NCBI GenBank assembly: GCA_045589295.1
Contig: JAZNOU010000012.1
Coordinates: forward strand, 160,001 to 224,000
DNA: 64,000 bases
Direction of reading: 5' to 3'
DNA from: Clostridia bacterium
GTDB lineage: Bacteria > Bacillota > Clostridia > RGIG6154
The position numbers were made by a program, and so were the translations under genes. Positions 1-64,000 of this stretch are shown here, in pieces. The notes under the pieces were generated by a model. The model was not told where the DNA came from, searched no databases, and worked only from the letters and a program-made list of their open reading frames with translations. The stretch's first letter is position 1; the number at the start of each line of letters is the position of its first letter.

Positions 1-10268: not shown

Positions 10269-10765
10269 CTTATCAGACTCATTATTGCTAGAGTTATTAA
10301 AATTCCTGAAATACTACCAAAAGAGTCAATTAAAATGTCGGTAAACTGACAACTTCTTCCTGGCACAAATGTCTGGTGGAGTTCATCAGTTATTGCATAA
10401 AAAACACAAAATGTGAGAGAAATAATTACATTTTTTTGAAGGTAGTGGTTGCCTTTTTTAATAAAGCTTAGTGAATTGGATATAAAGATTGAAACTCCCA
10501 GTAACAAAAAAAGAAAAAAGTGTGCGGTTTTTCTTACATAATTATTTATCTTTTTGACAAGCTCATTTTTTTCTTTTTTAGAAATATTTTTGTTTTTGGT
10601 GACTGCAGTTACGATTTTTTTGGTTACTGATTTGCTTACTAAGTTTGATTTTGTGGCGGGTTGTGATGAAAAATAAAAGATAGACGCCATAATAATCAGT
10701 GTGAAAAAGTATGCAATTATTTTTTTGATAATCAGATGCGGATTTGTTCCTGAAATCATAGTCAC
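10250..10765 (-). CDS. VanZ-like family membrane protein
   Basis: IFYFSSQ, RKTAHF, YAITDELHQTFVPGR, DILIDSFG. Confidence 0.9.
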   Translation of the reverse strand: MTMISGTNPHLIIKKIIAYFFTLIIMASIFYFSSQPATKSNLVSKSVTKKIVTAVTKNKNISKKEKNELVKKINNYVRKTAHFFLFLLLGVSIFISNSLSFIKKGNHYLQKNVIISLTFCVFYAITDELHQTFVPGRSCQFTDILIDSFGSISGILITLAIMSLIRKKAVN

Positions 10766-11211
10766 TCCTCGTCAAACCTTGGTTCAACAAATAAGAACAT
10801 AAGCTGACCGATTTTTATAAGATCTCCCGTTTTTATGGCACAAGGCTCCAACCCTATGCGCTCGCCGTTTACGAATGTGCCGTTTGTTGTGTCATTATCA
10901 ACAATTGTCCACATGTCGTGCGATTTTAAAAACTGTGCATGCACAGTTGACATAAAAGGGTCTGAAATTATAATATCGTTTTTTCCACCTCTGCCTATTG
11001 TGAACTTGTGCTTGATATTATAACTTTCCTCAACTCTGAAAGGAACGGATTTTATTTTGTTTATCAGTTTGATGTATGGTGTGTCATCTAAAACGGTCCC
11101 CATACGTGAGTGCTTGATATCAAGGTAAATCAGTCTTATAATGCTGAACATAAAAAAGTAAATAGCTGTTACAAACAGGTATTTTAAAAGACCTGAAACA
11201 AGCTCAAACAT
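10762..11211 (-). CDS. Membrane-anchored FHA-domain protein (FhaB-like)
   Basis: N-terminal TM helix; FHA motifs IGRG, MSTVHA, TNGTFVNG. Confidence 0.9.
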   Translation of the reverse strand: MFELVSGLLKYLFVTAIYFFMFSIIRLIYLDIKHSRMGTVLDDTPYIKLINKIKSVPFRVEESYNIKHKFTIGRGGKNDIIISDPFMSTVHAQFLKSHDMWTIVDNDTTNGTFVNGERIGLEPCAIKTGDLIKIGQLMFLFVEPRFDEE

Positions 11212-11351
11212 AAAAAATCCCTCACTTTCTTTTTAATTAGTATAATATAAGTATTGAAAAAATGCAAATTTTTTATTATAATATATAATAGTGTAAATTT
11301 TAACTTTAATATTTACATAATTTGCCGGACATATTAAAGTCAGGAGGGAAT

Positions 11352-12803
11352 ATGGTGCGAAAAAATATTTCAAATCAGGAAGATCCTAATTTAAACAGCT
11401 CGGGGCAGACAACAGAGGTAGCGCAGGAAACAAAAGTAAAAAAAGCTCCGACAAAATTTCAAAAAGCAATTGAATATATCAAGGATAATTCTACAGTGGC
11501 AAAAAGCACAGTGATAGGGTTCTTTGTTTTTGCTGTCATATTGGCAATCGTTTCAAATATTCAGGTGGGTTATGCAGTTGTTTTTAATGATAAGACAATA
11601 GGTTATGTTGCGCACAAAGACACTGCACTTGAAAAAATTGATTTTATTTGCAAAGAAATTACCGACAATATAGCAGACACCGAAACAAATGTTACTGCTT
11701 CTTTGGTGCCTTCTGTTGCACCAGCCTTTAAATTTATAGCAGAGGACGAAATAGAACAGGCTATCAAAGAGGAGATTTCGTATTATGTTAATGCAGCGGC
11801 TGTTTATATAGATGGAGAGTTTGCGTTTGCAGCAAAAGATGCAACTGAGGCAGAAACGTTTATTAAAAAATATCAGGAAATGGTTTGCGGTGACGGAACT
11901 ATTATTTCTTCTCAAAGCGAAAACAAAGTAACATATAAAGATGAAAAGGTTATTCTTACAGAAGTGCTGGACGAGCAGGCGGCAATGTCAAGACTTGCGG
12001 GAACTGACTCAAAAGATGGACTTTATACTGTTGAAGAAGGAGATACACTGTGGAATATTGGTATTGATAACGATATTGCAACAGACTATCTTATGGTGCT
12101 TAACAACTTAGATAGTGAGGTTCTTCAGATAGGAACTGTTTTGAGGGTAAAATATCCAGAACCTATAATTGATGTTAAGGTAGTAAAAGATATTACCTAT
12201 ACCGAAATTCATCCCTACGAAACTGAGAAAAGATATGACAAAAATCTCAACGTCGGAACATATCGAACATATCAAAAGGGCTCTAACGGCGAAACAAGGG
12301 TAAGAGCAATTGTAACTTATGTTAACGGCAATGAAATTGAACGTGAAATTACAGAAAAAACTGTTTTAAGTGAGCCTGTTACAGAAATTCTTTTGGTAGG
12401 AACAAAGCCAAAGCCAAAAACTGCGGCGACAGGAAAGTTTGCAAGACCTATTTCGGGTGGATATGTGTCGTCCTCATTTGGCAACAGAAGCCGTGGATAT
12501 CATACAGGCGTTGACTGGGCAGTTTCATATGGAACACCTATTTATGCATCAGACGGCGGAACAGTTACAGCCGCCGGATGGGGTGGTGGTTACGGCAAAA
12601 TGGTTAAAATTAATCATGGTAATGGGTATGAAACTTTGTATGCCCATTGCTCAAAGCTTGTCGTATCAAGTGGAAAGAAAGTTGCAAAGGGGCAGCTTAT
12701 TGGTTATGTAGGTAGTACAGGAAACAGCACAGGACCTCATTTGCATTTTGAAATAAGAAGAAATGGTTCATACCTCAATCCTACTAAATATTGTGGTGAA
12801 TAA
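11352..12803 (+). CDS. LysM + G5 + M23 peptidoglycan DD-metalloendopeptidase
   Basis: YTVEEGDTLW (LysM), G5-like segment, HTGVD and STGPHLHFE (M23); ATG 11352 follows AGGAGG. Confidence 0.92.
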   Translation: MVRKNISNQEDPNLNSSGQTTEVAQETKVKKAPTKFQKAIEYIKDNSTVAKSTVIGFFVFAVILAIVSNIQVGYAVVFNDKTIGYVAHKDTALEKIDFICKEITDNIADTETNVTASLVPSVAPAFKFIAEDEIEQAIKEEISYYVNAAAVYIDGEFAFAAKDATEAETFIKKYQEMVCGDGTIISSQSENKVTYKDEKVILTEVLDEQAAMSRLAGTDSKDGLYTVEEGDTLWNIGIDNDIATDYLMVLNNLDSEVLQIGTVLRVKYPEPIIDVKVVKDITYTEIHPYETEKRYDKNLNVGTYRTYQKGSNGETRVRAIVTYVNGNEIEREITEKTVLSEPVTEILLVGTKPKPKTAATGKFARPISGGYVSSSFGNRSRGYHTGVDWAVSYGTPIYASDGGTVTAAGWGGGYGKMVKINHGNGYETLYAHCSKLVVSSGKKVAKGQLIGYVGSTGNSTGPHLHFEIRRNGSYLNPTKYCGE

Positions 12804-12809
12804 AACTTT

Positions 12810-12850
12810 AAGCAATCTCTCTTGTATGGGGGGATTGCTTGTAGGTTTTT
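12810..12850 (+). terminator. Intrinsic terminator after the M23 gene
   Basis: AAGCAATCTC...GGGATTGCTT stem followed by T-rich sequence. Confidence 0.6.
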
Positions 12851-12875
12851 GTCGCAAAATTTTTAGAAAAAACAC

Positions 12876-12904
12876 TTGATTTTGGTAAGTAGGTGTGCTA
12901 TAAT
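12876..12904 (+). promoter_or_regulatory. sigmaA promoter of the PqqD/S-layer locus
   Basis: TTGATT-N17-TATAAT with extended TG. Confidence 0.7.
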
Positions 12905-12967
12905 TATCTTACGTAGGTATAACTGTGGATTTTTTTGTGTACCAATCAATTTTTGGAAGGTGAACAG

Positions 12968-13231
12968 ATGCGACTAAAAGATGGCTTTTTATTAAGAAAT
13001 GTTGCCGGTGAATATGTTGTTGTCCCAACAGGGAACAGCATGGTTGACTTTAAGGCTATGATATCTCTTAATGAAACAGGCGCGTTTTTATGGGAGCAGC
13101 TTTTAGCAGACAAATCAGAGCAGCAACTTTTAGATGCGCTTTTGAGTGAGTATGACGTTGATGAAAAAACCGCATCTGAAGATATTAAAGAGTTTGTAGA
13201 GTTGCTTAAAGAAAAGAACCTGTTGGTATGA
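12968..13231 (+). CDS. PqqD-family protein / stand-alone RiPP recognition element (RRE)
   Basis: 87 aa; FLLRNVAGEYVVVP...LNETGAFLWEQL...LLSEYDVDEKTASEDIKEFVELL is the PqqD winged-helix pattern; ATG follows GAAGGTG. Confidence 0.9.
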   Translation: MRLKDGFLLRNVAGEYVVVPTGNSMVDFKAMISLNETGAFLWEQLLADKSEQQLLDALLSEYDVDEKTASEDIKEFVELLKEKNLLV

Positions 13232-13680
13232 ATATGAAAAAAGTCTTAAGTACAAAAGAGATTATGCCTCTTGTGGGAGACATCTTAAAAACGGCGGAGC
13301 GAGTTAGGTTTACCGTTAAGGGAAACAGTATGTATCCGCTTTTAAGGTCGGACCGCGACGAGGTAGAGGTTATAAAGTGCGATAGTATAGGCAAGTATGA
13401 TATTGTTCTTTACAAAAGAAACAATGGTGACTATATTCTTCACAGGGTGCTCAAAGAAAATGACAACGCACTTTCAATAGCAGGCGATTTTGAACAGGAA
13501 CTTGAAAGCCCTGTGTATAAAGATCAGGTTATTGCAAAAGTTGTCAATATAATAAGAGACGGTAAAAAAGTTATCTCTTGTAACAACGGCATCTATAAAA
13601 CGTATTGTGTTTTGTGGGCGGCGGTATTTAAAAACAGACGAAGGATACTTAAAATACTTAAGAAACTGAGGAAATGGTGA
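13228..13680 (+). CDS. S24/S26-family serine peptidase, soluble
   Basis: VKGNSMYPLL (Ser), DIVLY, ILHRV (His), GD; no N-terminal TM helix; ATGA overlap with the RRE gene. Confidence 0.8.
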   Translation: MNMKKVLSTKEIMPLVGDILKTAERVRFTVKGNSMYPLLRSDRDEVEVIKCDSIGKYDIVLYKRNNGDYILHRVLKENDNALSIAGDFEQELESPVYKDQVIAKVVNIIRDGKKVISCNNGIYKTYCVLWAAVFKNRRRILKILKKLRKW

Positions 13681-15350
13681 AATTGAAAAATAAAGATATC
13701 GCTAAACAATGGTTTTTTAAGAATATCAGACAGGTTTTTGGCGGAGTTTTTGCTCTTACTTTTGTTTCTGTCCTGATTAATGTGTCAGGTGTCGGATTTG
13801 CGATTTCTTCAAAACGTGTTTTGGATGTAGCATCTAATTCAACTGAAGGGAACTTATTAACAGAAGCTTTAGTTTTGTTTTCTTTGGTTGTGATTCAGCT
13901 TATTTTGCAAATTATCCTCTCTAAGTGCTATGTTAAAACGCAGGCACAAACGAGAATTAAAATAAAAACCGACTTGTTTGAAAGCATAGTGAAAAAAGAT
14001 TTAACTGAGGTGAATTTTTATCACTCGGGTGAGTTGGTTAACAGGCTCACAAGCGACGTTAACGTTGTGTCAAACGCGGTGGTGGATATTTTACCAACTG
14101 CGATAGCACTTAGCATTGGGGTTTGTTTAAGCTTTGGGGTATTGTTCAGTTTGGACCCTGTTTATGCAGTTATTTATCTGATAGTTGCACCCCTTGCACT
14201 TTTAACTGCAAGATTTTTTAGAAAAAGGCTTAAAGTGTTACATAAAGAGTCGGTTTCAACCGACGGGATTGTTAAATCGTTTATGCAGGAATGTTTCAGA
14301 AATCTGCTCGTGGTCAAGGCTTTTGAAAAAGAAGATCACGTAACCGAAAAGTGTAATGCTTATCAACTTGCTAACTACAAGGTTTTGATAAAGAAAAACG
14401 ATATCAGCATTTTAGCGAACGTAATGTTCTTTTTGTCCATTACTGCAGGCTATTATTTAACTCTTATTTGGGGGGCATACAAGCTTTCGATAGGAATTTT
14501 AACAATCGGTGAAATTGTTGCAATGCTTGAACTTGTTTCACAAATTCAGTCCCCGCTAAAGTCATTATCATCACTTCTTCCGCAGTATTATTCGGCGGTA
14601 GCTTCATCTGAAAGAATTTTGGAGCTTGAAGATTTGCCTGATGAAAAACAACTAAATGCAAGCAGTGAAAAAGTTGATGACTTTTCAAAGCTTGTCATTG
14701 ACAATATGTCTTTTTCGTATGATGAAAGTTTAATTTTTGATAAAGCTTCCTGCGAAATTGAAAAAGGCGACATCGTCGGAATTTACGGCGAGTCGGGAAT
14801 TGGAAAAAGCACACTTATAAAACTTATTTTAGGAGTGCTTAAGCCCAATAAGGGCGAGATTTACATAGTTGACCCGAGCGGTCAAAAGATTTTGGTTGAT
14901 ACAGAAACTAAAAACCTGTTTTCTTATGTGCCTCAAGGTAACCTGATATTATCTGGCACAATAGCAGAAAACGTGGTTTTCGGTTCTGACAACATAGATA
15001 TAAAGCTGGTTGAACGTTGCATCAAAGTGTCGCAGCTTGATGAAATGGTCAGTCAGTTGCCACTAAAACTTGATACAGGTTTGGGTGAAGGCGGCCTAGG
15101 TCTTTCTGAAGGACAGGTACAGCGATTATCTATCGCAAGGGCATTGTATCGGAATTCTGAAATACTGTTGCTTGATGAAGCAACGTCGGCTCTTGACCGA
15201 GAAACCGAAATCAGGGTGTTGGAGGAAATGAAGAGTTTGAATAAGACTTGTCTTTTCATAACTCACCGCAAAGAAGCACTTTTAAGTTGCAGCAAGCTTT
15301 TAAGTGTGAAAAACGGAAAGATTTCCATCGACAGGCAGGAAATTTTATAA
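13674..15350 (+). CDS. ABC exporter (fused TMD-NBD), no C39 peptidase domain
   Basis: TM domain, Walker A GESGIGKS, signature LSEGQVQR, Walker B LLLDE. Confidence 0.92.
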   Translation: MVKLKNKDIAKQWFFKNIRQVFGGVFALTFVSVLINVSGVGFAISSKRVLDVASNSTEGNLLTEALVLFSLVVIQLILQIILSKCYVKTQAQTRIKIKTDLFESIVKKDLTEVNFYHSGELVNRLTSDVNVVSNAVVDILPTAIALSIGVCLSFGVLFSLDPVYAVIYLIVAPLALLTARFFRKRLKVLHKESVSTDGIVKSFMQECFRNLLVVKAFEKEDHVTEKCNAYQLANYKVLIKKNDISILANVMFFLSITAGYYLTLIWGAYKLSIGILTIGEIVAMLELVSQIQSPLKSLSSLLPQYYSAVASSERILELEDLPDEKQLNASSEKVDDFSKLVIDNMSFSYDESLIFDKASCEIEKGDIVGIYGESGIGKSTLIKLILGVLKPNKGEIYIVDPSGQKILVDTETKNLFSYVPQGNLILSGTIAENVVFGSDNIDIKLVERCIKVSQLDEMVSQLPLKLDTGLGEGGLGLSEGQVQRLSIARALYRNSEILLLDEATSALDRETEIRVLEEMKSLNKTCLFITHRKEALLSCSKLLSVKNGKISIDRQEIL

Positions 15351-15372
15351 AGTTTGTTTGGGAGGAATAAAG

Positions 15373-16329
15373 ATGAAATGTAAGAGAATTATCAAAGTAG
15401 TAAGTGCGCTTGCATTAACTGTAGCTTTGTTAGTATCTGCTAGTGTTGTTTCATTTGCTGCAACATATACAACACAGACAACATACATTAATGAAGATAC
15501 TATTGAAGTTATTTCAAGAGCTACAGGCTTAAACGATGGCGAAATGGCTACTTATGTTGCTTACAGAAACGGCGAGTTCTCAGAAACTAATGCAGTTTAC
15601 ATCGACCAGGCAACAGAGCAGGACAATGCAGTTGAATTTAGATATCAGGCAGATTCTGATGATGTAAAAGCAACAGTATTGTTCGGCGGTGAAAGCGCAC
15701 CGAATACATTGGAGCCGGATAAAGTTGGTCATAAAATTACAGTATATGTTAACGAAGTGGCTCAAGGCGACCAAGTTGCTGCTTATGCTGTAGCTGACTA
15801 TGACGGCGAATATCTCGCAAGAGAATTTTCGGTAAACATTGAAAACGGAAAAGCTATTAAAAAAGTTGAATTCGCAGCTGATGGAGCTGAAAAAACAACT
15901 GTAGAAGCTTGGTATGTTAAAAATGGCGCGTTGGTTGTATTAAGCCGTGTTATTGAATCAGATGGTTCATTGTACATTACAGCAGAGGATGCAACCATTT
16001 CTGTTAAACTTGGTGCTGTTACTGGTACTGAAAACACAATTACTGCATTTGCCAAAGCAGTTTGCACAGATGATGCAGACTACGGAATCTTAATTGCGGA
16101 CTCAGAAGTTGAAATCGAAGCTGCTGGTCGTATTGACTGGAAAGATGCTGAAGACTACACAACTCCGGTTTATTTCAATGCTTTAGGCAAAGGTAACAAT
16201 GGTGTATTTGCAGTAGAAGTAACTGATGAAGACTGCTTTGTTGCAGGTAAAAGCTTTAATGTAAAAGCTTATGCTGATTCTGGAGAGACAGAAGTGTATT
16301 CAATTGATACTGTAACTGTAAGATTATAA
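15373..16329 (+). CDS. Secreted acidic beta-rich hypothetical protein
   Basis: Sec signal MKCKRIIKVVSALALTVALLVSASVVSFAA; D/E/T/V-rich mature part; RBS GGAGGA. Confidence 0.75.
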   Translation: MKCKRIIKVVSALALTVALLVSASVVSFAATYTTQTTYINEDTIEVISRATGLNDGEMATYVAYRNGEFSETNAVYIDQATEQDNAVEFRYQADSDDVKATVLFGGESAPNTLEPDKVGHKITVYVNEVAQGDQVAAYAVADYDGEYLAREFSVNIENGKAIKKVEFAADGAEKTTVEAWYVKNGALVVLSRVIESDGSLYITAEDATISVKLGAVTGTENTITAFAKAVCTDDADYGILIADSEVEIEAAGRIDWKDAEDYTTPVYFNALGKGNNGVFAVEVTDEDCFVAGKSFNVKAYADSGETEVYSIDTVTVRL

Positions 16330-16376
16330 GAGCGACTGTATCATTTAACGATACAAATTCAGGAGGAGAATTTACT

Positions 16377-16538
16377 ATGAAAAATTATCAAAAACCTGTT
16401 TTAGAGGTTGTTGAATTAGCAGTTGCTGAAAATATCGCTGCATTAGTGCCGAAAACTATCTATAAAAGATCAGTTGGCAAGAAGATGGCTCAGGACACCA
16501 GAATAATGCTTGTAGAAGATTTAAGTAATCTTAGCTAA
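16377..16538 (+). CDS. 53-aa putative RiPP-like precursor peptide, missing from the ORF track: MKNYQKPVLEVVELAVAENIAALVPKTIYKRSVGKKMAQDTRIMLVEDLSNLS
   Basis: Strong RBS AGGAGG ahead of ATG 16377; TAA at 16536-16538; YQKPVL matches the YxxPxL RRE-binding motif; RRE gene in the same locus. Confidence 0.8.
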   Translation: MKNYQKPVLEVVELAVAENIAALVPKTIYKRSVGKKMAQDTRIMLVEDLSNLS

Positions 16539-16587
16539 TTTTAGCACTGCAAATTAAATAAAAATTTGAGAGGATGTTTACTTTAAT

Positions 16588-17463
16588 ATGCAATATACTG
16601 TCGCAGGTTTTAATATTGATGTTGTCAGTGAACATCCTTCTTATCTTTTTATGAGACTCAAAGACTATGAAAGCACTTTTTCGGGGGAAGCAGACTTTAC
16701 AGTCAGGTGTAAAGAAGAAAAAAATATCGCTCTCCCCGATGATATTGTGCTTATAGGTCAAAGAGTCGGAAGATGGATATGGTTTGAAAAAAAAGATGGT
16801 ACGCTCGGTGCGTACATAAAATATGACGATGTCGAAAACATTGCGGCATTGGCATTGTGGGATAAAGCTTTTAAAAATATTGAATTATCTGTTTATGATA
16901 TTGAGCCATACGGCAATTTGCCAATAGCTCAAAGAATTTTTTATTTACTGGGAGATGTTATTGCATACTCGGTATTAAACTGCGGTGCAGGAGTTTTCCA
17001 TTCTTCTGCGATAAGTTATAAAGGAAACGGGATTTTATTTTCCGCACCATCGGGAACAGGAAAATCCACACATACATCTTTATGGAAAGATGTTTTTGGT
17101 GATAATGTTGTTATATTTAATGACGATACACCAATACTTAAGATAGAAAATGACGTTTGTTTTGCCTACGGCTCACCTTGGAGCGGCAAAACTGCGATTA
17201 ATGAAAATATAAAGGTTCCGCTTAAGGCGATTGTATGCCTTGACAGAGCGCAGACCAATTCAATAAAAAGACTTACGGGGATTAGTGCTTTTTACAGAAT
17301 TTTCAATGAAATGAGAAAGCCTCCGGTTGAGAGTCTTATGGACAAGAGTCTTACGGTTATGGATAGTATTTTGCAGAAAGTTCCGGTTTACGAGCTTTTT
17401 TGCAATAAAAATAAAGATGCAGTAATGACAGTTTTTGACGCTGTCGGTTTTGACAAATTATAA
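16588..17463 (+). CDS. HPr kinase-like P-loop protein (lasso-kinase/ScmC-like)
   Basis: FHSSAI, Walker A APSGTGKST, FNDD acidic pair, GSPWSG; no DRTGG N-terminal domain of true HprK. Confidence 0.8.
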   Translation: MQYTVAGFNIDVVSEHPSYLFMRLKDYESTFSGEADFTVRCKEEKNIALPDDIVLIGQRVGRWIWFEKKDGTLGAYIKYDDVENIAALALWDKAFKNIELSVYDIEPYGNLPIAQRIFYLLGDVIAYSVLNCGAGVFHSSAISYKGNGILFSAPSGTGKSTHTSLWKDVFGDNVVIFNDDTPILKIENDVCFAYGSPWSGKTAINENIKVPLKAIVCLDRAQTNSIKRLTGISAFYRIFNEMRKPPVESLMDKSLTVMDSILQKVPVYELFCNKNKDAVMTVFDAVGFDKL

Positions 17464-17477
17464 GAGAGGTAAAAAGG

Positions 17478-19088
17478 ATGAATAAAAAAATATTTTTTGG
17501 TACACTTTTGTGTATGGTTTTATGTTTAAGCATTGCGACATGCGCATTTGCCGCAACATTTTCTGATTTATCAAAAAGCCACTGGGCGTACGATAATATT
17601 GTCGAATTAAGTTCACAGGGGGTTATAAACGGATACTCTGACGGTACATTTCGCCCCGAAGCATATGTTACGAGAGCTGAATTTGTTAAGCTTATAGGTA
17701 CAATCGATACAATCAAAAATGGTGACTTTGACGACCTACCTAAAACTCACTGGGCATATGAATACGTTATGAAATCAGGGGTTGATGTTGACAGAAAGAA
17801 CTTTCGCCCTGATGAAAATATCACAAGAGCAGAAGTTTTAGATATATTGTGGAACAGATATGGAACTGAAACAGATGCAAAAGTTCCCGGAATTATAGAA
17901 AATCAGCACAAAAATGTTCCGGCTGTTACCTGGGGATATTCTTACGGACTTATGATAGGCGATGACGGAATAAATTTAAGACTTAGTGATGATTTGTCAA
18001 GAGCAGAAGCGGTTACACTTATTTTGCGCTCCAGAAAGATTGATACATCAAAGCAAAAGTTGCTTGCAGACAATGTAAACAGCAAGATTTTGGAAAATAT
18101 TTTTAATGATACAATGCTTTTTGATAAACCTTACAGTGAAAATGAAACAGTTACAGTTGGCGAAATTTCACACGCAGCTTTAAGACTTGCATATCAAACA
18201 AAGCAAATTCCATATAACAAGGATTTGTATATCGGCGATCCACAATTTGATGGTGATTATGCACTTGATATTGCTCACATGGCAAAACAAGTATTTGGTG
18301 AAGCTTCAAACAACAAAGAGTTTGCAGAAGGCAAGGCAAATCAACAGCAGGTTTTGGCAGCACTTATGTATGGTTATATGTTTAAAGCAAACGACTCGCC
18401 TGTAATCGGCAGAATGGATGATTACTACAAAGATGCAGTTGTTGCAAAAGGTCTTACAATGCAAAATATGTTACTTACATACACTAACAGACGCGGCATT
18501 TTTGCAAGCGCTGACGGACTTTTGCATAATGACAAAGCTGTAACACATAAAGAAATTGCATCAATTCTTTTGCAACTTGATAACTTTACAGGTTCACAAA
18601 TAAGCTATTCAAACGGCAAAGAATCGGATGAAAAATTAAGCACAGATGCTTATATTTACGAAAATGCAGATGATGGATTTGGAATTTTATTAAAAGGCAT
18701 TCCAAACGTAGTTTACGAGACACCAATGAAAGCTCCTGCTAAAGAGTTTACAGTTTTTGCAAGAGATTTCTTTGAAATATTTACTACTCTTTCAGATGGC
18801 ATTAAGGCAAAAGCCAAAAGCGAGGGCGCTGAAATTGTTTTAAGAGTTTATCCAACACTTATTGCAAATGCAGGCAATGAAGTTATTATGAGAACAAAGA
18901 TATATGTAGCTTCAAATCCAAAAGGCTTAAATCTTGGTGAAATTATCGGTAAGTGCGATATGAATACAGATATTAAAGCCTTGGAAGGTAAAACGTATTT
19001 TGTTGATATTTCAACCAATCATCCATTGGATGACATGTACATCAATCCTGAAAATGTAAGCTTAAAACAGCTTATATGGAATGATTAA
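17478..19088 (+). CDS. S-layer homology (SLH) domain surface protein
   Basis: Signal peptide (AFA); FSDLSKSHWAY...GYSDGTFRPEAYVTRAEF plus two more SLH units (ITRAE, LSRAE). Confidence 0.88.
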   Translation: MNKKIFFGTLLCMVLCLSIATCAFAATFSDLSKSHWAYDNIVELSSQGVINGYSDGTFRPEAYVTRAEFVKLIGTIDTIKNGDFDDLPKTHWAYEYVMKSGVDVDRKNFRPDENITRAEVLDILWNRYGTETDAKVPGIIENQHKNVPAVTWGYSYGLMIGDDGINLRLSDDLSRAEAVTLILRSRKIDTSKQKLLADNVNSKILENIFNDTMLFDKPYSENETVTVGEISHAALRLAYQTKQIPYNKDLYIGDPQFDGDYALDIAHMAKQVFGEASNNKEFAEGKANQQQVLAALMYGYMFKANDSPVIGRMDDYYKDAVVAKGLTMQNMLLTYTNRRGIFASADGLLHNDKAVTHKEIASILLQLDNFTGSQISYSNGKESDEKLSTDAYIYENADDGFGILLKGIPNVVYETPMKAPAKEFTVFARDFFEIFTTLSDGIKAKAKSEGAEIVLRVYPTLIANAGNEVIMRTKIYVASNPKGLNLGEIIGKCDMNTDIKALEGKTYFVDISTNHPLDDMYINPENVSLKQLIWND

Positions 19089-19118
19089 TCTGGTTTAATT
19101 TACATGGAGGAAAAATAA

Positions 19119-19811
19119 ATGGAAGAAAGAGAAATTGATATCTGGGGACTAATACAGTCAATAATTAAGAGATGGTGGATTGTTGCTATTATCACTGTTA
19201 TAGTCGGAACAACAGGTTTTACATATTCAAAATTTGCAATCACTCCTTTGTATGCGGCAAAAGGAACACTTTATATTACCGTAGACAATACTGCCTCCTT
19301 GCAAGGTGGAACAAGTCTTGATTACAACTCAATTTTGGCGGCACAGGAGCTTACAAAAACATATTCTTTAATACTTTCAAGTAATACATTCTACAGAATT
19401 GTTGCTGCAGAAAGCGGACTTGACTACAGCTATAAAGAAATTTCAAGAATGGTTACAATGGGCAACGAAAATGACAGTGAAATTATGTCGATTACAGCAA
19501 AATGTGCAAATAGAGAACACGCAGCTATTATTGTTGAAACTATACTTAACAATGCACAGGCAGAAATTTCAAGAGTGGTTATTGGCGGAAGTGTAAGAAT
19601 TATTGACCATCCTGAACTTCCTAACGGACACTCATATCCTAACGTAACAAAGAACACATTCTTATGCTTGGCGCTTGGTGTTATCTTAGGTTGTGCTCTT
19701 GCAATTTTCATTGAATGGCTTGATGATACAATCAAGAGTGATGAGGATGTGCTGAAGTTTGGCATCCCGATATTAGCAGTTATCCCGCTTTTAGAAACAA
19801 AAAGCGAGTAA
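19119..19811 (+). CDS. Wzz/CpsC (CapA/YveK-like) polysaccharide co-polymerase
   Basis: EIDIWGL..KRWW, TM1, PLYAA, Pro-rich SYPN, TM2, LDDTIKSDEDV..GIPILAVIP. Confidence 0.88.
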   Translation: MEEREIDIWGLIQSIIKRWWIVAIITVIVGTTGFTYSKFAITPLYAAKGTLYITVDNTASLQGGTSLDYNSILAAQELTKTYSLILSSNTFYRIVAAESGLDYSYKEISRMVTMGNENDSEIMSITAKCANREHAAIIVETILNNAQAEISRVVIGGSVRIIDHPELPNGHSYPNVTKNTFLCLALGVILGCALAIFIEWLDDTIKSDEDVLKFGIPILAVIPLLETKSE

Positions 19812-19851
19812 AAAAAGACAGTAAAATTTTTCAGAAAGGGTGAGAGAAGAT

Positions 19852-22800
19852 ATGAGAAAGCGTGTAAAATCGCTTATTGGCATGATTATTGCAATGACTA
19901 TGATCTTGCCGACGGCTTTGCCGGTGACAACTCCTGTTTCGGCACAAAATTCCTACGGATTTAATGATTTTCCTACCGGATGGTCAGCACCTGCAATGTC
20001 ACATGCAGTTGAAAACGGATTGATATACGGAAAATCCGAAGACCGTATATGTCCTACAGATAATTTAACTAGAGCGGAAATGGCTACAATCATTAACCGT
20101 GCATTCGGTGCTACGGTGGAAAAGGATATTTCGGCATTTTCAGATGTAGCTCAGTCAGCTTGGTATTACAATGAAATAAAAAAGGCATACAATATGCAAA
20201 CCCTTTATGGTGATGCAGGCGGCACTATGCGTCCCGATGCCTTTATTATAAGAGAAGAAGCCATAGCGATTGTTGCAAGAGCTATGGTTTTAAGTGGTTA
20301 TTCGGCTTCTAATCTTGATAAGTTTAATGATAAAGACCAAATTGCAGATTGGGCAGTAGATCCGCTGGCTTCAATGGTAGCAAACGGCTACGTTAACGGC
20401 GATGAAAAGTCTAATATGAATCCGAAGGCATTCATTACCAGAGAAGAATTTGCTCAGCTTTTACATAATATTGTTAAGCATTATTATGATGCTGAAGATG
20501 GCGTAACAACATTCAACGGGAATGTTATGATTAATGAACCGACCACTTCATTGAGTGATTTGGTTGTTAATGGCGATCTTATTTTGGGTGATGGTGTTGG
20601 AACAAGCAACATTGTTCTAAAAAATGTTAAAGTAACAGGTCGTATCCTTATCAGAGGCGCAACCCATATTTCGTTTAAAAACAGCAACTTTGGTGGCGGC
20701 GTTACAGTTAAAAATGTTAATGATGTGGTACATTTTGATCATTTTAGTGATGAAGTGCATTTTAATGATATGCAAGATCACACAGAGGTCACATTTAAGA
20801 AGAAAACTACCGGCGGTGGCGGTGGTGGAACTCCTCCGGCACCTACAACTGCTAGTTATAAAGTGGAACACTATCAGGAAGCTTTGGATGGAAGTTTTGC
20901 AGTTTTTGAAACAGAAACCCTTTCAGGCAGTATTGGTGCAAGTGTTACAGCAGTAGCTAAAACCTATACAGGTTTTAGCGAAGATACTGTAAATCCATCA
21001 AGAGTTGCAACAGGCACTGTTGTATCTGATGGTTCTTTGACTCTTAAGCTTTTTTACACAAGAAACAGTTATACAGTAACATTTGATGCTCGCGGCGGTG
21101 CTATTTCAGGCACACCGAAAACTGTTTATAAATTCGGTGAAACATTAGAACTCCCTGTACCTACAAAAGGAACAGACACATTTGGCGGGTGGTGGACAGC
21201 GCTAAATGGAACAGGAACAAAAATTGAAAATACAAGCGTATTGGGAACAGATATTACATCTGCTGCCATTACTGTTTATGCGCATTGGATACCTGCAGCT
21301 CCGACTCCCACAGCTACGACGTTTACAGTAAAACATTTGTTTGAAAAACTTGACGGAACTTATGAAACTAAAGCAGAACGCGGAGATGAACTTAACGTTG
21401 CCGGTGATATAACGGTTTCAATCGTTCCTGAAAATTACAGAAATCCGATTGCGGGATTTAATTATTTTGATTATAGCTTTGACGGAACAGACAATGCAGG
21501 CATGCCAAAAGCAGATGGAAGCACTGTTCTTAATATCCGTTATAATAGAAAGAGCTACGACATCGTATATAACTATGGTGAAGCAGGCGGAAGCAACACA
21601 GTTTCATTTAGATATGGTGAAAGTGTAGATCTTTCAATTCCGACAGTTACACCACCTGTAGGTAAGTATTTTGCAGGTTGGTATGATGCACTTGTTGGCG
21701 GCACACAGGTAACATTCCTTGAAACACCTGTTGGCGGAACAACAATTTATGCACGTTGGGCAGAAGATGTTGGAGTTTATACTGTTGAATTCTATCAGCA
21801 GAATTTGGATGGAACTTACACCCAAGTAACTGCGGACACTTTATCAGGACTTACTGGTGTAGTAGGAACAGATGTAAGTGTGGATAAAAATTCGACCACA
21901 ATCAAAGATAAGTATATAGGTTTTGAAGTTAATGAAACAGAAAGTACACTCACACAAAGACTTGCTAAAACAGGCACAGTACTTAAAGTTTATTATGACA
22001 GAAAGATTTATACAATCGATTACGACTTTGATGGCGGTTATGCAGATGGAACATATACTGATACATTTATGTATGGCCAAACCGTTGCGCTTGCCAAAGG
22101 TAAAAATAGCAATGGCAAGGTTTTAGGCGGTTGGTTTACCGATTTAGATGGTAATGGCACACAGGTAACAGATACTGCAAATATTGATGCTATCTTAGGC
22201 GCGCTCACAGGCAATACAATCACACTTTATGCTTATTGGGTAGAAGAAATAGGCGAATATTCTGTTGAATTCTATCAGGAAACTTTAGATGGTGCTGATT
22301 ATACTCTTGTTGCAGCTGACACTATTGTCGGTCTTACAGGAACAGTCGGCGAGAAAGTAGCTATTGATGCAACAATAGATGAAGTTAAGAATAAATATTC
22401 AGGCTTTACAGTAAACGTTGCAAAGAGTGAACTTTCAAAAACACTTGCTAAAGAGGGCACAGTTCTTAAAGTTTACTACGACAGAAATATTTATACCTTG
22501 TATTACAATTATAGCGATGCTGATACTGTGGGAATTGGAAGTGCGACCTTTAAACATGGTCAGAATATCACATTCCCTGATGAATCAACATTCAATAAAG
22601 AATCATTTAGCTTTGCAGGCTGGTACACAACCCAGGACTTTAAAGATGATGAAGTTGTAGATACAGGCAATACAATCGAACAGATTATAGACATTGCAAA
22701 TGGTGAAACAGAAACTACCATATATGCTAAATGGGCAAAATTCTTCACAGTAACATTCAGAGAGGGTGCAAAAATAGGAACGTACACAGTTGATCCTGCT

Positions 22801-25800
22801 GTTGAAAACACAGTTCCGTATTCTGCATTCCCTTACGACAAACTTGTTGAACGTTATAAGACAGGTTACTTTGAAGATGAATCTGTATCTTCTGTATACG
22901 CAGGTAATGAGTATAAACACACATTTGAAGGACAGTGGTACTACACAGATGAAAACGGCAACGATGTCGTATTTACAGACGAAACAATTGTAGACCGCGA
23001 TCTTACAGTAAGATATAAATTCAGATATGTGAGACTGGAACTTTTTGTTGAGAAATTAGGTCATAACCTTGTACTTGAGGTGCCTTTTGAAGAAAGTACA
23101 AGAATTATCGACACAATTAAAGATGAATTGTTTGTAAATCAGGAAAAAATACTTTTGGTTGCAGATGAAGTTGATGCAAGAAGCAAGTTTATGGCGTTGA
23201 ACCTTAAGTTGGTTAACTTCCTTGACAGTAAGGGAATTGAAATAGTTGAACCTGGTATGATTTTCGCCGAAGATGGCGAAATCTTAAAGCAACATATCAG
23301 ATTTAATGCATTTGCATATCTTGATGAAGCAAGTGTTAAGACTGTTGTTGTAAACGCAATCAGAACAACATTCAAAAATGATCCTTTAAGAATGCGTGGC
23401 GTTATCGATGAAATGATGACAGAACAGGATGAAGACGTTGTTAACCTTATGGATACAATGCTTGTATCTATGCTTTCAGGTTCAGATGCTGCAAGAATCA
23501 AGGGTATTATTGCAGATGCGGTGGAAGATGCGGTTGCAAATGATACAACCGGTGAGTTCAAAAACAAAATTAAAGACATCATAACAACACAGCTTGATGC
23601 AGGTAATACAACAGTTGAAACAAGCATTAAAAAGGCAATTAAAGATTACTTTATGAACAGCGCAAATGATGCTAAAATCAGAGAAATCGTTTCAGACCTT
23701 ATTGATGATGCTTATAAAACTGATGATGAAACCGATCCGGTAAGGAATTTCGTGAAGAGTTACATAAAGACATATCTTAACGAAAACCCAACAGTTTTAG
23801 ATGATATGATCAGAGAAATGGGCGAAAATTTAGATCCTAATGATCCTAACGATGCGCACATTATTGATCTTATTCATGAAGTTTTAGACGAAAATGTAAT
23901 ATATCTTGAAAAACTTGTTGATGATGCTATCAAGAACCTTAAAAACACAATAGGCGAACCAATACACAGCTTTATCGTTGATGCCATCACAACAGAGCTT
24001 TCAACTAATGCTGCTGAGCTTGATATTTTGATTGATGAAATCTCAAATGCAAACGTAACTGATATTAAGTCGGTGCTTGCAACAGTTATGGAAGATAACG
24101 ATACATTTGAAATTATTGTTAAAGATGCAATTGCCGATGAAGCGGTATTTAATAAGGTTATCAAAGCTGCTCTTGACAACGCAAGTGTATTTGATGCAAT
24201 CGTAAGCGAACTTTGCAGCGGCGATACGAGCTTCTATAATATGCTTGTAGACATTGCACTTTCGTCAGATTCACTTAAGGGCGAGGTTAAAAATGCAGTT
24301 GTTAATAATGATGATGCACTTATAAGCGTACTTAATGAAGTGGCATCTGATGCTTCACTTAAAGCTGAAATGGTTGAAGAAATTTTAGTTGCTTCTGATG
24401 CTAAGCTTAAAGATCAGCTTACAAGCCCGCTTTCTATAACATCGGATTATTATGCAGACGTTAAAGCTCAGGCACTCAGTCAGGCTGAAACTGAAATAAT
24501 AGGCATAATCGAAACAGGTATCAATGAAGATGAACACCCAGATTACTGGCCGATTGCTTTTGAAAAGGCTATGGAAATAGCAGAAGCAAGAGTTAGACAG
24601 GATCTTATTGCTGGCAGTGTTGATCCTAACGGTTCACTTTGGGATACAATGTATGCAGAGGCAATGGCTCAAGCAGCAATTGATGTCAAAGCAGAGCTTA
24701 ACGGAGGTATTACTGATGCTTCAGAATACTACGCAGCTGCTGTAAATGGTGCTAAAGAGCAGGCAGAAAAAGAAATTACAGACTTACTTTCAACAGGTAT
24801 TACTGAGGGTAGCAAGTACTGGGATGTTGCATATAGTACTGCAAAAGGAATTCTTAGAACCGAAATTGACACATCATTCGATTCAAAGATTGTAGAAATC
24901 AAGACAGATGCTAATCTTAAAGCACAGGTGGTAGCTTGGGCACAGACAGCGATTAATAACACTAATATAGAAAGTGCTATTAAGAACTATGCTAAAGGCT
25001 TGGCTACAAGCACAGACTCTGCGGATGTTAGCCTTAGAACATCAATTATTGACACTGTAATCAATACAGCAGATAGCTTAGAACCAGGTAAAAAAGAGAC
25101 ATTGGTTAGTGATATTATCACAGAGCTTTTGAAACCTGCAAATGCAACAGTTAAAGAGACTGTTGAAAACAAGGCTATTGAAGTATTAAACAGAGCTGAA
25201 AACAATGCACTTAAAACTACGCTTATCGATAGTGTGCTTGAAGATATCTTTGCTGACAACACACTTAAAGGCGATTTGATTGCAAGACTTAAGACTAAGG
25301 TTAAGGACCCTGCACAGGAAGCATTTAAGTTAACTGTTATTAGCGAAGCTATCAATGCAGTTGTTAATGATAGCTCAGTTAATGCAAGGGCAGTTATAAT
25401 AATAAATGACCTGATTGAAACAGATACTGCATTTAAGGCAGACATTATAGAGCACATCGTCGACTATATCTTAGAAGATGCTACTGTTAGAGCTGAAGCT
25501 ATGGAAAAGGTTGTCGAAATGATTGAAGATCCGGAAGATGACAGCCATAAGCAGGAAGCAATCGACTTTGCGTTTGACACCCTTAAGGGCGACACAACGA
25601 AACGTGCAGAAATTGTGGATAAGTTCTTAACAAACATCTTAGGTAATAATGACAAGAGAGAAGATATGGCAACAGAAGTTATCGACATTATGTTCTCTAA
25701 CGATACCTTAAGAAATAGGATTTTAGATCTTGGGTTCGAACAGATGTTCGCAGGTGAAGATACAATTGCAGAAATTGTTTCACTTGCACTCGACGAACTC

Positions 25801-27066
25801 ATTAGTGACGATACCGTAAGACGTGATATGATTATTGCAGTAATCAGCACTGAAAGCGGAAGAAGAAAGATTTTAGACATTCTCTTTGATGAACTTGAAA
25901 GGGATCCTGAGTTCATTGACGAAATAGTTGACATCGCAATGAACGGCAAGTATGGCGATTTGGTTGATATATTTGTATCCGACCTTATTTACAACGGAAA
26001 GATTCAGATTAATCCAGACAACAGACAAATCGCAGAAGAAATCGTTCTTCCAATGTTAGACGACATTTCTCTTGATACTGTTTTAGGCAAATTGCCCGCA
26101 AAAGTTACAGATGTTTTACCAACATCTGTAATCGAAAAGGCGTTTAACAAGTTTAAGTCAAAAGCAAGAGAACTTTTGGTTGAAGGTATAAATGAAGCTA
26201 AAGAAGGCAACTGGAAAGACATTTCAGTTATGGTGGACAACGAGCTTGATATAATTAATGAAGTTTTAGTTCCGCTTTATAATAAAGTATTCCCGAAAGT
26301 TGTTGACAAAGCTGAGGACTTCTACTACTACAACGAAAATGTTTACTTAAAAGCAATAGTTGACATGATTGACCCTGAGTTCTTGCTTGATAACACAAAA
26401 CCGGCATCAATTGGTGGAACAGGATACAGATTAAGAACAACAGAAGAATATTATGAAATTATCAGAAATATCTCTGTTTTAGTTGATGATGCAGCAAACT
26501 GGTATATGGAAAACATTTCTGATGACCAGATTAACGGTGCTATTGACAAAGTTGCAGGAAAAGTTAATACTTTACTTGCAAAGGTTAATGGACTTGTGGG
26601 CGGAAGAATACCAATGTCTAAGATTGACAAAGTGGTTGAATACACCAAGAAGGCTCTTGATAAGAGAGAAAGCGTTTATAATATTACAACAAATGGTGTA
26701 TTTGAAAAGGTTGACAAGGTTTATAACAAGCTTATTGAAATTGTTAAAAACAAAACCGGTGTTGATATTACTAAGTCTACTACGATAGAAGTTACTTTTG
26801 ACGGAAGTGAAATCGACGTAAACGGTAAGGATGTCAACATTGACAATCGTAAGATAAGCATCAGTGTTAAAGGTTACAAATTTGAACTTGATTCAGAATC
26901 AATCACAGCACTTAACAAAACTGTTAATATTGACAGATTTGTTCAAAAAGCTGCCGATTTATTCGGAACAAGAAGTGTAACATTTAAAATTATAAATGAT
27001 GCTCCGTACAGCTACGGTGCTTATGTGGGCAATAACTACATAAAGTTAGCTGCTGAGTACAAATAA
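19852..27066 (+). CDS. Giant (~2404 aa) SLH-anchored surface protein with InlB-B/Listeria-Bacteroides repeats and a long alpha-helical repeat region
   Basis: Signal peptide, three SLH units (LTRAE, IIREE, ITREE), GGGGG linker, repeated F.GW(Y/W/F)...YA.W modules, >1200-aa acidic amphipathic C-terminal part; ATG 19852 (GTG 19840 is an alternative). Confidence 0.85.
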   Translation: MRKRVKSLIGMIIAMTMILPTALPVTTPVSAQNSYGFNDFPTGWSAPAMSHAVENGLIYGKSEDRICPTDNLTRAEMATIINRAFGATVEKDISAFSDVAQSAWYYNEIKKAYNMQTLYGDAGGTMRPDAFIIREEAIAIVARAMVLSGYSASNLDKFNDKDQIADWAVDPLASMVANGYVNGDEKSNMNPKAFITREEFAQLLHNIVKHYYDAEDGVTTFNGNVMINEPTTSLSDLVVNGDLILGDGVGTSNIVLKNVKVTGRILIRGATHISFKNSNFGGGVTVKNVNDVVHFDHFSDEVHFNDMQDHTEVTFKKKTTGGGGGGTPPAPTTASYKVEHYQEALDGSFAVFETETLSGSIGASVTAVAKTYTGFSEDTVNPSRVATGTVVSDGSLTLKLFYTRNSYTVTFDARGGAISGTPKTVYKFGETLELPVPTKGTDTFGGWWTALNGTGTKIENTSVLGTDITSAAITVYAHWIPAAPTPTATTFTVKHLFEKLDGTYETKAERGDELNVAGDITVSIVPENYRNPIAGFNYFDYSFDGTDNAGMPKADGSTVLNIRYNRKSYDIVYNYGEAGGSNTVSFRYGESVDLSIPTVTPPVGKYFAGWYDALVGGTQVTFLETPVGGTTIYARWAEDVGVYTVEFYQQNLDGTYTQVTADTLSGLTGVVGTDVSVDKNSTTIKDKYIGFEVNETESTLTQRLAKTGTVLKVYYDRKIYTIDYDFDGGYADGTYTDTFMYGQTVALAKGKNSNGKVLGGWFTDLDGNGTQVTDTANIDAILGALTGNTITLYAYWVEEIGEYSVEFYQETLDGADYTLVAADTIVGLTGTVGEKVAIDATIDEVKNKYSGFTVNVAKSELSKTLAKEGTVLKVYYDRNIYTLYYNYSDADTVGIGSATFKHGQNITFPDESTFNKESFSFAGWYTTQDFKDDEVVDTGNTIEQIIDIANGETETTIYAKWAKFFTVTFREGAKIGTYTVDPAVENTVPYSAFPYDKLVERYKTGYFEDESVSSVYAGNEYKHTFEGQWYYTDENGNDVVFTDETIVDRDLTVRYKFRYVRLELFVEKLGHNLVLEVPFEESTRIIDTIKDELFVNQEKILLVADEVDARSKFMALNLKLVNFLDSKGIEIVEPGMIFAEDGEILKQHIRFNAFAYLDEASVKTVVVNAIRTTFKNDPLRMRGVIDEMMTEQDEDVVNLMDTMLVSMLSGSDAARIKGIIADAVEDAVANDTTGEFKNKIKDIITTQLDAGNTTVETSIKKAIKDYFMNSANDAKIREIVSDLIDDAYKTDDETDPVRNFVKSYIKTYLNENPTVLDDMIREMGENLDPNDPNDAHIIDLIHEVLDENVIYLEKLVDDAIKNLKNTIGEPIHSFIVDAITTELSTNAAELDILIDEISNANVTDIKSVLATVMEDNDTFEIIVKDAIADEAVFNKVIKAALDNASVFDAIVSELCSGDTSFYNMLVDIALSSDSLKGEVKNAVVNNDDALISVLNEVASDASLKAEMVEEILVASDAKLKDQLTSPLSITSDYYADVKAQALSQAETEIIGIIETGINEDEHPDYWPIAFEKAMEIAEARVRQDLIAGSVDPNGSLWDTMYAEAMAQAAIDVKAELNGGITDASEYYAAAVNGAKEQAEKEITDLLSTGITEGSKYWDVAYSTAKGILRTEIDTSFDSKIVEIKTDANLKAQVVAWAQTAINNTNIESAIKNYAKGLATSTDSADVSLRTSIIDTVINTADSLEPGKKETLVSDIITELLKPANATVKETVENKAIEVLNRAENNALKTTLIDSVLEDIFADNTLKGDLIARLKTKVKDPAQEAFKLTVISEAINAVVNDSSVNARAVIIINDLIETDTAFKADIIEHIVDYILEDATVRAEAMEKVVEMIEDPEDDSHKQEAIDFAFDTLKGDTTKRAEIVDKFLTNILGNNDKREDMATEVIDIMFSNDTLRNRILDLGFEQMFAGEDTIAEIVSLALDELISDDTVRRDMIIAVISTESGRRKILDILFDELERDPEFIDEIVDIAMNGKYGDLVDIFVSDLIYNGKIQINPDNRQIAEEIVLPMLDDISLDTVLGKLPAKVTDVLPTSVIEKAFNKFKSKARELLVEGINEAKEGNWKDISVMVDNELDIINEVLVPLYNKVFPKVVDKAEDFYYYNENVYLKAIVDMIDPEFLLDNTKPASIGGTGYRLRTTEEYYEIIRNISVLVDDAANWYMENISDDQINGAIDKVAGKVNTLLAKVNGLVGGRIPMSKIDKVVEYTKKALDKRESVYNITTNGVFEKVDKVYNKLIEIVKNKTGVDITKSTTIEVTFDGSEIDVNGKDVNIDNRKISISVKGYKFELDSESITALNKTVNIDRFVQKAADLFGTRSVTFKIINDAPYSYGAYVGNNYIKLAAEYK
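20857..22734 (+). repeat. Four tandem ~155-160-aa two-domain modules (YxVE(H/F)YQ..LDG..YxR + InlB-B repeat)
   Basis: Modules begin YKVEHYQE, FTVKHLFE, YTVEFYQQ and YSVEFYQE; units 3 and 4 share DNA identity at ~480-bp spacing (CTGTTGAATTCTATCAG; CTTAAAGTTTA). Confidence 0.8.
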
Positions 27067-27075
27067 TTAATGGTC

Positions 27076-27104
27076 AGCGGGTAAACAGTATAAGTTTACC
27101 CGCT
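27076..27104 (+). other. Intergenic 11-bp stem-loop without a U-tract
   Basis: AGCGGGTAAAC-agtataa-GTTTACCCGCT. Confidence 0.7.
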
Positions 27105-27131
27105 TGATTAAAAAAGAGAGGATGATACATT

Positions 27132-28697
27132 TTGAAAAAAGCATTATGTCTTGTTTTAGCTTTAATGTTATGTCTTCCATCTGTGGTTGCTTTTGCAGAC
27201 ATAGAAGGAACTGTACAGGGCGATATAATGCTCACTTCAACAGAGGGCGAAGCTTTGCCTGAGGATAAAGAAACTGCAACTGAAACATCAGATGCGCTTA
27301 AGTTCAGCGATATTATTGCAGATTCGGTTCTTGGTGAGGCTGTATACAAGCTTGTTGATGCAAAGGTGATATCGGGGTATCCTGATGGCACATTCAGACC
27401 TGATTCAGGGGTGACTCGTGCCGAACTTTGTAAAATGATAAATCTGGTTTATGATTTAGATGTAAAAGCGACAAGTATGTCTTTTAAAGATGTAACAGAA
27501 GAAGACTGGTATTATGATTACGTTTTGGTTGCGGTCCAGGCGGGATATATTAAAGGCTTTACAGATAACACATTCAGAGGGGACGACCCTGTTACAAGAG
27601 AACAGGCGTGTGCTATTATAAACAGAGTAACAACAGCAAAAGGTGCAAGTCTTTTTGACTTACCTTTTACAGATAACATAACAGATGCTGTGTCAGATTG
27701 GGCATTGGAAGATGTTAAAAAAATTATTGCAAACTATGTAATGCCTTTGGAAGCAGGCGGTAAATTCCGTGCAACAGAGGATATTACAAGAGGCGAGCTT
27801 GCGCTTGCATTAGAAGGTTTTGTTGTTATAGTTCCTGAATATACAGTAACTTTTGAAACAAATGGAGGAAGTGAGATTGCTTCTGTTGTGGTTAAAGAGG
27901 GTAAAACAGTTGCAAAACCTGAAGATCCGAAAAAAGATAACTATACTTTCAATGGTTGGTATACAGACAGTAAGCTTAAAACTGCTTATGATTTTGAAAA
28001 AACGGTTTCAGATAACATTACACTTTATGCAAAATGGCAGGCAAAAGTAACAGGCGGTGGCGGTGGAGGAGTTTATATTCCGCCTTCAGGTGGTACACCT
28101 TCATCGTACACAGTAACCTTTAATTCAAAAGGCGGCAGTGCAGTTGACAGCGTAACGGTTACATCGGGCGCAACAATTTCAGCACCTGCAGAGCCTACAA
28201 AAGAAATGAAAGTGTTTACAGGCTGGTATACAGACTCTGCTTGCACAAATCTTTTTGATTTTACAACTCCAATAACAGGCAATATTACGCTTTATGCGGG
28301 TTGGGAAGATGACCATGCGGCTATGAATGGTCAAAAAATATCCGACCTTACAATATTTAAAGAGGCGTTGGTTGCTACTACATTTGACATTCAGCCTCAT
28401 ACAGACATGGCAAGCATAATTGTTTCCACGTTTGAAAGTGTGATTTCTGATGGTGAGTCCGGAATAATTCTTACAAATGACTATATTAAAACAACGTACG
28501 AAGCAAATATGCTCCAGATAAAAGATATTTGGGAGAATCAGCTGTTTGTAGATACATTCTCAGACGAGCAACAGGATTTTAAAGATAAAATAGCGCTTGT
28601 TTTAACAGATGCACAAGCAAACGGCTATTCAATGTCACTTTCAGAAACTTATGTATTGTTCAGAACAATAATAGGTGATTTTATAAATTGGGAATAA
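27132..28697 (+). CDS. SLH surface protein with two Listeria-Bacteroides (InlB-B) repeats
   Basis: Signal peptide (AFA); SLH GYPDGTFRPDSGVTRAE etc.; YTVTFETNGGS...FNGWYTD...LYAKW twice; GGGGG linker. Confidence 0.9.
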   Translation: MKKALCLVLALMLCLPSVVAFADIEGTVQGDIMLTSTEGEALPEDKETATETSDALKFSDIIADSVLGEAVYKLVDAKVISGYPDGTFRPDSGVTRAELCKMINLVYDLDVKATSMSFKDVTEEDWYYDYVLVAVQAGYIKGFTDNTFRGDDPVTREQACAIINRVTTAKGASLFDLPFTDNITDAVSDWALEDVKKIIANYVMPLEAGGKFRATEDITRGELALALEGFVVIVPEYTVTFETNGGSEIASVVVKEGKTVAKPEDPKKDNYTFNGWYTDSKLKTAYDFEKTVSDNITLYAKWQAKVTGGGGGGVYIPPSGGTPSSYTVTFNSKGGSAVDSVTVTSGATISAPAEPTKEMKVFTGWYTDSACTNLFDFTTPITGNITLYAGWEDDHAAMNGQKISDLTIFKEALVATTFDIQPHTDMASIIVSTFESVISDGESGIILTNDYIKTTYEANMLQIKDIWENQLFVDTFSDEQQDFKDKIALVLTDAQANGYSMSLSETYVLFRTIIGDFINWE

Positions 28698-28703
28698 GTT
28701 GTT

Positions 28704-28735
28704 AAAAGGTGAAAGTTTTATCTTTCGCCTTTTTT
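28704..28735 (+). terminator. Intrinsic terminator ending the PqqD/S-layer locus
   Basis: AAAAGGTGAAAG-ttttat-CTTTCGCCTTTTTT. Confidence 0.8.
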
Positions 28736-28751
28736 ATGTACTAAAATACTA

Positions 28752-28780
28752 TTGACTTTATTTGCTAAATATTATATAAT
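28752..28780 (+). promoter_or_regulatory. sigmaA promoter of secD
   Basis: TTGACT-N17-TATAAT. Confidence 0.7.
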
Positions 28781-28819
28781 ATTTATACATGTGGACAAAG
28801 TTTTAAGGAGGAAAAAAGC

Positions 28820-30121
28820 ATGGGAAAAAGTTTTGCAAAGCTTTTGGTTGCAGTACTCTTGATTGCAGTTATTATTTATCTTGCATTCTTTGATGTTACA
28901 ATCGGAAGTTTCAAAAAACCGGGCGTTTTCAGTGATGAAAGTGGTGTTGGCTCGGTTATTAAAGGTTTGGATTTAACAGGTGGTTCTGTTCTTACATTTG
29001 AGGCACAGGCAGACTCTGTTACAACAGAACAAATGTCAACTGTTATCAATATTATGAGAACACGTCTTGACAGCCTTGGTTATACAGAGGCTACAGTTAG
29101 AAGTCAGGGCGACAAGAAATTTGTTGTTGAAATGCCGGCTATTACAAATCCGGATCAGGCAGAAGCTCTCTTAGGAAGAACAGCGCAGCTTAGATTTGTT
29201 GATGCTGATGGAAATGAAGTTTTGAGCGGAACAGATGTTAAAAAAGCTGTAAAATCATATGGACAGCTTTCACAGACAGCTGCTGCTGAAAACTATGTTG
29301 AACTTCAGCTTAATGATGAGGCTATTGCAAAGTTTGCTGCAGCAACAAAAGCAGCGGCTAACGCACAGCCTGATGAAAACGGAAATGCTAAAAACTTTAT
29401 AGCTATTATGCTTGATGAGGAAGTAGTTTCTGCTCCTTCAGTTAGTGCTGAATATGCAGCAGAAGGTATTAATTCAGATACTGCTATTATTTCAGGTGGT
29501 TTCACTGCGCAAGGCGCAGAAGAGCTTGCAAGCATCATTAATGCAGGTCAGCTCCCGTTTGCCTTAAAGACAGTTTCTAAGTCATCTGTTGGTGCAACAC
29601 TTGGTGAAAGAGCTTTAGAATCAAGCCTTTTTGGTGCATTAATCGGTCTTATCATCATTTTGGCGTTTATGCTCATTATCTATAGAGCAATGGGATTAGC
29701 TGCTGATATTGCGCTTGCTTGCTACATCGGTATCTTAATGCTTATCATGGGACTTTTAAGAGTTAACTTAACACTTCCTGGTATTGCAGGTATCATTCTT
29801 TCGATCGGTATGGCAGTTGATGCTAATGTTATCATCTTTGAAAGAGTTAAAGAAGAATTAAAATCAGGCAAAACAACAAAGGCTGCGGTTGCAGCAGGTT
29901 TTAAAAGAGCGTTTGCCGCAATCGTTGACTCAAACATTACAACTCTTATCGCTGCAGTTGTACTTTATGTAGTTGGCGCGGGTCTTATCAAAGGTTTTGC
30001 TATCACATTGGGATTAGGTATTATTGTAAGTATGTTTACTGCAATTTTTGTAACTAAGTTCTTGCTTAAACAGGTTGTTGAGCTTTTTGGCAAGAATCCT
30101 AAGTTGTACTGCGGAAGATAA
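28820..30121 (+). CDS. secD: Protein translocase subunit SecD
   Basis: GLDLTGG, LTLPGIAGIILSIGMAVDANVIIFER, DSNITT. Confidence 0.96.
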   Translation: MGKSFAKLLVAVLLIAVIIYLAFFDVTIGSFKKPGVFSDESGVGSVIKGLDLTGGSVLTFEAQADSVTTEQMSTVINIMRTRLDSLGYTEATVRSQGDKKFVVEMPAITNPDQAEALLGRTAQLRFVDADGNEVLSGTDVKKAVKSYGQLSQTAAAENYVELQLNDEAIAKFAAATKAAANAQPDENGNAKNFIAIMLDEEVVSAPSVSAEYAAEGINSDTAIISGGFTAQGAEELASIINAGQLPFALKTVSKSSVGATLGERALESSLFGALIGLIIILAFMLIIYRAMGLAADIALACYIGILMLIMGLLRVNLTLPGIAGIILSIGMAVDANVIIFERVKEELKSGKTTKAAVAAGFKRAFAAIVDSNITTLIAAVVLYVVGAGLIKGFAITLGLGIIVSMFTAIFVTKFLLKQVVELFGKNPKLYCGR

Positions 30122-30134
30122 GGGGGGCTGAAAA

Positions 30135-31022
30135 ATGTTTAATATTGTAAAAAATAAAAAGATTTTCTATATCGTTTCAGCAGTTATTATCCTCGCAGGT
30201 ATTGTTTCAATGCTTACACAGGGCTTTAAAATGGACATTGATTTTGCTGGCGGTATTGAATGTACAGTAAATGTAGGCGCTGAAGTAGACAGTGCTAAAT
30301 TAAGTGAAATTGCAAGTATTGTAAAAGAAGCAACAGGTTCTAATGCAACTGTTATTAAAACAGGTGTAAATGGTACAGAAGCACTCATTAAAATTTCTGA
30401 TGAGCTTACAACAGAAAAAGAACTTTCTATGAAAGCTGCACTTAAAGAAAAGCTTGGCATCGAGGATAATGCAATTACAAACTTTGAGGTTGTTTCACCT
30501 ACAGTAGGAAAAGAAATGCAGACTTCTGCTTTGTTGGCGGTTATTATCGCAGTAGCTTTGATGCTTGTTTACATTTCTGTAAGATTTGAATTTTTGTCAG
30601 GTTGTGCTGCAGTATGTGCACTTATCCATGACGTTTTGATTATGCTTTCATTCTACTCAATTTTTGGAATTGCAATCAATACAACATTTATTGCTGCAAT
30701 TCTTACAATTTTGGGTTACTCAATCAACGCAACTATCGTTCTTTTCGACAGAGTAAGAGAAAATCAGAAACTTACAAGAAAAGAAACATTTTCAAACATC
30801 GTAAATACAAGTGTGTGGCAGACAATGTTTCGTTCATTAAATACTTCAATCACAACACTTGCAACAATTATTGTATTGTTCTTTGTTGGTGTTGATTCAA
30901 TCAAAGAATTTGCACTTCCTATTACAGTTGGCGTTGTTGCAGGCTTTTACTCATCAGTATTCCTTTCAGGTAACATCTGGGTTGAGTTTAAAAAACTTGC
31001 TAAGCACAAAAATGTTGCATAA
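30135..31022 (+). CDS. secF: Protein translocase subunit SecF
   Basis: IDFAGG, ALIHDV, GYSINATIVLFDRVREN, RSLNTSITT. Confidence 0.96.
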   Translation: MFNIVKNKKIFYIVSAVIILAGIVSMLTQGFKMDIDFAGGIECTVNVGAEVDSAKLSEIASIVKEATGSNATVIKTGVNGTEALIKISDELTTEKELSMKAALKEKLGIEDNAITNFEVVSPTVGKEMQTSALLAVIIAVALMLVYISVRFEFLSGCAAVCALIHDVLIMLSFYSIFGIAINTTFIAAILTILGYSINATIVLFDRVRENQKLTRKETFSNIVNTSVWQTMFRSLNTSITTLATIIVLFFVGVDSIKEFALPITVGVVAGFYSSVFLSGNIWVEFKKLAKHKNVA

Positions 31023-31040
31023 AATATTAGTTTAAATTAT

Positions 31041-31075
31041 AGCTTCCCGACTTAAATAGTCGGGAAGCTTTGTTA
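31041..31075 (+). terminator. Intrinsic terminator after secF
   Basis: AGCTTCCCGACT-taaat-AGTCGGGAAGCT followed by TTGTT. Confidence 0.85.
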
Positions 31076-31132
31076 TATATTTTTTGTTTTTGCACGGTTT
31101 GGGTCAATAATGTATAAATATTCATAAATCAG

Positions 31133-31161
31133 TTTACTTTTTTGAATAATTGTGGTATACT
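31133..31161 (+). promoter_or_regulatory. sigmaA promoter of ole-oapA-dxs
   Basis: TTTACT-N17-TATACT with extended TG, ~15 nt before the OLE P1 stem. Confidence 0.7.
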
Positions 31162-31175
31162 ATTGTTGTAAAATT

Positions 31176-31778
31176 GGGTGGTGCAGTATTCTAGTCAGAT
31201 TTTTTCATTCCCAGGACGGGCCTAAAAATCCGTTGAAGGGCACATCGATGAAGTTTCTGGTGCGGGCTTTCGACGCCCAGTCGAGGGTTTGTGCTGGGAG
31301 TTAAGGATTAAGGGCGGTCGGCAATGGCATGCAGAATTCGACCCTTCTTCCGTGGAGACCTATACTTGTGCCGTATTGGCCGACTAGTCTGTGAAGACTC
31401 GGCTGAAAAGGTACGACTTAGGATTAAACCTGCGTTGCGGTCTTTTTTGGCTGTGCGCAGAGTAGCCTGCCTTGAGCGGTTGTGGTGGATTGCAAGATCA
31501 GGTTTTGTCTGGTTGGCCGACCGGACAAAACTATTGCTTCATGAAACCACATTTGCAAAAGAGGCTAAGATTGATTAAATCTGTCGAGGAAATCTCCTAG
31601 ACTGTTGGAAACAGATACGCAAAGGATTGAAGTGCGGACTAAGTGGCAATCGGGTACAAAGTTGAGCGATCGCTTTGGTCTTCTTTTAAAGGGAAACCGC
31701 TTACATCGGCGACGAGTGAGCAAGAAGGCGGGAAAGCCAACCCGACCTAAGCCGTAAATTTTACTTTGTGTATTACCC
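31176..31778 (+). ncRNA. ole: OLE RNA (ornate large extremophilic RNA), ~600 nt
   Basis: Hallmark segments GTGCAGTATTCTAGTCAG, GGGCCTAAAAATCC, GGGCACATCGATGAAGTT, GTGCTGGGAGTTAA, GTAGCCTGCCTTGAG, TGCAAAAGAGGCTAAG, AGTGCGGACT, TAAAGGGAAACCGC, GGGAAAGCC, GCCGTAA; 5' GGGTGGTGCA pairs with 3' TGTATTACCC; followed by oapA-dxs-tlyA. Confidence 0.95.
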
Positions 31779-31811
31779 CTTAAATTTACATTTATTTGGG
31801 AGAAATGATAA

Positions 31812-32381
31812 TTGAAAAAGAAAATTAGATTTAAACCGGGAAAGAAACAAATAAGCATAAAATATATTTTTGTGATTTCTTTAATAACTCTTGCTATTGC
31901 CGTTTTAATGAAAGCAATAAGCGATGCTATTTTGGAAAATATTGTATTAACATACAGCTATTTTATTCTGCTGGGAATAATTTTAATTGGTATTATATTT
32001 GACATAGTAGGCGTTGCGGTTACTTCAAGTGACGATACAAAATTTCACGCTATGGCGGCAGACAAAGTGTATGGAGCAAAAGAAAGCATTATGCTTATAA
32101 AAAATGCGGAAAAAGTTTCCAGTATCTGCAATGACGTAATAGGTGATGTGTGTGGTATTGTAAGTGGAGCAGTGTCCTCTTGGGTTGTAGTGCAACTTGC
32201 AATGGGGGCACTAAAAGGCGAAGAAATTCTCGCTCTGGTTATGACAGGCGTTGTTTCGGCATTAACTGTAGGTGGCAAAGCTCTTGGTAAGTTTTTTGCA
32301 CTTAATTACAATTGCAGTATTGTGTATATTGCGGGGAAAATAATACGATTTTTTAAGTTTTCCAAGAACTATAGGAGGTAG
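31812..32381 (+). CDS. oapA: OLE-associated protein A (DUF21/CNNM-like TM protein)
   Basis: IGIIFDIVGVAVT, FHAMAA, ICNDVIGDVCGIVSG, LTVGGKALGK; immediately 3' of OLE. Confidence 0.92.
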   Translation: MKKKIRFKPGKKQISIKYIFVISLITLAIAVLMKAISDAILENIVLTYSYFILLGIILIGIIFDIVGVAVTSSDDTKFHAMAADKVYGAKESIMLIKNAEKVSSICNDVIGDVCGIVSGAVSSWVVVQLAMGALKGEEILALVMTGVVSALTVGGKALGKFFALNYNCSIVYIAGKIIRFFKFSKNYRR

Positions 32382-32384
32382 ACC

Positions 32385-34199
32385 GTGGGCATTATTGATA
32401 ACATTAATTCGCCAAAAGACGTTAAAAAACTTAATAATGCCGAGCTTAAGAGGTTAGCTGGTGAGATAAGAGAAAGCTTGCTTAAGTCAGTGTCAAAAAC
32501 AGGGGGACATTTGGCTTCAAATTTAGGAATAGTTGAAGTTACTCTTGCGCTTTTTAAGGTGTTTAATTTGCCTGAAGATAAGATTGTATATGACGTTGGA
32601 CATCAGTGCTATGTACATAAAATTTTGACCGGCAGAAAAGACCGTATGGACAGTTTAAGAACGCATGGCGGTTTGGCGGGATTTCCCAAAATTCAGGAAA
32701 GCGAGTATGACTTTTTTAACACAGGACATTCAGGAAATTCGGTTTCTGTCGCAATGGCACTTGCCGAGGCAAACAGATTGAATGAAAAAGATGCATTTGC
32801 AATTGCAGTAATTGGTGACGGCTCGTTATCAAATGGACTTGCTTTTGAGGGGCTTAATAACGCAGGCAGAAAAAAATCAAATCTCGTTGTTGTTTTAAAT
32901 GACAACGAAATGAGCATATCACAAAATGTTGGCAGTCTTAGCAATTACTTGAGTATGCTCAGAACTAAACCTGAGTATTCAGGTTTTAAGAAGAAAGTTG
33001 AACGAGGACTTGGACATATAAAGGGAATTGGTGAGGGTATTGCCAAGGCGCTTTCTGTTACCAAAGACAGTCTAAAGCACCTTTTAATTCCAGACACAGT
33101 GTTTGAAGCACTGGGTTTTACCTATGTTGGTCCTATAGATGGACATGATATTGAGCTTTTAACAACAGTGTTTGAGCAGATTAAGACTATTGACAAGCCT
33201 GTTTTAGTTCACGTTATTACCAAAAAAGGTAAGGGGTATTCTTTTGCAGAAAACAATCCTGCAGCGTACCACGGAATTGGCCCGTTTGACATAAAAAAAC
33301 CATTGTTTTTACAGCAAAAAAAAGAGTCTTATGCATTTGCACTTGATGAAATTTTATGCAAAGAGGCGGAAGTAAATAAAGATGTAATAGGAATTTGCGC
33401 GGCAATGGAACATGCTGTTGGAATGAACAAATTCCACAAAAAATTCCCTGACAGATTTTATGATGCAGGAATATGCGAAGGACATGCTGTGACTTTTGCA
33501 GCGGGGCTTGCTGCAGCAGGTAAAATTCCTGTGGTTGCAATTTATTCAACCTTTATGCAAAGGGCGTACGATAATATAATAAGCGATGTTGCGCTGACTA
33601 ATCAGCACGTTGTATTTTGTATGGACAGGGCAGGAATAACAGGTCAGGACGGGGAAACTCATCATGGTGTTTTTGATGTTTCTTTTATGCTTCACATACC
33701 GAATATGACGGTCTTGACACCTAGAAATTCAAATGTGTTCAGACTTGCTCTTAAGGCGGCGATTAACGATATAAATGGACCTGTTGCAATAAGATATCCT
33801 AAATCGGAATCAAACGATATGTCATCTCCGGATGATATTTTCAAGGCGGAATTTTTGCGCGAGGGTAAAAATGTTACCGTTATTACAATGTCGCAGATGA
33901 CTGAAGTGGTTATGGCTCTGGATTTTGATGGTGACCATATAAATTTAAACAGTATAAAACCTATTGACAAGGATGCTATTATCAAATCTGCAATAAAAAC
34001 CAAAAGAGTTGTAACTGTTGAGGACAATATTGTAAAAGGCGGAATGGGTGAAACGATTTCAGATATTTTAAAAGAACTTGACGTGAAAGTTGTTAATCTA
34101 GGCATAAAAGACAGTTTTGTCAAGCATGGTAAAACAAGTGAGCTGTTAGATGAAATTGGACTTGGCGGTAAGGATATTCAAAAGGTGATTTTAGAATGA
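32385..34199 (+). CDS. dxs: 1-deoxy-D-xylulose-5-phosphate synthase
   Basis: GGHLASNLG, DVGHQCYVHK, GDGS...NDNEMSI, YSTFMQRAYD, DGETHHG. Confidence 0.97.
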   Translation: MGIIDNINSPKDVKKLNNAELKRLAGEIRESLLKSVSKTGGHLASNLGIVEVTLALFKVFNLPEDKIVYDVGHQCYVHKILTGRKDRMDSLRTHGGLAGFPKIQESEYDFFNTGHSGNSVSVAMALAEANRLNEKDAFAIAVIGDGSLSNGLAFEGLNNAGRKKSNLVVVLNDNEMSISQNVGSLSNYLSMLRTKPEYSGFKKKVERGLGHIKGIGEGIAKALSVTKDSLKHLLIPDTVFEALGFTYVGPIDGHDIELLTTVFEQIKTIDKPVLVHVITKKGKGYSFAENNPAAYHGIGPFDIKKPLFLQQKKESYAFALDEILCKEAEVNKDVIGICAAMEHAVGMNKFHKKFPDRFYDAGICEGHAVTFAAGLAAAGKIPVVAIYSTFMQRAYDNIISDVALTNQHVVFCMDRAGITGQDGETHHGVFDVSFMLHIPNMTVLTPRNSNVFRLALKAAINDINGPVAIRYPKSESNDMSSPDDIFKAEFLREGKNVTVITMSQMTEVVMALDFDGDHINLNSIKPIDKDAIIKSAIKTKRVVTVEDNIVKGGMGETISDILKELDVKVVNLGIKDSFVKHGKTSELLDEIGLGGKDIQKVILE

Positions 34200-34993
34200 A
34201 GACAAGGCTTGATGTATATCTTTTTGAAAATAATCTGGCAGAAAGCAGAGAAAAAGCAAAAAGCATTATTATGAGTGGAAATGTGTATGTCAACAATCAA
34301 AAAGCCGACAAGGCGGGGTTTGTAGTAAATGATGGTGATAGTGTTGAAGTAAGAGGCAAGCAAAATCCTTATGTAAGCCGAGGCGGATTAAAGCTTGACA
34401 AGGCAATGAAGGTATTTGACATAACACTTAAGGATAAGGTTTGTATGGACATCGGTGCTTCAACCGGCGGATTTACAGACTGTATGCTTCAAAACGGGGC
34501 AAAAAAAGTTTTTTCTGTTGATGTTGGCTATGGTCAACTTGCATGGAAGTTAAGATGCGACGAAAGAGTCGTTAATATGGAAAGAACCAACATAAGAAAC
34601 GTAACAAAGGAGCAAATTGCACAAGATATTGATTTTGCATCTGTTGATGTTTCGTTTATTTCACTAAAACACGTTTTGCCTGTTGCAAAACAGCTTTTAG
34701 CAGAAGGAGGCGAAATGGTTTGTCTTATAAAACCGCAATTTGAAGCGGGAAGAGAAAAGGTTGGTAAAAAGGGCGTTGTAAGGGATATTAATGTTCACTA
34801 CGAGGTAGTTTATAACATAATTGAGCTTGCAAAAAGCGAGGGCTTTTATCCCAGTGCACTTGACTATTCACCAATCAAAGGACCAGAAGGGAATATTGAA
34901 TATATAATTCACTTAAAAACAATTGAAACAGAAAGTGAAATTGATGTTAAAAAAGTGGTGGATTTAAGCCACGAAAATTTATCAGCACTTTAA
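34196..34993 (+). CDS. tlyA: TlyA family rRNA methyltransferase
   Basis: S4 domain RLDV, YVSRGGLKL, DIGASTGGFTD, LIKPQFE, GNIEY. Confidence 0.96.
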   Translation: MKTRLDVYLFENNLAESREKAKSIIMSGNVYVNNQKADKAGFVVNDGDSVEVRGKQNPYVSRGGLKLDKAMKVFDITLKDKVCMDIGASTGGFTDCMLQNGAKKVFSVDVGYGQLAWKLRCDERVVNMERTNIRNVTKEQIAQDIDFASVDVSFISLKHVLPVAKQLLAEGGEMVCLIKPQFEAGREKVGKKGVVRDINVHYEVVYNIIELAKSEGFYPSALDYSPIKGPEGNIEYIIHLKTIETESEIDVKKVVDLSHENLSAL

Positions 34994-35000
34994 GAGGTGT

Positions 35001-35849
35001 ATGTTTATGAAAAAAATTGCACTTATAACAAATTTAACAAGGGACAAAGATTTAGAGCACACAAGAAATGTTGCAAAGAGTCTTTGTGAGTTTGGTGCGC
35101 AAATTTTTTCAAATATAAAGGAAATAGAAAACACTACTTATGCAGAAATTGAAGATGCCTTTAAAAATGCAGATATGGCGGTTGTTTTAGGCGGCGACGG
35201 AACACTTATAAGAGCGTCTAAGTATGCTATAAAATATGATGTTCCCATTTTGGGATACAATATAGGAAATCTCGGATTTTTAGTTGAACTTGAAAAAGGC
35301 GAGAAAGATGAACTTTCAAAGATTTTTACCGACGAGTATGAAATTGAAAACAGAATTATGCTGCATGTAAGTGTTTCAAGAAACGGTGAAGAGATTTTCA
35401 AATCAACTGCATTAAATGATGTTGCAGTTTCGCGCGGTGTTATCTCAAAAATGACACATCTTAAACTTAGTGTTGATAACAAATACGTAAGTGACTATTA
35501 TGCAGACGGCATAGTGATTGCAACACCTACAGGTTCGACCGCATATTCGTTGTCGGCGGGAGGACCGGTTGTAGCACCAAACCTTGATGTTATGATTATA
35601 ACACCCATTTGTGCACACACCGTAACTTCAAGACCAATGGTTATTTCAGATAAAAGCACAGTGGATATAAGCGTTGATATTTACCACAGTGAAGATGTTG
35701 TGGTTATGTGCGACGGGGAGCGCGGCATTGAGCTTAAAAGCGGTGATGTTGTTACAGTTACAAAAGAAGAAAGATGCGCAAAGCTTATAAGGTTTGGAAA
35801 GAGAAGCTTTTTTGATGTGCTTCATCAAAAACTTTCGGAGAGAAAATAA
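35001..35849 (+). CDS. nadK: NAD(+) kinase
   Basis: LGGDGT, ALND, DGIVIATPTGSTAYSLSAGGP. Confidence 0.96.
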   Translation: MFMKKIALITNLTRDKDLEHTRNVAKSLCEFGAQIFSNIKEIENTTYAEIEDAFKNADMAVVLGGDGTLIRASKYAIKYDVPILGYNIGNLGFLVELEKGEKDELSKIFTDEYEIENRIMLHVSVSRNGEEIFKSTALNDVAVSRGVISKMTHLKLSVDNKYVSDYYADGIVIATPTGSTAYSLSAGGPVVAPNLDVMIITPICAHTVTSRPMVISDKSTVDISVDIYHSEDVVVMCDGERGIELKSGDVVTVTKEERCAKLIRFGKRSFFDVLHQKLSERK

Positions 35850-35865
35850 TTTTGGAGGAATAAAA

Positions 35866-36321
35866 ATGTCCAAAAAGAGAAGACATGACGAAATTTTGAG
35901 ACTTATCAGTGAAAATGTAATAGAAACACAAGGTCAGCTTACTCAGCTTTTGTTGGATGAGGGTTTTGATGTTACGCAGGCCACAGTTTCAAGAGATATA
36001 AAAGAATTAAGGCTTGTTAAGGTTTCTGACTACGACGATAACTACAGATATGCAATGTCAAGAAATGAAAACCATGCTTCAATTATGTCAAGAAACGTTC
36101 AGCTTTTAAAGCATGTTATTTTAAGCGTTGAAAGTGCGAAAAATATTGTTGTTATTAAAACTCTGGCAGGTTCAGCACAGGGGTGTGCAAGTGCTTTAGA
36201 GTCAATGAATTTTGAAAAAATAGTTGGAGTTATTGCAGGGGATGATACCATTTTTGCAGTAGTTCCTGATGATTCGGATGCTAACAGACTCATTCGAAAA
36301 ATAGAAGAGGTATTAAAGTAA
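35866..36321 (+). CDS. argR: Arginine repressor
   Basis: TQATVSRDIKEL, GVIAGDDTIF; ATG 35866 follows GGAGG. Confidence 0.95.
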   Translation: MSKKRRHDEILRLISENVIETQGQLTQLLLDEGFDVTQATVSRDIKELRLVKVSDYDDNYRYAMSRNENHASIMSRNVQLLKHVILSVESAKNIVVIKTLAGSAQGCASALESMNFEKIVGVIAGDDTIFAVVPDDSDANRLIRKIEEVLK

Positions 36322-37994
36322 TGCTCAGCCATTTACACATTGAAAACATAGCCATTATGGATAACGTAGACATAGAGCTTGAAAACGGCTTTCTTGCACT
36401 TACAGGTCAGACTGGTGCGGGAAAGTCTATTATCATTGACTCTATTAATCTCTTAACAGGCGAAAGAAGTTCACGTGAGCTTGTTAAAAGTGGTAAAGAC
36501 AAGGCTTTTGTTGAAGGTGTGGTTTATACTGAAAATAAAGAGGCACTTGAAATTTTATCGCAAAACGGAATTGACGCTTTCGAGGGTGAGCCGCTTGTAT
36601 TAAGCAGAGAAATTACCAAAGACGGCAGAAGCACAGTAAGAATTAACGGGAGAATTTCAACTACCCACGTATTAAAAGATGTTTGCTCTAAAATTATCAA
36701 TATTCATGGTCAAAACGATAATCAAAGCATTTTAGACACTAAATTCCACGGCCTTTTTTTAGACAGTTTTGCTTCTCTTTCAGATGAAATTGAAGAATAT
36801 CAAAGCATTTTTGACGAGTTTGTAAAAACGCAAAATCTTTTAAAGCAAACAGACCAGGATGAAGAACAAAAAGAGCAAAGGAAAGAATTTTTAGAGTTTC
36901 AGATAAATGAAATCGAGCAGGCAAATCTTACTCTAGGAGAAGATGAAGAACTTTTAACCCAAAGACAAAGATTTTTGAACAATGAAAAGTTTGAAGAAAG
37001 CGTTAACAAAAGCTATTATGCCTTGGCGGGCTCGGAAGATTTTGATGGTGCGTGCTCTTTAGTGAAATCTGCACAGAAAGGTTTAGATGACCTTGCAAAG
37101 TTTGAACCCAGAGCAGAAAAAATTTCAGAGAAAATAAAAGACATTTTAAGTGAGCTTGAAGATATAAAGGAAACAGTTTACGACCTTAAAAATGATGATG
37201 ACTTTGCAGAAATAGATATTAACTTTGTTGAGTCAAGAATAGATGTAATTAACCGCCTTAAAAGGAAATATGGGGGAGAAATTGAAGACATTTTAAGCAA
37301 AAAAGAAGAACTTACAGATGAACTTTCAGCTATTGAAAACAGTACAGAAAATAAAAAGGCTCTTAAAGAAAAAGCAGAAAAGTTAGAGCTTGAGCTTACA
37401 AAGAAAGCAGTAAAAATTGAAGCGGCAAGAAAACTTTCAGCAGAAAAACTTAAAAAAGAGGTAGCAAATCAGCTAAAAGACCTTGAGATGGAAAAGGTTG
37501 AGTTTGACACCAAGATTTCAAGATGCGAATTTTCAAGACGCGGCTTTAACGATATTCAGTTTTTAATTTCAACAAACCCAGGTGAGCCTTTAAAACCGCT
37601 TAACAAAATCGCATCAGGCGGTGAACTTTCAAGAATTATTTTAGCATTAAAAGTTGTGCTTTCAGGAAAAGACAGCGTTTCAACTATGATTTTTGACGAG
37701 GTTGACGTAGGTGTCGGTGGAAGCGCGGCGCAGAAAATTGCAGAAAAGCTTAGAAGCATTTCAAAGGACAAGCAGGTTATTGTTATAACTCACTTGGCGC
37801 AAATTGCAAGTTTTGCAGATAACCACTACCTTATTTCCAAAAAGGTTGAAAACGGAAATACTTATTCTGAAATAAATCTTTTGTCAGATACACAAAGAAT
37901 AGATGAAATTGCTAGAATTATGAGTGGCAGCGTTATTACAGAAAGCACAAGGGGTGCTGCTGAAGAAATGATTAATATGGCAAAACAATTTTAA
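36321..37994 (+). CDS. recN: DNA repair protein RecN
   Basis: TGQTGAGKS, ASGGELSR, IFDEVDVG, ITHLAQIA. Confidence 0.97.
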   Translation: MLSHLHIENIAIMDNVDIELENGFLALTGQTGAGKSIIIDSINLLTGERSSRELVKSGKDKAFVEGVVYTENKEALEILSQNGIDAFEGEPLVLSREITKDGRSTVRINGRISTTHVLKDVCSKIINIHGQNDNQSILDTKFHGLFLDSFASLSDEIEEYQSIFDEFVKTQNLLKQTDQDEEQKEQRKEFLEFQINEIEQANLTLGEDEELLTQRQRFLNNEKFEESVNKSYYALAGSEDFDGACSLVKSAQKGLDDLAKFEPRAEKISEKIKDILSELEDIKETVYDLKNDDDFAEIDINFVESRIDVINRLKRKYGGEIEDILSKKEELTDELSAIENSTENKKALKEKAEKLELELTKKAVKIEAARKLSAEKLKKEVANQLKDLEMEKVEFDTKISRCEFSRRGFNDIQFLISTNPGEPLKPLNKIASGGELSRIILALKVVLSGKDSVSTMIFDEVDVGVGGSAAQKIAEKLRSISKDKQVIVITHLAQIASFADNHYLISKKVENGNTYSEINLLSDTQRIDEIARIMSGSVITESTRGAAEEMINMAKQF

Positions 37995-38003
37995 AGGTGA
38001 ATT

Positions 38004-38411
38004 ATGGAACAGGCATTTGGCAGGATTGAAAGTATAAAAGGCGATTTAGCAGTTGTTTTAATACAAAGGGGAAGTATGTGCGGTGAAAATTGTTCATCTT
38101 GCGGTATGTGCGGCGGAGCAAAAACAAAAATCACGGCAAAAAATACAATTGGTGCAAATGTTGGCGACAGTGTTGTTTTAAGCGTGCCTACTTCAAAGGG
38201 CTTGAAGGCAACATTGCTTGTTTACGGAGTTCCTGTTTGTATTTTGATATTGTCTGCTATATTGTTTCAAAATGTAGGTTTTTCGGAAAGCATTTCTGTG
38301 CTTTTTGGGTTTTTATTAATGGTAGTATGGTTTTTAGCTATATTTTTTTTAGAAAAAACAGGTAAATTTGAAAAAGATATATTGGCAAGTATAGTTAAAA
38401 AGAGGGGCTAA
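38004..38411 (+). CDS. RseC/MucC (SoxR-reducing system) family protein
   Basis: CGENCSSCGMC Cys cluster, A.VGD.V, two C-terminal TM helices. Confidence 0.75.
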   Translation: MEQAFGRIESIKGDLAVVLIQRGSMCGENCSSCGMCGGAKTKITAKNTIGANVGDSVVLSVPTSKGLKATLLVYGVPVCILILSAILFQNVGFSESISVLFGFLLMVVWFLAIFFLEKTGKFEKDILASIVKKRG

Positions 38412-38476
38412 GGTCTCTCTTTTTTAATAAAACCACTTTTTTGTGTATATAATTACTACAGAAAGGTGGTAATTTT

Positions 38477-39010
38477 ATGACTAAAATTTTAAAGAAGTGG
38501 GAAATAGCAGGTTTTTTCTTTGTTGTCGCACTTGGTACACTTGGACATTTTTTGTATGATTTAACAGGGCAAAATGAGATTATCGGAAAATTTTTTGCGA
38601 CCAATGAAAGTACATGGGAGCATTTAAAACTTTTGTTTTTTCCATGTGTTGTTTTTATGATTATAGAGTGGTTTTTTATCGGGAAAAACTACAAGGGATT
38701 TGTTTTTTCAAAGCTTGTAGGAGTGCTTTCGGGGCTTGTTTTGATTGTGGTGCTTTTTTACACATACACAGGTGTTTTGGGACAAAACGTTGACTTTTTA
38801 AACATTGCTATTTTTGTTATCGCTGCGGCATTTTCGTTTTATATAAGCTACAGACTTTTATCAGGCGGTATAAGAGTAACGCTTACATTGCCGTCTTTGA
38901 TTGCATTTATAGTAATTGCTGTGCTTTTTGTAACCTTTACAACCAATCCTCCAATGATTAATCTTTTTAAAGACCCTGTAACAGGAAGCTACGGAACTCA
39001 AAAACAATAG
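38477..39010 (+). CDS. Conserved membrane protein (DUF6512-like)
   Basis: GTLGHFLYD, NESTWEHLKLLFFP, LFYTYTG, LFKDP. Confidence 0.65.
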   Translation: MTKILKKWEIAGFFFVVALGTLGHFLYDLTGQNEIIGKFFATNESTWEHLKLLFFPCVVFMIIEWFFIGKNYKGFVFSKLVGVLSGLVLIVVLFYTYTGVLGQNVDFLNIAIFVIAAAFSFYISYRLLSGGIRVTLTLPSLIAFIVIAVLFVTFTTNPPMINLFKDPVTGSYGTQKQ

Positions 39011-39063
39011 ACAAAGTACCTGCTTTGTGATACAATAGAGAAAAAGTGTTTCAGGAGTACGTT

Positions 39064-40740
39064 ATGAAGAAAAAACTTTTTAAAATTTGCATATTACTGG
39101 CGGCAGTTTTTATCTGTCTTATTTTAGGCGCAAAAATTTCACCTGCATTTAAAAACTGTCTAAAAACAGCGCTTTTGCCTATTTTACCTGAGTCAAAGCC
39201 TGTGATTTTTTACTATGCAGATGCCAAGAAAGTGCACAGCTTAAATAACGTTGATATAAACAAAGTGGATTTTAAAGAAATTCAGAAAACAAAAGAAAAA
39301 ACTTATGTAATAAATCATTCAAGGGGATATGCATTAGAGTTTTCCAATGATACAAAGTTTGATTTTACAAAAGACAGCGACTATTTTACAGCCATCCAAA
39401 AGGATATGACAATCACTGTTTCAAAGGAGTTTTCACCATACCTTGATACAAAACAGTTTGTTGATGAGTCTTTGAATAAGTATTTTTTAAATGAAAAATT
39501 TGCTGAGCATAACAGAATTGAAATTCACAAAAATGCTATGGAAAAAATAGGGGACTACTGGATGCAGATTTCGGTTTTGTCAAGAACTAAGGCTCCTGGC
39601 AGTGAAGTTAAGTACAACACCTATGCACAGTGTATTATCTACACAGGTACAAGGCATTTTTACAGAATTTTATTTAAAACGGATAAGTATGATGAAAATC
39701 TGAAGGAGCAGATTTACAAAACTTTATACTCATTTACGGATGGCATTGAAATTAAGGGTAAATCGGGCATCTTTACTGATTTTAAACCTATTCAGAATAA
39801 AAACTGGTCGGAAGAAACTAAAAAGCTATATGATGAAATTAAAAATTCAAGCGATGTAAAATGGGGCATTTTTGTTCCGTGGGCTGTTACAAACAGTGAT
39901 TTTGAAGAAATCAAAACGATTGAAAAAGAAATAAACCATAAATTCTCAGGCGTTTTGGAGTATATGTATTTAGGGCAAAATGCACCGATTGAGGGTATGA
40001 AAAAGGCGTATGATGATGGAAAAATAATTGAACTTACTTTACAGACTTCAACCGTTATGAATCAAGATCTTGACAGTTATAACATAATGTTTGATATTAT
40101 TGACGGGAAAAAGGACGACGAGATTATGGCGTTGGCTCAAAGTTTAAAAGAATTTGAGCACCCGTTTTTGTTCAGGCTTAATAATGAAATGAATTCTGAT
40201 TGGACTACTTACGGGGGAAACGTAACTTTAAATGACCCTGAAATATTTGTCAGCGTATGGAGAAGAATTTACGACATCTTTGAAAAGGTAGGAGTAAACA
40301 ATGCTATATGGGTATTTAATCCTAACGACCAAAGCTTTCCTACAATGGGCTTTAATTCGAGCACTGCTTATTACCCGGGTAACGGATATGTGCATATTTT
40401 CGGAGTAACAGGCTACAATACAGGGACATACTATGAAGAAAAATATATGGAAAAATGGGAAGAGTTCGACGAAATTTATTCTGAAATTGTAAAGTCGAGC
40501 CAAAAAACATATGGTAAATTCCCCTGGATAATAACTGAATTTGCATCGTCAGGAATTGGCGGAGATAAAGCAAAGTGGATTGAAAATATGTTTGTTTCAA
40601 TTAAGAATTATCCGCAAATTAAAATGGCTTTCTGGTTTTCAAGCGCTGACTACGATGAAAACGGAAATGTTGCCCGTTCTTATTGGTTGAATGAAAATGA
40701 AACATGTTTGGATGCATTTAAAAGGAATTTGAATAAATAA
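39064..40740 (+). CDS. Exported protein with C-terminal GH26-like glycoside hydrolase domain
   Basis: N-terminal hydrophobic segment; FRLNNEMN, WVFNPN, YYPGNGYV, ITEFA. Confidence 0.75.
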   Translation: MKKKLFKICILLAAVFICLILGAKISPAFKNCLKTALLPILPESKPVIFYYADAKKVHSLNNVDINKVDFKEIQKTKEKTYVINHSRGYALEFSNDTKFDFTKDSDYFTAIQKDMTITVSKEFSPYLDTKQFVDESLNKYFLNEKFAEHNRIEIHKNAMEKIGDYWMQISVLSRTKAPGSEVKYNTYAQCIIYTGTRHFYRILFKTDKYDENLKEQIYKTLYSFTDGIEIKGKSGIFTDFKPIQNKNWSEETKKLYDEIKNSSDVKWGIFVPWAVTNSDFEEIKTIEKEINHKFSGVLEYMYLGQNAPIEGMKKAYDDGKIIELTLQTSTVMNQDLDSYNIMFDIIDGKKDDEIMALAQSLKEFEHPFLFRLNNEMNSDWTTYGGNVTLNDPEIFVSVWRRIYDIFEKVGVNNAIWVFNPNDQSFPTMGFNSSTAYYPGNGYVHIFGVTGYNTGTYYEEKYMEKWEEFDEIYSEIVKSSQKTYGKFPWIITEFASSGIGGDKAKWIENMFVSIKNYPQIKMAFWFSSADYDENGNVARSYWLNENETCLDAFKRNLNK

Positions 40741-40809
40741 ATTTTGGCTTTTTCAGGAGATTTCAAATGATGAAATTTTTGTGAAAAAGCCGTTCTTTTT
40801 TTAAAAAAA

Positions 40810-40838
40810 TTGACTTTATTATTTTAAAGGTGTATAAT
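40810..40838 (+). promoter_or_regulatory. sigmaA promoter of the ABC exporter pair
   Basis: TTGACT-N17-TATAAT. Confidence 0.6.
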
Positions 40839-40868
40839 TTTATAGTTAATAAAATGTTTGGAGGCAGT

Positions 40869-42605
40869 ATGATAAAGGAACTTTCAAAATGCATAGGTAA
40901 GTATAAATTGCCGTCAATTTTATCACCTCTTTTCATAACAGGAGAGGTTATACTGGAGGTTTTAATTCCATTTTTGATGGCAACTATTATTGACGAGGGC
41001 ATAAATAAAGGAAATATGAAGGTTGTAACGGTGACAGGTGCAGTTTTGACGTTTTTGGCGCTTTTATCACTTGTTTGCGGTGCACTTTCAGGAAAATATG
41101 CAGCGATTGCATCAGCGGGTTTTGCGAAAAATTTAAGAAAGAAAATGTTTTTTAAAATTCAGGACTACTCTTTTAAAAACATTGATAAGTTTTCAACGGC
41201 AAGCTTAGTCACAAGAATGACAACTGATGTTACAAATATTCAAAACTCTTATCAGATGATTATACGTGTTGCGGTGCGTTCGCCGATTATGATGGTAACT
41301 TCTTTGGTTATGGCGTTTTCGGTACACACTAAGCTTTCTTTAATTTTTCTTGCAATTCTTCCTGTTTTAGGTATAGGACTTTATCTTATTATGACAAATG
41401 CTCACCCTATTTTTGAAAGAGTTTTTAAAATTTATGATAAGTTAAACACAATCGTTCAGGAGAATTTAAGAGGTATCCGTGTTGTTAAGGCTTATGTAAG
41501 AGAAGAATACGAAAAAGATAAGTTTTTTGATGCCTCAGAGGGAATGTATCAGGGCTTTTCAAATGCGGATAAGCTTTTAGCATACAATGCGCCTTTAATG
41601 CAATTTTGCGTGTATACGGCCATGCTTTTGATTTCGTGGTTTGGTGCACACTTAATTGTAAGTGACGTTTTTACAACAGGTAAGCTTGTAACACTTATTT
41701 CCTATGTAATGCAAATTCTTCACAGCCTTATGATGCTTTCAATGATATTTGTTATGATTACCATGTCAAAGGCATCAGCTAAAAGAATTGTTGAAGTTAT
41801 AAAAGAGGAACCTGATATTAAAAATCCTGAAAATCCTGTTATGGAAGTAAAATCAGGTGATATTACATTTGAAAATGTACATTTTGGATATTCTGAAAAC
41901 AAAAATTGTTTGCAAAACATTAACTTAAACATTAAAAGCGGAGAAACAATTGGCATTTTAGGTGAAACGGGAAGCGGAAAATCAAGCCTTGTTCAGCTTA
42001 TTTCAAGACTTTATGACGCAACCGAAGGAAGCGTTAAGGTTGGCGGAGTAGACGTAAGAGATTATGATATTGCCGTTCTTCGCGATGCGGTTTCTGTTGT
42101 TTTGCAGAAAAACGTACTTTTTTCAGGTACAATAAAAGAGAATTTAAGATGGGGTAACAAAGAGGCAACTGATGAAGAAATTGTAAATGCCTGCCGTCTT
42201 GCTCAGGCAGATGAGTTTATAAATTCGTTTCCTGATAAATATGATACTTTTATCGAACAGGGAGGAAGCAATGTGTCGGGCGGACAAAAACAAAGACTTT
42301 GTATTGCCCGTGCGCTTTTGAAAAATCCTAAAATCTTAATTTTAGATGACTCAACAAGTGCGGTTGACACAAGGACAGATGCAGCCTTAAGAAAAGCATT
42401 CAAGGAGGCAATCCCAAGTACAACCAAGCTTATTATTGCCCAAAGAATTTCATCTGTTATGGATGCAGATAAAATTATTGTTATTGATGGCGGAAAAATT
42501 TCAGCATTCGGCACACACGACGTGCTAATTAAAACTAACGAAATATACAAGCAGGTGTACGAATCTCAAAGTAAAGGGGGATTAAGCGATGGGACCGATG
42601 CCTAG
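40869..42605 (+). CDS. Heterodimeric ABC exporter subunit (degenerate site)
   Basis: GETGSGKS, VSGGQKQR, ILDDSTSA; ATG 40869 follows GGAGG. Confidence 0.92.
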   Translation: MIKELSKCIGKYKLPSILSPLFITGEVILEVLIPFLMATIIDEGINKGNMKVVTVTGAVLTFLALLSLVCGALSGKYAAIASAGFAKNLRKKMFFKIQDYSFKNIDKFSTASLVTRMTTDVTNIQNSYQMIIRVAVRSPIMMVTSLVMAFSVHTKLSLIFLAILPVLGIGLYLIMTNAHPIFERVFKIYDKLNTIVQENLRGIRVVKAYVREEYEKDKFFDASEGMYQGFSNADKLLAYNAPLMQFCVYTAMLLISWFGAHLIVSDVFTTGKLVTLISYVMQILHSLMMLSMIFVMITMSKASAKRIVEVIKEEPDIKNPENPVMEVKSGDITFENVHFGYSENKNCLQNINLNIKSGETIGILGETGSGKSSLVQLISRLYDATEGSVKVGGVDVRDYDIAVLRDAVSVVLQKNVLFSGTIKENLRWGNKEATDEEIVNACRLAQADEFINSFPDKYDTFIEQGGSNVSGGQKQRLCIARALLKNPKILILDDSTSAVDTRTDAALRKAFKEAIPSTTKLIIAQRISSVMDADKIIVIDGGKISAFGTHDVLIKTNEIYKQVYESQSKGGLSDGTDA

Positions 42606-44496
42606 AGGACCGAGAGGCAGAATGATGCATGGCAAAAAAGCTAAAAACCCTAAAAAGACATTAAAAAGACTTCTTGGAATAATTATAAAAGAGAACAGGT
42701 TTAAGTTTATCGGAGTTATAGTAGGAATAGTTGTAAGCGCACTTACAGGTGTTGCAGGCTCTATGTTTACAGGTGTTTTGATTGACGACTACATTGTTCC
42801 CTTAACACGCATGCAAAACCCAGTGTTTGGCGGACTTTTAAAAGCAATTTTAATGATGGCGGTTATTTATTTCATAGGTCTTATTGCAACTTTTGCATAT
42901 AACAGATTTATGGTTACAATTACGCAAGGTACGCTTAAAAAAGTGAGAGATGATATGTTCTCGCACATGCAAACGCTCCCCATCAAGTATTTTGATACTC
43001 ATTCACACGGCGATATTATGAGCCATTACACAAATGATGCCGACACACTCCGTCAGCTTATTTCTCAGAGTATTCCTCAGATGTTTTCATCATTAATTAC
43101 TATTGTTTCGGTATTTTGCGCTATGGTGTCAAAAAGCATATATTTAACTTTATTTGTGCTTGTGTTTATCTTTTTTATGACTAAAATTGCAGGTACTGTG
43201 GGACGCAGAAGCGGCAAAAACTTTGCGGCACAACAAAAAACCATAGGTAAGCTTAATGGATATATTGAAGAAACAATTCACGGGCAAAAGGTGGTTAAGG
43301 TTTTCTGCCATGAAAATGAAGCTAAACAAAAAATGGAAATGCTCAACGAAGAGCTTTGCCAAAATGCAACAAAAGCTAACACTTATGCAAATATTTTAAT
43401 GCCTATTATGGGCAATTTAGGCCATCTTCAGTATGTTTTAATTGCAGTTATCGGAGGACTTTTTGCAATTTATAATGTTGGTGGGGTAACAGTTGGTGTA
43501 ATTGCGACTTTTTTGCAACTGAGCAAAAACTTTTCAATGACAGTTACACAGATATCACAGCAGATTAATTCTGTTGTAATGGCACTTGCAGGTGCTGAAA
43601 GAATTTTTGAAGTAATGGACCAAGAGCCTGAAGCAGATGACGGATATGTAACTTTGGTTAATGCAAAATATGACGGCGAAAATTTGACAGAAACTGAAAA
43701 AAGAACAGGCATCTGGGCGTGGAAACATCCTCACGAAGACGGAAGCATAACATATAAGGAACTTAAAGGTGACGTAAGATTTTATGATGTGGACTTTGGC
43801 TACACAGAGGAAAAAGTTGTGCTGAAAAATGTTTCTATTTATGCAAAGCCGGGCCAGACAGTTGCATTTGTAGGTGCAACCGGGGCTGGGAAAACCACCA
43901 TCACTAATCTTATAAACAGATTTTATGATTTGGCAGATGGCAAGATAAGATACGACGATATTAACATTAATAAAATCAAAAAGAGAGATTTAAGACGTTC
44001 ACTTGGTATTGTGCTTCAGGATACAAATCTGTTTACCGGTACAGTTATGGAAAACATTAGGTACGGAAAACTTGATGCTACAGATGAAGAAGTTTATGCG
44101 GCAGCACGCCTTGCAAATGCAGATGGTTTTATAAATATGCTTCCACAAGGGTATAACACACATCTTTCAGGTGACGGCTTGGGGCTTTCACAAGGTCAGC
44201 GTCAGCTTTTAGCTATCGCAAGGGCTGCGGTAGCAGATGCTCCTGTTATGATTTTGGATGAGGCAACATCAAGCATTGACACAAGAACCGAGGCAATTGT
44301 TCAAAGCGGTATGCAAAAGCTTATGAACGGCAGAACGGTATTTATTATCGCCCATCGACTTTCAACTGTTCAAAATGCAGATGTTATTATGGTATTGGAG
44401 CAGGGAAGAATAATAGAGCGCGGTAACCACGAGGAATTAATTGCGCAAAAGGGCAAATACTATCAGCTTTATACTGGTGCATTTGAATTGGAATAA
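42589..44496 (+). CDS. Heterodimeric ABC exporter subunit (consensus site)
   Basis: GATGAGKT, LSQGQRQ, ILDEATSS, AHRLST. Confidence 0.92.
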   Translation: MGPMPRGPRGRMMHGKKAKNPKKTLKRLLGIIIKENRFKFIGVIVGIVVSALTGVAGSMFTGVLIDDYIVPLTRMQNPVFGGLLKAILMMAVIYFIGLIATFAYNRFMVTITQGTLKKVRDDMFSHMQTLPIKYFDTHSHGDIMSHYTNDADTLRQLISQSIPQMFSSLITIVSVFCAMVSKSIYLTLFVLVFIFFMTKIAGTVGRRSGKNFAAQQKTIGKLNGYIEETIHGQKVVKVFCHENEAKQKMEMLNEELCQNATKANTYANILMPIMGNLGHLQYVLIAVIGGLFAIYNVGGVTVGVIATFLQLSKNFSMTVTQISQQINSVVMALAGAERIFEVMDQEPEADDGYVTLVNAKYDGENLTETEKRTGIWAWKHPHEDGSITYKELKGDVRFYDVDFGYTEEKVVLKNVSIYAKPGQTVAFVGATGAGKTTITNLINRFYDLADGKIRYDDININKIKKRDLRRSLGIVLQDTNLFTGTVMENIRYGKLDATDEEVYAAARLANADGFINMLPQGYNTHLSGDGLGLSQGQRQLLAIARAAVADAPVMILDEATSSIDTRTEAIVQSGMQKLMNGRTVFIIAHRLSTVQNADVIMVLEQGRIIERGNHEELIAQKGKYYQLYTGAFELE

Positions 44497-44506
44497 AAAG
44501 CAAGTA

Positions 44507-44542
44507 AAAAAGGTTGTAAAACTTTACGTTTTACAACCTTTT
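44507..44542. terminator. Bidirectional terminator
   Basis: AAAAGGTTGTAAAA...TTTTACAACCTTTT between convergent genes. Confidence 0.8.
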
Positions 44543-44544
44543 AA

Positions 44545-45369
44545 TTATAGTTTATTTAAATATATTTCTTCACCTGGTTTGATTTCTAATGTAATACCGC
44601 TATTTATAAAGTCCTGATCGCTGTAAATGAGCGAGAGTGTGGTTGCGGTAGGGTTATAGATATAATTACTGTCAACCGACATAATAAGACTTTTAAATGC
44701 AGAAATGTAGTCGCAAATTTCAATGTTTGTAGCAAGCCATATATCATCACACGCAGTTACTTTTTTGAAAATATTTTCCATTACTTCCCAGTTGTTGTCT
44801 CTGTCTAATTCATAAGCATGACCATAAATATAGAACATAGTGCATTGGTTAAACAAGGGCGGGTTATATGCTAAGAAACCGTCACAAAGCTCCATAATTT
44901 TCGGGTTTAAAACAGAACAGGTCGGATTGAGATAATACCAATCATTTGGAAGCGAAAATTTTTCAGACTGAACGGCGGTTCTTGCATACTTGATTCCGCA
45001 GTTTTCCAAAAGAGCGGGAGTTTTACTGTTGTATGCAGTATATGGATATGCAAACCCTCTTACGGTCTTTCCAAAAACGCGTTCAAGATTTTCTCTGTCT
45101 TTAATTACTTCGTATGTAGCAGTCTGAGGTGCTACCCTGTCAAGATAAGCGTGAGTAAGGCAATGTACTGCAACTTCGTGACCTGCGTATAGCTCTTTTG
45201 CATCTTTCATGCTGGTGAATTTCTTTTCACCGCTGTTTAAGTTGAATGTGCCTTTTACACCATATTTGTTCATAAGTGCAATAAGAGGTCTATCCTGTGG
45301 CCATCCATCGTCAAAACTTAAAGTAAATGCTCTTCTTTTTCCACCCGGGAAAATTGGGTAAATTGCCAT
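44545..45369 (-). CDS. Polysaccharide deacetylase (CE4/NodB-like), cytoplasmic
   Basis: LSFDDG, HEVAVHCLTH, FAYPY, YGHAYE. Confidence 0.85.
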   Translation of the reverse strand: MAIYPIFPGGKRRAFTLSFDDGWPQDRPLIALMNKYGVKGTFNLNSGEKKFTSMKDAKELYAGHEVAVHCLTHAYLDRVAPQTATYEVIKDRENLERVFGKTVRGFAYPYTAYNSKTPALLENCGIKYARTAVQSEKFSLPNDWYYLNPTCSVLNPKIMELCDGFLAYNPPLFNQCTMFYIYGHAYELDRDNNWEVMENIFKKVTACDDIWLATNIEICDYISAFKSLIMSVDSNYIYNPTATTLSLIYSDQDFINSGITLEIKPGEEIYLNKL

Positions 45370-45427
45370 TTTTATCACCTTTTTTCGTTTTTTTTCATTA
45401 TATCACAGTTGGTGATGATAGTCAATA

Positions 45428-46333
45428 TTACACAAAAAATCTTCCAAAAGAAAAAAGCCCGTAGCCAAGCTGGTTGTCTTTGCCGTAAAAACCCAAATCA
45501 TCGGCATAAATGTTCATAACAAGGCTAAGCTCATCAGGGGTTAAAAATCGACCAAAGCGTATTTTAGATTTACCCTGAAGAATTGCGGCTGCACCTGAAA
45601 TTAAAGGCGTTGCCATTGAAGTCCCGCTTAAAACCGCATAAGTGTTATTTTTGTAGGTTGAAAGAATATTTGTGCCTGCAGCTGCAACTTGAGCCTTTTG
45701 CCCCTGTGAAGAAAAAGGCGCTCTGTTTAAATTCATATCAACTGCGGTTACTGCTATTACCTTATCATATTTTGCCGGATATCCTATGGTGTCTTCATCA
45801 TCATTGCCACCATCATTGCCTGCAGCGCCTACCAAAATAATTCCATTTTCATAGCATTTTCTTATCATCATTTTCTCATATTCGTTGGGTTTGTCTGCTG
45901 AAAATGACATATTTATAACGTGTACTTTTTTTGAAATAAGCCAGTCAAAGCTTTTGATAATGCTTTCTGTTTCTGCGTTACCTTTCTCATTAAAAGCTTT
46001 TGCAACATAAAGGTCGCATTTTGGTGCAGCTCCCACAATGCCTATTCCGTTTTTATTTGCACATATTGTTCCTGCCACGTGTGTTCCATGACCGTTTGTG
46101 TCTTTTACATCTTTTTCATCTTTAGAGGTAAAGTTAATATATTCTTTTATTCTTCCCCTTAAATCCTCGTGGTCCAGATCTATTCCGGTATCAATTATGC
46201 CAACCTTTATGCCTTCCCCCATTGTTTCGTGCCATTCATACGTAACCCCAAGCATTTTTACTCCGTAGTCGATGGTTTCTTTAGGGAGGTGTCCTGAGGT
46301 TGCCAGAATTTTATAATCAGAAATTTTATACAT
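45428..46333 (-). CDS. S8 subtilisin-like peptidase without signal peptide
   Basis: Catalytic triad in IIDTG, HGTHVAG, GTSMATP; AAGN oxyanion motif. Confidence 0.93.
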   Translation of the reverse strand: MYKISDYKILATSGHLPKETIDYGVKMLGVTYEWHETMGEGIKVGIIDTGIDLDHEDLRGRIKEYINFTSKDEKDVKDTNGHGTHVAGTICANKNGIGIVGAAPKCDLYVAKAFNEKGNAETESIIKSFDWLISKKVHVINMSFSADKPNEYEKMMIRKCYENGIILVGAAGNDGGNDDEDTIGYPAKYDKVIAVTAVDMNLNRAPFSSQGQKAQVAAAGTNILSTYKNNTYAVLSGTSMATPLISGAAAILQGKSKIRFGRFLTPDELSLVMNIYADDLGFYGKDNQLGYGLFSFGRFFV

Positions 46334-46336
46334 AAA

Positions 46337-46382
46337 AACTCCCCTTTAAAGCCAATATATGACTTTTTAAGGGGAGTTGTGA
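46337..46382 (-). promoter_or_regulatory. Terminator hairpin that includes the S8 RBS, with a sigK-like promoter inside
   Basis: Perfect 10-bp arms AACTCCCCTT/AAGGGGAGTT; minus strand reads TCACA-N16-CATATATT. Confidence 0.5.
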
Positions 46383-46400
46383 TTACTATTAATTTATGAC

Positions 46401-47894
46401 CTATATTTCAAGTGAAGTTTCCGAAACAGGGAGCATAATATCTGATTTTGCTGATTTGTTCATCACTTCAATTGCAGAATCGCAAATCTTTTGTGCAAGT
46501 TTTATTATAAATTCATCGTCCATTAAAAGTGCAAGGTCACTTTGGTTTGACATAAATGCACTTTCTACAATGATTGAAGGCATATTCGCCTTGTATATAA
46601 CAATGTAACGTGGATTATCCAAAAGTCCTGCTTTTCTTAAACCAAGGGATGCGATGTTGTTATAAAAAATTCCTGAAATTTCGCGGTTTGTAATATCAGA
46701 AAATTCTGCAGTGGATGATGCGTAGCAAATTTGTACACCGTTGGCATCGCTGCTTTCTGCCGCGTTGTTATGGAGTGACATATAGAAATGTGCACCCATT
46801 TCGTTTGCTATTTCAGGACGGCGGGATACTGAGATGGCTTCATCATCTGTCCTTACCATATAGGTGTTAACTCCATTATTTATAAGCATTTCATTTACTA
46901 AGAGAGCAAGTTTGATATTAACATCTTTTTCGTAAATATCTTTGCCGTTCCATTTCCCTATTGTGCCGACTTCGCTTCCGCCATGACCGGGGTCGATAAA
47001 CAAAAGCTTGTCTTTGGCAGAATCTTTAAGGGTTAAGTGGCTTACATATGAGCCAGCCTCTGAAATGTCACTGCCTGCTGTAGTATTATTTTTAAAAGTA
47101 ATAACAAGATTTTTGCCTGACTTTGAAAGAGTGTAGTTTGCAAATTCTTTTAAGTCTATAACAATTCTCGTTGTATTTTCTGAGAACTGACCGCTTCTTA
47201 TACTTGAAATATTAGGGTTTTCACTTTTGTATGTAGAAGCGTTACCCATAAGTGAGCAGTTTTTAAAGTCAAAAACAATTCTTGCGGGATTTTCAAGTTT
47301 TAGAACAGAGGGGGTAATGCTTGATACACCGCTTAATGTAATTGTTGTTTGAGTGCTTGTGTCTCTTACTGAAATTTCTGACAAAAGATGCTCATTTTCA
47401 AGTTGGGGTATGTCAGGTTCCGGCTCCGGTTCGGGAGTTGGTTCAGGTTCTGGCTCAGGTAGTGGAGTTATGTCTTTACCTACTATTGAAACGGTAGAGG
47501 TGGTATCGTTCCAGCTTACCTGCATATTAAGCTCGGTTGCAACAAATCTTACAGGAATAAGGGTTCTACCGTTAACGATTTTTGCAGGAACGTCAAGATT
47601 TTTGATGTCAGTGTTTACAACAGATATTGTTTTTTCTGCAAAGAGCATTATCACTGTGGTGTCATATTTAATTGTAACACATTTTGTAGCAGGCTCCCAT
47701 GACACTGTGGCTCCCAAATCCTCAAACACTGCTCTTGCAGGGATAAGCGTTCTTCCGTTTTCAATAATGGGTGCAGTGTCTGTTTTAACTGCTTCGCCGT
47801 TTACTTCTAAAGTAATAGCCCTGTCTGCTAAAACAGGGGTAAATATATTTAAAATAATTACTATTGCCAAAACTAGTGGTTTTATTATTTTCAT
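46401..47894 (-). CDS. N-acetylmuramoyl-L-alanine amidase (Cu-amine-oxidase-N-like + AMIN + Amidase_3)
   Basis: Signal peptide; GRTLIP twice; PE-repeat linker; LENPARIVFD; IDPGHGG, SLHNN, IVESAFMSN. Confidence 0.92.
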   Translation of the reverse strand: MKIIKPLVLAIVIILNIFTPVLADRAITLEVNGEAVKTDTAPIIENGRTLIPARAVFEDLGATVSWEPATKCVTIKYDTTVIMLFAEKTISVVNTDIKNLDVPAKIVNGRTLIPVRFVATELNMQVSWNDTTSTVSIVGKDITPLPEPEPEPTPEPEPEPDIPQLENEHLLSEISVRDTSTQTTITLSGVSSITPSVLKLENPARIVFDFKNCSLMGNASTYKSENPNISSIRSGQFSENTTRIVIDLKEFANYTLSKSGKNLVITFKNNTTAGSDISEAGSYVSHLTLKDSAKDKLLFIDPGHGGSEVGTIGKWNGKDIYEKDVNIKLALLVNEMLINNGVNTYMVRTDDEAISVSRRPEIANEMGAHFYMSLHNNAAESSDANGVQICYASSTAEFSDITNREISGIFYNNIASLGLRKAGLLDNPRYIVIYKANMPSIIVESAFMSNQSDLALLMDDEFIIKLAQKICDSAIEVMNKSAKSDIMLPVSETSLEI

Positions 47895-47968
47895 AGCACA
47901 CCTCGCTATTCTAATAATAACAGAAAAAGTGAGCTATTTCAATATTTTTCACCAAATTTCCATAAATT

Positions 47969-48448
47969 TTATAAAGTGATACTTTCTGTATCGCTGTTGG
48001 TTAGTTTAATAAGGTCAGATGGATTAAGTTCCATTTGATATCCCGGTTTTCCCGCGCTTACCAGCATTGTAGACAGCTCAAGACAGCTTGAGTCAATAAC
48101 TGTTTTAAACGGTTTTTTCATACCAACAGGCGAACACCCGCCCCTGATATAGCCTGTGATTTTTGTAATGTCGGAAAGTTTGATAAGCTCAATGCTTTTT
48201 TCACCTACAACCCGTGCACACGCTTTAAGGTCAAGCTCTTTTGCTACGGGAACTACAAAAACAAAATGTTGCTTTGATGCGCCAACGCATACTATGGTTT
48301 TAAAAACCATATTTTGTGGCATGCCTGTTATTCGTGCAATTTCAGTTCCATCCAAAAAATCTTTGCATTCATAAGTGTGCATAACATAGTCTATATTGTT
48401 TGTTTCTAAAATTCTTAATGCGTTTGTTTTAAAATTTGCTTTTACCAT
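47969..48448 (-). CDS. ybaK: Cys-tRNA(Pro) deacylase YbaK
   Basis: KTNALRIL, VFKTIV, TGYIRGGCSPVG, VSAGKPG. Confidence 0.92.
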   Translation of the reverse strand: MVKANFKTNALRILETNNIDYVMHTYECKDFLDGTEIARITGMPQNMVFKTIVCVGASKQHFVFVVPVAKELDLKACARVVGEKSIELIKLSDITKITGYIRGGCSPVGMKKPFKTVIDSSCLELSTMLVSAGKPGYQMELNPSDLIKLTNSDTESITL

Positions 48449-48490
48449 TTTAATCACCTGATAAAAGTATACAACAGTTTTAAGAAAAAT

Positions 48491-48512
48491 AAAGCGACTT
48501 GGAAAGTCGCTT
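48491..48512 (-). terminator. Terminator after the YspA/SLOG gene
   Basis: AAGCGACTT-gga-AAGTCGCTT with a T-rich tail on the minus strand. Confidence 0.65.
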
Positions 48513-49011
48513 AAAAATTGATTATAACTATTTTTTTGTTAAGACTTTTTGCGTAGCGGATTGTGTATGCAGTGCCCCCTGTTGGTGGATTATCGCATAT
48601 GGCAATAACAAGGGAAGAATTATCAACCATATATCTGTTTCTGGCAAAGTAGGCCTCTTTCGAGTTTTGTGAGTCAAGGATAATTTGTTCGTCACTTTGT
48701 TTTAATATGTTTTTATATCGTTTTTGCTGGTCAAATGTCCAGGAAACAGGCTGGTCTTTGTAGGGGATTGCACATATAAGTTTGATTTGTGGGTAGTTAC
48801 TTTTGAGTTCCAATACCGCCTCGGCGGCCCAGGTGTCAACGCCTAGAGCCATTCCTGTTATAAAGTTTCTATATCCTGCCATAATTGCAAGTTCAATTTT
48901 GTCATATAGTTTGTTTTTTAAGTTTACGCAATCATTGTCCGTTTCATCAAATTTGAAAGAAAAACTCTGAGGCCGTTTTCCTGTGAAACAACAAGTTTTA
49001 TTTATATCCAT
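48511..49011 (-). CDS. SLOG family protein (YspA/DUF1273-like)
   Basis: CCFTGKRP, FITGMALGVD, RNRYMVDNS, GGTAYTIRYA. Confidence 0.88.
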   Translation of the reverse strand: MDINKTCCFTGKRPQSFSFKFDETDNDCVNLKNKLYDKIELAIMAGYRNFITGMALGVDTWAAEAVLELKSNYPQIKLICAIPYKDQPVSWTFDQQKRYKNILKQSDEQIILDSQNSKEAYFARNRYMVDNSSLVIAICDNPPTGGTAYTIRYAKSLNKKIVIINF

Positions 49012-49081
49012 AATTCACCTCGTAAAGTAAGATAAATAAATTATAGTTTATGAGATTATTAAAGTCAACAATATGTTGAAA

Positions 49082-49121
49082 GTTACACAACGTAACATAT
49101 TAAATGTAACAAATTGTTACA
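49082..49121. promoter_or_regulatory. Two dyad sites between divergent SLOG and XRE genes
   Basis: GTTAC-N5-GTAAC (49082-49096) and perfect TGTAACA-aat-TGTTACA (49105-49121). Confidence 0.55.
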
Positions 49122-49142
49122 ATAATGTCAAGAGGTGTTTTG

Positions 49143-49346
49143 ATGATCGGGTTAAAGAAAGTAAGGCAGGAAAGAAACTTAAATCAGCTTAAGGTTGCTA
49201 TGGATTTAAATATTTCACGCGAAGCACTTTCGCATTATGAAACGGGAAGACGTGAGCCGAGTATCGATATGTTAAGAAAACTGTCGGCATATTTTAATGT
49301 ATCAATAGATTATCTTATAAACGGTAAAGAGTTTTCTGGAAAATAA
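49143..49346 (+). CDS. XRE-family HTH transcriptional regulator
   Basis: LKKVRQERNLNQLKVA..ISREALSHYETGRREPS..FNVSIDYL; start may be 49125, 49140 or 49143. Confidence 0.88.
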   Translation: MIGLKKVRQERNLNQLKVAMDLNISREALSHYETGRREPSIDMLRKLSAYFNVSIDYLINGKEFSGK

Positions 49347-49377
49347 CTTTATAGAGCGAAAAATTTACAAAAACATC

Positions 49378-49406
49378 TTTACAAAATAAAAATATTGTGA
49401 TATAAT
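49378..49406 (+). promoter_or_regulatory. sigmaA promoter of tRNA-Lys
   Basis: TTTACA-N17-TATAAT with extended TG. Confidence 0.7.
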
Positions 49407-49437
49407 ACCATTTCGTGAGGGCGATACGCTTTAACAT

Positions 49438-49513
49438 GCACCATTAGCTCAGTTGGTAGAGCACCTGACTCTTAATCAGGGTGTCCGGGGTTCGAGCCCC
49501 CGATGGTGTACCA
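49438..49513 (+). tRNA. tRNA-Lys (CTT)
   Basis: 76-nt cloverleaf: GCACCAT/ATGGTGT acceptor stem, CCTGA-CTCTTAA-TCAGG anticodon arm, GGTTCGAG T-loop, encoded CCA. Confidence 0.98.
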
Positions 49514-49544
49514 AAGAAGAACACGATAGTGTTCTTCTTTTTTT
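49513..49544 (+). terminator. Terminator directly after the tRNA
   Basis: AAAGAAGAACAC-gata-GTGTTCTTCTTT followed by a T run. Confidence 0.85.
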
Positions 49545-49621
49545 ATTCTTTGCGTTGCAAATTGTAGTAATGTGTGATAAAATAAAGTTTAAAGAAAACA
49601 AAAAAATGGCTAGGTGGCAGA

Positions 49622-50437
49622 ATGGGGAAGTTTGAAGGAATTTTAATTTGCACCGATTTGGATGGGACACTTTTTAAAAATGACAAAACCATTTCAGAAG
49701 AAAACATAAAAGCGATTGATTATTTTAAATCTGAGGGTGGAATTTTTACATTTATAACAGGGCGTATTGCTTTTCTTGCTACCGATGTTTATAATATGAT
49801 AAAGCCAAATGCACCTGCAGGGTGTATTAATGGCGGAGCACTTTTTGACTATTGTAGAAATGAGTATATTTTTAAAACTGCTATTTCAGACAGATGGAGA
49901 GAGATTATCCAAGAGGTTGAAGAAATAGTACCAGAGGTGGGAATTCAGATAGTTTGTTATGAAAATGTTTATTTTTACAGAGAAAACGATGCTGTAAGGC
50001 AATATAGAAAAATGACAAACTTGCCACACCTTACTTGCCACTATAATGACATAACAGAGCCTGTAGCAAAAGTGCTTTTGGTTGATTCAAATGAGGATAA
50101 TCTTAACAAGGTAAAGAAGTTTTTAGAAAACCACCAACTTTTTGATGAATTTGATTGTTGTCGTTCTGAAAAAACACTTTATGAAATTCTCCCTAAAGGC
50201 GTCAATAAAGGGAATGGTCTTAAAGAAATTGCAGCTTTTACAGGTGCAGTTAAAACCATTGCAATCGGCGATTACGATAACGATGTTTTAATGCTTGAAG
50301 CTGCAGATATCGGTGTTGCTGTTTCAAATGCGTGTGAAAAAGTAAAAAAAGTTGCCAATTACATCACGGTAAGCAACCAAGAAAGCGCAATAGCTAAAGT
50401 GATTTTTGATATCGAAAATGGAGAAATAAAGTTCTAA
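49622..50437 (+). CDS. Cof-type HAD-IIB hydrolase
   Basis: TDLDGTL, TGR, VNKG, GDYDND. Confidence 0.93.
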   Translation: MGKFEGILICTDLDGTLFKNDKTISEENIKAIDYFKSEGGIFTFITGRIAFLATDVYNMIKPNAPAGCINGGALFDYCRNEYIFKTAISDRWREIIQEVEEIVPEVGIQIVCYENVYFYRENDAVRQYRKMTNLPHLTCHYNDITEPVAKVLLVDSNEDNLNKVKKFLENHQLFDEFDCCRSEKTLYEILPKGVNKGNGLKEIAAFTGAVKTIAIGDYDNDVLMLEAADIGVAVSNACEKVKKVANYITVSNQESAIAKVIFDIENGEIKF

Positions 50438-50530
50438 TAGGAAATAAAAAATTAATATATTAAGCCTTAACTCGTGAGGACTGATTGCATTAAATGCGAG
50501 AAGGGTATAGCAAAGGAGAAATTATAAATT

Positions 50531-51706
50531 ATGGATTTTACAAATCTTAAAACCTGCATGGACAAGCTGATTGATGAACATAATGTTCCGGGACTTGATG
50601 TAATTGTAAATTATGATCACAAAGAAGTTTTTAGGTACACCAGAGGTTTTTCAGACATTGAGAATAAGAGAAAAATGCAAGGCAATGAACTTTACGATAT
50701 TTATTCCATGACCAAGCTGATTACCTGCGTTTGTGCTCTTCAACTTGTGGAAAAAGGCAAAATTTCACTTGATGATGAAATTTTTAAATTTCTTCCCGAG
50801 TTTGAAAAAATGAAAATATCGGAGCATGATTTTGATGACGGAACTAAAGTTATGACAGGTACAGGCGAGGAGAAACAGATAAAAAGCGATTTCACTGGGT
50901 TTGCCAAAAATCAAATTACCATAAAGCACCTTTTTACCATGTCGGCGGGGCTTGATTATGCCATTGGTTCAGATTATATTCAAAATGCAGTTTCAAGCGG
51001 TGTTAAAAGCACCAGAGAAATTGTAAAAACATTTTCTCAAACTGTGCTCGGTTTTGAACCAGGAACAAGATTTCGCTACAGCCTTTGTCACGATGTGCTG
51101 GGGGCTATAATTGAAGTAGTTTCGGGCAAAAAGTTTGGCGATTATATGAAAGAAAATGTGTTTGAACCGCTTGGTATGAAAAACACATCTTTTGATGTGT
51201 CAACCGATGAAAGAGTTATGGTAAAATACCGCAAAGAGAACGGAATTGTAAAAAAAGTTGAACAGGGCAACTGGTTCAGGATTACAGATGAATATCAAAG
51301 CGGTGGAGCAGGTCTTGTTTCCACAACAGAGGATTATGCCTTGTTTTTAGATGCGTTAGCTTGCGGTGGGGTTGGTAAAAACGGCAATAGAGTTCTTTCT
51401 GAAGAACTTGTGGAACTTATGGGTACAAATCAGATTGGTGGAAAGGCATTGGAGGATTTTGACAAATTAAGAAAAGGTTATGGCTACGGACTTGGGGTTC
51501 GCACTCATTTAGATCCGGCATCAAGTGGTTCTTTGAGCCCTGTAGGTGAGTTCGGATGGGATGGTGCAGCTGGGGCTTTTGCACTCATTGACACTAAAAA
51601 CAAGCTTTCACTTACATATTTACAGCAGATGTATGGTTGGAGTCTAGAAACACAAAATCTTATAAGAAATGCGCTTTATTCTTGCTTAAATAGGGGGATT
51701 TTATGA
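50531..51706 (+). CDS. Serine hydrolase, beta-lactamase-related (family VIII esterase-like)
   Basis: YSMTK (SxxK), LFTMSAG, PGTRFRYS, FGWDGAAG; no signal peptide. Confidence 0.88.
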   Translation: MDFTNLKTCMDKLIDEHNVPGLDVIVNYDHKEVFRYTRGFSDIENKRKMQGNELYDIYSMTKLITCVCALQLVEKGKISLDDEIFKFLPEFEKMKISEHDFDDGTKVMTGTGEEKQIKSDFTGFAKNQITIKHLFTMSAGLDYAIGSDYIQNAVSSGVKSTREIVKTFSQTVLGFEPGTRFRYSLCHDVLGAIIEVVSGKKFGDYMKENVFEPLGMKNTSFDVSTDERVMVKYRKENGIVKKVEQGNWFRITDEYQSGGAGLVSTTEDYALFLDALACGGVGKNGNRVLSEELVELMGTNQIGGKALEDFDKLRKGYGYGLGVRTHLDPASSGSLSPVGEFGWDGAAGAFALIDTKNKLSLTYLQQMYGWSLETQNLIRNALYSCLNRGIL

Positions 51707-53175
51707 ATTATATTACACACAAAAATTCGGTTGTTTTATATTGGGATTTGCCGGACAACTATAAAGCAGGTGATAAATTCACAGTGCTTTTAAATGGTGA
51801 AGAAATAGGTCAGACCGAAAAATGTCATTTTAAGACACAGGATTTAAACAGGGGGCCAGAGTATAGATTTGAAGTTTTGGGTGTTGGCAAAATTACAGCT
51901 AAACTCCAACCTGAAAAAAACAGGATCGACATATCCAAACCTCCATATAATGCAACAGGTGATGGAAAAACTTTGAATACAAGGGCTATCCAGCAGGCGA
52001 TTAATGATTGTAAAGCGGGAGAATGTGTTTATATTCCTGAGGGGGATTTTATGACAGGTTCGCTTTATCTTCACTCAGATATGGAGCTTTATCTTGAAAA
52101 GGGCGCAATTCTTCATGGAACAACTTGTGTTGAAGATTACACACCCAAAATTAAAAGCCGTTTTGAGGGCATTGAAATGATGTGCTATGCTGCACTGCTT
52201 AATATCGGCGAGCTTGACAGAGCAAAGGGAGTAACATGCCAAAATGTGAAAATTACAGGCGAGGGAATGATTTGCGGAGGCGGAAGAGAGCTTTCTGACA
52301 ATGTTATTGCGCTTGAATTTGAACTTATGAAGGATGAACTTGCCAAAATGGGAGATGAAATAAAAGAGTGTGAAACTTCTTGGACAATCCCTGGAAGAGC
52401 AAGACCAAGACTTGTTAATATAAGCTGTGCAAAAAATGTTGAGATTTCAGGTGTTACAATTGCATACGGCCCGTGCTGGAATGTTCATATGATTTATTCT
52501 GATAACATTGTTACATATGGATGTGAGTTTCATTCCAAAAATGTTCACAATGGTGACGGGTGGGATCCTGACTCGTCAACTAATTGCACACTTTTTGGCT
52601 CAGAGTTTTACACTGGTGATGATTCTGTTGCAATAAAGTCGGGCAAAAATCCTGAGGGAAATATAATAAACAAACCAAGTGAGCACATAAGAGTTTTTGA
52701 TTGCATCAGTCACTCAGGGCACGGAATTACAATAGGAAGTGAAATGTCGGGAGGAATTAACGACGTTAAAATATGGAATTGCGATGTCAATAATTCAATG
52801 TTTGGCGTTGAAATAAAGGGAACAAGAAAACGTGGCGGATATGTTAGAAACGTAAGCGTGAGAAATTGCGAGGTTGGAAGAATTATTTTCCATTCCGTTC
52901 CTTATAATGATGACGGTGAGGGTTCAAAAGTCCCGCCTGTTTTTGAAAATTGCTTGTTTGAAAACATCAAAATTTCTGCTGTAAAACAGGAAGATGATGG
53001 TGCACTTACCCCGTGTGAAGCAATTGAAGTTGCGGGATTTGACGAAGAAGGACATTTTGTCAAAAATGTCAAGTTTAAAAATATTTGCTTAGATAATGGC
53101 AAGGGCAGCCAAAGGCAGACAATTTATCTTCAGTGCTGTGAAGGTGTAAGCTTTGAAAATATTTATGCCAGATAA
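51703..53175 (+). CDS. GH28 polygalacturonase-like protein with short Fn3-like N-terminus
   Basis: NGDGWDPDS, GDDSVAIKSG, GHGITIGSE; no signal peptide; ATGA overlap with the upstream gene. Confidence 0.9.
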   Translation: MNYITHKNSVVLYWDLPDNYKAGDKFTVLLNGEEIGQTEKCHFKTQDLNRGPEYRFEVLGVGKITAKLQPEKNRIDISKPPYNATGDGKTLNTRAIQQAINDCKAGECVYIPEGDFMTGSLYLHSDMELYLEKGAILHGTTCVEDYTPKIKSRFEGIEMMCYAALLNIGELDRAKGVTCQNVKITGEGMICGGGRELSDNVIALEFELMKDELAKMGDEIKECETSWTIPGRARPRLVNISCAKNVEISGVTIAYGPCWNVHMIYSDNIVTYGCEFHSKNVHNGDGWDPDSSTNCTLFGSEFYTGDDSVAIKSGKNPEGNIINKPSEHIRVFDCISHSGHGITIGSEMSGGINDVKIWNCDVNNSMFGVEIKGTRKRGGYVRNVSVRNCEVGRIIFHSVPYNDDGEGSKVPPVFENCLFENIKISAVKQEDDGALTPCEAIEVAGFDEEGHFVKNVKFKNICLDNGKGSQRQTIYLQCCEGVSFENIYAR

Positions 53176-53358
53176 AAAAGTAGTTAAACGTAAAATATTA
53201 TAGAAAGAAACTAAATATTGTGGTTTTAGTTGTTTGACGTGCGATATATTATATAGGAAGAAATCCGTAGCTTTTCATAAGAAAAGGTGCGGGTTTTCCT
53301 TTATACATAGCCATTTTGAAAAAATTTGAAAAAAAACAAGAAAAATTTAAAAAAACAC

Positions 53359-53387
53359 TTGATTTTTTCAGACTTTTATAGTATGAT
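53359..53387 (+). promoter_or_regulatory. sigmaA promoter of the S10 operon
   Basis: TTGATT-N17-TATGAT with an A-rich UP element. Confidence 0.7.
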
Positions 53388-53394
53388 ATACGAG

Positions 53395-53450
53395 TTGTAT
53401 GCTGCAGAACTATGTGTGGTGTGATATGAAACACCCGGGGCAGTTGCAAG
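53395..53450 (+). promoter_or_regulatory. Putative structured rpsJ 5' leader
   Basis: GC-rich nested stems GGTGT/ACACC and GCTGC/GCAGT in an AT-rich background. Confidence 0.45.
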
Positions 53451-53476
53451 AATATAAAAGAAAAGGAGGATAAAAA

Positions 53477-53791
53477 ATGGCATCAGAAAAGAAAATCAGA
53501 ATCAAGATTAAAGGTTATGACCATGCGTTAGTTGACCAGTCAGCAGAAAAAATTGTTGATACTGTTAAAAGAACAGGCGCTGAGGTTGCAGGTCCTATCC
53601 CGCTTCCAACTAAAAAGGAAATAATCACAATCTTAAGAGCTGTTCATAAGTACAAAGATTCCAGAGAGCAGTTCGAAATGAGAACACACAAAAGACTTAT
53701 TGATGTGATCTCACCTAAGCAGAAGACCACAGAAGCTTTAGGTAAACTTGATTTGCCTGCCGGAATTAATGTTGAAATCAAGGTCATCTAA
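53477..53791 (+). CDS. rpsJ: 30S ribosomal protein S10
   Basis: [22 protein letters not shown]. Confidence 0.98.
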
Positions 53792-53855
53792 CCGGTAAGG
53801 TAGTGGGTCATGTTCGCAATACGGGCGAACCAATAACCATAAGGAGGAAAAAATA

Positions 53856-54488
53856 ATGAAAAAGGCAATACTTGGCAAAAAGCTCGGTATGACTCAGCTT
53901 TTTGACGAAGCTGGAAAACTTATTCCAGTTACAGTAGTTGAAGCCGGCCCATGCGTTGTTGTTCAGAAAAAGACAGTTGACAACGATGGTTACGAAGCAG
54001 TTCAGATTGGCTACAAAGACATTGAAGAAAGAAAAGTTTCAAAGCCTTTGAAAGGTCACTTTGACAAAGCTGGCGTTGGCTACAAAAGATTTTTAAGAGA
54101 ATTTAAACTTGAGGATGCTGCCTCAATGAACATCGGTGACGAAATTAAAGTTGATGTGTTTGCAGCTGGCGAAAAAATCGACGTTACAGGCACAAGCAAA
54201 GGTAAAGGATATGCCGGTGTAATCAAGCGTTACAACGCACACAGACTTAAAGAAACTCACGGTACAGGTCCTGTACATCGTCATGCCGGTTCAAACGGTG
54301 CATGTTCAGATCCTTCAAGAGTATTCAAAGGTAAGAAAATGGCCGGTCATATGGGCTGCGAAACAGTTACCATTCAGAATCTGGACGTTGTAAATGTTGA
54401 CGTTGAAAAGAACTTGCTTTTAGTTCGCGGAGCAATTCCGGGACCAAAAGGCGGATTAGTAATAGTTAAAAACTCAGTTAAAGCGTAA
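53856..54488 (+). CDS. rplC: 50S ribosomal protein L3
   Basis: [26 protein letters not shown]. Confidence 0.98.
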
Positions 54489-54514
54489 GTTTTTAAGGAA
54501 GGAGGAAGTTACAC

Positions 54515-55138
54515 ATGCCTAACGTGGCTTTATATAACATGGATGGTAAAGAAATCGGAACCATCGAGTTAAACGAAAGCTTGTTTGCTGCTGAAGTAAA
54601 CGGTTCTGTTTTGCACGAAGTTGTTAAAAACTATCTTGCTAACCAGAGACAGGGTACTCAGAGCACAAAAACAAGAGCAGAAGTTAGAGGCGGCGGCATT
54701 AAGCCTTGGCGCCAGAAGGGAACAGGCAGAGCTAGACAGGGTTCTATCCGTTCACCACAGTGGATTCACGGCGGTATCGCATTGGGTCCAAAACCAAGAG
54801 ATTACAGATATTCAATTAACAAGAAGATGAAACTTGTTGCTTTAAAATCTGCTTTATCTTCAAAGGTTGCTGACAGTAAGATTTTTGTTATCGATACATT
54901 AGCACTTGATGAAATCAAAACTAAGAAAGTTGTTAACCTCCTTGGAAACGTTGGAGCTACAAAAGCTCTCATCGTAACAAGCGAAATTAACGAAAACGTA
55001 TACAAATCAGCAAGAAACATCGAAGGTGTTAAAGCATCTTATGTTGGCGAACTTAACGTATATGAACTTTTGAAATATGACAGCCTTGTTATTTCACAGG
55101 ATGCTGTTAAGAAATTAGAGGAGGTGTATGCTATATGA
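54515..55138 (+). CDS. rplD: 50S ribosomal protein L4
   Basis: [15 protein letters not shown]. Confidence 0.98.
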
Positions 55139-55425
55139 TGTATCATGATATTTTAAGAAGACCTATCATATCAGAAAACTCAATGGAAGATATAGCAAAC
55201 AAAAAGTACACCTTTGAAGTTGCAGCAAAAGCAACAAAAGTGGATATTAAAATCGCTGTTGAGCAGGTTTTTAAAGTACAGGTTGCTAAAGTTAACACAA
55301 TGAACTATCTTGGCAAAACTAAGAGAATGGGTGTTCATGTTGGTAAAAGACATGACTGGAAAAAAGCAATTGTTACTTTGAAACCAGATAGCAAAGCAAT
55401 TGAATTTTTTGACGGAATGGCTTAA
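55135..55425 (+). CDS. rplW: 50S ribosomal protein L23
   Basis: [14 protein letters not shown]; operon order. Confidence 0.97.
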
Positions 55426-55458
55426 TTGAATGAATTGAAATGAAGGAGTTGAAATTAA

Positions 55459-56292
55459 ATGGCTATAAAAAAATATAACCCGACTACTCCGGCAAGAAGA
55501 AATATGACCGTTTCAACATTTGAGGAAATTACCAAAAAGTCTCCTGAAAGAAATTTGGTTGAAACAATCAAAGAAAAAGCCGGAAGAAACTCATACGGTA
55601 GAATCACTGTTCGTCACAGAGGCGGCGGTGTAAAAAGAAAGTACAGAATCATTGACTTTAAGAGAAATAAAGACGGTATCGAAGCTAATGTTATAGCAAT
55701 CGAGTACGATCCAAACAGAAGCGCTAATATCGCGCTCTTGGAATATGCTGATGGCGAAAGAACATACATCATCGCTCCTCTTAATCTTAAAGTTGGCGAT
55801 AAAGTTATCTCAGGCGAAGGCGCTGACATTAAACCTGGTAACGCATTGTTCATTAAAGATATCCCAGTTGGTACTTTAATTCACAATATCGAACTTATGC
55901 CAGGCCGTGGTGCTCAGATGGTTAGATCTGCAGGTAACTCAGCACAGCTTATGGCTAAAGAAGGCGCTTACGCTCAGGTTAGACTTCCATCAGGCGAAGT
56001 TAGAATGGTTAGCGTTAAGTGTAAGGCTACAATCGGTGAAGTTGGTAACCAGGATCACGAAAATATTTCTATCGGTAAAGCTGGTAGAAAAAGACATATG
56101 GGCTTCCGTCCAACAGTCCGTGGTGTTGTTATGAACCCGAATGACCATCCGCACGGTGGTGGTGAAGGTAAATCACCTATCGGCCGTCCAAGTCCTGTTA
56201 CTCCTTGGGGTAAACCTGCACTTGGTCTTAAGACAAGAAAGAAAAACAAAAAATCAGATATGTTTATTGTTAGAAGACGTAACGGTAAATAA
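55459..56292 (+). CDS. rplB: 50S ribosomal protein L2
   Basis: [21 protein letters not shown]. Confidence 0.98.
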
Positions 56293-56310
56293 TATATATG
56301 GAGGTAAAAC

Positions 56311-56589
56311 ATGGGTAGATCAGTTAAAAAAGGCCCTTTCGTGAACGAAAAGCTCCTGAAAAGAATTGTTGAAATGAACGAAGCAGGCGAAAAAAGAGTT
56401 TTAAAGACCTGGTCAAGAAGCTCAACAATCTTCCCTGATATGATTGGTCATACAATCGCTGTTCATGACGGAAGAAAGCATGTTCCGGTATATATCACTG
56501 AGGACATGGTTGGTCATAAATTAGGTGAATTTGCTCCCACAAGAACTTATAAGGGACATGCCGGAGCAAAAACATCTGGAGTTAAATAA
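56311..56589 (+). CDS. rpsS: 30S ribosomal protein S19
   Basis: [20 protein letters not shown]. Confidence 0.98.
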
Positions 56590-56618
56590 TTTAGTAACGT
56601 AAGAGAGGAGGGCATAAC

Positions 56619-56954
56619 ATGGAAGCAAGAGCAGTCCTTCGTTATGCACGTATTTCACCGCGTAAAGTGAAAATCGTGATTGATTTAATCAGGAATAAGT
56701 CTGTTGCTGAAGCAATCGGTATTATCAACAATACTCCGAAAGCTGCATCAGAATATCTTATAAAGCTGTTAAACTCAGCTATCGCAAATGCAACCAACAA
56801 CCACAATATGGATGCTGAAAAGTTGTATGTTGCAGAAGTATTCGCTAACCCCGGCCCGATTTTGAAGAGAATTATGCCAAGAGCTCAGGGTAGAGCGTTC
56901 AGAATCAGAAAAAGAACTAGTCATATTACAATTGTTCTTAAAGAAAGACAATAA
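56619..56954 (+). CDS. rplV: 50S ribosomal protein L22
   Basis: RISPRK, PRAQGRA, TSHITI. Confidence 0.98.
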
Positions 56955-56974
56955 TCTTGTAAGGAGGTAATACA

Positions 56975-57634
56975 ATGGGTCAGAAGGTACATCCACACGG
57001 ACTCAGAGTCGGCGTTATCAAAGATTGGGACTCCAAATGGTATGCTGATTCAAAAAACTTCGGCGACAGCTTAGTCGAAGATTACAATGTGAGAGAATAT
57101 CTTAAAAAGACTCACTTTGATGCCGGTGTTGCAAAAGTTGAAATTGAAAAACCATCAAACAGACTTAAAATCAACATCTATGCAGCTAAACCTGCGTTTA
57201 TTATCGGCAAAAAAGGTGAAGGTATAGAAAAGACAAAACAGGCAATCGTTAAAATGACAGGCAAAAACGTTTCAATTAACATTATTGAAATCAAACAGCC
57301 TGACATGTGTGCACAGCTTGTTGCTGAAAACATCGCTGCACAGCTCGTAAAGAGAGTTTCTTTCAGACGTGCTATGAAGCAGGCAATGGGAAGAACAACA
57401 AAAGCAGGTGCTATGGGTATTAAGGCTGCTTGTTCAGGTCGTTTGGGCGGTGCTGAAATTGCTCGTACAGAACAGTATCACGAAGGCACAATTCCGCTCC
57501 AGACAATCAGAGCTGACATTGACTATGGTTTTGCAGAAGCTGATACAACATTCGGTAAAATCGGTGTTAAAGTTTGGATTTATAAAGGCGAAGTTCTTCC
57601 TGGAACTGGTAAGAAGAAGGGAGAGAATAAATAA
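56975..57634 (+). CDS. rpsC: 30S ribosomal protein S3
   Basis: [21 protein letters not shown]. Confidence 0.98.
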
Positions 57635-58074
57635 TGTTATTGCCTAAAAGAGTTAAATACAGAAGAGTTATGAGAGGTCGTATGACCGGTAAAGCTACAA
57701 GAGGTAACAAAGTAAGCTACGGCGAATTTGGTATCCAGGCTGTTGAGCCAGGTTGGATCAAGAGCAATCAGATCGAAGCTGCCCGTATCGCTATGACAAG
57801 ATACACAAAAAGAGGCGGTAAGGTTTGGATCAAGATTTTCCCTGATAAGCCTGTTACAGAAAAGCCGGCTGAAACACGTATGGGTAGCGGTAAAGGTTCT
57901 CCTGAGTACTGGGTTGCAGTTGTTAAACCAGGCAGAGTAATGTTTGAAATCGGTGGTGTTTCAGAAGACATTGCAAGAGAAGCTCTCCGTCTTGCTATTC
58001 ACAAGTTGCCTATCAAATGTAAAATAGTTACAAAGGCTGATACAGAAACGGAAGGTGAAGCTAATGAAGGTTAA
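57634..58074 (+). CDS. rplP: 50S ribosomal protein L16
   Basis: [17 protein letters not shown]. Confidence 0.98.
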
Positions 58075-58264
58075 TGAAATAAGAGATTTATCTTATGAAG
58101 AATTAGCGGTAAAGCTTGCTGACCTCAAGGCTGAACTTTTTAATTTAAGATTTCAGAATGCTACAAGCCAGTTGGATAACCCGATGCAGCTTGTTGAGGT
58201 TAAGAAGTCAATCGCTAGAGTTAAAACAGTTATGAGAGAAATTGAGCTTAAAGAAGCTCAGTAA
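58064..58264 (+). CDS. rpmC: 50S ribosomal protein L29
   Basis: [17 protein letters not shown]; ATG 58064. Confidence 0.96.
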
Positions 58265-58300
58265 TAATTCCTTGTTATATATAGGAAAGGAGGAGCCGAC

Positions 58301-58558
58301 TTGTCAGAACGCGGATACAGAAAGACAAGAATAGGAAAGGTTGTTAGCAACAAAATGGACAAAACAATCGTTGTTGCCATTGTTGATAGTGTTAAACATC
58401 CTTTATACGGAAAAATCGTTAAAAAGACCTACAAATTAAAAGCACACGACGAACAGAATGTTTGCGCAGTGGGCGATAGAGTTAAGGTTATGGAAACAAG
58501 ACCTCTTTCAAAGGATAAGAGATGGCGTCTTGTAGAAATCGTAGAAAAAGCTCAGTAA
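58301..58558 (+). CDS. rpsQ: 30S ribosomal protein S17
   Basis: [19 protein letters not shown]; TTG start. Confidence 0.98.
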
Positions 58559-58586
58559 TTTTAAAGAGCGGAAAGGAGATTTTGCC

Positions 58587-58955
58587 ATGGTACAGCAACA
58601 GTCATTGTTGAAGGTAGCAGACAACACCGGTGCAAAAGAACTCATGTGCATCCGTGTACTCGGCGGTACAAGAAGACGTTATGCCAATGTTGGCGACGTT
58701 GTAGTTGCTTCTGTTAAGAAAGCAACACCGGGCGGAGTTGTTAAAAAAGGCGAAGTAGTTAAAGCTGTTATTGTTAGAACTGTTAAAGGCTTAAAAAGAG
58801 CTGACGGTTCATATATAAAATTTGATGAAAATGCAGCAGTTATTATCAAAGAAGATAAAAATCCAAGAGGTACTCGTATCTTTGGACCTGTTGCAAGAGA
58901 ATTGAGAGATAAAGAATATATGAAAATATTATCTTTAGCTCCAGAAGTATTATAA
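58587..58955 (+). CDS. rplN: 50S ribosomal protein L14
   Basis: [20 protein letters not shown]. Confidence 0.98.
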
Positions 58956-58970
58956 TAGGAGGTACAACCA

Positions 58971-59291
58971 ATGAAAATGCATATTAAAAAAGGTGATACA
59001 GTAGTTGTACTTTCAGGTAAAGATAAAGGCAAAAAAGGTAAAGTACTTGCTGTATTCCCAAAAACTTCAAAAGCTATCGTTGAAGGCGTTAACGTTGCTA
59101 CAAAGCACTCTAAGCCAAGAAGACAGGGTGAAGAAGGCGGAATTATCAAGCAGGAAATCGCTATTAATGCTTGCAAATTGATGCACGTTTGCTCAAAATG
59201 TAACCAAGCTACCAGAATCGGACGTAAAGTTTTAGATGATGGTTCAATCGTTCGTTATTGCAAAAAGTGCAATGAATTATTTGCAGATTAA
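58971..59291 (+). CDS. rplX: 50S ribosomal protein L24
   Basis: IKKGDTVVVLSGKDKGK (KOW motif). Confidence 0.98.
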   Translation: MKMHIKKGDTVVVLSGKDKGKKGKVLAVFPKTSKAIVEGVNVATKHSKPRRQGEEGGIIKQEIAINACKLMHVCSKCNQATRIGRKVLDDGSIVRYCKKCNELFAD

Positions 59292-59314
59292 TCAAAGGAA
59301 GGAGGAATTTTTAA

Positions 59315-59857
59315 ATGACCCGACTTTATGAAAAGTATGTTAATGAAGTTGCACCTGCTCTTATGAGCAAGTTTGGTTATAAAAGCCCCATGCAGATTCC
59401 AAAGATTGAAAAAATCGTTATTAACATGGGCGTTGCAGAAGCAAAAGACAATTCTAAAGCATTAGATGCTGCTGCAAATGACTTGGCTATCATTACAGGT
59501 CAGAAGCCTCTCATTACTAAAGCTAGAAAATCTGTTGCTAACTTTAAAATCAGAGAAGGCATGAACTTAGGATGCAAAGTTACTTTAAGAAAAGACAAAA
59601 TGTACGAATTTATGGACAGATTGTTCAACATCGCGCTTCCGCGTGTTAGAGACTTCAGAGGTATTAATCCTGATTCCTTTGACGGAAGAGGAAACTATGC
59701 TTTCGGTCTTAAAGAACAACTCATTTTCCCTGAAATTGAGTACGATAAAATTGACAAAATCAGAGGTATGGACATTATCTTTGTTACTACCGCTAAAACT
59801 GATGAAGAAGCGAAAGAGCTGCTCACTCTTATGGGTGCTCCGTATGCACATAATTAA
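59315..59857 (+). CDS. rplE: 50S ribosomal protein L5
   Basis: [24 protein letters not shown]. Confidence 0.98.
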
Positions 59858-59871
59858 GGAGGTAACATATC

Positions 59872-60057
59872 GTGGCTAAAAAAGCAATGATTATTAAACA
59901 GCAGAGAACTCCTAAGTATGCAACAAGAGCTTACACAAGATGTAAGATCTGCGGAAGACCGCATGCTTATTTAAGAAAATTCGGTATTTGCCGTATTTGC
60001 TTCAGAGAATTAGCGTACAAAGGTCAGATTCCTGGTGTTAAAAAAGCAAGTTGGTAA
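59872..60057 (+). CDS. rpsN: 30S ribosomal protein S14, type Z (zinc-binding)
   Basis: 61 aa with CKIC and CRIC. Confidence 0.98.
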
Positions 60058-60110
60058 GATTTATCTTACTATGTAAGTTATGTTAAGTATTATGGAAGGA
60101 GGCAACATAT

Positions 60111-60509
60111 ATGCATATTACAGATCCTATCGCAGATATGCTTACTCGTATCAGAAACGCAAATGACGCAAAGCACGAAACAGTTGATGTTCCTTGCTCA
60201 AATATGAAAAAGGCTATTGCTGACATTTTGCTTGAAGAAGGATATATTAAAAATTATCAGATCATTGATGATAATAAGCAGGGTATTATTAGAATTACTC
60301 TTAAGTATGCTGCTAACAAGAAAAAGGTTATTTCAGGTCTTAAGAGAATTTCAAAACCCGGTCTCAGAATTTACGCATCTAAGGAAGATCTTCCAAGGGT
60401 GTTAAGAGGTTTAGGTATTGCTATCATCTCTACTTCTAAAGGTATTATGACCGATAAGAAGGCTAGACAGAACAATGTAGGCGGCGAGGTTTTAGCATAC
60501 ATCTGGTAA
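60111..60509 (+). CDS. rpsH: 30S ribosomal protein S8
   Basis: [21 protein letters not shown]. Confidence 0.98.
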
Positions 60510-60552
60510 TCATTGATTTCCAGATAAGCACAAAGTTAAGGAGGTGTATACG

Positions 60553-61095
60553 ATGTCCAGAATAGGAAGAATGCCAATCGAGGTACCACAGGGCGTCGAA
60601 GTAAAACTTGGTGCGGGTAATGAAATTACAGTTAAAGGTCCTAAAGCTACTCTTTCAAGAGTATTGCATCCTGAAATGCAGATCGCTGTTGAAAACGGAC
60701 TTGTTACTGTTACAAGACCTTCGGAGAATAAGACACACAAGTCACTCCACGGACTTACCCGTACATTGATAAATAATATGATTATCGGTGTAACTGAAGG
60801 TTACACAAAAACTCTTGAAATTAACGGCGTAGGTTACAGAGCTCAGAAACAGGGCAACAAGCTTGTTATGAACCTTGGTTATTCACACAACGTTGAAATG
60901 GAAGAACCAGAGGGCGTAAAAGTTGAAGTTCCTAACCCTAACCAGATTATCATTTCAGGTAGTGACAAACAGGCTGTTGGTCAGTTTGCTGCTGTGGTTA
61001 GAGAAAAGAGACCGCCTGAACCATACAAAGGCAAGGGTATCAAGTACTCTGATGAAGTTATCAGACGTAAAGAAGGTAAGACAGGTAAGAAATAA
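60553..61095 (+). CDS. rplF: 50S ribosomal protein L6
   Basis: [17 protein letters not shown]; ATG 60553. Confidence 0.98.
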
Positions 61096-61129
61096 TGCTG
61101 CCTGACACTTTAGAAAGGAGTGGAGAGTT

Positions 61130-61489
61130 TTGATTAACAAAACTGCAAGTAACGTTGCAAGAGTTGCAAGACATGCTAGAGTTAGAAAACATATCTCAGG
61201 AACACCTGAAAGACCTCGTCTTTGTGTTTTCAGAAGCTCTAAGAATATATACGCTCAGATTATCGACGATGTTAATGGCAACACTTTGGTTTCAGCTTCT
61301 TCATTAGAAGCAGGCTTTGAAGGTGTTGGTTCTAACAAAGAAGCTGCTAAAGCAGTTGGTAATATGGTAGCAAAAAAAGCACTGGATAAGGGTATCAAGA
61401 ATGTTGTATTTGACAGAGGCGGATATGTTTATCACGGTAGAGTAAAAGAATTAGCAGAAGGTGCCAGAGAGGGCGGCCTGGAATTCTAA
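61130..61489 (+). CDS. rplR: 50S ribosomal protein L18
   Basis: [21 protein letters not shown]. Confidence 0.98.
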
Positions 61490-61503
61490 TTAGGAGGTAA
61501 ACT

Positions 61504-62004
61504 ATGGCAGAGTTAAACACAAACGGTATGGAATTAAAAGAAACCGTTGTTAATATCAACCGTGTTGCCAAGGTTGTAAAAGGTGGTAGAACCTTTAGAT
61601 TTAGTGCTTTGGTAGTAGTAGGTGACGAAAATGGTCATGTAGGTTGCGGAATGGGCAAAGCTGCTGAAATTCCGGAAGCTGTTAGAAAGGCTATTGAAGA
61701 CGCTAAGAAAAACATGGTTTATGTTCCAAGAGTAGGAACAACAATTCCGCACGAAATCATCGGCGAATTCGGCGCAGGCAGAGTATTACTTAAACCTGCT
61801 GCACCTGGTACCGGTGTTATCGCGGGCGGTCCTACCAGAGCAGTACTTGAACTTGCTGGTATCAGAGATATCAGAACAAAGTCATTACGTTCAAACAATC
61901 CTAAGAACATGGTAGGCGCAACAATCGCAGGTCTTGCTAGTCTTAAAGAAGCTAAAGACGTAGCAGAACTTCGCGGAAAAACAGTAGAAGAATTATTAGG
62001 TTAA
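61504..62004 (+). CDS. rpsE: 30S ribosomal protein S5
   Basis: [19 protein letters not shown]. Confidence 0.98.
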
Positions 62005-62017
62005 GGAGGAGATTTTA

Positions 62018-62197
62018 ATGGCAAGCATCAAAGTTACTTTGGAAAAGAGTCTTATCGGAAGAAAGAAAGACCAGATTGCCACTGCACATGCTTTAGGTCT
62101 TAAGAAAATCAGACAGACAGTTGTGCATGAAGCAACTCCTCAGATTTTAGGCATGGTTAATAAAGTTTCACACCTTGTCAACGTAGAGGAAAATTAA
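62018..62197 (+). CDS. rpmD: 50S ribosomal protein L30 (59 aa, below the ORF-track cutoff)
   Basis: Translates to [59 protein letters not shown]; lies between rpsE and rplO. Confidence 0.96.
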
Positions 62198-62218
62198 TTT
62201 TTAAGGAGGTGCACTAAT

Positions 62219-62659
62219 ATGAAGCTTAGTGAATTATCACCAGCTCCAGGTTCTGTTAGAGAACACTACAGAAAAGGAAGAGGTCATGCTTCAGGTAATG
62301 GTAAACAGGCTGGCCGTGGTCACAAAGGTCAGAACGCTCGTACAGGCGGCGGTGTAAGACCGGGTTTTGAAGGCGGACAGATGCCATTATACAGAAGATT
62401 GCCTAAGAGAGGCTTCACAAATATTTTTGCTAAAAAATATGTAGAAGTTAACCTTTCAGCACTTAACGTATTTGAAGAAGGTTCAGTTGTTACAGCTGAA
62501 TTGTTAAAGAATATGGGTATTATCAGTAAAGTATGCGATGGTATCGTTATTTTAGGTAACGGTGACATCGAAAAGAAACTTACAGTAAAGGCCGCTAAAT
62601 TCACCAAGTCAGCACAGGATAAAATAGTTGCTGCCGGCGGAAAGGCAGAGGTGGTATAA
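62219..62659 (+). CDS. rplO: 50S ribosomal protein L15
   Basis: [28 protein letters not shown]. Confidence 0.98.
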
Positions 62660-62660
62660 G

Positions 62661-63938
62661 ATGTTTCAGACATTAGCAAATGCCTGGAAGGTACCGGAAC
62701 TTAGAAAAAAAATGATTTATACTATCTTACTTTTGGTAGTATTCAGGTTTGGTTCAATTATCCCTGTTCCGGGACTTGACAAATCAGTTTTGGCAGCACT
62801 TGTTGCTGAAGGTTCAAACTCATTGTTTGGTTTCTTTGACACCATCAGTGGTGGTGCATTCGGAAATGCAACAATTTTCGCAATGAGCATCACACCATAT
62901 ATCAACTCATCAATTATTATGCAGCTTTTGACAATAGCCATTCCGGCTCTTGAAAGATTGTCAAAAGAAGGCGAAGAAGGCAGAAAGAAAATTGCAACTT
63001 ACACAAGATATTTAACTGTTGTTTTGGCTTTCATTCAGGCATCAGGCCTTTATGCAGCACTTCAGGCGTCTGTTTCACAGACAGGTTTCTTGTCATTTGT
63101 TACAATTACACTTACTTTCACAGCAGGTACTGCATTCTTGATGTGGTTGGGTGAAAAAATGACCGAAAAAGGTGTTGGTAATGGTATTTCGCTCATCATC
63201 TTTGTAGGTATTATTTCAAGAGCAGATGACGGCGTTAAGGCACTCTTTAGTTATATGGCTGGTAAGATGTATAGCTTTTGGAGTATTGTTGCAGTAGTAG
63301 TTTTCTTATTACTTGCACTTGCAATCGTTGGTTTCGTTGTTCTTATCAATGCAGGTGAAAGAAGAATTCCTGTTCAGTACGCTAAAAGAGTTGTTGGCAG
63401 AAAGATGTATGGTGGCCAAAGCACACACATTCCGCTTAAGGTTTGTATGGCAGGCGTTATTCCGATTATCTTTGCAATGTCAATCCTGGCATTCCCTGCA
63501 ACAATTGTTCAGCTCTTCAGCGCGAACCCTACAGGATTCTGGAAAGGCTTTTTGGACTTGTTTAATTCAAACAGCTGGTTCTATGCAGTAATTTATTTCT
63601 TGCTTATAATTTTCTTCACTTATTTCTACACTTCAATACAGTTTAATCCTATTGAAATGGCGAATAACATGAAGGCAAATGGCGGATTTGTTCCAGGTAT
63701 CAGACCTGGCAGACCTACTTCAGAATATATTGCTAAAGTATTGTCTAGAGTAACATTAATCGGTGCTATTGCACTCGGTATTGTTGCTATCATTCCGATT
63801 GTATTAAGCAATGTTACAAGCATGAACATTGGCATTGGCGGAACTTCAATCCTGATTGTTGTAAGCGTTGCGCTTGAAACAGTAAATCAGCTTGAATCCC
63901 AGATGCTTATGCGTCACTATAAAGGGTTTTTAGAGTAA
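62661..63938 (+). CDS. secY: Preprotein translocase subunit SecY
   Basis: ITPYINSSII, GVGNGISLII, IPGIRPG-like VPGIRPG, GGTSILIVV; ATG 62661. Confidence 0.98.
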   Translation: MFQTLANAWKVPELRKKMIYTILLLVVFRFGSIIPVPGLDKSVLAALVAEGSNSLFGFFDTISGGAFGNATIFAMSITPYINSSIIMQLLTIAIPALERLSKEGEEGRKKIATYTRYLTVVLAFIQASGLYAALQASVSQTGFLSFVTITLTFTAGTAFLMWLGEKMTEKGVGNGISLIIFVGIISRADDGVKALFSYMAGKMYSFWSIVAVVVFLLLALAIVGFVVLINAGERRIPVQYAKRVVGRKMYGGQSTHIPLKVCMAGVIPIIFAMSILAFPATIVQLFSANPTGFWKGFLDLFNSNSWFYAVIYFLLIIFFTYFYTSIQFNPIEMANNMKANGGFVPGIRPGRPTSEYIAKVLSRVTLIGAIALGIVAIIPIVLSNVTSMNIGIGGTSILIVVSVALETVNQLESQMLMRHYKGFLE

Positions 63939-63967
63939 AAAATACAACTTATTTAAGGGGCTTTGTT

Positions 63968-64000
63968 ATGAAAATTATTTTACTTGGAGCGCCCGGCGCC
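63968..64000 (+). CDS. adk: Adenylate kinase, N-terminal fragment (runs off the window)
   Basis: MKIILLGAPGA directly after secY. Confidence 0.9.
   Translation, partial: MKIILLGAPGA

Follow-up and report, generated by a model that had tools for sequence, protein, structure and literature searches.

Positions 12968–17463 of the window (the whole 64,000-nucleotide stretch of a Clostridia bacterium genome analysed here) probably encode a cyclase-less RiPP cassette of the linear polyphosphorylated peptide (LPP) kind, in a clostridial sister lineage. We favour this assignment because kinase, peptidase and RRE show remote homology to their counterparts in a true LPP locus, L089 of P. contaminans (hhalign 97.4–97.9%), catalytic and binding residues are kept, the modelled kinase fold is PEPCK/HPrK-like, the 53-aa peptide belongs to a RiPP-like precursor family, the genes co-occur in related loci and no cyclase was found. 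The first-pass annotation had known of no precedent with an assigned function; the kind is, however, already described. Popov et al. (Nat Commun 2026, PMC13381572) report lppA-K-B-S-D-N clusters that give rise to leader-cleaved LPPs, are cyclase-less and often lie within capsule loci. The cassette is a sister variant of these clusters and not a typical member, a gut-Clostridia relative strung together with cell-surface genes. In a table of that paper, clostridial SpI–RRE pairs of the window's type are filed under ‘RRE others’ (minor SSN clusters 4, 9 and 20), outside the study.

The ten-gene string and its borders

The cassette lies in a string of ten co-oriented genes (12935–28697, plus strand), bordered by a promoter-like site on the 5' side and by a strong terminator hairpin on the 3' side. 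An ORF check of the window found all ten on the plus strand, with the content first proposed for them (PqqD/RRE, S26 peptidase, ABC exporter, secreted protein, 53-aa peptide, kinase, SLH protein, Wzz and two further SLH proteins).

12809..12841, +: terminator-like hairpin, 14-pair stem then T run; closes the upstream LysM-G5-M23 peptidase gene; 5' border
12876..12904, +: sigma-70-type promoter-like site, TTGATT-17-TATAAT with TG extension, 10/12 matches
12968..13231, +: PqqD-family discrete RRE, LppB-like, 87 aa from ATG 12968 (ORF open from TTG 12935); PF05402 4.9e-19
13228..13680, +: LppS-like leader peptidase, an S26 enzyme of archaeal/ER type (SipW-like), 150 aa, anchor-less; TIGR02228 1.8e-5
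13674..15350, +: LppD-like MsbA-type ABC exporter, half-transporter, 558 aa; ABC_membrane 2.7e-32, ABC_tran 2.9e-26
15358..16329, +: secreted protein, 323 aa, N-terminal hydrophobic segment; between exporter and precursor
16377..16538, +: LppA-like precursor, 53 aa, MKNYQKPVLEVVELAVAENIAALVPKTIYKRSVGKKMAQDTRIMLVEDLSNLS; AGGAGG 8 nt 5' of the ATG
16588..17463, +: LppK-like HPrK/PEPCK-fold P-loop kinase, 291 aa, by AF2 and Foldseek and by hhalign to LppK
17478..19088, +: SLH536, cell-wall-anchored protein, 536 aa, signal peptide, three SLH repeats, helical middle and weakly NTF2-like C-terminal domain; SLH 1.9e-23
19119..19811, +: Wzz/CpsC-type polysaccharide co-polymerase (chain-length determinant), 230 aa; Wzz 4.4e-11, GNVR 8.2e-5
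19840..27066, +: SLH surface protein, 2408 aa, with SLH repeats, four repeats of Listeria-Bacteroides (Flg_new) type and a long helical tail of acidic character; profile matches to SLH and Flg_new
27132..28697, +: surface protein, 521 aa, SLH and Flg_new; Flg_new 2.5e-43, SLH 1e-33
28704..28733, +: intrinsic terminator hairpin, T run behind; 3' border

Two pairs of adjacent genes overlap, by 4 and 7 nt, and the other intervals measure 7, 47, 49, 14, 30, 28 and 65 nt, so that the spacing below about 70 nt noted at first holds throughout. The terminator proposed at 28704 is likewise borne out by a hairpin of −14.5 kcal/mol (z −6.25) that none of 200 shuffles equalled. This hairpin is absent from the list of the pattern scan that gave the one at 12809–12841. 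The sigmaA promoter claimed at 12876 fares less well: a −35/−10-like match exists, but the region holds 57 such sites versus 52.1 in shuffles, which is no enrichment, and the match is therefore only consistent with a promoter. Downstream of the terminator come SecD and SecF, preceded by a promoter-like site of their own at 28752.

Enzymes and precursor of the cassette

The LPP reference was the P. contaminans locus, whose LppS and precursor translations were matched by eye to a row of the published Supplementary Data (PMC13381572). The RRE aligns with its counterpart there (hhalign 97.5%, E 5.8e-12). Residues that contact the leader Tyr and Pro are retained in the alignment to LppB, where N35, D72 and F76 match N33, D70 and F74 (PDB 9x8z). 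By profile score, however, the RRE is no nearer to LppB (5.7e-7) than to TbiB1 (4.8e-10) and TfuB1 (1.1e-7), two B1 proteins of lasso systems. Direct family matches of the peptidase are weak; it aligns with LppS of P. contaminans (97.9%, E 6e-13), and across 29 homologues the GxSMxP, HR, GD and E motifs are invariant, with S34, H72, D87 and E93 present in 29/29. Two homologues match Peptidase_S24, one above and one at the cut-off. Published LppS (S29/H68/D93) cuts the leader only in the presence of LppB (PMC13381572); the window enzyme differs in having Glu at the place of catalytic Asp93. A crude hydropathy test (maximum Kyte-Doolittle 19-mer 0.93) gave no transmembrane segment, in agreement with the soluble enzyme first described. 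The exporter's top NCBIfam match is MsbA (5.8e-70, under that model's cut-off).

By sequence, the kinase has only a weak match to ScmC. Its AF2 model (pLDDT 93) retrieves PEPCK and HPr kinase/phosphatase in Foldseek (E 3e-6, TM ≤ 0.5), and the modelled fold is PEPCK/HPrK-like. H138, SAPSGTGKST, NDD and PWSGK are invariant, the P-loop and NDD being found in 24/24 sequences, and the protein aligns with LppK of P. contaminans (97.4%, E 9.6e-12). LppK polyphosphorylates Ser3 of the core (PMC13381572).

A homologous peptide ORF adjoins the kinase gene in more than 20 loci, in the same place each time and with YxxP unchanged; Y4 and P7 are found in 22/22 aligned peptides. In one related locus (L005), whose enzymes are 70–83% identical to those of the window, residues 1–32 of the peptide are identical and the tail diverges. 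On these alignments the family behaves as a RiPP precursor family, with a conserved leader and a hypervariable core. The window precursor lacks Px9Fx[T/A], the motif that defines LPP precursors, reading A-E-N there, and has no Ser where the phosphorylated core Ser3 would stand. Co-folding of RRE and peptide scored 0.36 versus 0.00 for the best control, with at least 84% of contacts shared between runs and a partner pLDDT of at least 48. The mark was reached by 116/157 solved complexes and 2/215 mismatched pairs; at scores ≤ 0.60 only 18/157 solved complexes passed, as did both passing mismatches. Because like complexes are solved (5v1u, 6jx3, 9x8z), the pass may reflect memory, and its support for binding is weak.

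By homology with the lpp system of P. alginolyticus, the PqqD-type RRE would bind the 53-aa precursor at its YxxPxL leader and the HPrK/PEPCK-fold kinase would phosphorylate a core residue that carries a hydroxyl; leader removal would then fall to the anchor-less SipW-type S26 peptidase, assisted by the RRE, and export of the linear product to the MsbA-like half-transporter. The first-pass proposal is upheld in part: its core, a cyclase-less cassette for a linear phospho-peptide that is cleaved and exported, agrees with the LPP homology, with the published LPP biochemistry and with the genome-wide absence of lasso cyclase and B2 peptidase. The missing precursor motif and Ser3 speak against the LPP assignment. 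Gene order differs from lppA-K-B-S-D-N, and the cassette has no NTP transferase in cis. An NTP-transferase-like protein (PF14907), encoded outside the cluster, could add a sugar to the phosphate; its gene is the genome's single copy, placed on a different contig within a glycan locus, among GHMP sugar kinase, sugar-1-P nucleotidyltransferase and GT4 genes.

A conventional phospho-lasso peptide, with cyclase and B2 peptidase encoded elsewhere in the genome, would fit a layout shared with paeninodin and pseudomycoidin clusters (RRE, HPrK-like kinase, ABC exporter and [Y/W]xxPxL leader; PMC6993621), and the assembly (1.54 Mb, 97% complete) is in 22 contigs. We nevertheless consider it extremely unlikely. 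Profile searches of the whole genome gave no Transglut_core3 match and two Asn_synthase matches (27 and 22 bits), which are the PP-loop domains of MnmA and GuaA, so the absence of a lasso cyclase first noted for the locus extends genome-wide. Annotated related loci show no cyclase near the kinase; of 71 representative large ORFs surrounding the kinases, one has Asn_synthase, and it is of AsnB type, with full GATase domains, and lies 7 kb away. Paeninodin-type precursors carry Trp in the leader and a penultimate Thr; the window precursor has Tyr and lacks that Thr. An S26 peptidase, moreover, plays the B2 role in LPPs (PMC13381572).

Surface genes and related loci

The 323-aa secreted protein matches no Pfam or NCBIfam family, and an Atlas search gave no lead; its homologues form one cluster over 17 loci (window included), conserved in the clade between exporter and precursor. 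SLH536 (AF2 pLDDT 88) resembles the SLH domain of Sap in complex with pyruvylated SCWP (Z 16.6), its C-terminal part reaching only Z 4–5. Structure and database comparison revealed no fold or motif suggesting peptide binding in either protein. The Wzz protein matches TIGR01006 (1.9e-30, under the model cut-off). A homologue of the 2408-aa protein (47% identical) lies 3' of Wzz in L005.

Eighty kinase loci were kept, and partners were scored up to 6 kb from the kinase gene: PqqD was found in 60, S26 in 47 and a cognate ABC gene in 34, while 15 had no partner, several of these with short flanks. A SLH536 homologue lies directly 3' of the kinase in 18/80. Where the window order is followed by at least 2.5 kb of downstream flank (n = 16), SLH536 is directly downstream in 13 and Wzz present in 12, at kinase identities to the window of 36–43% except in L005. 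In the 43 loci of other layout SLH536 occurs in 3 and Wzz in 1, so that the SLH536–Wzz linkage is conserved in the window order and nearly vanishes elsewhere. Across the 80 loci, the cassette has a secreted protein, an SLH protein and Wzz beside it in just one half of the kinase tree. The SLH536-downstream label needs 5 changes on that tree, of which starred branches force only 2. Since all such loci fall in one half, the SLH536–Wzz linkage may be a single inherited arrangement. S26 is missing from seven window-layout loci, both among the tblastn matches and on the gene maps, and leader removal may thus work differently there.

Function of the exported product

Were the locus not a RiPP cluster, the RRE, peptidase and kinase might act on the neighbouring secreted or SLH proteins, the 53-aa ORF being incidental; weak family matches of peptidase and kinase and the constancy of these neighbours in the clade would fit. 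We judge this very unlikely given the strong ribosome-binding site of the peptide ORF, its positionally conserved homologues, the retained RRE contacts and a published homologous system that acts on such a peptide (PMC13381572). Two uses of the product can be weighed. It is possible, if doubtful, that a secreted antimicrobial or quorum-type peptide is made, as by many RiPP clusters, and that the surface genes are adjacent through inheritance or shared regulation only. A hypervariable core behind a conserved leader, a dedicated exporter and the lack of surface-gene linkage in most other-layout loci are in line with this, as are the patchy distribution of LPPs and their repeated gains and losses inferred by Popov et al., ‘typical for genes involved in biological conflicts’ (PMC13381572). 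However, the ten-gene unit shows no evident immunity gene, two-component sensor or receptor, the small genome retains the whole string, and no LPP has a reported activity (PMC13381572).

An exported phospho- or phosphoglyco-peptide could alternatively serve the envelope, in line with the first-pass proposal: as primer or anchor of a Wzz-dependent polymer, as ligand of SLH536 or as a chain-length or S-layer signal. This adds a function to the LPP explanation and leaves the chemistry unchanged. The tight ten-gene string with one promoter-like site and one terminator would fit such a role, as would the persistence of SLH536 and Wzz in window-order loci despite the low kinase identity. CpsD, VanZ and HtrA genes lie 3' of Wzz in several of these loci; genes for large Flg_new, Glug or SLH surface proteins stand directly 5' of the kinase in C. 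pascui, P. contaminans and A. alkalicellulosi, and a SLH536 homologue does so on the opposite strand in Acetivibrio sp. The glycan setting of the PF14907 gene, the capsule-locus co-localization of LPP clusters and the reported synchronous up-regulation with an EPS gene (PMC13381572) point the same way. Against these stand the confinement of the linkage to one half of the tree, its near-absence in other layouts, SLH domains near only 9/126 SpIs in the data of published cluster 1 (PMC13381572), the lack of peptide-binding features in SLH536 and the 323-aa protein, and the location of CpsD and CpsB, partners of Wzz, on another contig (C5). We regard the envelope-directed use as unlikely in any of these forms, although, from synteny, the cassette product may act at the cell envelope. 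The joining of an LPP-like cassette with surface genes hints at a cell-envelope role for this peptide family.

Gene string and encoded proteins

Ten genes lie on the + strand within 12809-28733, with overlaps of 4 and 7 nt and otherwise spacings of 7 to 65 nt. The ORFs, the spacings and the hairpin at 28704-28733 confirm the first-pass annotation, which had described a co-oriented run with small gaps or overlaps and a terminator at its 3' end. The sigmaA promoter claimed at 12876 fared less well: the site is present, but promoter-like sites are as common in the region (57) as in shuffled sequence (52.1), so that its assignment as the promoter of the string is only plausible.

Borders of the gene string (positions in the window)
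12809-12841: terminator-like hairpin that ends the preceding LysM-G5-M23 peptidase gene
12876: promoter-like site, TTGATT-17-TATAAT with TG extension, 3' of the 12809-12841 hairpin
12935-28697, + strand: ten genes, in order PqqD/RRE protein, S26 peptidase, ABC exporter, 323-aa secreted protein, 53-aa peptide, kinase, SLH536, Wzz, SLH protein of 2408 aa, SLH protein of 521 aa
28704-28733: terminator hairpin with T run at the 3' end of the string (-14.5 kcal/mol, z -6.25, 0/200 shuffles as stable)

A division and cell-wall cluster (PBP, MurE, MurF, MraY, FtsW, MurA, FtsQ) lies just upstream of the string, and the next genes 3' of it encode SecD and SecF and have a promoter-like site of their own. 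Divergent VanZ-like and FHA-domain genes also occur upstream (10250-11211, - strand). In the related Congzhengia-type loci VanZ lies 3' of Wzz-CpsD in the same orientation and is thus a recurrent neighbour in another position. The genome amounts to 1.54 Mb in 22 contigs, with a completeness of 97%.

The first gene, whose start is likely the ATG at 12968 as in its homologues, encodes a PqqD/RRE protein (PF05402, 4.9e-19). The 150-aa protein encoded next has weak direct matches, to archaeal-type signal peptidase I (TIGR02228, 1.8e-5, the best NCBIfam model) and to Peptidase_S24 (0.035); the latter is also matched by two of its homologues, one above the cut-off and one at it. GxSMxP, HR and GD motifs, together with a Glu six residues past GD, are invariant in 29 homologues. 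The same S26B-type GxSMxP, HR and GD motifs occur in Bacillus subtilis SipW, a signal peptidase of the ER/archaeal type. Unlike SipW, however, the window's peptidase has no membrane anchor (the top Kyte-Doolittle 19-mer is 0.93, and there is no hydrophobic segment) and would act in the cytoplasm on an RRE-presented leader rather than on Sec signal peptides. The exporter is an ABC half-transporter with MsbA models nearest. By sequence, the 291-aa kinase-like protein gives only a weak ScmC/HprK-related match (7.4e-5, 22 bits; best NCBIfam model, cut-off 125), and a search of PDB chains with the kinase profile gave nothing significant (best E 0.32), so that a fold search was needed. Foldseek matches of the AF2 model (pLDDT 93) were PEP carboxykinases and HPr kinase/phosphatases, with E from 3e-6 up and TM of at most 0.5. 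H138 and the motifs SAPSGTGKST, NDD and PWSGK are invariant in the kinase family, and PF27840 was precomputed for all 120 of the 120 homologues listed.

No family was found for the 323-aa protein, whose N-terminus resembles a signal peptide. SLH536, the 536-aa wall protein encoded just 3' of the kinase gene, carries three SLH repeats that align, with Z 16.6 and an rmsd of 2.8 across 149 residues, with the SLH domain of Sap in complex with pyruvylated wall polymer, followed by a helical part and a C-terminal domain with weak NTF2-like ties. Foldseek gave no match for the C-terminal two-thirds (a model of more than 400 residues). An NTF2-like or cystatin-like identity for residues 418-536 was discarded, since VIA-align ties of Z 4-5 are no basis for function. 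Atlas searches with SLH536 (130-536) and with the 323-aa protein returned 'hypothetical protein' or SLH clusters only, with scores of 0.94 and 0.84. The Wzz/CpsC protein, the SLH protein of about 2400 aa (2408 aa) and the third SLH protein (521 aa) are as originally annotated, and Flg_new occurs in both large SLH proteins. About 1300 C-terminal residues of the 2408-aa protein (19840-27066) are highly acidic, look both helical and repetitive by eye, and are without a family match. In Wzz/CpsC (PCP-2b) systems, a protein that has Wzz and GNVR domains along with two TM segments is encoded next to its CpsD BY-kinase; the window's protein has both domains and a hydrophobic peak near residue 180, and CpsD and CpsB genes are not adjacent to its gene. 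Homologues of CpsD (BY-kinase) and CpsB (phosphatase) are encoded together on another contig, apart from the window's Wzz/CpsC (G000:C5:34213-35684).

Precursor peptide and kinship to LPP clusters

The 53-aa ORF is preceded by AGGAGG 8 nt ahead of its ATG. In more than 20 loci a small ORF whose product begins M-K-x-Y-x-K-P-x-[LIV] adjoins the kinase gene, mostly directly upstream; in L065, a locus of Desulfosporosinus hippei, some copies lie further upstream. The regular expression YxxPx[LIVM] also gives many chance ORFs, and only kinase-adjacent, alignable peptides were kept. Y4 and P7 are invariant and K6 is almost invariant in the 22 aligned peptides. The consensus of the window's lineage is ...V-x-E-L-x-x-x-E-N-I-A-A-(L)-V-P-[KT]-T-[IV]-Y-K..., leading into a variable tail rich in Ser, Thr and Gly. 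In the closest relative, L005 (enzymes 70-83% identical; among the best 80 of at least 267 loci), peptide residues 1-32 are identical, whereas only about 6 of the 21 aligned tail positions are the same. The constant leader with a rapidly changing core in this alignment is the usual RiPP pattern. Co-folding of RRE and peptide scored 0.36 against 0.00 for the best control and lends weak backing to a predicted RRE-peptide complex; similar complexes have been solved, so the pass may reflect memory.

Linear polyphosphorylated peptides (LPPs) were defined by Popov et al. (Nat Commun 2026; PMC13381572), who started from a SipW-like signal peptidase in Bacilli and give SipW as a homologue of LppS. The core genes encode a precursor (lppA), an HprK-like kinase (lppK), an RRE (lppB), an SpI-like peptidase (lppS), an MsbA-like pump (lppD) and a PF14907 protein (lppN) (PMC13381572). 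When expressed in B. subtilis, LppK adds up to four phosphates to core Ser3, and leader removal by LppS (S29, H68, D93) requires LppB; LppN was inactive in the authors' expression system (PMC13381572). The window shares with the LPP clusters of P. alginolyticus and other Bacilli a YxxPx[V/L] precursor, a discrete PqqD RRE that has the Asp for binding Tyr, a SipW-type S26 peptidase, an HprK-like kinase and an MsbA-like exporter, and like them the cassette has no cyclase and lies beside polysaccharide chain-length genes.

Paenibacillus contaminans has both a true LPP locus (L089) and a window-type locus (L035). L089, whose LppS and precursor translations were matched by eye to a Supplementary Data row of PMC13381572, served as the reference. 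In hhalign comparisons with L089 the kinase scored 97.4% (E 9.6e-12), the peptidase 97.9% (6e-13) and the RRE 97.5% (5.8e-12), at identities of ∼ 22-32%. S34, H72 and D87 of the window's peptidase are invariant, and the position of LppS D93, judged by spacing (His + 21, six past GD), is taken by an invariant E93, on this alignment a conservative change. In the alignment of the RRE profile with the LppB crystal chain 9x8z_B, N35, D72 and F76 of the window's protein fall on LppB N33, D70 and F74. D72 is invariant (28/28), and LppB D70 is the Asp that holds the leader Tyr (PMC13381572). The RRE profile matches LppB at 5.7e-7, no closer than it matches the lasso B1 proteins TbiB1 (4.8e-10) and TfuB1 (1.1e-7).

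The two kinds of cluster differ in gene order (B-S-D-X-A-K in the window, A-K-B-S-D-N in LPP clusters), in the extra conserved secreted protein and the SLH536 and Wzz genes of the window's string, and in the precursor. LPP leaders have the consensus YxxPxVLxHQxIxFETxxS, their precursors were found through Px9Fx[T/A] and the phosphorylated Ser is core position 3 (PMC13381572). The window's peptide has YxxPxL but fails Px9Fx[T/A]: P+10 to P+12 are A-E-N, so that Phe is missing, and the residue three positions on is not Ser. This position was inspected in the window and in L008, a Congzhengia-type locus, and the consensus of the 22 peptides over the stretch is ...ELxxxENIAA.... A C-terminal Ser acceptor of the paeninodin kind was considered and dropped; the last residue is Ser in just 9 of the 22 aligned peptides, which makes this no family rule. 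Taken together, the comparisons identify the cassette as homologous to LPP clusters, although of a predicted sister lineage with leader and core rules of its own; the known Ser3 site cannot therefore be the acceptor.

By analogy with the published system, the cassette would work like an LPP cluster: the leader of the precursor would be bound by the RRE, the peptide phosphorylated by the kinase, the leader cleaved by the peptidase with assistance from the RRE, and the product exported. The chemistry proposed in the first-pass annotation, a linear phospho-peptide that loses its leader and is exported, is probably right, as the LPP homologues and the absence of a cyclase suggest.

An LppN counterpart is absent from the string and the window scan. 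The genome's single PF14907 gene is at G000:C10:10181-11344, and its product shares 26-29% identity with the matching cluster-linked copies except one, and 20% with the copy in L065. The surrounding glycan locus (L086, G000:C10:8237-19046) encodes a GHMP sugar kinase, a sugar-1-phosphate nucleotidyltransferase, two ∼ 500-aa proteins without assignment, a hexapeptide acyltransferase and two GT4 glycosyltransferases. In 10 of the best 80 of at least 267 related loci, the kinase gene has a PF14907-cluster gene no more than 8 kb away. Two ORFs, L083:2427-4049 (540 aa) and L053:10996-12462 (488 aa), have an N-terminal extension followed by a PF14907 NTP-transferase domain. The L083 extension and the window's S26 peptidase are 33% identical, and in L053 a tblastn S26 match overlaps the ORF start; both ORFs look like putative peptidase-NTP-transferase fusions. 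If true fusions, they would tie LppS-like and LppN-like functions together.

A phosphorylated lasso peptide was weighed against this linear product, given the likeness to paeninodin and pseudomycoidin clusters, which also have an RRE (B1), an HPrK-like kinase, an ABC exporter and a [Y/W]xxPxL leader (PMC6993621). Their kinase polyphosphorylates a Ser, the C-terminal one in the lasso peptide pseudomycoidin, and an optional PF14907 protein, PsmN, is needed for addition of hexose to the phosphate (PMC6993621). The window differs from this type in having neither cyclase nor B2 protein, a leader Tyr instead of Trp, and a serine rather than a cysteine peptidase. The genome-wide search that the first-pass annotation had proposed found no Transglut_core3 (PF13471) match in the genome (97% complete), and its two Asn_synthase (PF00733) matches, considered as cyclase candidates, are the PP-loop domains of MnmA and GuaA. 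With neither an Asn-synthetase-like cyclase nor a transglutaminase-like B2 peptidase in this 97%-complete genome, the lasso reading was rejected. The relatives gave the same picture: there is no lasso cyclase near the kinases in ten fully annotated loci (116 ORFs). Larger ORFs within 8 kb of kinase genes were represented by 80 sequences of 470-800 aa, one per BLAST cluster, and 71 were scanned; eight of the other nine had already been scanned in the fully annotated loci, and the ninth is the M23 homologue of L005. Asn_synthase was found in one of the 71, an AsnB-type protein that has complete glutamine-amidotransferase domains and is encoded 7 kb away from the kinase gene (L039).

In SynChlorMet (ScmC/ScmD) and GeoRSP cassettes, too, a small peptide is accompanied by a PqqD-family chaperone and an HprK-related P-loop protein, but these cassettes centre on radical SAM/SPASM enzymes. 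The scanned ORFs of window 1-53175 contain no radical SAM, YcaO or Asn synthase gene, and the corresponding claim of absence stands. The genome's second PqqD gene (L002, G000:C13:17312-17482, 110 aa) was also rejected as a RiPP component; it lies directly 3' of an OPT-type oligopeptide transporter gene and beside an MFS gene, with no RiPP enzymes in the 3-kb locus. L065 (4952-13198) is a hybrid that encodes Wzy, a Wzz-CpsD fusion, PF14907, PqqD, radical SAM, kinase, S26 and ABC proteins. Four small ORFs there have a YxKPx[LI] leader, two with Cys-rich cores and one with a His/Pro-rich core, and the same leader/RRE/kinase/peptidase chassis seems to be coupled to radical SAM chemistry.

Linkage to surface genes among relatives

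Of 3511 candidates, 2010 are homologues of the kinase-like protein at E <=0.001. A scan of one genome per species gave at least 600 matched stretches, at least 267 of which encode a kinase relative, and the best 80 loci were kept. All 80 are from Bacillota, mostly uncultured gut and rumen Clostridia; these best 80 of at least 267 also include Clostridium pascui, two Paenibacillus species, Desulfosporosinus hippei and two Acetivibrio.

Partners within 6 kb of the kinase gene in the best 80 of at least 267 loci (tblastn with the window's proteins)
PqqD: 60/80
S26 peptidase: 47/80, always with PqqD
Cognate ABC exporter: 34/80
SLH536 homologue (E <=1e-40, at least 70% coverage): 21/80
Wzz: 17/80
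None of these: 15/80, several with short flanks

Two layouts recur among these best 80 of at least 267 loci. The window's own, PqqD-(S26)-ABC-secreted protein-peptide-kinase-SLH536-Wzz, has PqqD upstream of the kinase (17 loci); the second has PqqD downstream (43 loci) and runs kinase-PqqD-S26, then ABC and/or a PF14907 NTP-transferase-like gene. The first-pass annotation had asked whether RRE, S26, kinase and peptide genes co-occur with Wzz and SLH genes and lack cyclases. As described, the ORFs scanned near the kinases include no lasso cyclase. The surface linkage holds for the window's layout, with SLH536 directly 3' in 13 and Wzz in 12 of the 16 PqqD-upstream loci that have at least 2.5 kb of downstream flank, but not for the other, where SLH536 is present in 3/43 and Wzz in 1/43 (both from the best 80 of at least 267). 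In 11 of the best 80 of at least 267 related loci a CpsD-type gene occurs no more than 8 kb from the kinase, usually right after Wzz.

A quick maximum-likelihood tree of the kinases was built from 68 rows, those shorter than 240 aa being left out. The window's layout was assigned to 19 rows, namely all 18 tree loci with SLH536 directly downstream plus L006, which has Wzz and no SLH536 match. All 19 fall in one half of the tree (36 rows). Mapped onto the tree, the label takes 5 changes, 2 of them forced by starred branches; a count this low did not occur in any of 500 shuffles. Linkage to surface genes is therefore a trait of one deep lineage, with no repeated independent association.

Seven loci with the window's layout, the Congzhengia-type L008, L011, L012, L016, L019 and L022 together with L063, have no S26 gene by tblastn or ORF maps; their ABC gene directly follows PqqD, and the peptide keeps the ...ENIAAVPTTVYK... 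motif. In several Acutalibacteraceae/Ruminococcus loci (L030, L042, L056, L059, L076) phage terminase large-subunit and portal genes are found a few kb upstream of kinase-PqqD-S26-ABC, a module that may lie beside or inside a prophage. In a table of PMC13381572, clostridial SpI-RRE pairs resembling the window's (Desulfosporosinus, Dehalobacter, Anaerocolumna, Ruminococcus) are placed in minor SSN clusters 4, 9 and 20 and filed as 'RRE others', and its supplement lists SLH domains near 9 of 126 cluster-1 peptidases.

Possible role at the cell envelope

PMC13381572 describes the final product and role of LPPs as unknown, notes that capsule loci are frequent and speculates on biofilms. Synteny in one lineage, together with this capsule-locus habit, suggests an envelope role for the cassette's product, which we consider rather unlikely. 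The fuller proposal is quite improbable in our estimate: that in S-layer-bearing gut Clostridia an LPP-like peptide serves as a building block or regulator of the envelope. On this proposal the peptide would be phosphorylated, possibly given a sugar by the trans-encoded PF14907 enzyme, exported, and captured or used by the 323-aa secreted protein and SLH536, either in priming, anchoring or tuning a Wzz-dependent polymer or in organizing the giant SLH proteins.

LPPs were first described in 2026, and the window's locus extends a months-old RiPP family into gut Clostridia, with a sister lineage that is widespread in uncultured gut and rumen members of the class. Variants within this lineage include a Glu at a catalytic position of the peptidase, loci apparently without a peptidase (tblastn, ORF maps) and one locus to which radical SAM has been added. 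In one half of the kinase tree, and here in a 1.5-Mb genome, the cassette is joined to Wzz/CpsC, an SLH wall protein and a secreted protein. This linkage turns the capsule and biofilm speculation of PMC13381572 into a concrete, testable hypothesis, and names the 323-aa secreted protein, SLH536 and Wzz as candidate partners for the question of LPP role. If the building-block proposal were true, it would provide the first function for the LPP kind, with a RiPP that contributes to the structure or assembly of the cell wall.

Follow-up and report, generated by a model that had tools for sequence, protein, structure and literature searches.

The window, a 64,000-nucleotide stretch of a Clostridia bacterium contig, contains a plus-strand cassette with the gene order PqqD-family protein, S24/S26-like peptidase, ABC exporter, secreted Ig-like protein, short peptide, kinase-like protein, SLH-domain protein and Wzz. 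Each ORF between 12935 and 19811 has an assignment other than a radical SAM enzyme. The features are:

12809..12841, plus strand: terminator-like hairpin after the M23 peptidase gene (14-pair stem, then a T run), the upstream edge of the cassette
12876..12904, plus strand: promoter-like site before the PqqD gene, a consensus match (TTGATT-17-TATAAT with an upstream TG)
12968..13231, plus strand: PqqD-family protein, a stand-alone RRE (PF05402, E 4.9e-19; alignment; found in 15/16 syntenic loci)
13228..13680, plus strand: S24/S26-like Ser/His peptidase of 150 aa, candidate leader peptidase (motifs and below-cutoff profiles)
13674..15350, plus strand: ABC exporter of 558 aa, transmembrane domain (PF00664, residues 26-295) and ATPase (PF00005, residues 356-505)
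15358..16329, plus strand: secreted all-beta protein, signal peptide and predicted tandem Ig/Fn3-like sandwiches (translation, AF2, Foldseek)
16361..16366, plus strand: AGGAGG ribosome-binding site (from the sequence; comparable sites lie 5′ of homologues)
16377..16439, plus strand: leader, residues 1-21 (MKNYQKPVLEVVELAVAENIA), defined by position statistics over 147 distinct peptides, with a predicted cut after A21
16440..16538, plus strand: predicted core, residues 22-53 (ALVPKTIYKRS...DLSNLS), and stop codon; PKTIYK(K/R) is kept in the family and the tail is variable
16588..17463, plus strand: HprK/ScmC-like P-loop kinase-fold protein of 291 aa (invariant motifs, AF2, Foldseek, TIGR04249)
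17478..19088, plus strand: SLH-domain surface protein of 536 aa (PF00395), after the kinase-like gene in 13/16 syntenic loci
19119..19811, plus strand: Wzz/CapA-type polysaccharide chain-length determinant (PF02706, TIGR01006; 13/16 loci)

The peptide ORF (16377..16538, plus strand) encodes 53 residues, none of them Cys. Its ATG at 16377 follows the AGGAGG site after a 10-nt spacer, and the next gene, starting at 16588, is that of the 291-aa kinase-like P-loop protein. The original prediction had proposed this frame as an unannotated precursor gene, and its ORF, translation, AGGAGG site and position 5′ of the kinase gene all match the sequence. A homologue search found the leader peptide conserved in syntenic loci: all 17 same-family genomes searched contain a homologue with a Shine-Dalgarno-like site, and the homologues occupy the same slot between the same neighbours. 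Within the genus, the first 31 codons gave pS values of 0.10-0.25 and pN values of 0-0.014, and the median pN/pS over the same codons was 0.35 across 153 pairs. Judged by these substitution patterns, this part of the gene is under purifying selection. The 53-residue ORF is a real, conserved gene.

The window itself comes without annotation. An identical 53-aa protein is present in a protein collection that has NCBI among its sources, and the named relatives of the peptide carry the label "hypothetical protein". Profile searches of Pfam and NCBIfam returned no family matched by the peptide. The wider family comprises 112 relatives at E ≤ 1e-3, or 77 clusters at 50% identity; all are 37-69 aa long and nearly all align from residue 1. 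Of 399 genomes sampled from the class, 66 had a recognisable peptide. The locus was contained in 20 sequencing runs, all of them DNA from animal gut or faeces metagenomes, with no RNA run among them.

Y4 and P7 occur without exception in 147 distinct peptides, among which position 9 is I, L or V in 133, position 18 is E or D in 146 and position 20 is I, L or V in 146. Beyond residues 1-21 the peptides vary. The YxxPxL-type N-terminus singled out in the original prediction is thus a truly conserved leader. Position 21 is A, S or T in 145 of the 147 peptides and position -3 of the proposed cut is N, S or A in 131; because small residues prevail at -1 and -3, the leader would be removed after A21. 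Within the predicted core, the motif PKT(I/V)YK(K/R) is conserved in the peptide's own family, and an hTTYNL-like strand recurs in peptides of other families. The last residue is Ser in all 41 own-genus-type peptides, though the preceding residues vary, but in only 14 of the 106 others. The description of a basic core with an acidic, Ser-ended tail therefore holds for the genus and fails as a general trait, and a C-terminal phospho-Ser cannot be a family-wide feature. Tandem gene copies also occur (L072-L074).

The ORF of the PqqD-family protein is open from a TTG at 12935, and the ATG at 12968 is its likely start. Its best NCBIfam matches are lasso B1-type PqqD models, all below their cutoffs. 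The gene had been named as a candidate partner of the peptide, and it proved to be part of the same conserved cassette. We modelled the complex of the two proteins and obtained a score of 0.36, against 0.00 for the best of three controls; the runs shared at least 85% of contacts and the partner pLDDT was at least 47. In the benchmark of this score, 58 of 80 solved complexes passed, as did 2 of 110 mismatched pairs, and passing scores of 0.60 or lower came from just 7 of the 80 solved complexes plus both mismatches that passed. RRE-leader complexes have already been solved, so the pass may reflect likeness only. We take the model as weak support for binding of the leader by the PqqD protein. 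A second PqqD gene of the genome, on another contig (C13), was set aside as a cassette member; it adjoins an OPT-type transporter gene and is unrelated to the cassette.

The start of the peptidase gene overlaps the PqqD stop codon. In 14 sequences of the peptidase, G32, S34, M35, P37, H72, R73, G86 and D87 are invariant, forming GxSMxP, HR and GD motifs. All 14 relatives matched PF00717 at E ≤ 0.1, the strongest of them at 1.3e-8. With this model the window's protein reached E 0.035 and 14.2 bits, under the gathering score of 23.3, and it matched TIGR02228 with E 1.8e-5 and 24.7 bits, below the cutoff of 51.85. A profile search of the PDB aligned it with signal peptidase I (4me8, E 0.086), the His falling on the catalytic Lys. 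Being short, without a membrane anchor and coupled to a cytoplasmic RRE, the protein would be expected to cut a leader on the cytoplasmic side and not a signal peptide outside. The ABC exporter that follows has no N-terminal C39 peptidase domain.

In 25 sequences of the kinase-like protein, H138, S155 and the P-loop residues T157-G158-K159-S160-T161 are invariant and G156 is nearly so; N178-D179-D180 and the G, P and G of a GxPWSG motif are invariant as well. The AF2 model has a pLDDT of 94, and its top Foldseek matches are HprK/P structures (1knx, 1kkl, 1jb1, 3tqf) and PEPCK, with E values from 7e-6 to 1.2e-4. By its model, the protein has the HprK/PEPCK fold and a Walker A loop. A single-sequence search of the PDB gave nothing at E ≤ 1, and a profile search of the PDB recovered P-loop and PEPCK fragments only. 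The best curated model is ScmC (TIGR04249), which matched 23 of the 25 proteins, all below the cutoff (22.2 bits for the window's protein against a cutoff of 125). HprK_rel_A and HprK_rel_B matched 13 and 12 of them, and every curated-family match of the window's protein is below cutoff. Pfam Hpr_kinase_C was matched by no family member at E ≤ 0.1. With sub-cutoff matches only and no match to Hpr_kinase_C, the protein may not be a protein kinase.

The secreted protein comprises 323 aa with a likely start at the ATG at 15373, and neither Pfam nor NCBIfam contained a family that it matched. Its AF2 model (pLDDT 77) resembles adhesin, S-layer and Ig-repeat proteins in Foldseek with low TM scores, and an ESM Atlas search returned unnamed clusters only, with scores below 0.9. 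The modelled fold is a generic tandem Ig/Fn3 arrangement that gives no functional clue. We considered a rule that the peptide gene always follows that of the secreted protein; it fails at two loci of another family (f10, loci L081 and L084). At the upstream edge, the M23, FHA and VanZ genes are syntenic within the genus only. A divergent FHA-domain gene (10762-11211) was considered as a phospho-Thr reader and dropped because its synteny is confined to the genus. Promoter-like consensus sites such as that before the PqqD gene are no more frequent in the whole region than in shuffles.

Across 16 syntenic loci, the kinase-like gene was present in 16, the PqqD gene in 15, the peptidase gene in 13 and the ABC gene in 10. 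In other families the kinase-like gene adjoins the peptide gene in 10 of 13 short loci and can again be followed by an SLH gene. A further 15 loci contained the PqqD gene in 11 cases and the kinase-like gene in 8; where these genes are not adjacent to the peptide gene, both were found elsewhere in the genome (5/5 genomes). By a comparison made by hand, the kinase-like gene is present in 63 of 66 peptide-positive genomes, against an overall 151 of 400 genomes sampled from the class; in the three exceptions the peptide match falls within a long frame or in a frame that contains a stop. It occurs in every genome of three families (15/15, 14/14 and 12/12). The cassette lies nearly always beside S-layer, SLH or polysaccharide genes and is inherited vertically within families. 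Some loci are smaller: two same-family genomes have only the PqqD, peptide, kinase-like and Wzz genes at the locus (L027, L034), one of these genomes (G012) having a second copy beside an ABC gene on another contig (L037), and at four distant loci (L070, L071, L081, L084) none of the cassette enzymes was found nearby. We did not detect a homologue of a radical SAM maturase within the 64-kb window, nor in 42 of 45 fetched loci. The other three, all distant (L074, L077, L082), carry a radical SAM/SPASM gene together with the leader, PqqD, kinase-like, peptidase and ABC genes, and in their peptides the same leader type is followed by a core that bears Cys.

The locus has the generic layout of a RiPP precursor, a small gene whose leader is conserved and whose core varies, lying beside an RRE gene and genes for processing and export. 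On balance, if narrowly, we think it probable that this gene specifies the precursor peptide of a cassette for RiPP-like maturation and export. The cassette is widespread in the class Clostridia, and the precursor would be bound by PqqD, cut, phosphorylated and exported. We infer its binding, cut site, phosphorylation, export and place of action as follows. The stand-alone PqqD protein would bind the conserved 21-residue leader (YxKPxh...EL...ExIA), and the translationally coupled Ser/His peptidase would remove it after the small residue 21, a role parallel to that of the B2 protease beside B1 in lasso systems. The HprK/ScmC-like protein would phosphorylate one of the core's Ser or Thr residues; within the genus the probable target is the invariant C-terminal Ser, as with the HPr-kinase homologues of paeninodin-type pathways. 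The ABC transporter would export the product, which may act at the cell surface with the co-encoded Ig-like secreted protein, the SLH protein and Wzz. The co-occurrence of Cys-bearing cores with radical SAM/SPASM genes in exactly 3 of 45 loci supports this reading and suggests that the core fits the enzyme set. Against it, an antibiotic-type RiPP would rarely be conserved vertically across whole families, as the kinase-like gene is; profile matches of that gene's protein and of the window's own peptidase stay below cutoff, the C-terminal Ser is not general and the complex prediction is weak. The minimal and the enzyme-free loci also speak against it.

The peptide might instead remain in the cell, uncleaved and unexported, as a phospho-acceptor or adaptor that works as an HPr-like switch; with it, PqqD and the kinase-like protein would regulate the S-layer and surface-polysaccharide genes nearby. 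The minimal loci, without a nearby peptidase or exporter, would suit such a switch, as would vertical conservation like that of a housekeeping function, the constant linkage to Wzz and SLH genes and the retention of PKT(I/V)YK(K/R) inside the supposed core. We nevertheless regard the switch as unlikely. The peptidase gene is coupled to that of PqqD in 13/16 loci and the exporter is present in 10/16, and a conserved N-terminus followed by a hypervariable remainder is the typical pattern of a precursor and not of a regulator. The tandem copies, and the Cys cores wherever radical SAM is present, are likewise precursor-like, and one of the two minimal cases has its second copy beside an ABC gene.

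The three radical SAM loci, which have the same leader and genes, also allow the cassette to be seen as the decaying remnant of a radical-SAM RiPP cluster (SCM/GeoRSP- or ranthipeptide-like) that has lost its maturase and whose peptide is functionless. We consider this very improbable, given that most of the fetched loci (42/45) lack radical SAM, that the peptide is present in all 17 family genomes and that all genes are intact, with the peptide under purifying selection. The ORF's shortness and its lack of a database family could also suggest a frame that is open between two genes by chance. Conservation, ribosome-binding sites, synteny and purifying selection already contradict this, and its likelihood is close to nil.

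Returning to the precursor reading, a more specific and rather doubtful version of it is that the product is a "housekeeping" ribosomal peptide and not an antibiotic: a leader-trimmed, phosphorylated, exported linear peptide used in building the cell surface. Such a peptide might insert its conserved beta-strand motif (PKTIYK or hTTYNL) into the co-encoded Ig-like secreted protein, or might alternatively be a phosphorylated primer or regulator for a Wzz-dependent polymer anchored by SLH proteins. If so, a RiPP-type pathway with an S24/S26-type leader peptidase would have been recruited to envelope assembly. What usually reveals RRE-dependent peptide maturation is an enzyme that defines the class, for example a cyclase, a radical SAM enzyme or a YcaO. 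Here the recognition logic of the RRE is joined to an S24/S26-like Ser/His peptidase and a ScmC-like kinase-fold protein, without a described product. Should the precursor reading be true, the cassette would represent a new RiPP-like class in animal-gut Clostridia, would provide the ScmC/HprK-related proteins of several "cassettes" that exist only in databases with their first function and would tie ribosomal peptides to the biogenesis of the envelope.

No curated family or paper that we found describes the peptide cassette. Literature searches for HPr kinase with PqqD precursor peptides or for RiPP phosphorylation returned lasso-related or unrelated papers only; those joining PqqD/RRE with signal peptidase and S-layer returned none, and those for SynChlorMet, GeoRSP or HprK-related kinase gave nothing relevant. 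The main texts of RRE-Finder (PMC7470986) and of a 2025 RRE paper (PMC12710340), whose supplements may list such clusters, do not mention kinase, S24, signal peptidase or HPr.

The closest known layout is that of the paeninodin-type lasso clusters of Firmicutes, which consist of precursor, B1 (PqqD), B2, cyclase C, ABC exporter D and an HPr-kinase homologue K. Shared with them are the stand-alone PqqD RRE, the YxxPxL-type leader, an HprK-fold P-loop gene beside the precursor and an ABC exporter. HPr-kinase homologues are included in Firmicutes lasso clusters (PMC7533575 and PMC8498205), and the latter paper, a review, reports phosphorylation by such homologues of the C-terminal Ser of linear lasso precursors, the residue that is invariant in the present genus. 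The leader type, the sub-cutoff B1 models as the best NCBIfam matches of PqqD and the HPr-kinase homologues of these clusters could speak for a lasso precursor with genes for its B2 protease and cyclase at another place in the genome. However, the cassette has neither B2 nor an Asn-synthetase-like cyclase, an S24/S26-like peptidase stands in the place of B2, and the C-terminal Ser is not kept outside the genus. The transglutaminase-like B2 protease (PF13471) had no match in the organism's own genome, which is 97% complete, and the search for a lasso-size cyclase (~600 aa, PF00733) in that genome gave two partial Asn_synthase matches only; both lie on other contigs, one covering profile positions 23-97 in a 345-aa frame and the other 15-48 in a 334-aa frame. 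If the leader ends at residue 21 or 22, position -2 is I or A, not Thr, and core positions 7-9 read I-Y-K or Y-K-R, without the Asp or Glu that would form a ring. A lasso precursor is thereby already contradicted and we give it practically no weight, in keeping with the original prediction that the peptide is not a canonical lasso.

The peptidase compares best with the ER-type (Ser/His) signal peptidases SipW and Sec11. It has the GxSMxP Ser, a His in place of the bacterial Lys and a GD box; among NCBIfam models it fits the archaeal-type signal peptidase I best, and the small residues at the proposed -1 and -3 positions fit the enzyme class. It differs in its length of 150 aa, the lack of an N-terminal membrane anchor, its below-cutoff scores and its coupling to a cytoplasmic RRE. 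SipW serves TasA, and we know of no S24/S26-type leader peptidase in other RiPP classes.

SCM cassettes and GeoRSP systems pair a PqqD-family protein with an HprK-related protein. We compared them, and the HprK-related kinases A and B, through their NCBIfam/TIGRFAMs models (ScmC, ScmD, ScmE/F, GeoRSP PqqD, rSAM). The likeness lies in ScmC as the best model of the kinase-like proteins and in the maturase of one radical-SAM variant (L082), which has ScmE/F and GeoRSP rSAM among its best peptide-maturase matches. The window's cassette has no radical SAM gene and has peptidase, exporter and surface-protein genes instead, and because all scores are far below the curated cutoffs the kinase-like protein is not a member of these families. 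Sactipeptide and ranthipeptide systems combine an RRE with a radical SAM/SPASM enzyme acting on Cys cores; the absence of Cys from the peptide and of a radical SAM homologue from the window bears out the earlier view that the peptide belongs to neither. The likeness to these systems lies in the three related loci, where Cys-bearing peptides beside a radical SAM/SPASM enzyme use the same leader type. All comparative data agree with the original proposal of a substrate of a different RiPP-like class.

The ORF at 16377-16538 is a real gene. AGGAGG at 16361-16366 is followed by a 10-nt spacer and the ATG at 16377, and the translation is identical to that of the original prediction, with Ser last and no Cys. 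Searching relatives yielded matches in 17/17 genomes of the same family, covering six genera, and both ORF and leader were kept at syntenic loci. Outside the family, weak matches occurred in 5/43 genomes, with a syntenic homologue proven only in one (G052). Homologues are 53-63-aa frames, each with a Shine-Dalgarno-like site. For codons 1-31, within-genus comparisons gave pS of 0.10-0.25 and pN of 0-0.014, and the median pN/pS was 0.35 over 153 pairs. The exact 53-aa protein is present in a large protein collection that has NCBI among its sources. A profile from 19 homologues retrieved 112 proteins at E<=1e-3 out of 220 candidates, all 52-67 aa and none with a Pfam domain; the three that are named, all from Clostridia MAGs, are each called "hypothetical protein". 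Searched exhaustively with a profile, 1.84 billion representatives gave 77 clusters, all 37-69 aa, in which the match begins at residue 1 except for three beginning at residues 9-11. The peptide matched no model in Pfam or NCBIfam (release of June 2026).

We place the start of the surrounding cassette at PqqD, because a hairpin and a promoter-like site precede this gene and the synteny of the upstream M23, FHA and VanZ genes is restricted to the genus.

Features of the peptide locus
11322-12803, M23/LysM/G5 peptidase gene
12809-12841, terminator-like hairpin between the M23 gene and PqqD
12876-12904, promoter-like site between the M23 gene and PqqD
12935/12968-13231, PqqD protein (PF05402, E 4.9e-19)
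13228-13680, 150-aa protein whose frame overlaps the stop codon of PqqD; weak matches to signal-peptidase-I models and no others
13674-15350, ABC exporter lacking a C39 domain
15358-16329, 323-aa protein with signal peptide, no family
16377-16538, + strand, peptide ORF, 53 aa; next gene from 16588
16588-17463, 291-aa P-loop protein; only match ScmC, E 7.4e-5, far under cutoff
17478-19088, SLH protein
19119-19811, Wzz-type chain-length determinant
19840-27066, 2408-aa SLH protein

The divergent FHA-domain gene (10762-11211, - strand) lies upstream, beside a VanZ-like gene. The 2408-aa SLH protein has internal repeats, and tblastn gives several overlapping self-similar stretches in relatives. 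Cell-division/cell-wall genes (1-8675; FtsQ-type gene 7902-8675) and SecD/SecF genes (28820-31022) flank the cassette. A second PqqD-family gene of the same genome (110 aa; G000:C13:15812-18982, locus L069) lies immediately 3' of the gene for an OPT-type oligopeptide transporter-like membrane protein, with neither a peptide nor a kinase-like gene seen near it.

The cassette is conserved well past the window's family.

Genes at 16 peptide loci with long flanks
Kinase-like gene, 16/16
PqqD, 15/16 (remaining locus truncated by contig end)
S24/S26-like peptidase, 13/16
ABC exporter, 10/16
Ig-like secreted protein, 11/16
SLH protein, 13/16
Wzz, 13/16

Two genomes have minimal loci with only PqqD, peptide, kinase-like gene and Wzz. 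The kinase-like gene adjoins the peptide at 10 of 13 short loci of other families. Fifteen further loci carry PqqD (11/15), the peptidase (10/15) or the kinase-like gene (8/15), and four of them carry none of the three. Where the peptide is unlinked, in five genomes, kinase-like and PqqD genes are located elsewhere in all five. Class-wide, the peptide profile matches 66/399 genomes and the kinase-like profile (E<=1e-10) 151/400, including 15/15, 14/14 and 12/12 genomes of three families. Set side by side by hand, the two tables show a kinase-like match in 63 of the 66 genomes with a peptide match. Since related genomes are not independent, such counts describe a pattern and do not test it. The three exceptions, where the peptide match falls in a long frame or in one interrupted by a stop, are probably false.

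Variations on this arrangement were also seen. Three loci (L072:7294-7687, L073:7293-7686, L074:7446-7789) have a tandem pair of precursor-like genes whose leader is the same but whose cores differ, with the ABC or PqqD gene on one side and the kinase-like gene on the other. In family f56 (L078:3306-7319, L070:7834-9821) the genes in front of the peptide gene encode secreted proteins which, judged by eye, have N-terminal copper-amine-oxidase domains, regions resembling cohesins, and dockerin-like repeats; the kinase-like gene is on another contig. Many genomes (e.g. families f7, f12 and f46) have shorter kinase-like relatives of ~235-250 aa whose match is confined to the P-loop half at the C-terminus (profile positions ~108-284); no peptide was recognised in these genomes with the present profile.

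Position statistics over 147 distinct peptides, anchored on YxxP, agree with the YxxPxL leader originally proposed.

Leader conservation among 147 peptides
Position 4, Y, 147
Position 6, K/R, 141
Position 7, P, 147
Position 9, I/L/V, 133
Position 13, E, 136
Position 14, L, 138
Position 18, E/D, 146
Position 19, N/S/A, 131
Position 20, I/L/V, 146
Position 21, A/S/T, 145

Beyond position 22 conservation breaks down. In peptides of the window's own family the leader is directly followed by PKT(I/V)YK(K/R), a second motif; another family has the same TIYKK string close to the C-terminus, and many other members have an hTTYNL-like strand and then a Ser/Thr-rich tail. Ser or Thr is among the final six residues in 128/147 peptides. 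The C-terminal Ser is found in 41/41 own-genus-type peptides, with variable residues before it, versus 14/106 others. This residue and the basic core with acidic tail, both pointed out in the original prediction, therefore hold within the genus and not as general traits.

Among 25 kinase-like sequences, H138, the P-loop residues S155 and T157-G158-K159-S160-T161, N178-D179-D180 and, in a GxPWSG motif, G195, P197 and G200 are invariant. The AF2 model (pLDDT 94) has HprK/P and PEP carboxykinases as top Foldseek matches (E 7e-6 to 1.2e-4, modest TM scores). NCBIfam matches were ScmC (23/25), HprK_rel_A (13/25) and HprK_rel_B (12/25), and Pfam Hpr_kinase_C at E<=0.1 matched 0/25; for this protein and the peptidase alike, all family assignments score below curated cutoffs. 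The GxSMxP, HR and GD motifs of the peptidase are invariant in 14 sequences, all matching PF00717 at E<=0.1 (best 1.3e-8, window's own 0.035), and against signal peptidase I structures its His aligns at the catalytic Lys position. The peptidase lacks an N-terminal hydrophobic segment, which suggests a cytoplasmic or membrane-peripheral location. The 323-aa secreted protein is all-beta, with tandem Ig/Fn3-like domains.

A variant locus, L082 (3070-11223, G110), has the order CapD-like, PqqD, radical SAM/SPASM, two peptides, kinase-like, peptidase, ABC, DegT-like, the outer two being flanking polysaccharide genes. Both peptides have the leader of the window's peptide and Cys-bearing cores. The best peptide-maturase matches of the radical SAM protein are ScmE/F, GeoRSP rSAM and StsB, every score being under cutoff. 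Homologues of this maturase occur in 3/45 fetched loci (L074, L077, L082) and none was found in the 64-kb window; it is at these three that the peptides have core Cys, with one or two such peptides each. The make-up of the core thus tracks the enzyme set. The variant also shows PqqD, peptidase, kinase-like protein and ABC to be a common platform. A serious rival is that the peptide is a regulatory small protein that is not processed; core composition following the enzyme set is as expected of precursor peptides.

As a precursor, the peptide would first be bound through its leader by PqqD. Modelling this complex, a check named in the original prediction, gave a score of 0.36 versus 0.00 for the best of three controls, which lends weak support: the mark was reached by 58/80 solved complexes and 2/110 mismatches, and passing scores <=0.60 comprised only 7 of the 80 solved complexes plus both passing mismatches. 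Runs agreed in at least 85% of contacts, with partner pLDDT of at least 47. Because RRE-leader complexes have already been solved, the pass may reflect likeness only. The coupled peptidase would then cleave after residue 21. S24/S26-type peptidases favour small residues at -1 and -3 of the cut site, and we place the cut here because both positions fit this rule. The core would next be phosphorylated by the kinase-like protein, in the own genus probably at the invariant C-terminal Ser; according to the review PMC8498205, HPr-kinase homologues act on linear lasso precursors by phosphorylating their C-terminal Ser (see also PMC7533575, PMC4289311). Since this Ser is not conserved outside the genus, C-terminal phospho-Ser cannot be the family's common modification. 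Finally, the ABC exporter would carry the product to the surface, where co-encoded proteins may act. An envelope-related role, rather than an antibiotic one, is suggested by conservation that is strictly vertical and spans whole families, and by the SLH, Wzz, CapD and DegT genes that constantly accompany the cassette.

A lasso system is rejected, in line with the original reading, as the window's genome (1.54 Mb, 22 contigs, 97% complete) has no PF13471 match and just two partial Asn_synthase matches (334-345-aa frames, other contigs), and the peptide lacks Thr(-2) as well as any acidic residue at core positions 7-9 that could form a ring. We found no description of a PqqD/S24-like peptidase/HprK-like cassette in the literature, with RRE-mining papers covered in their main text. 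We read the cassette as RRE-dependent RiPP logic joined to enzymes without prior description as a set. This fits the "different RiPP-like class" of the original prediction.
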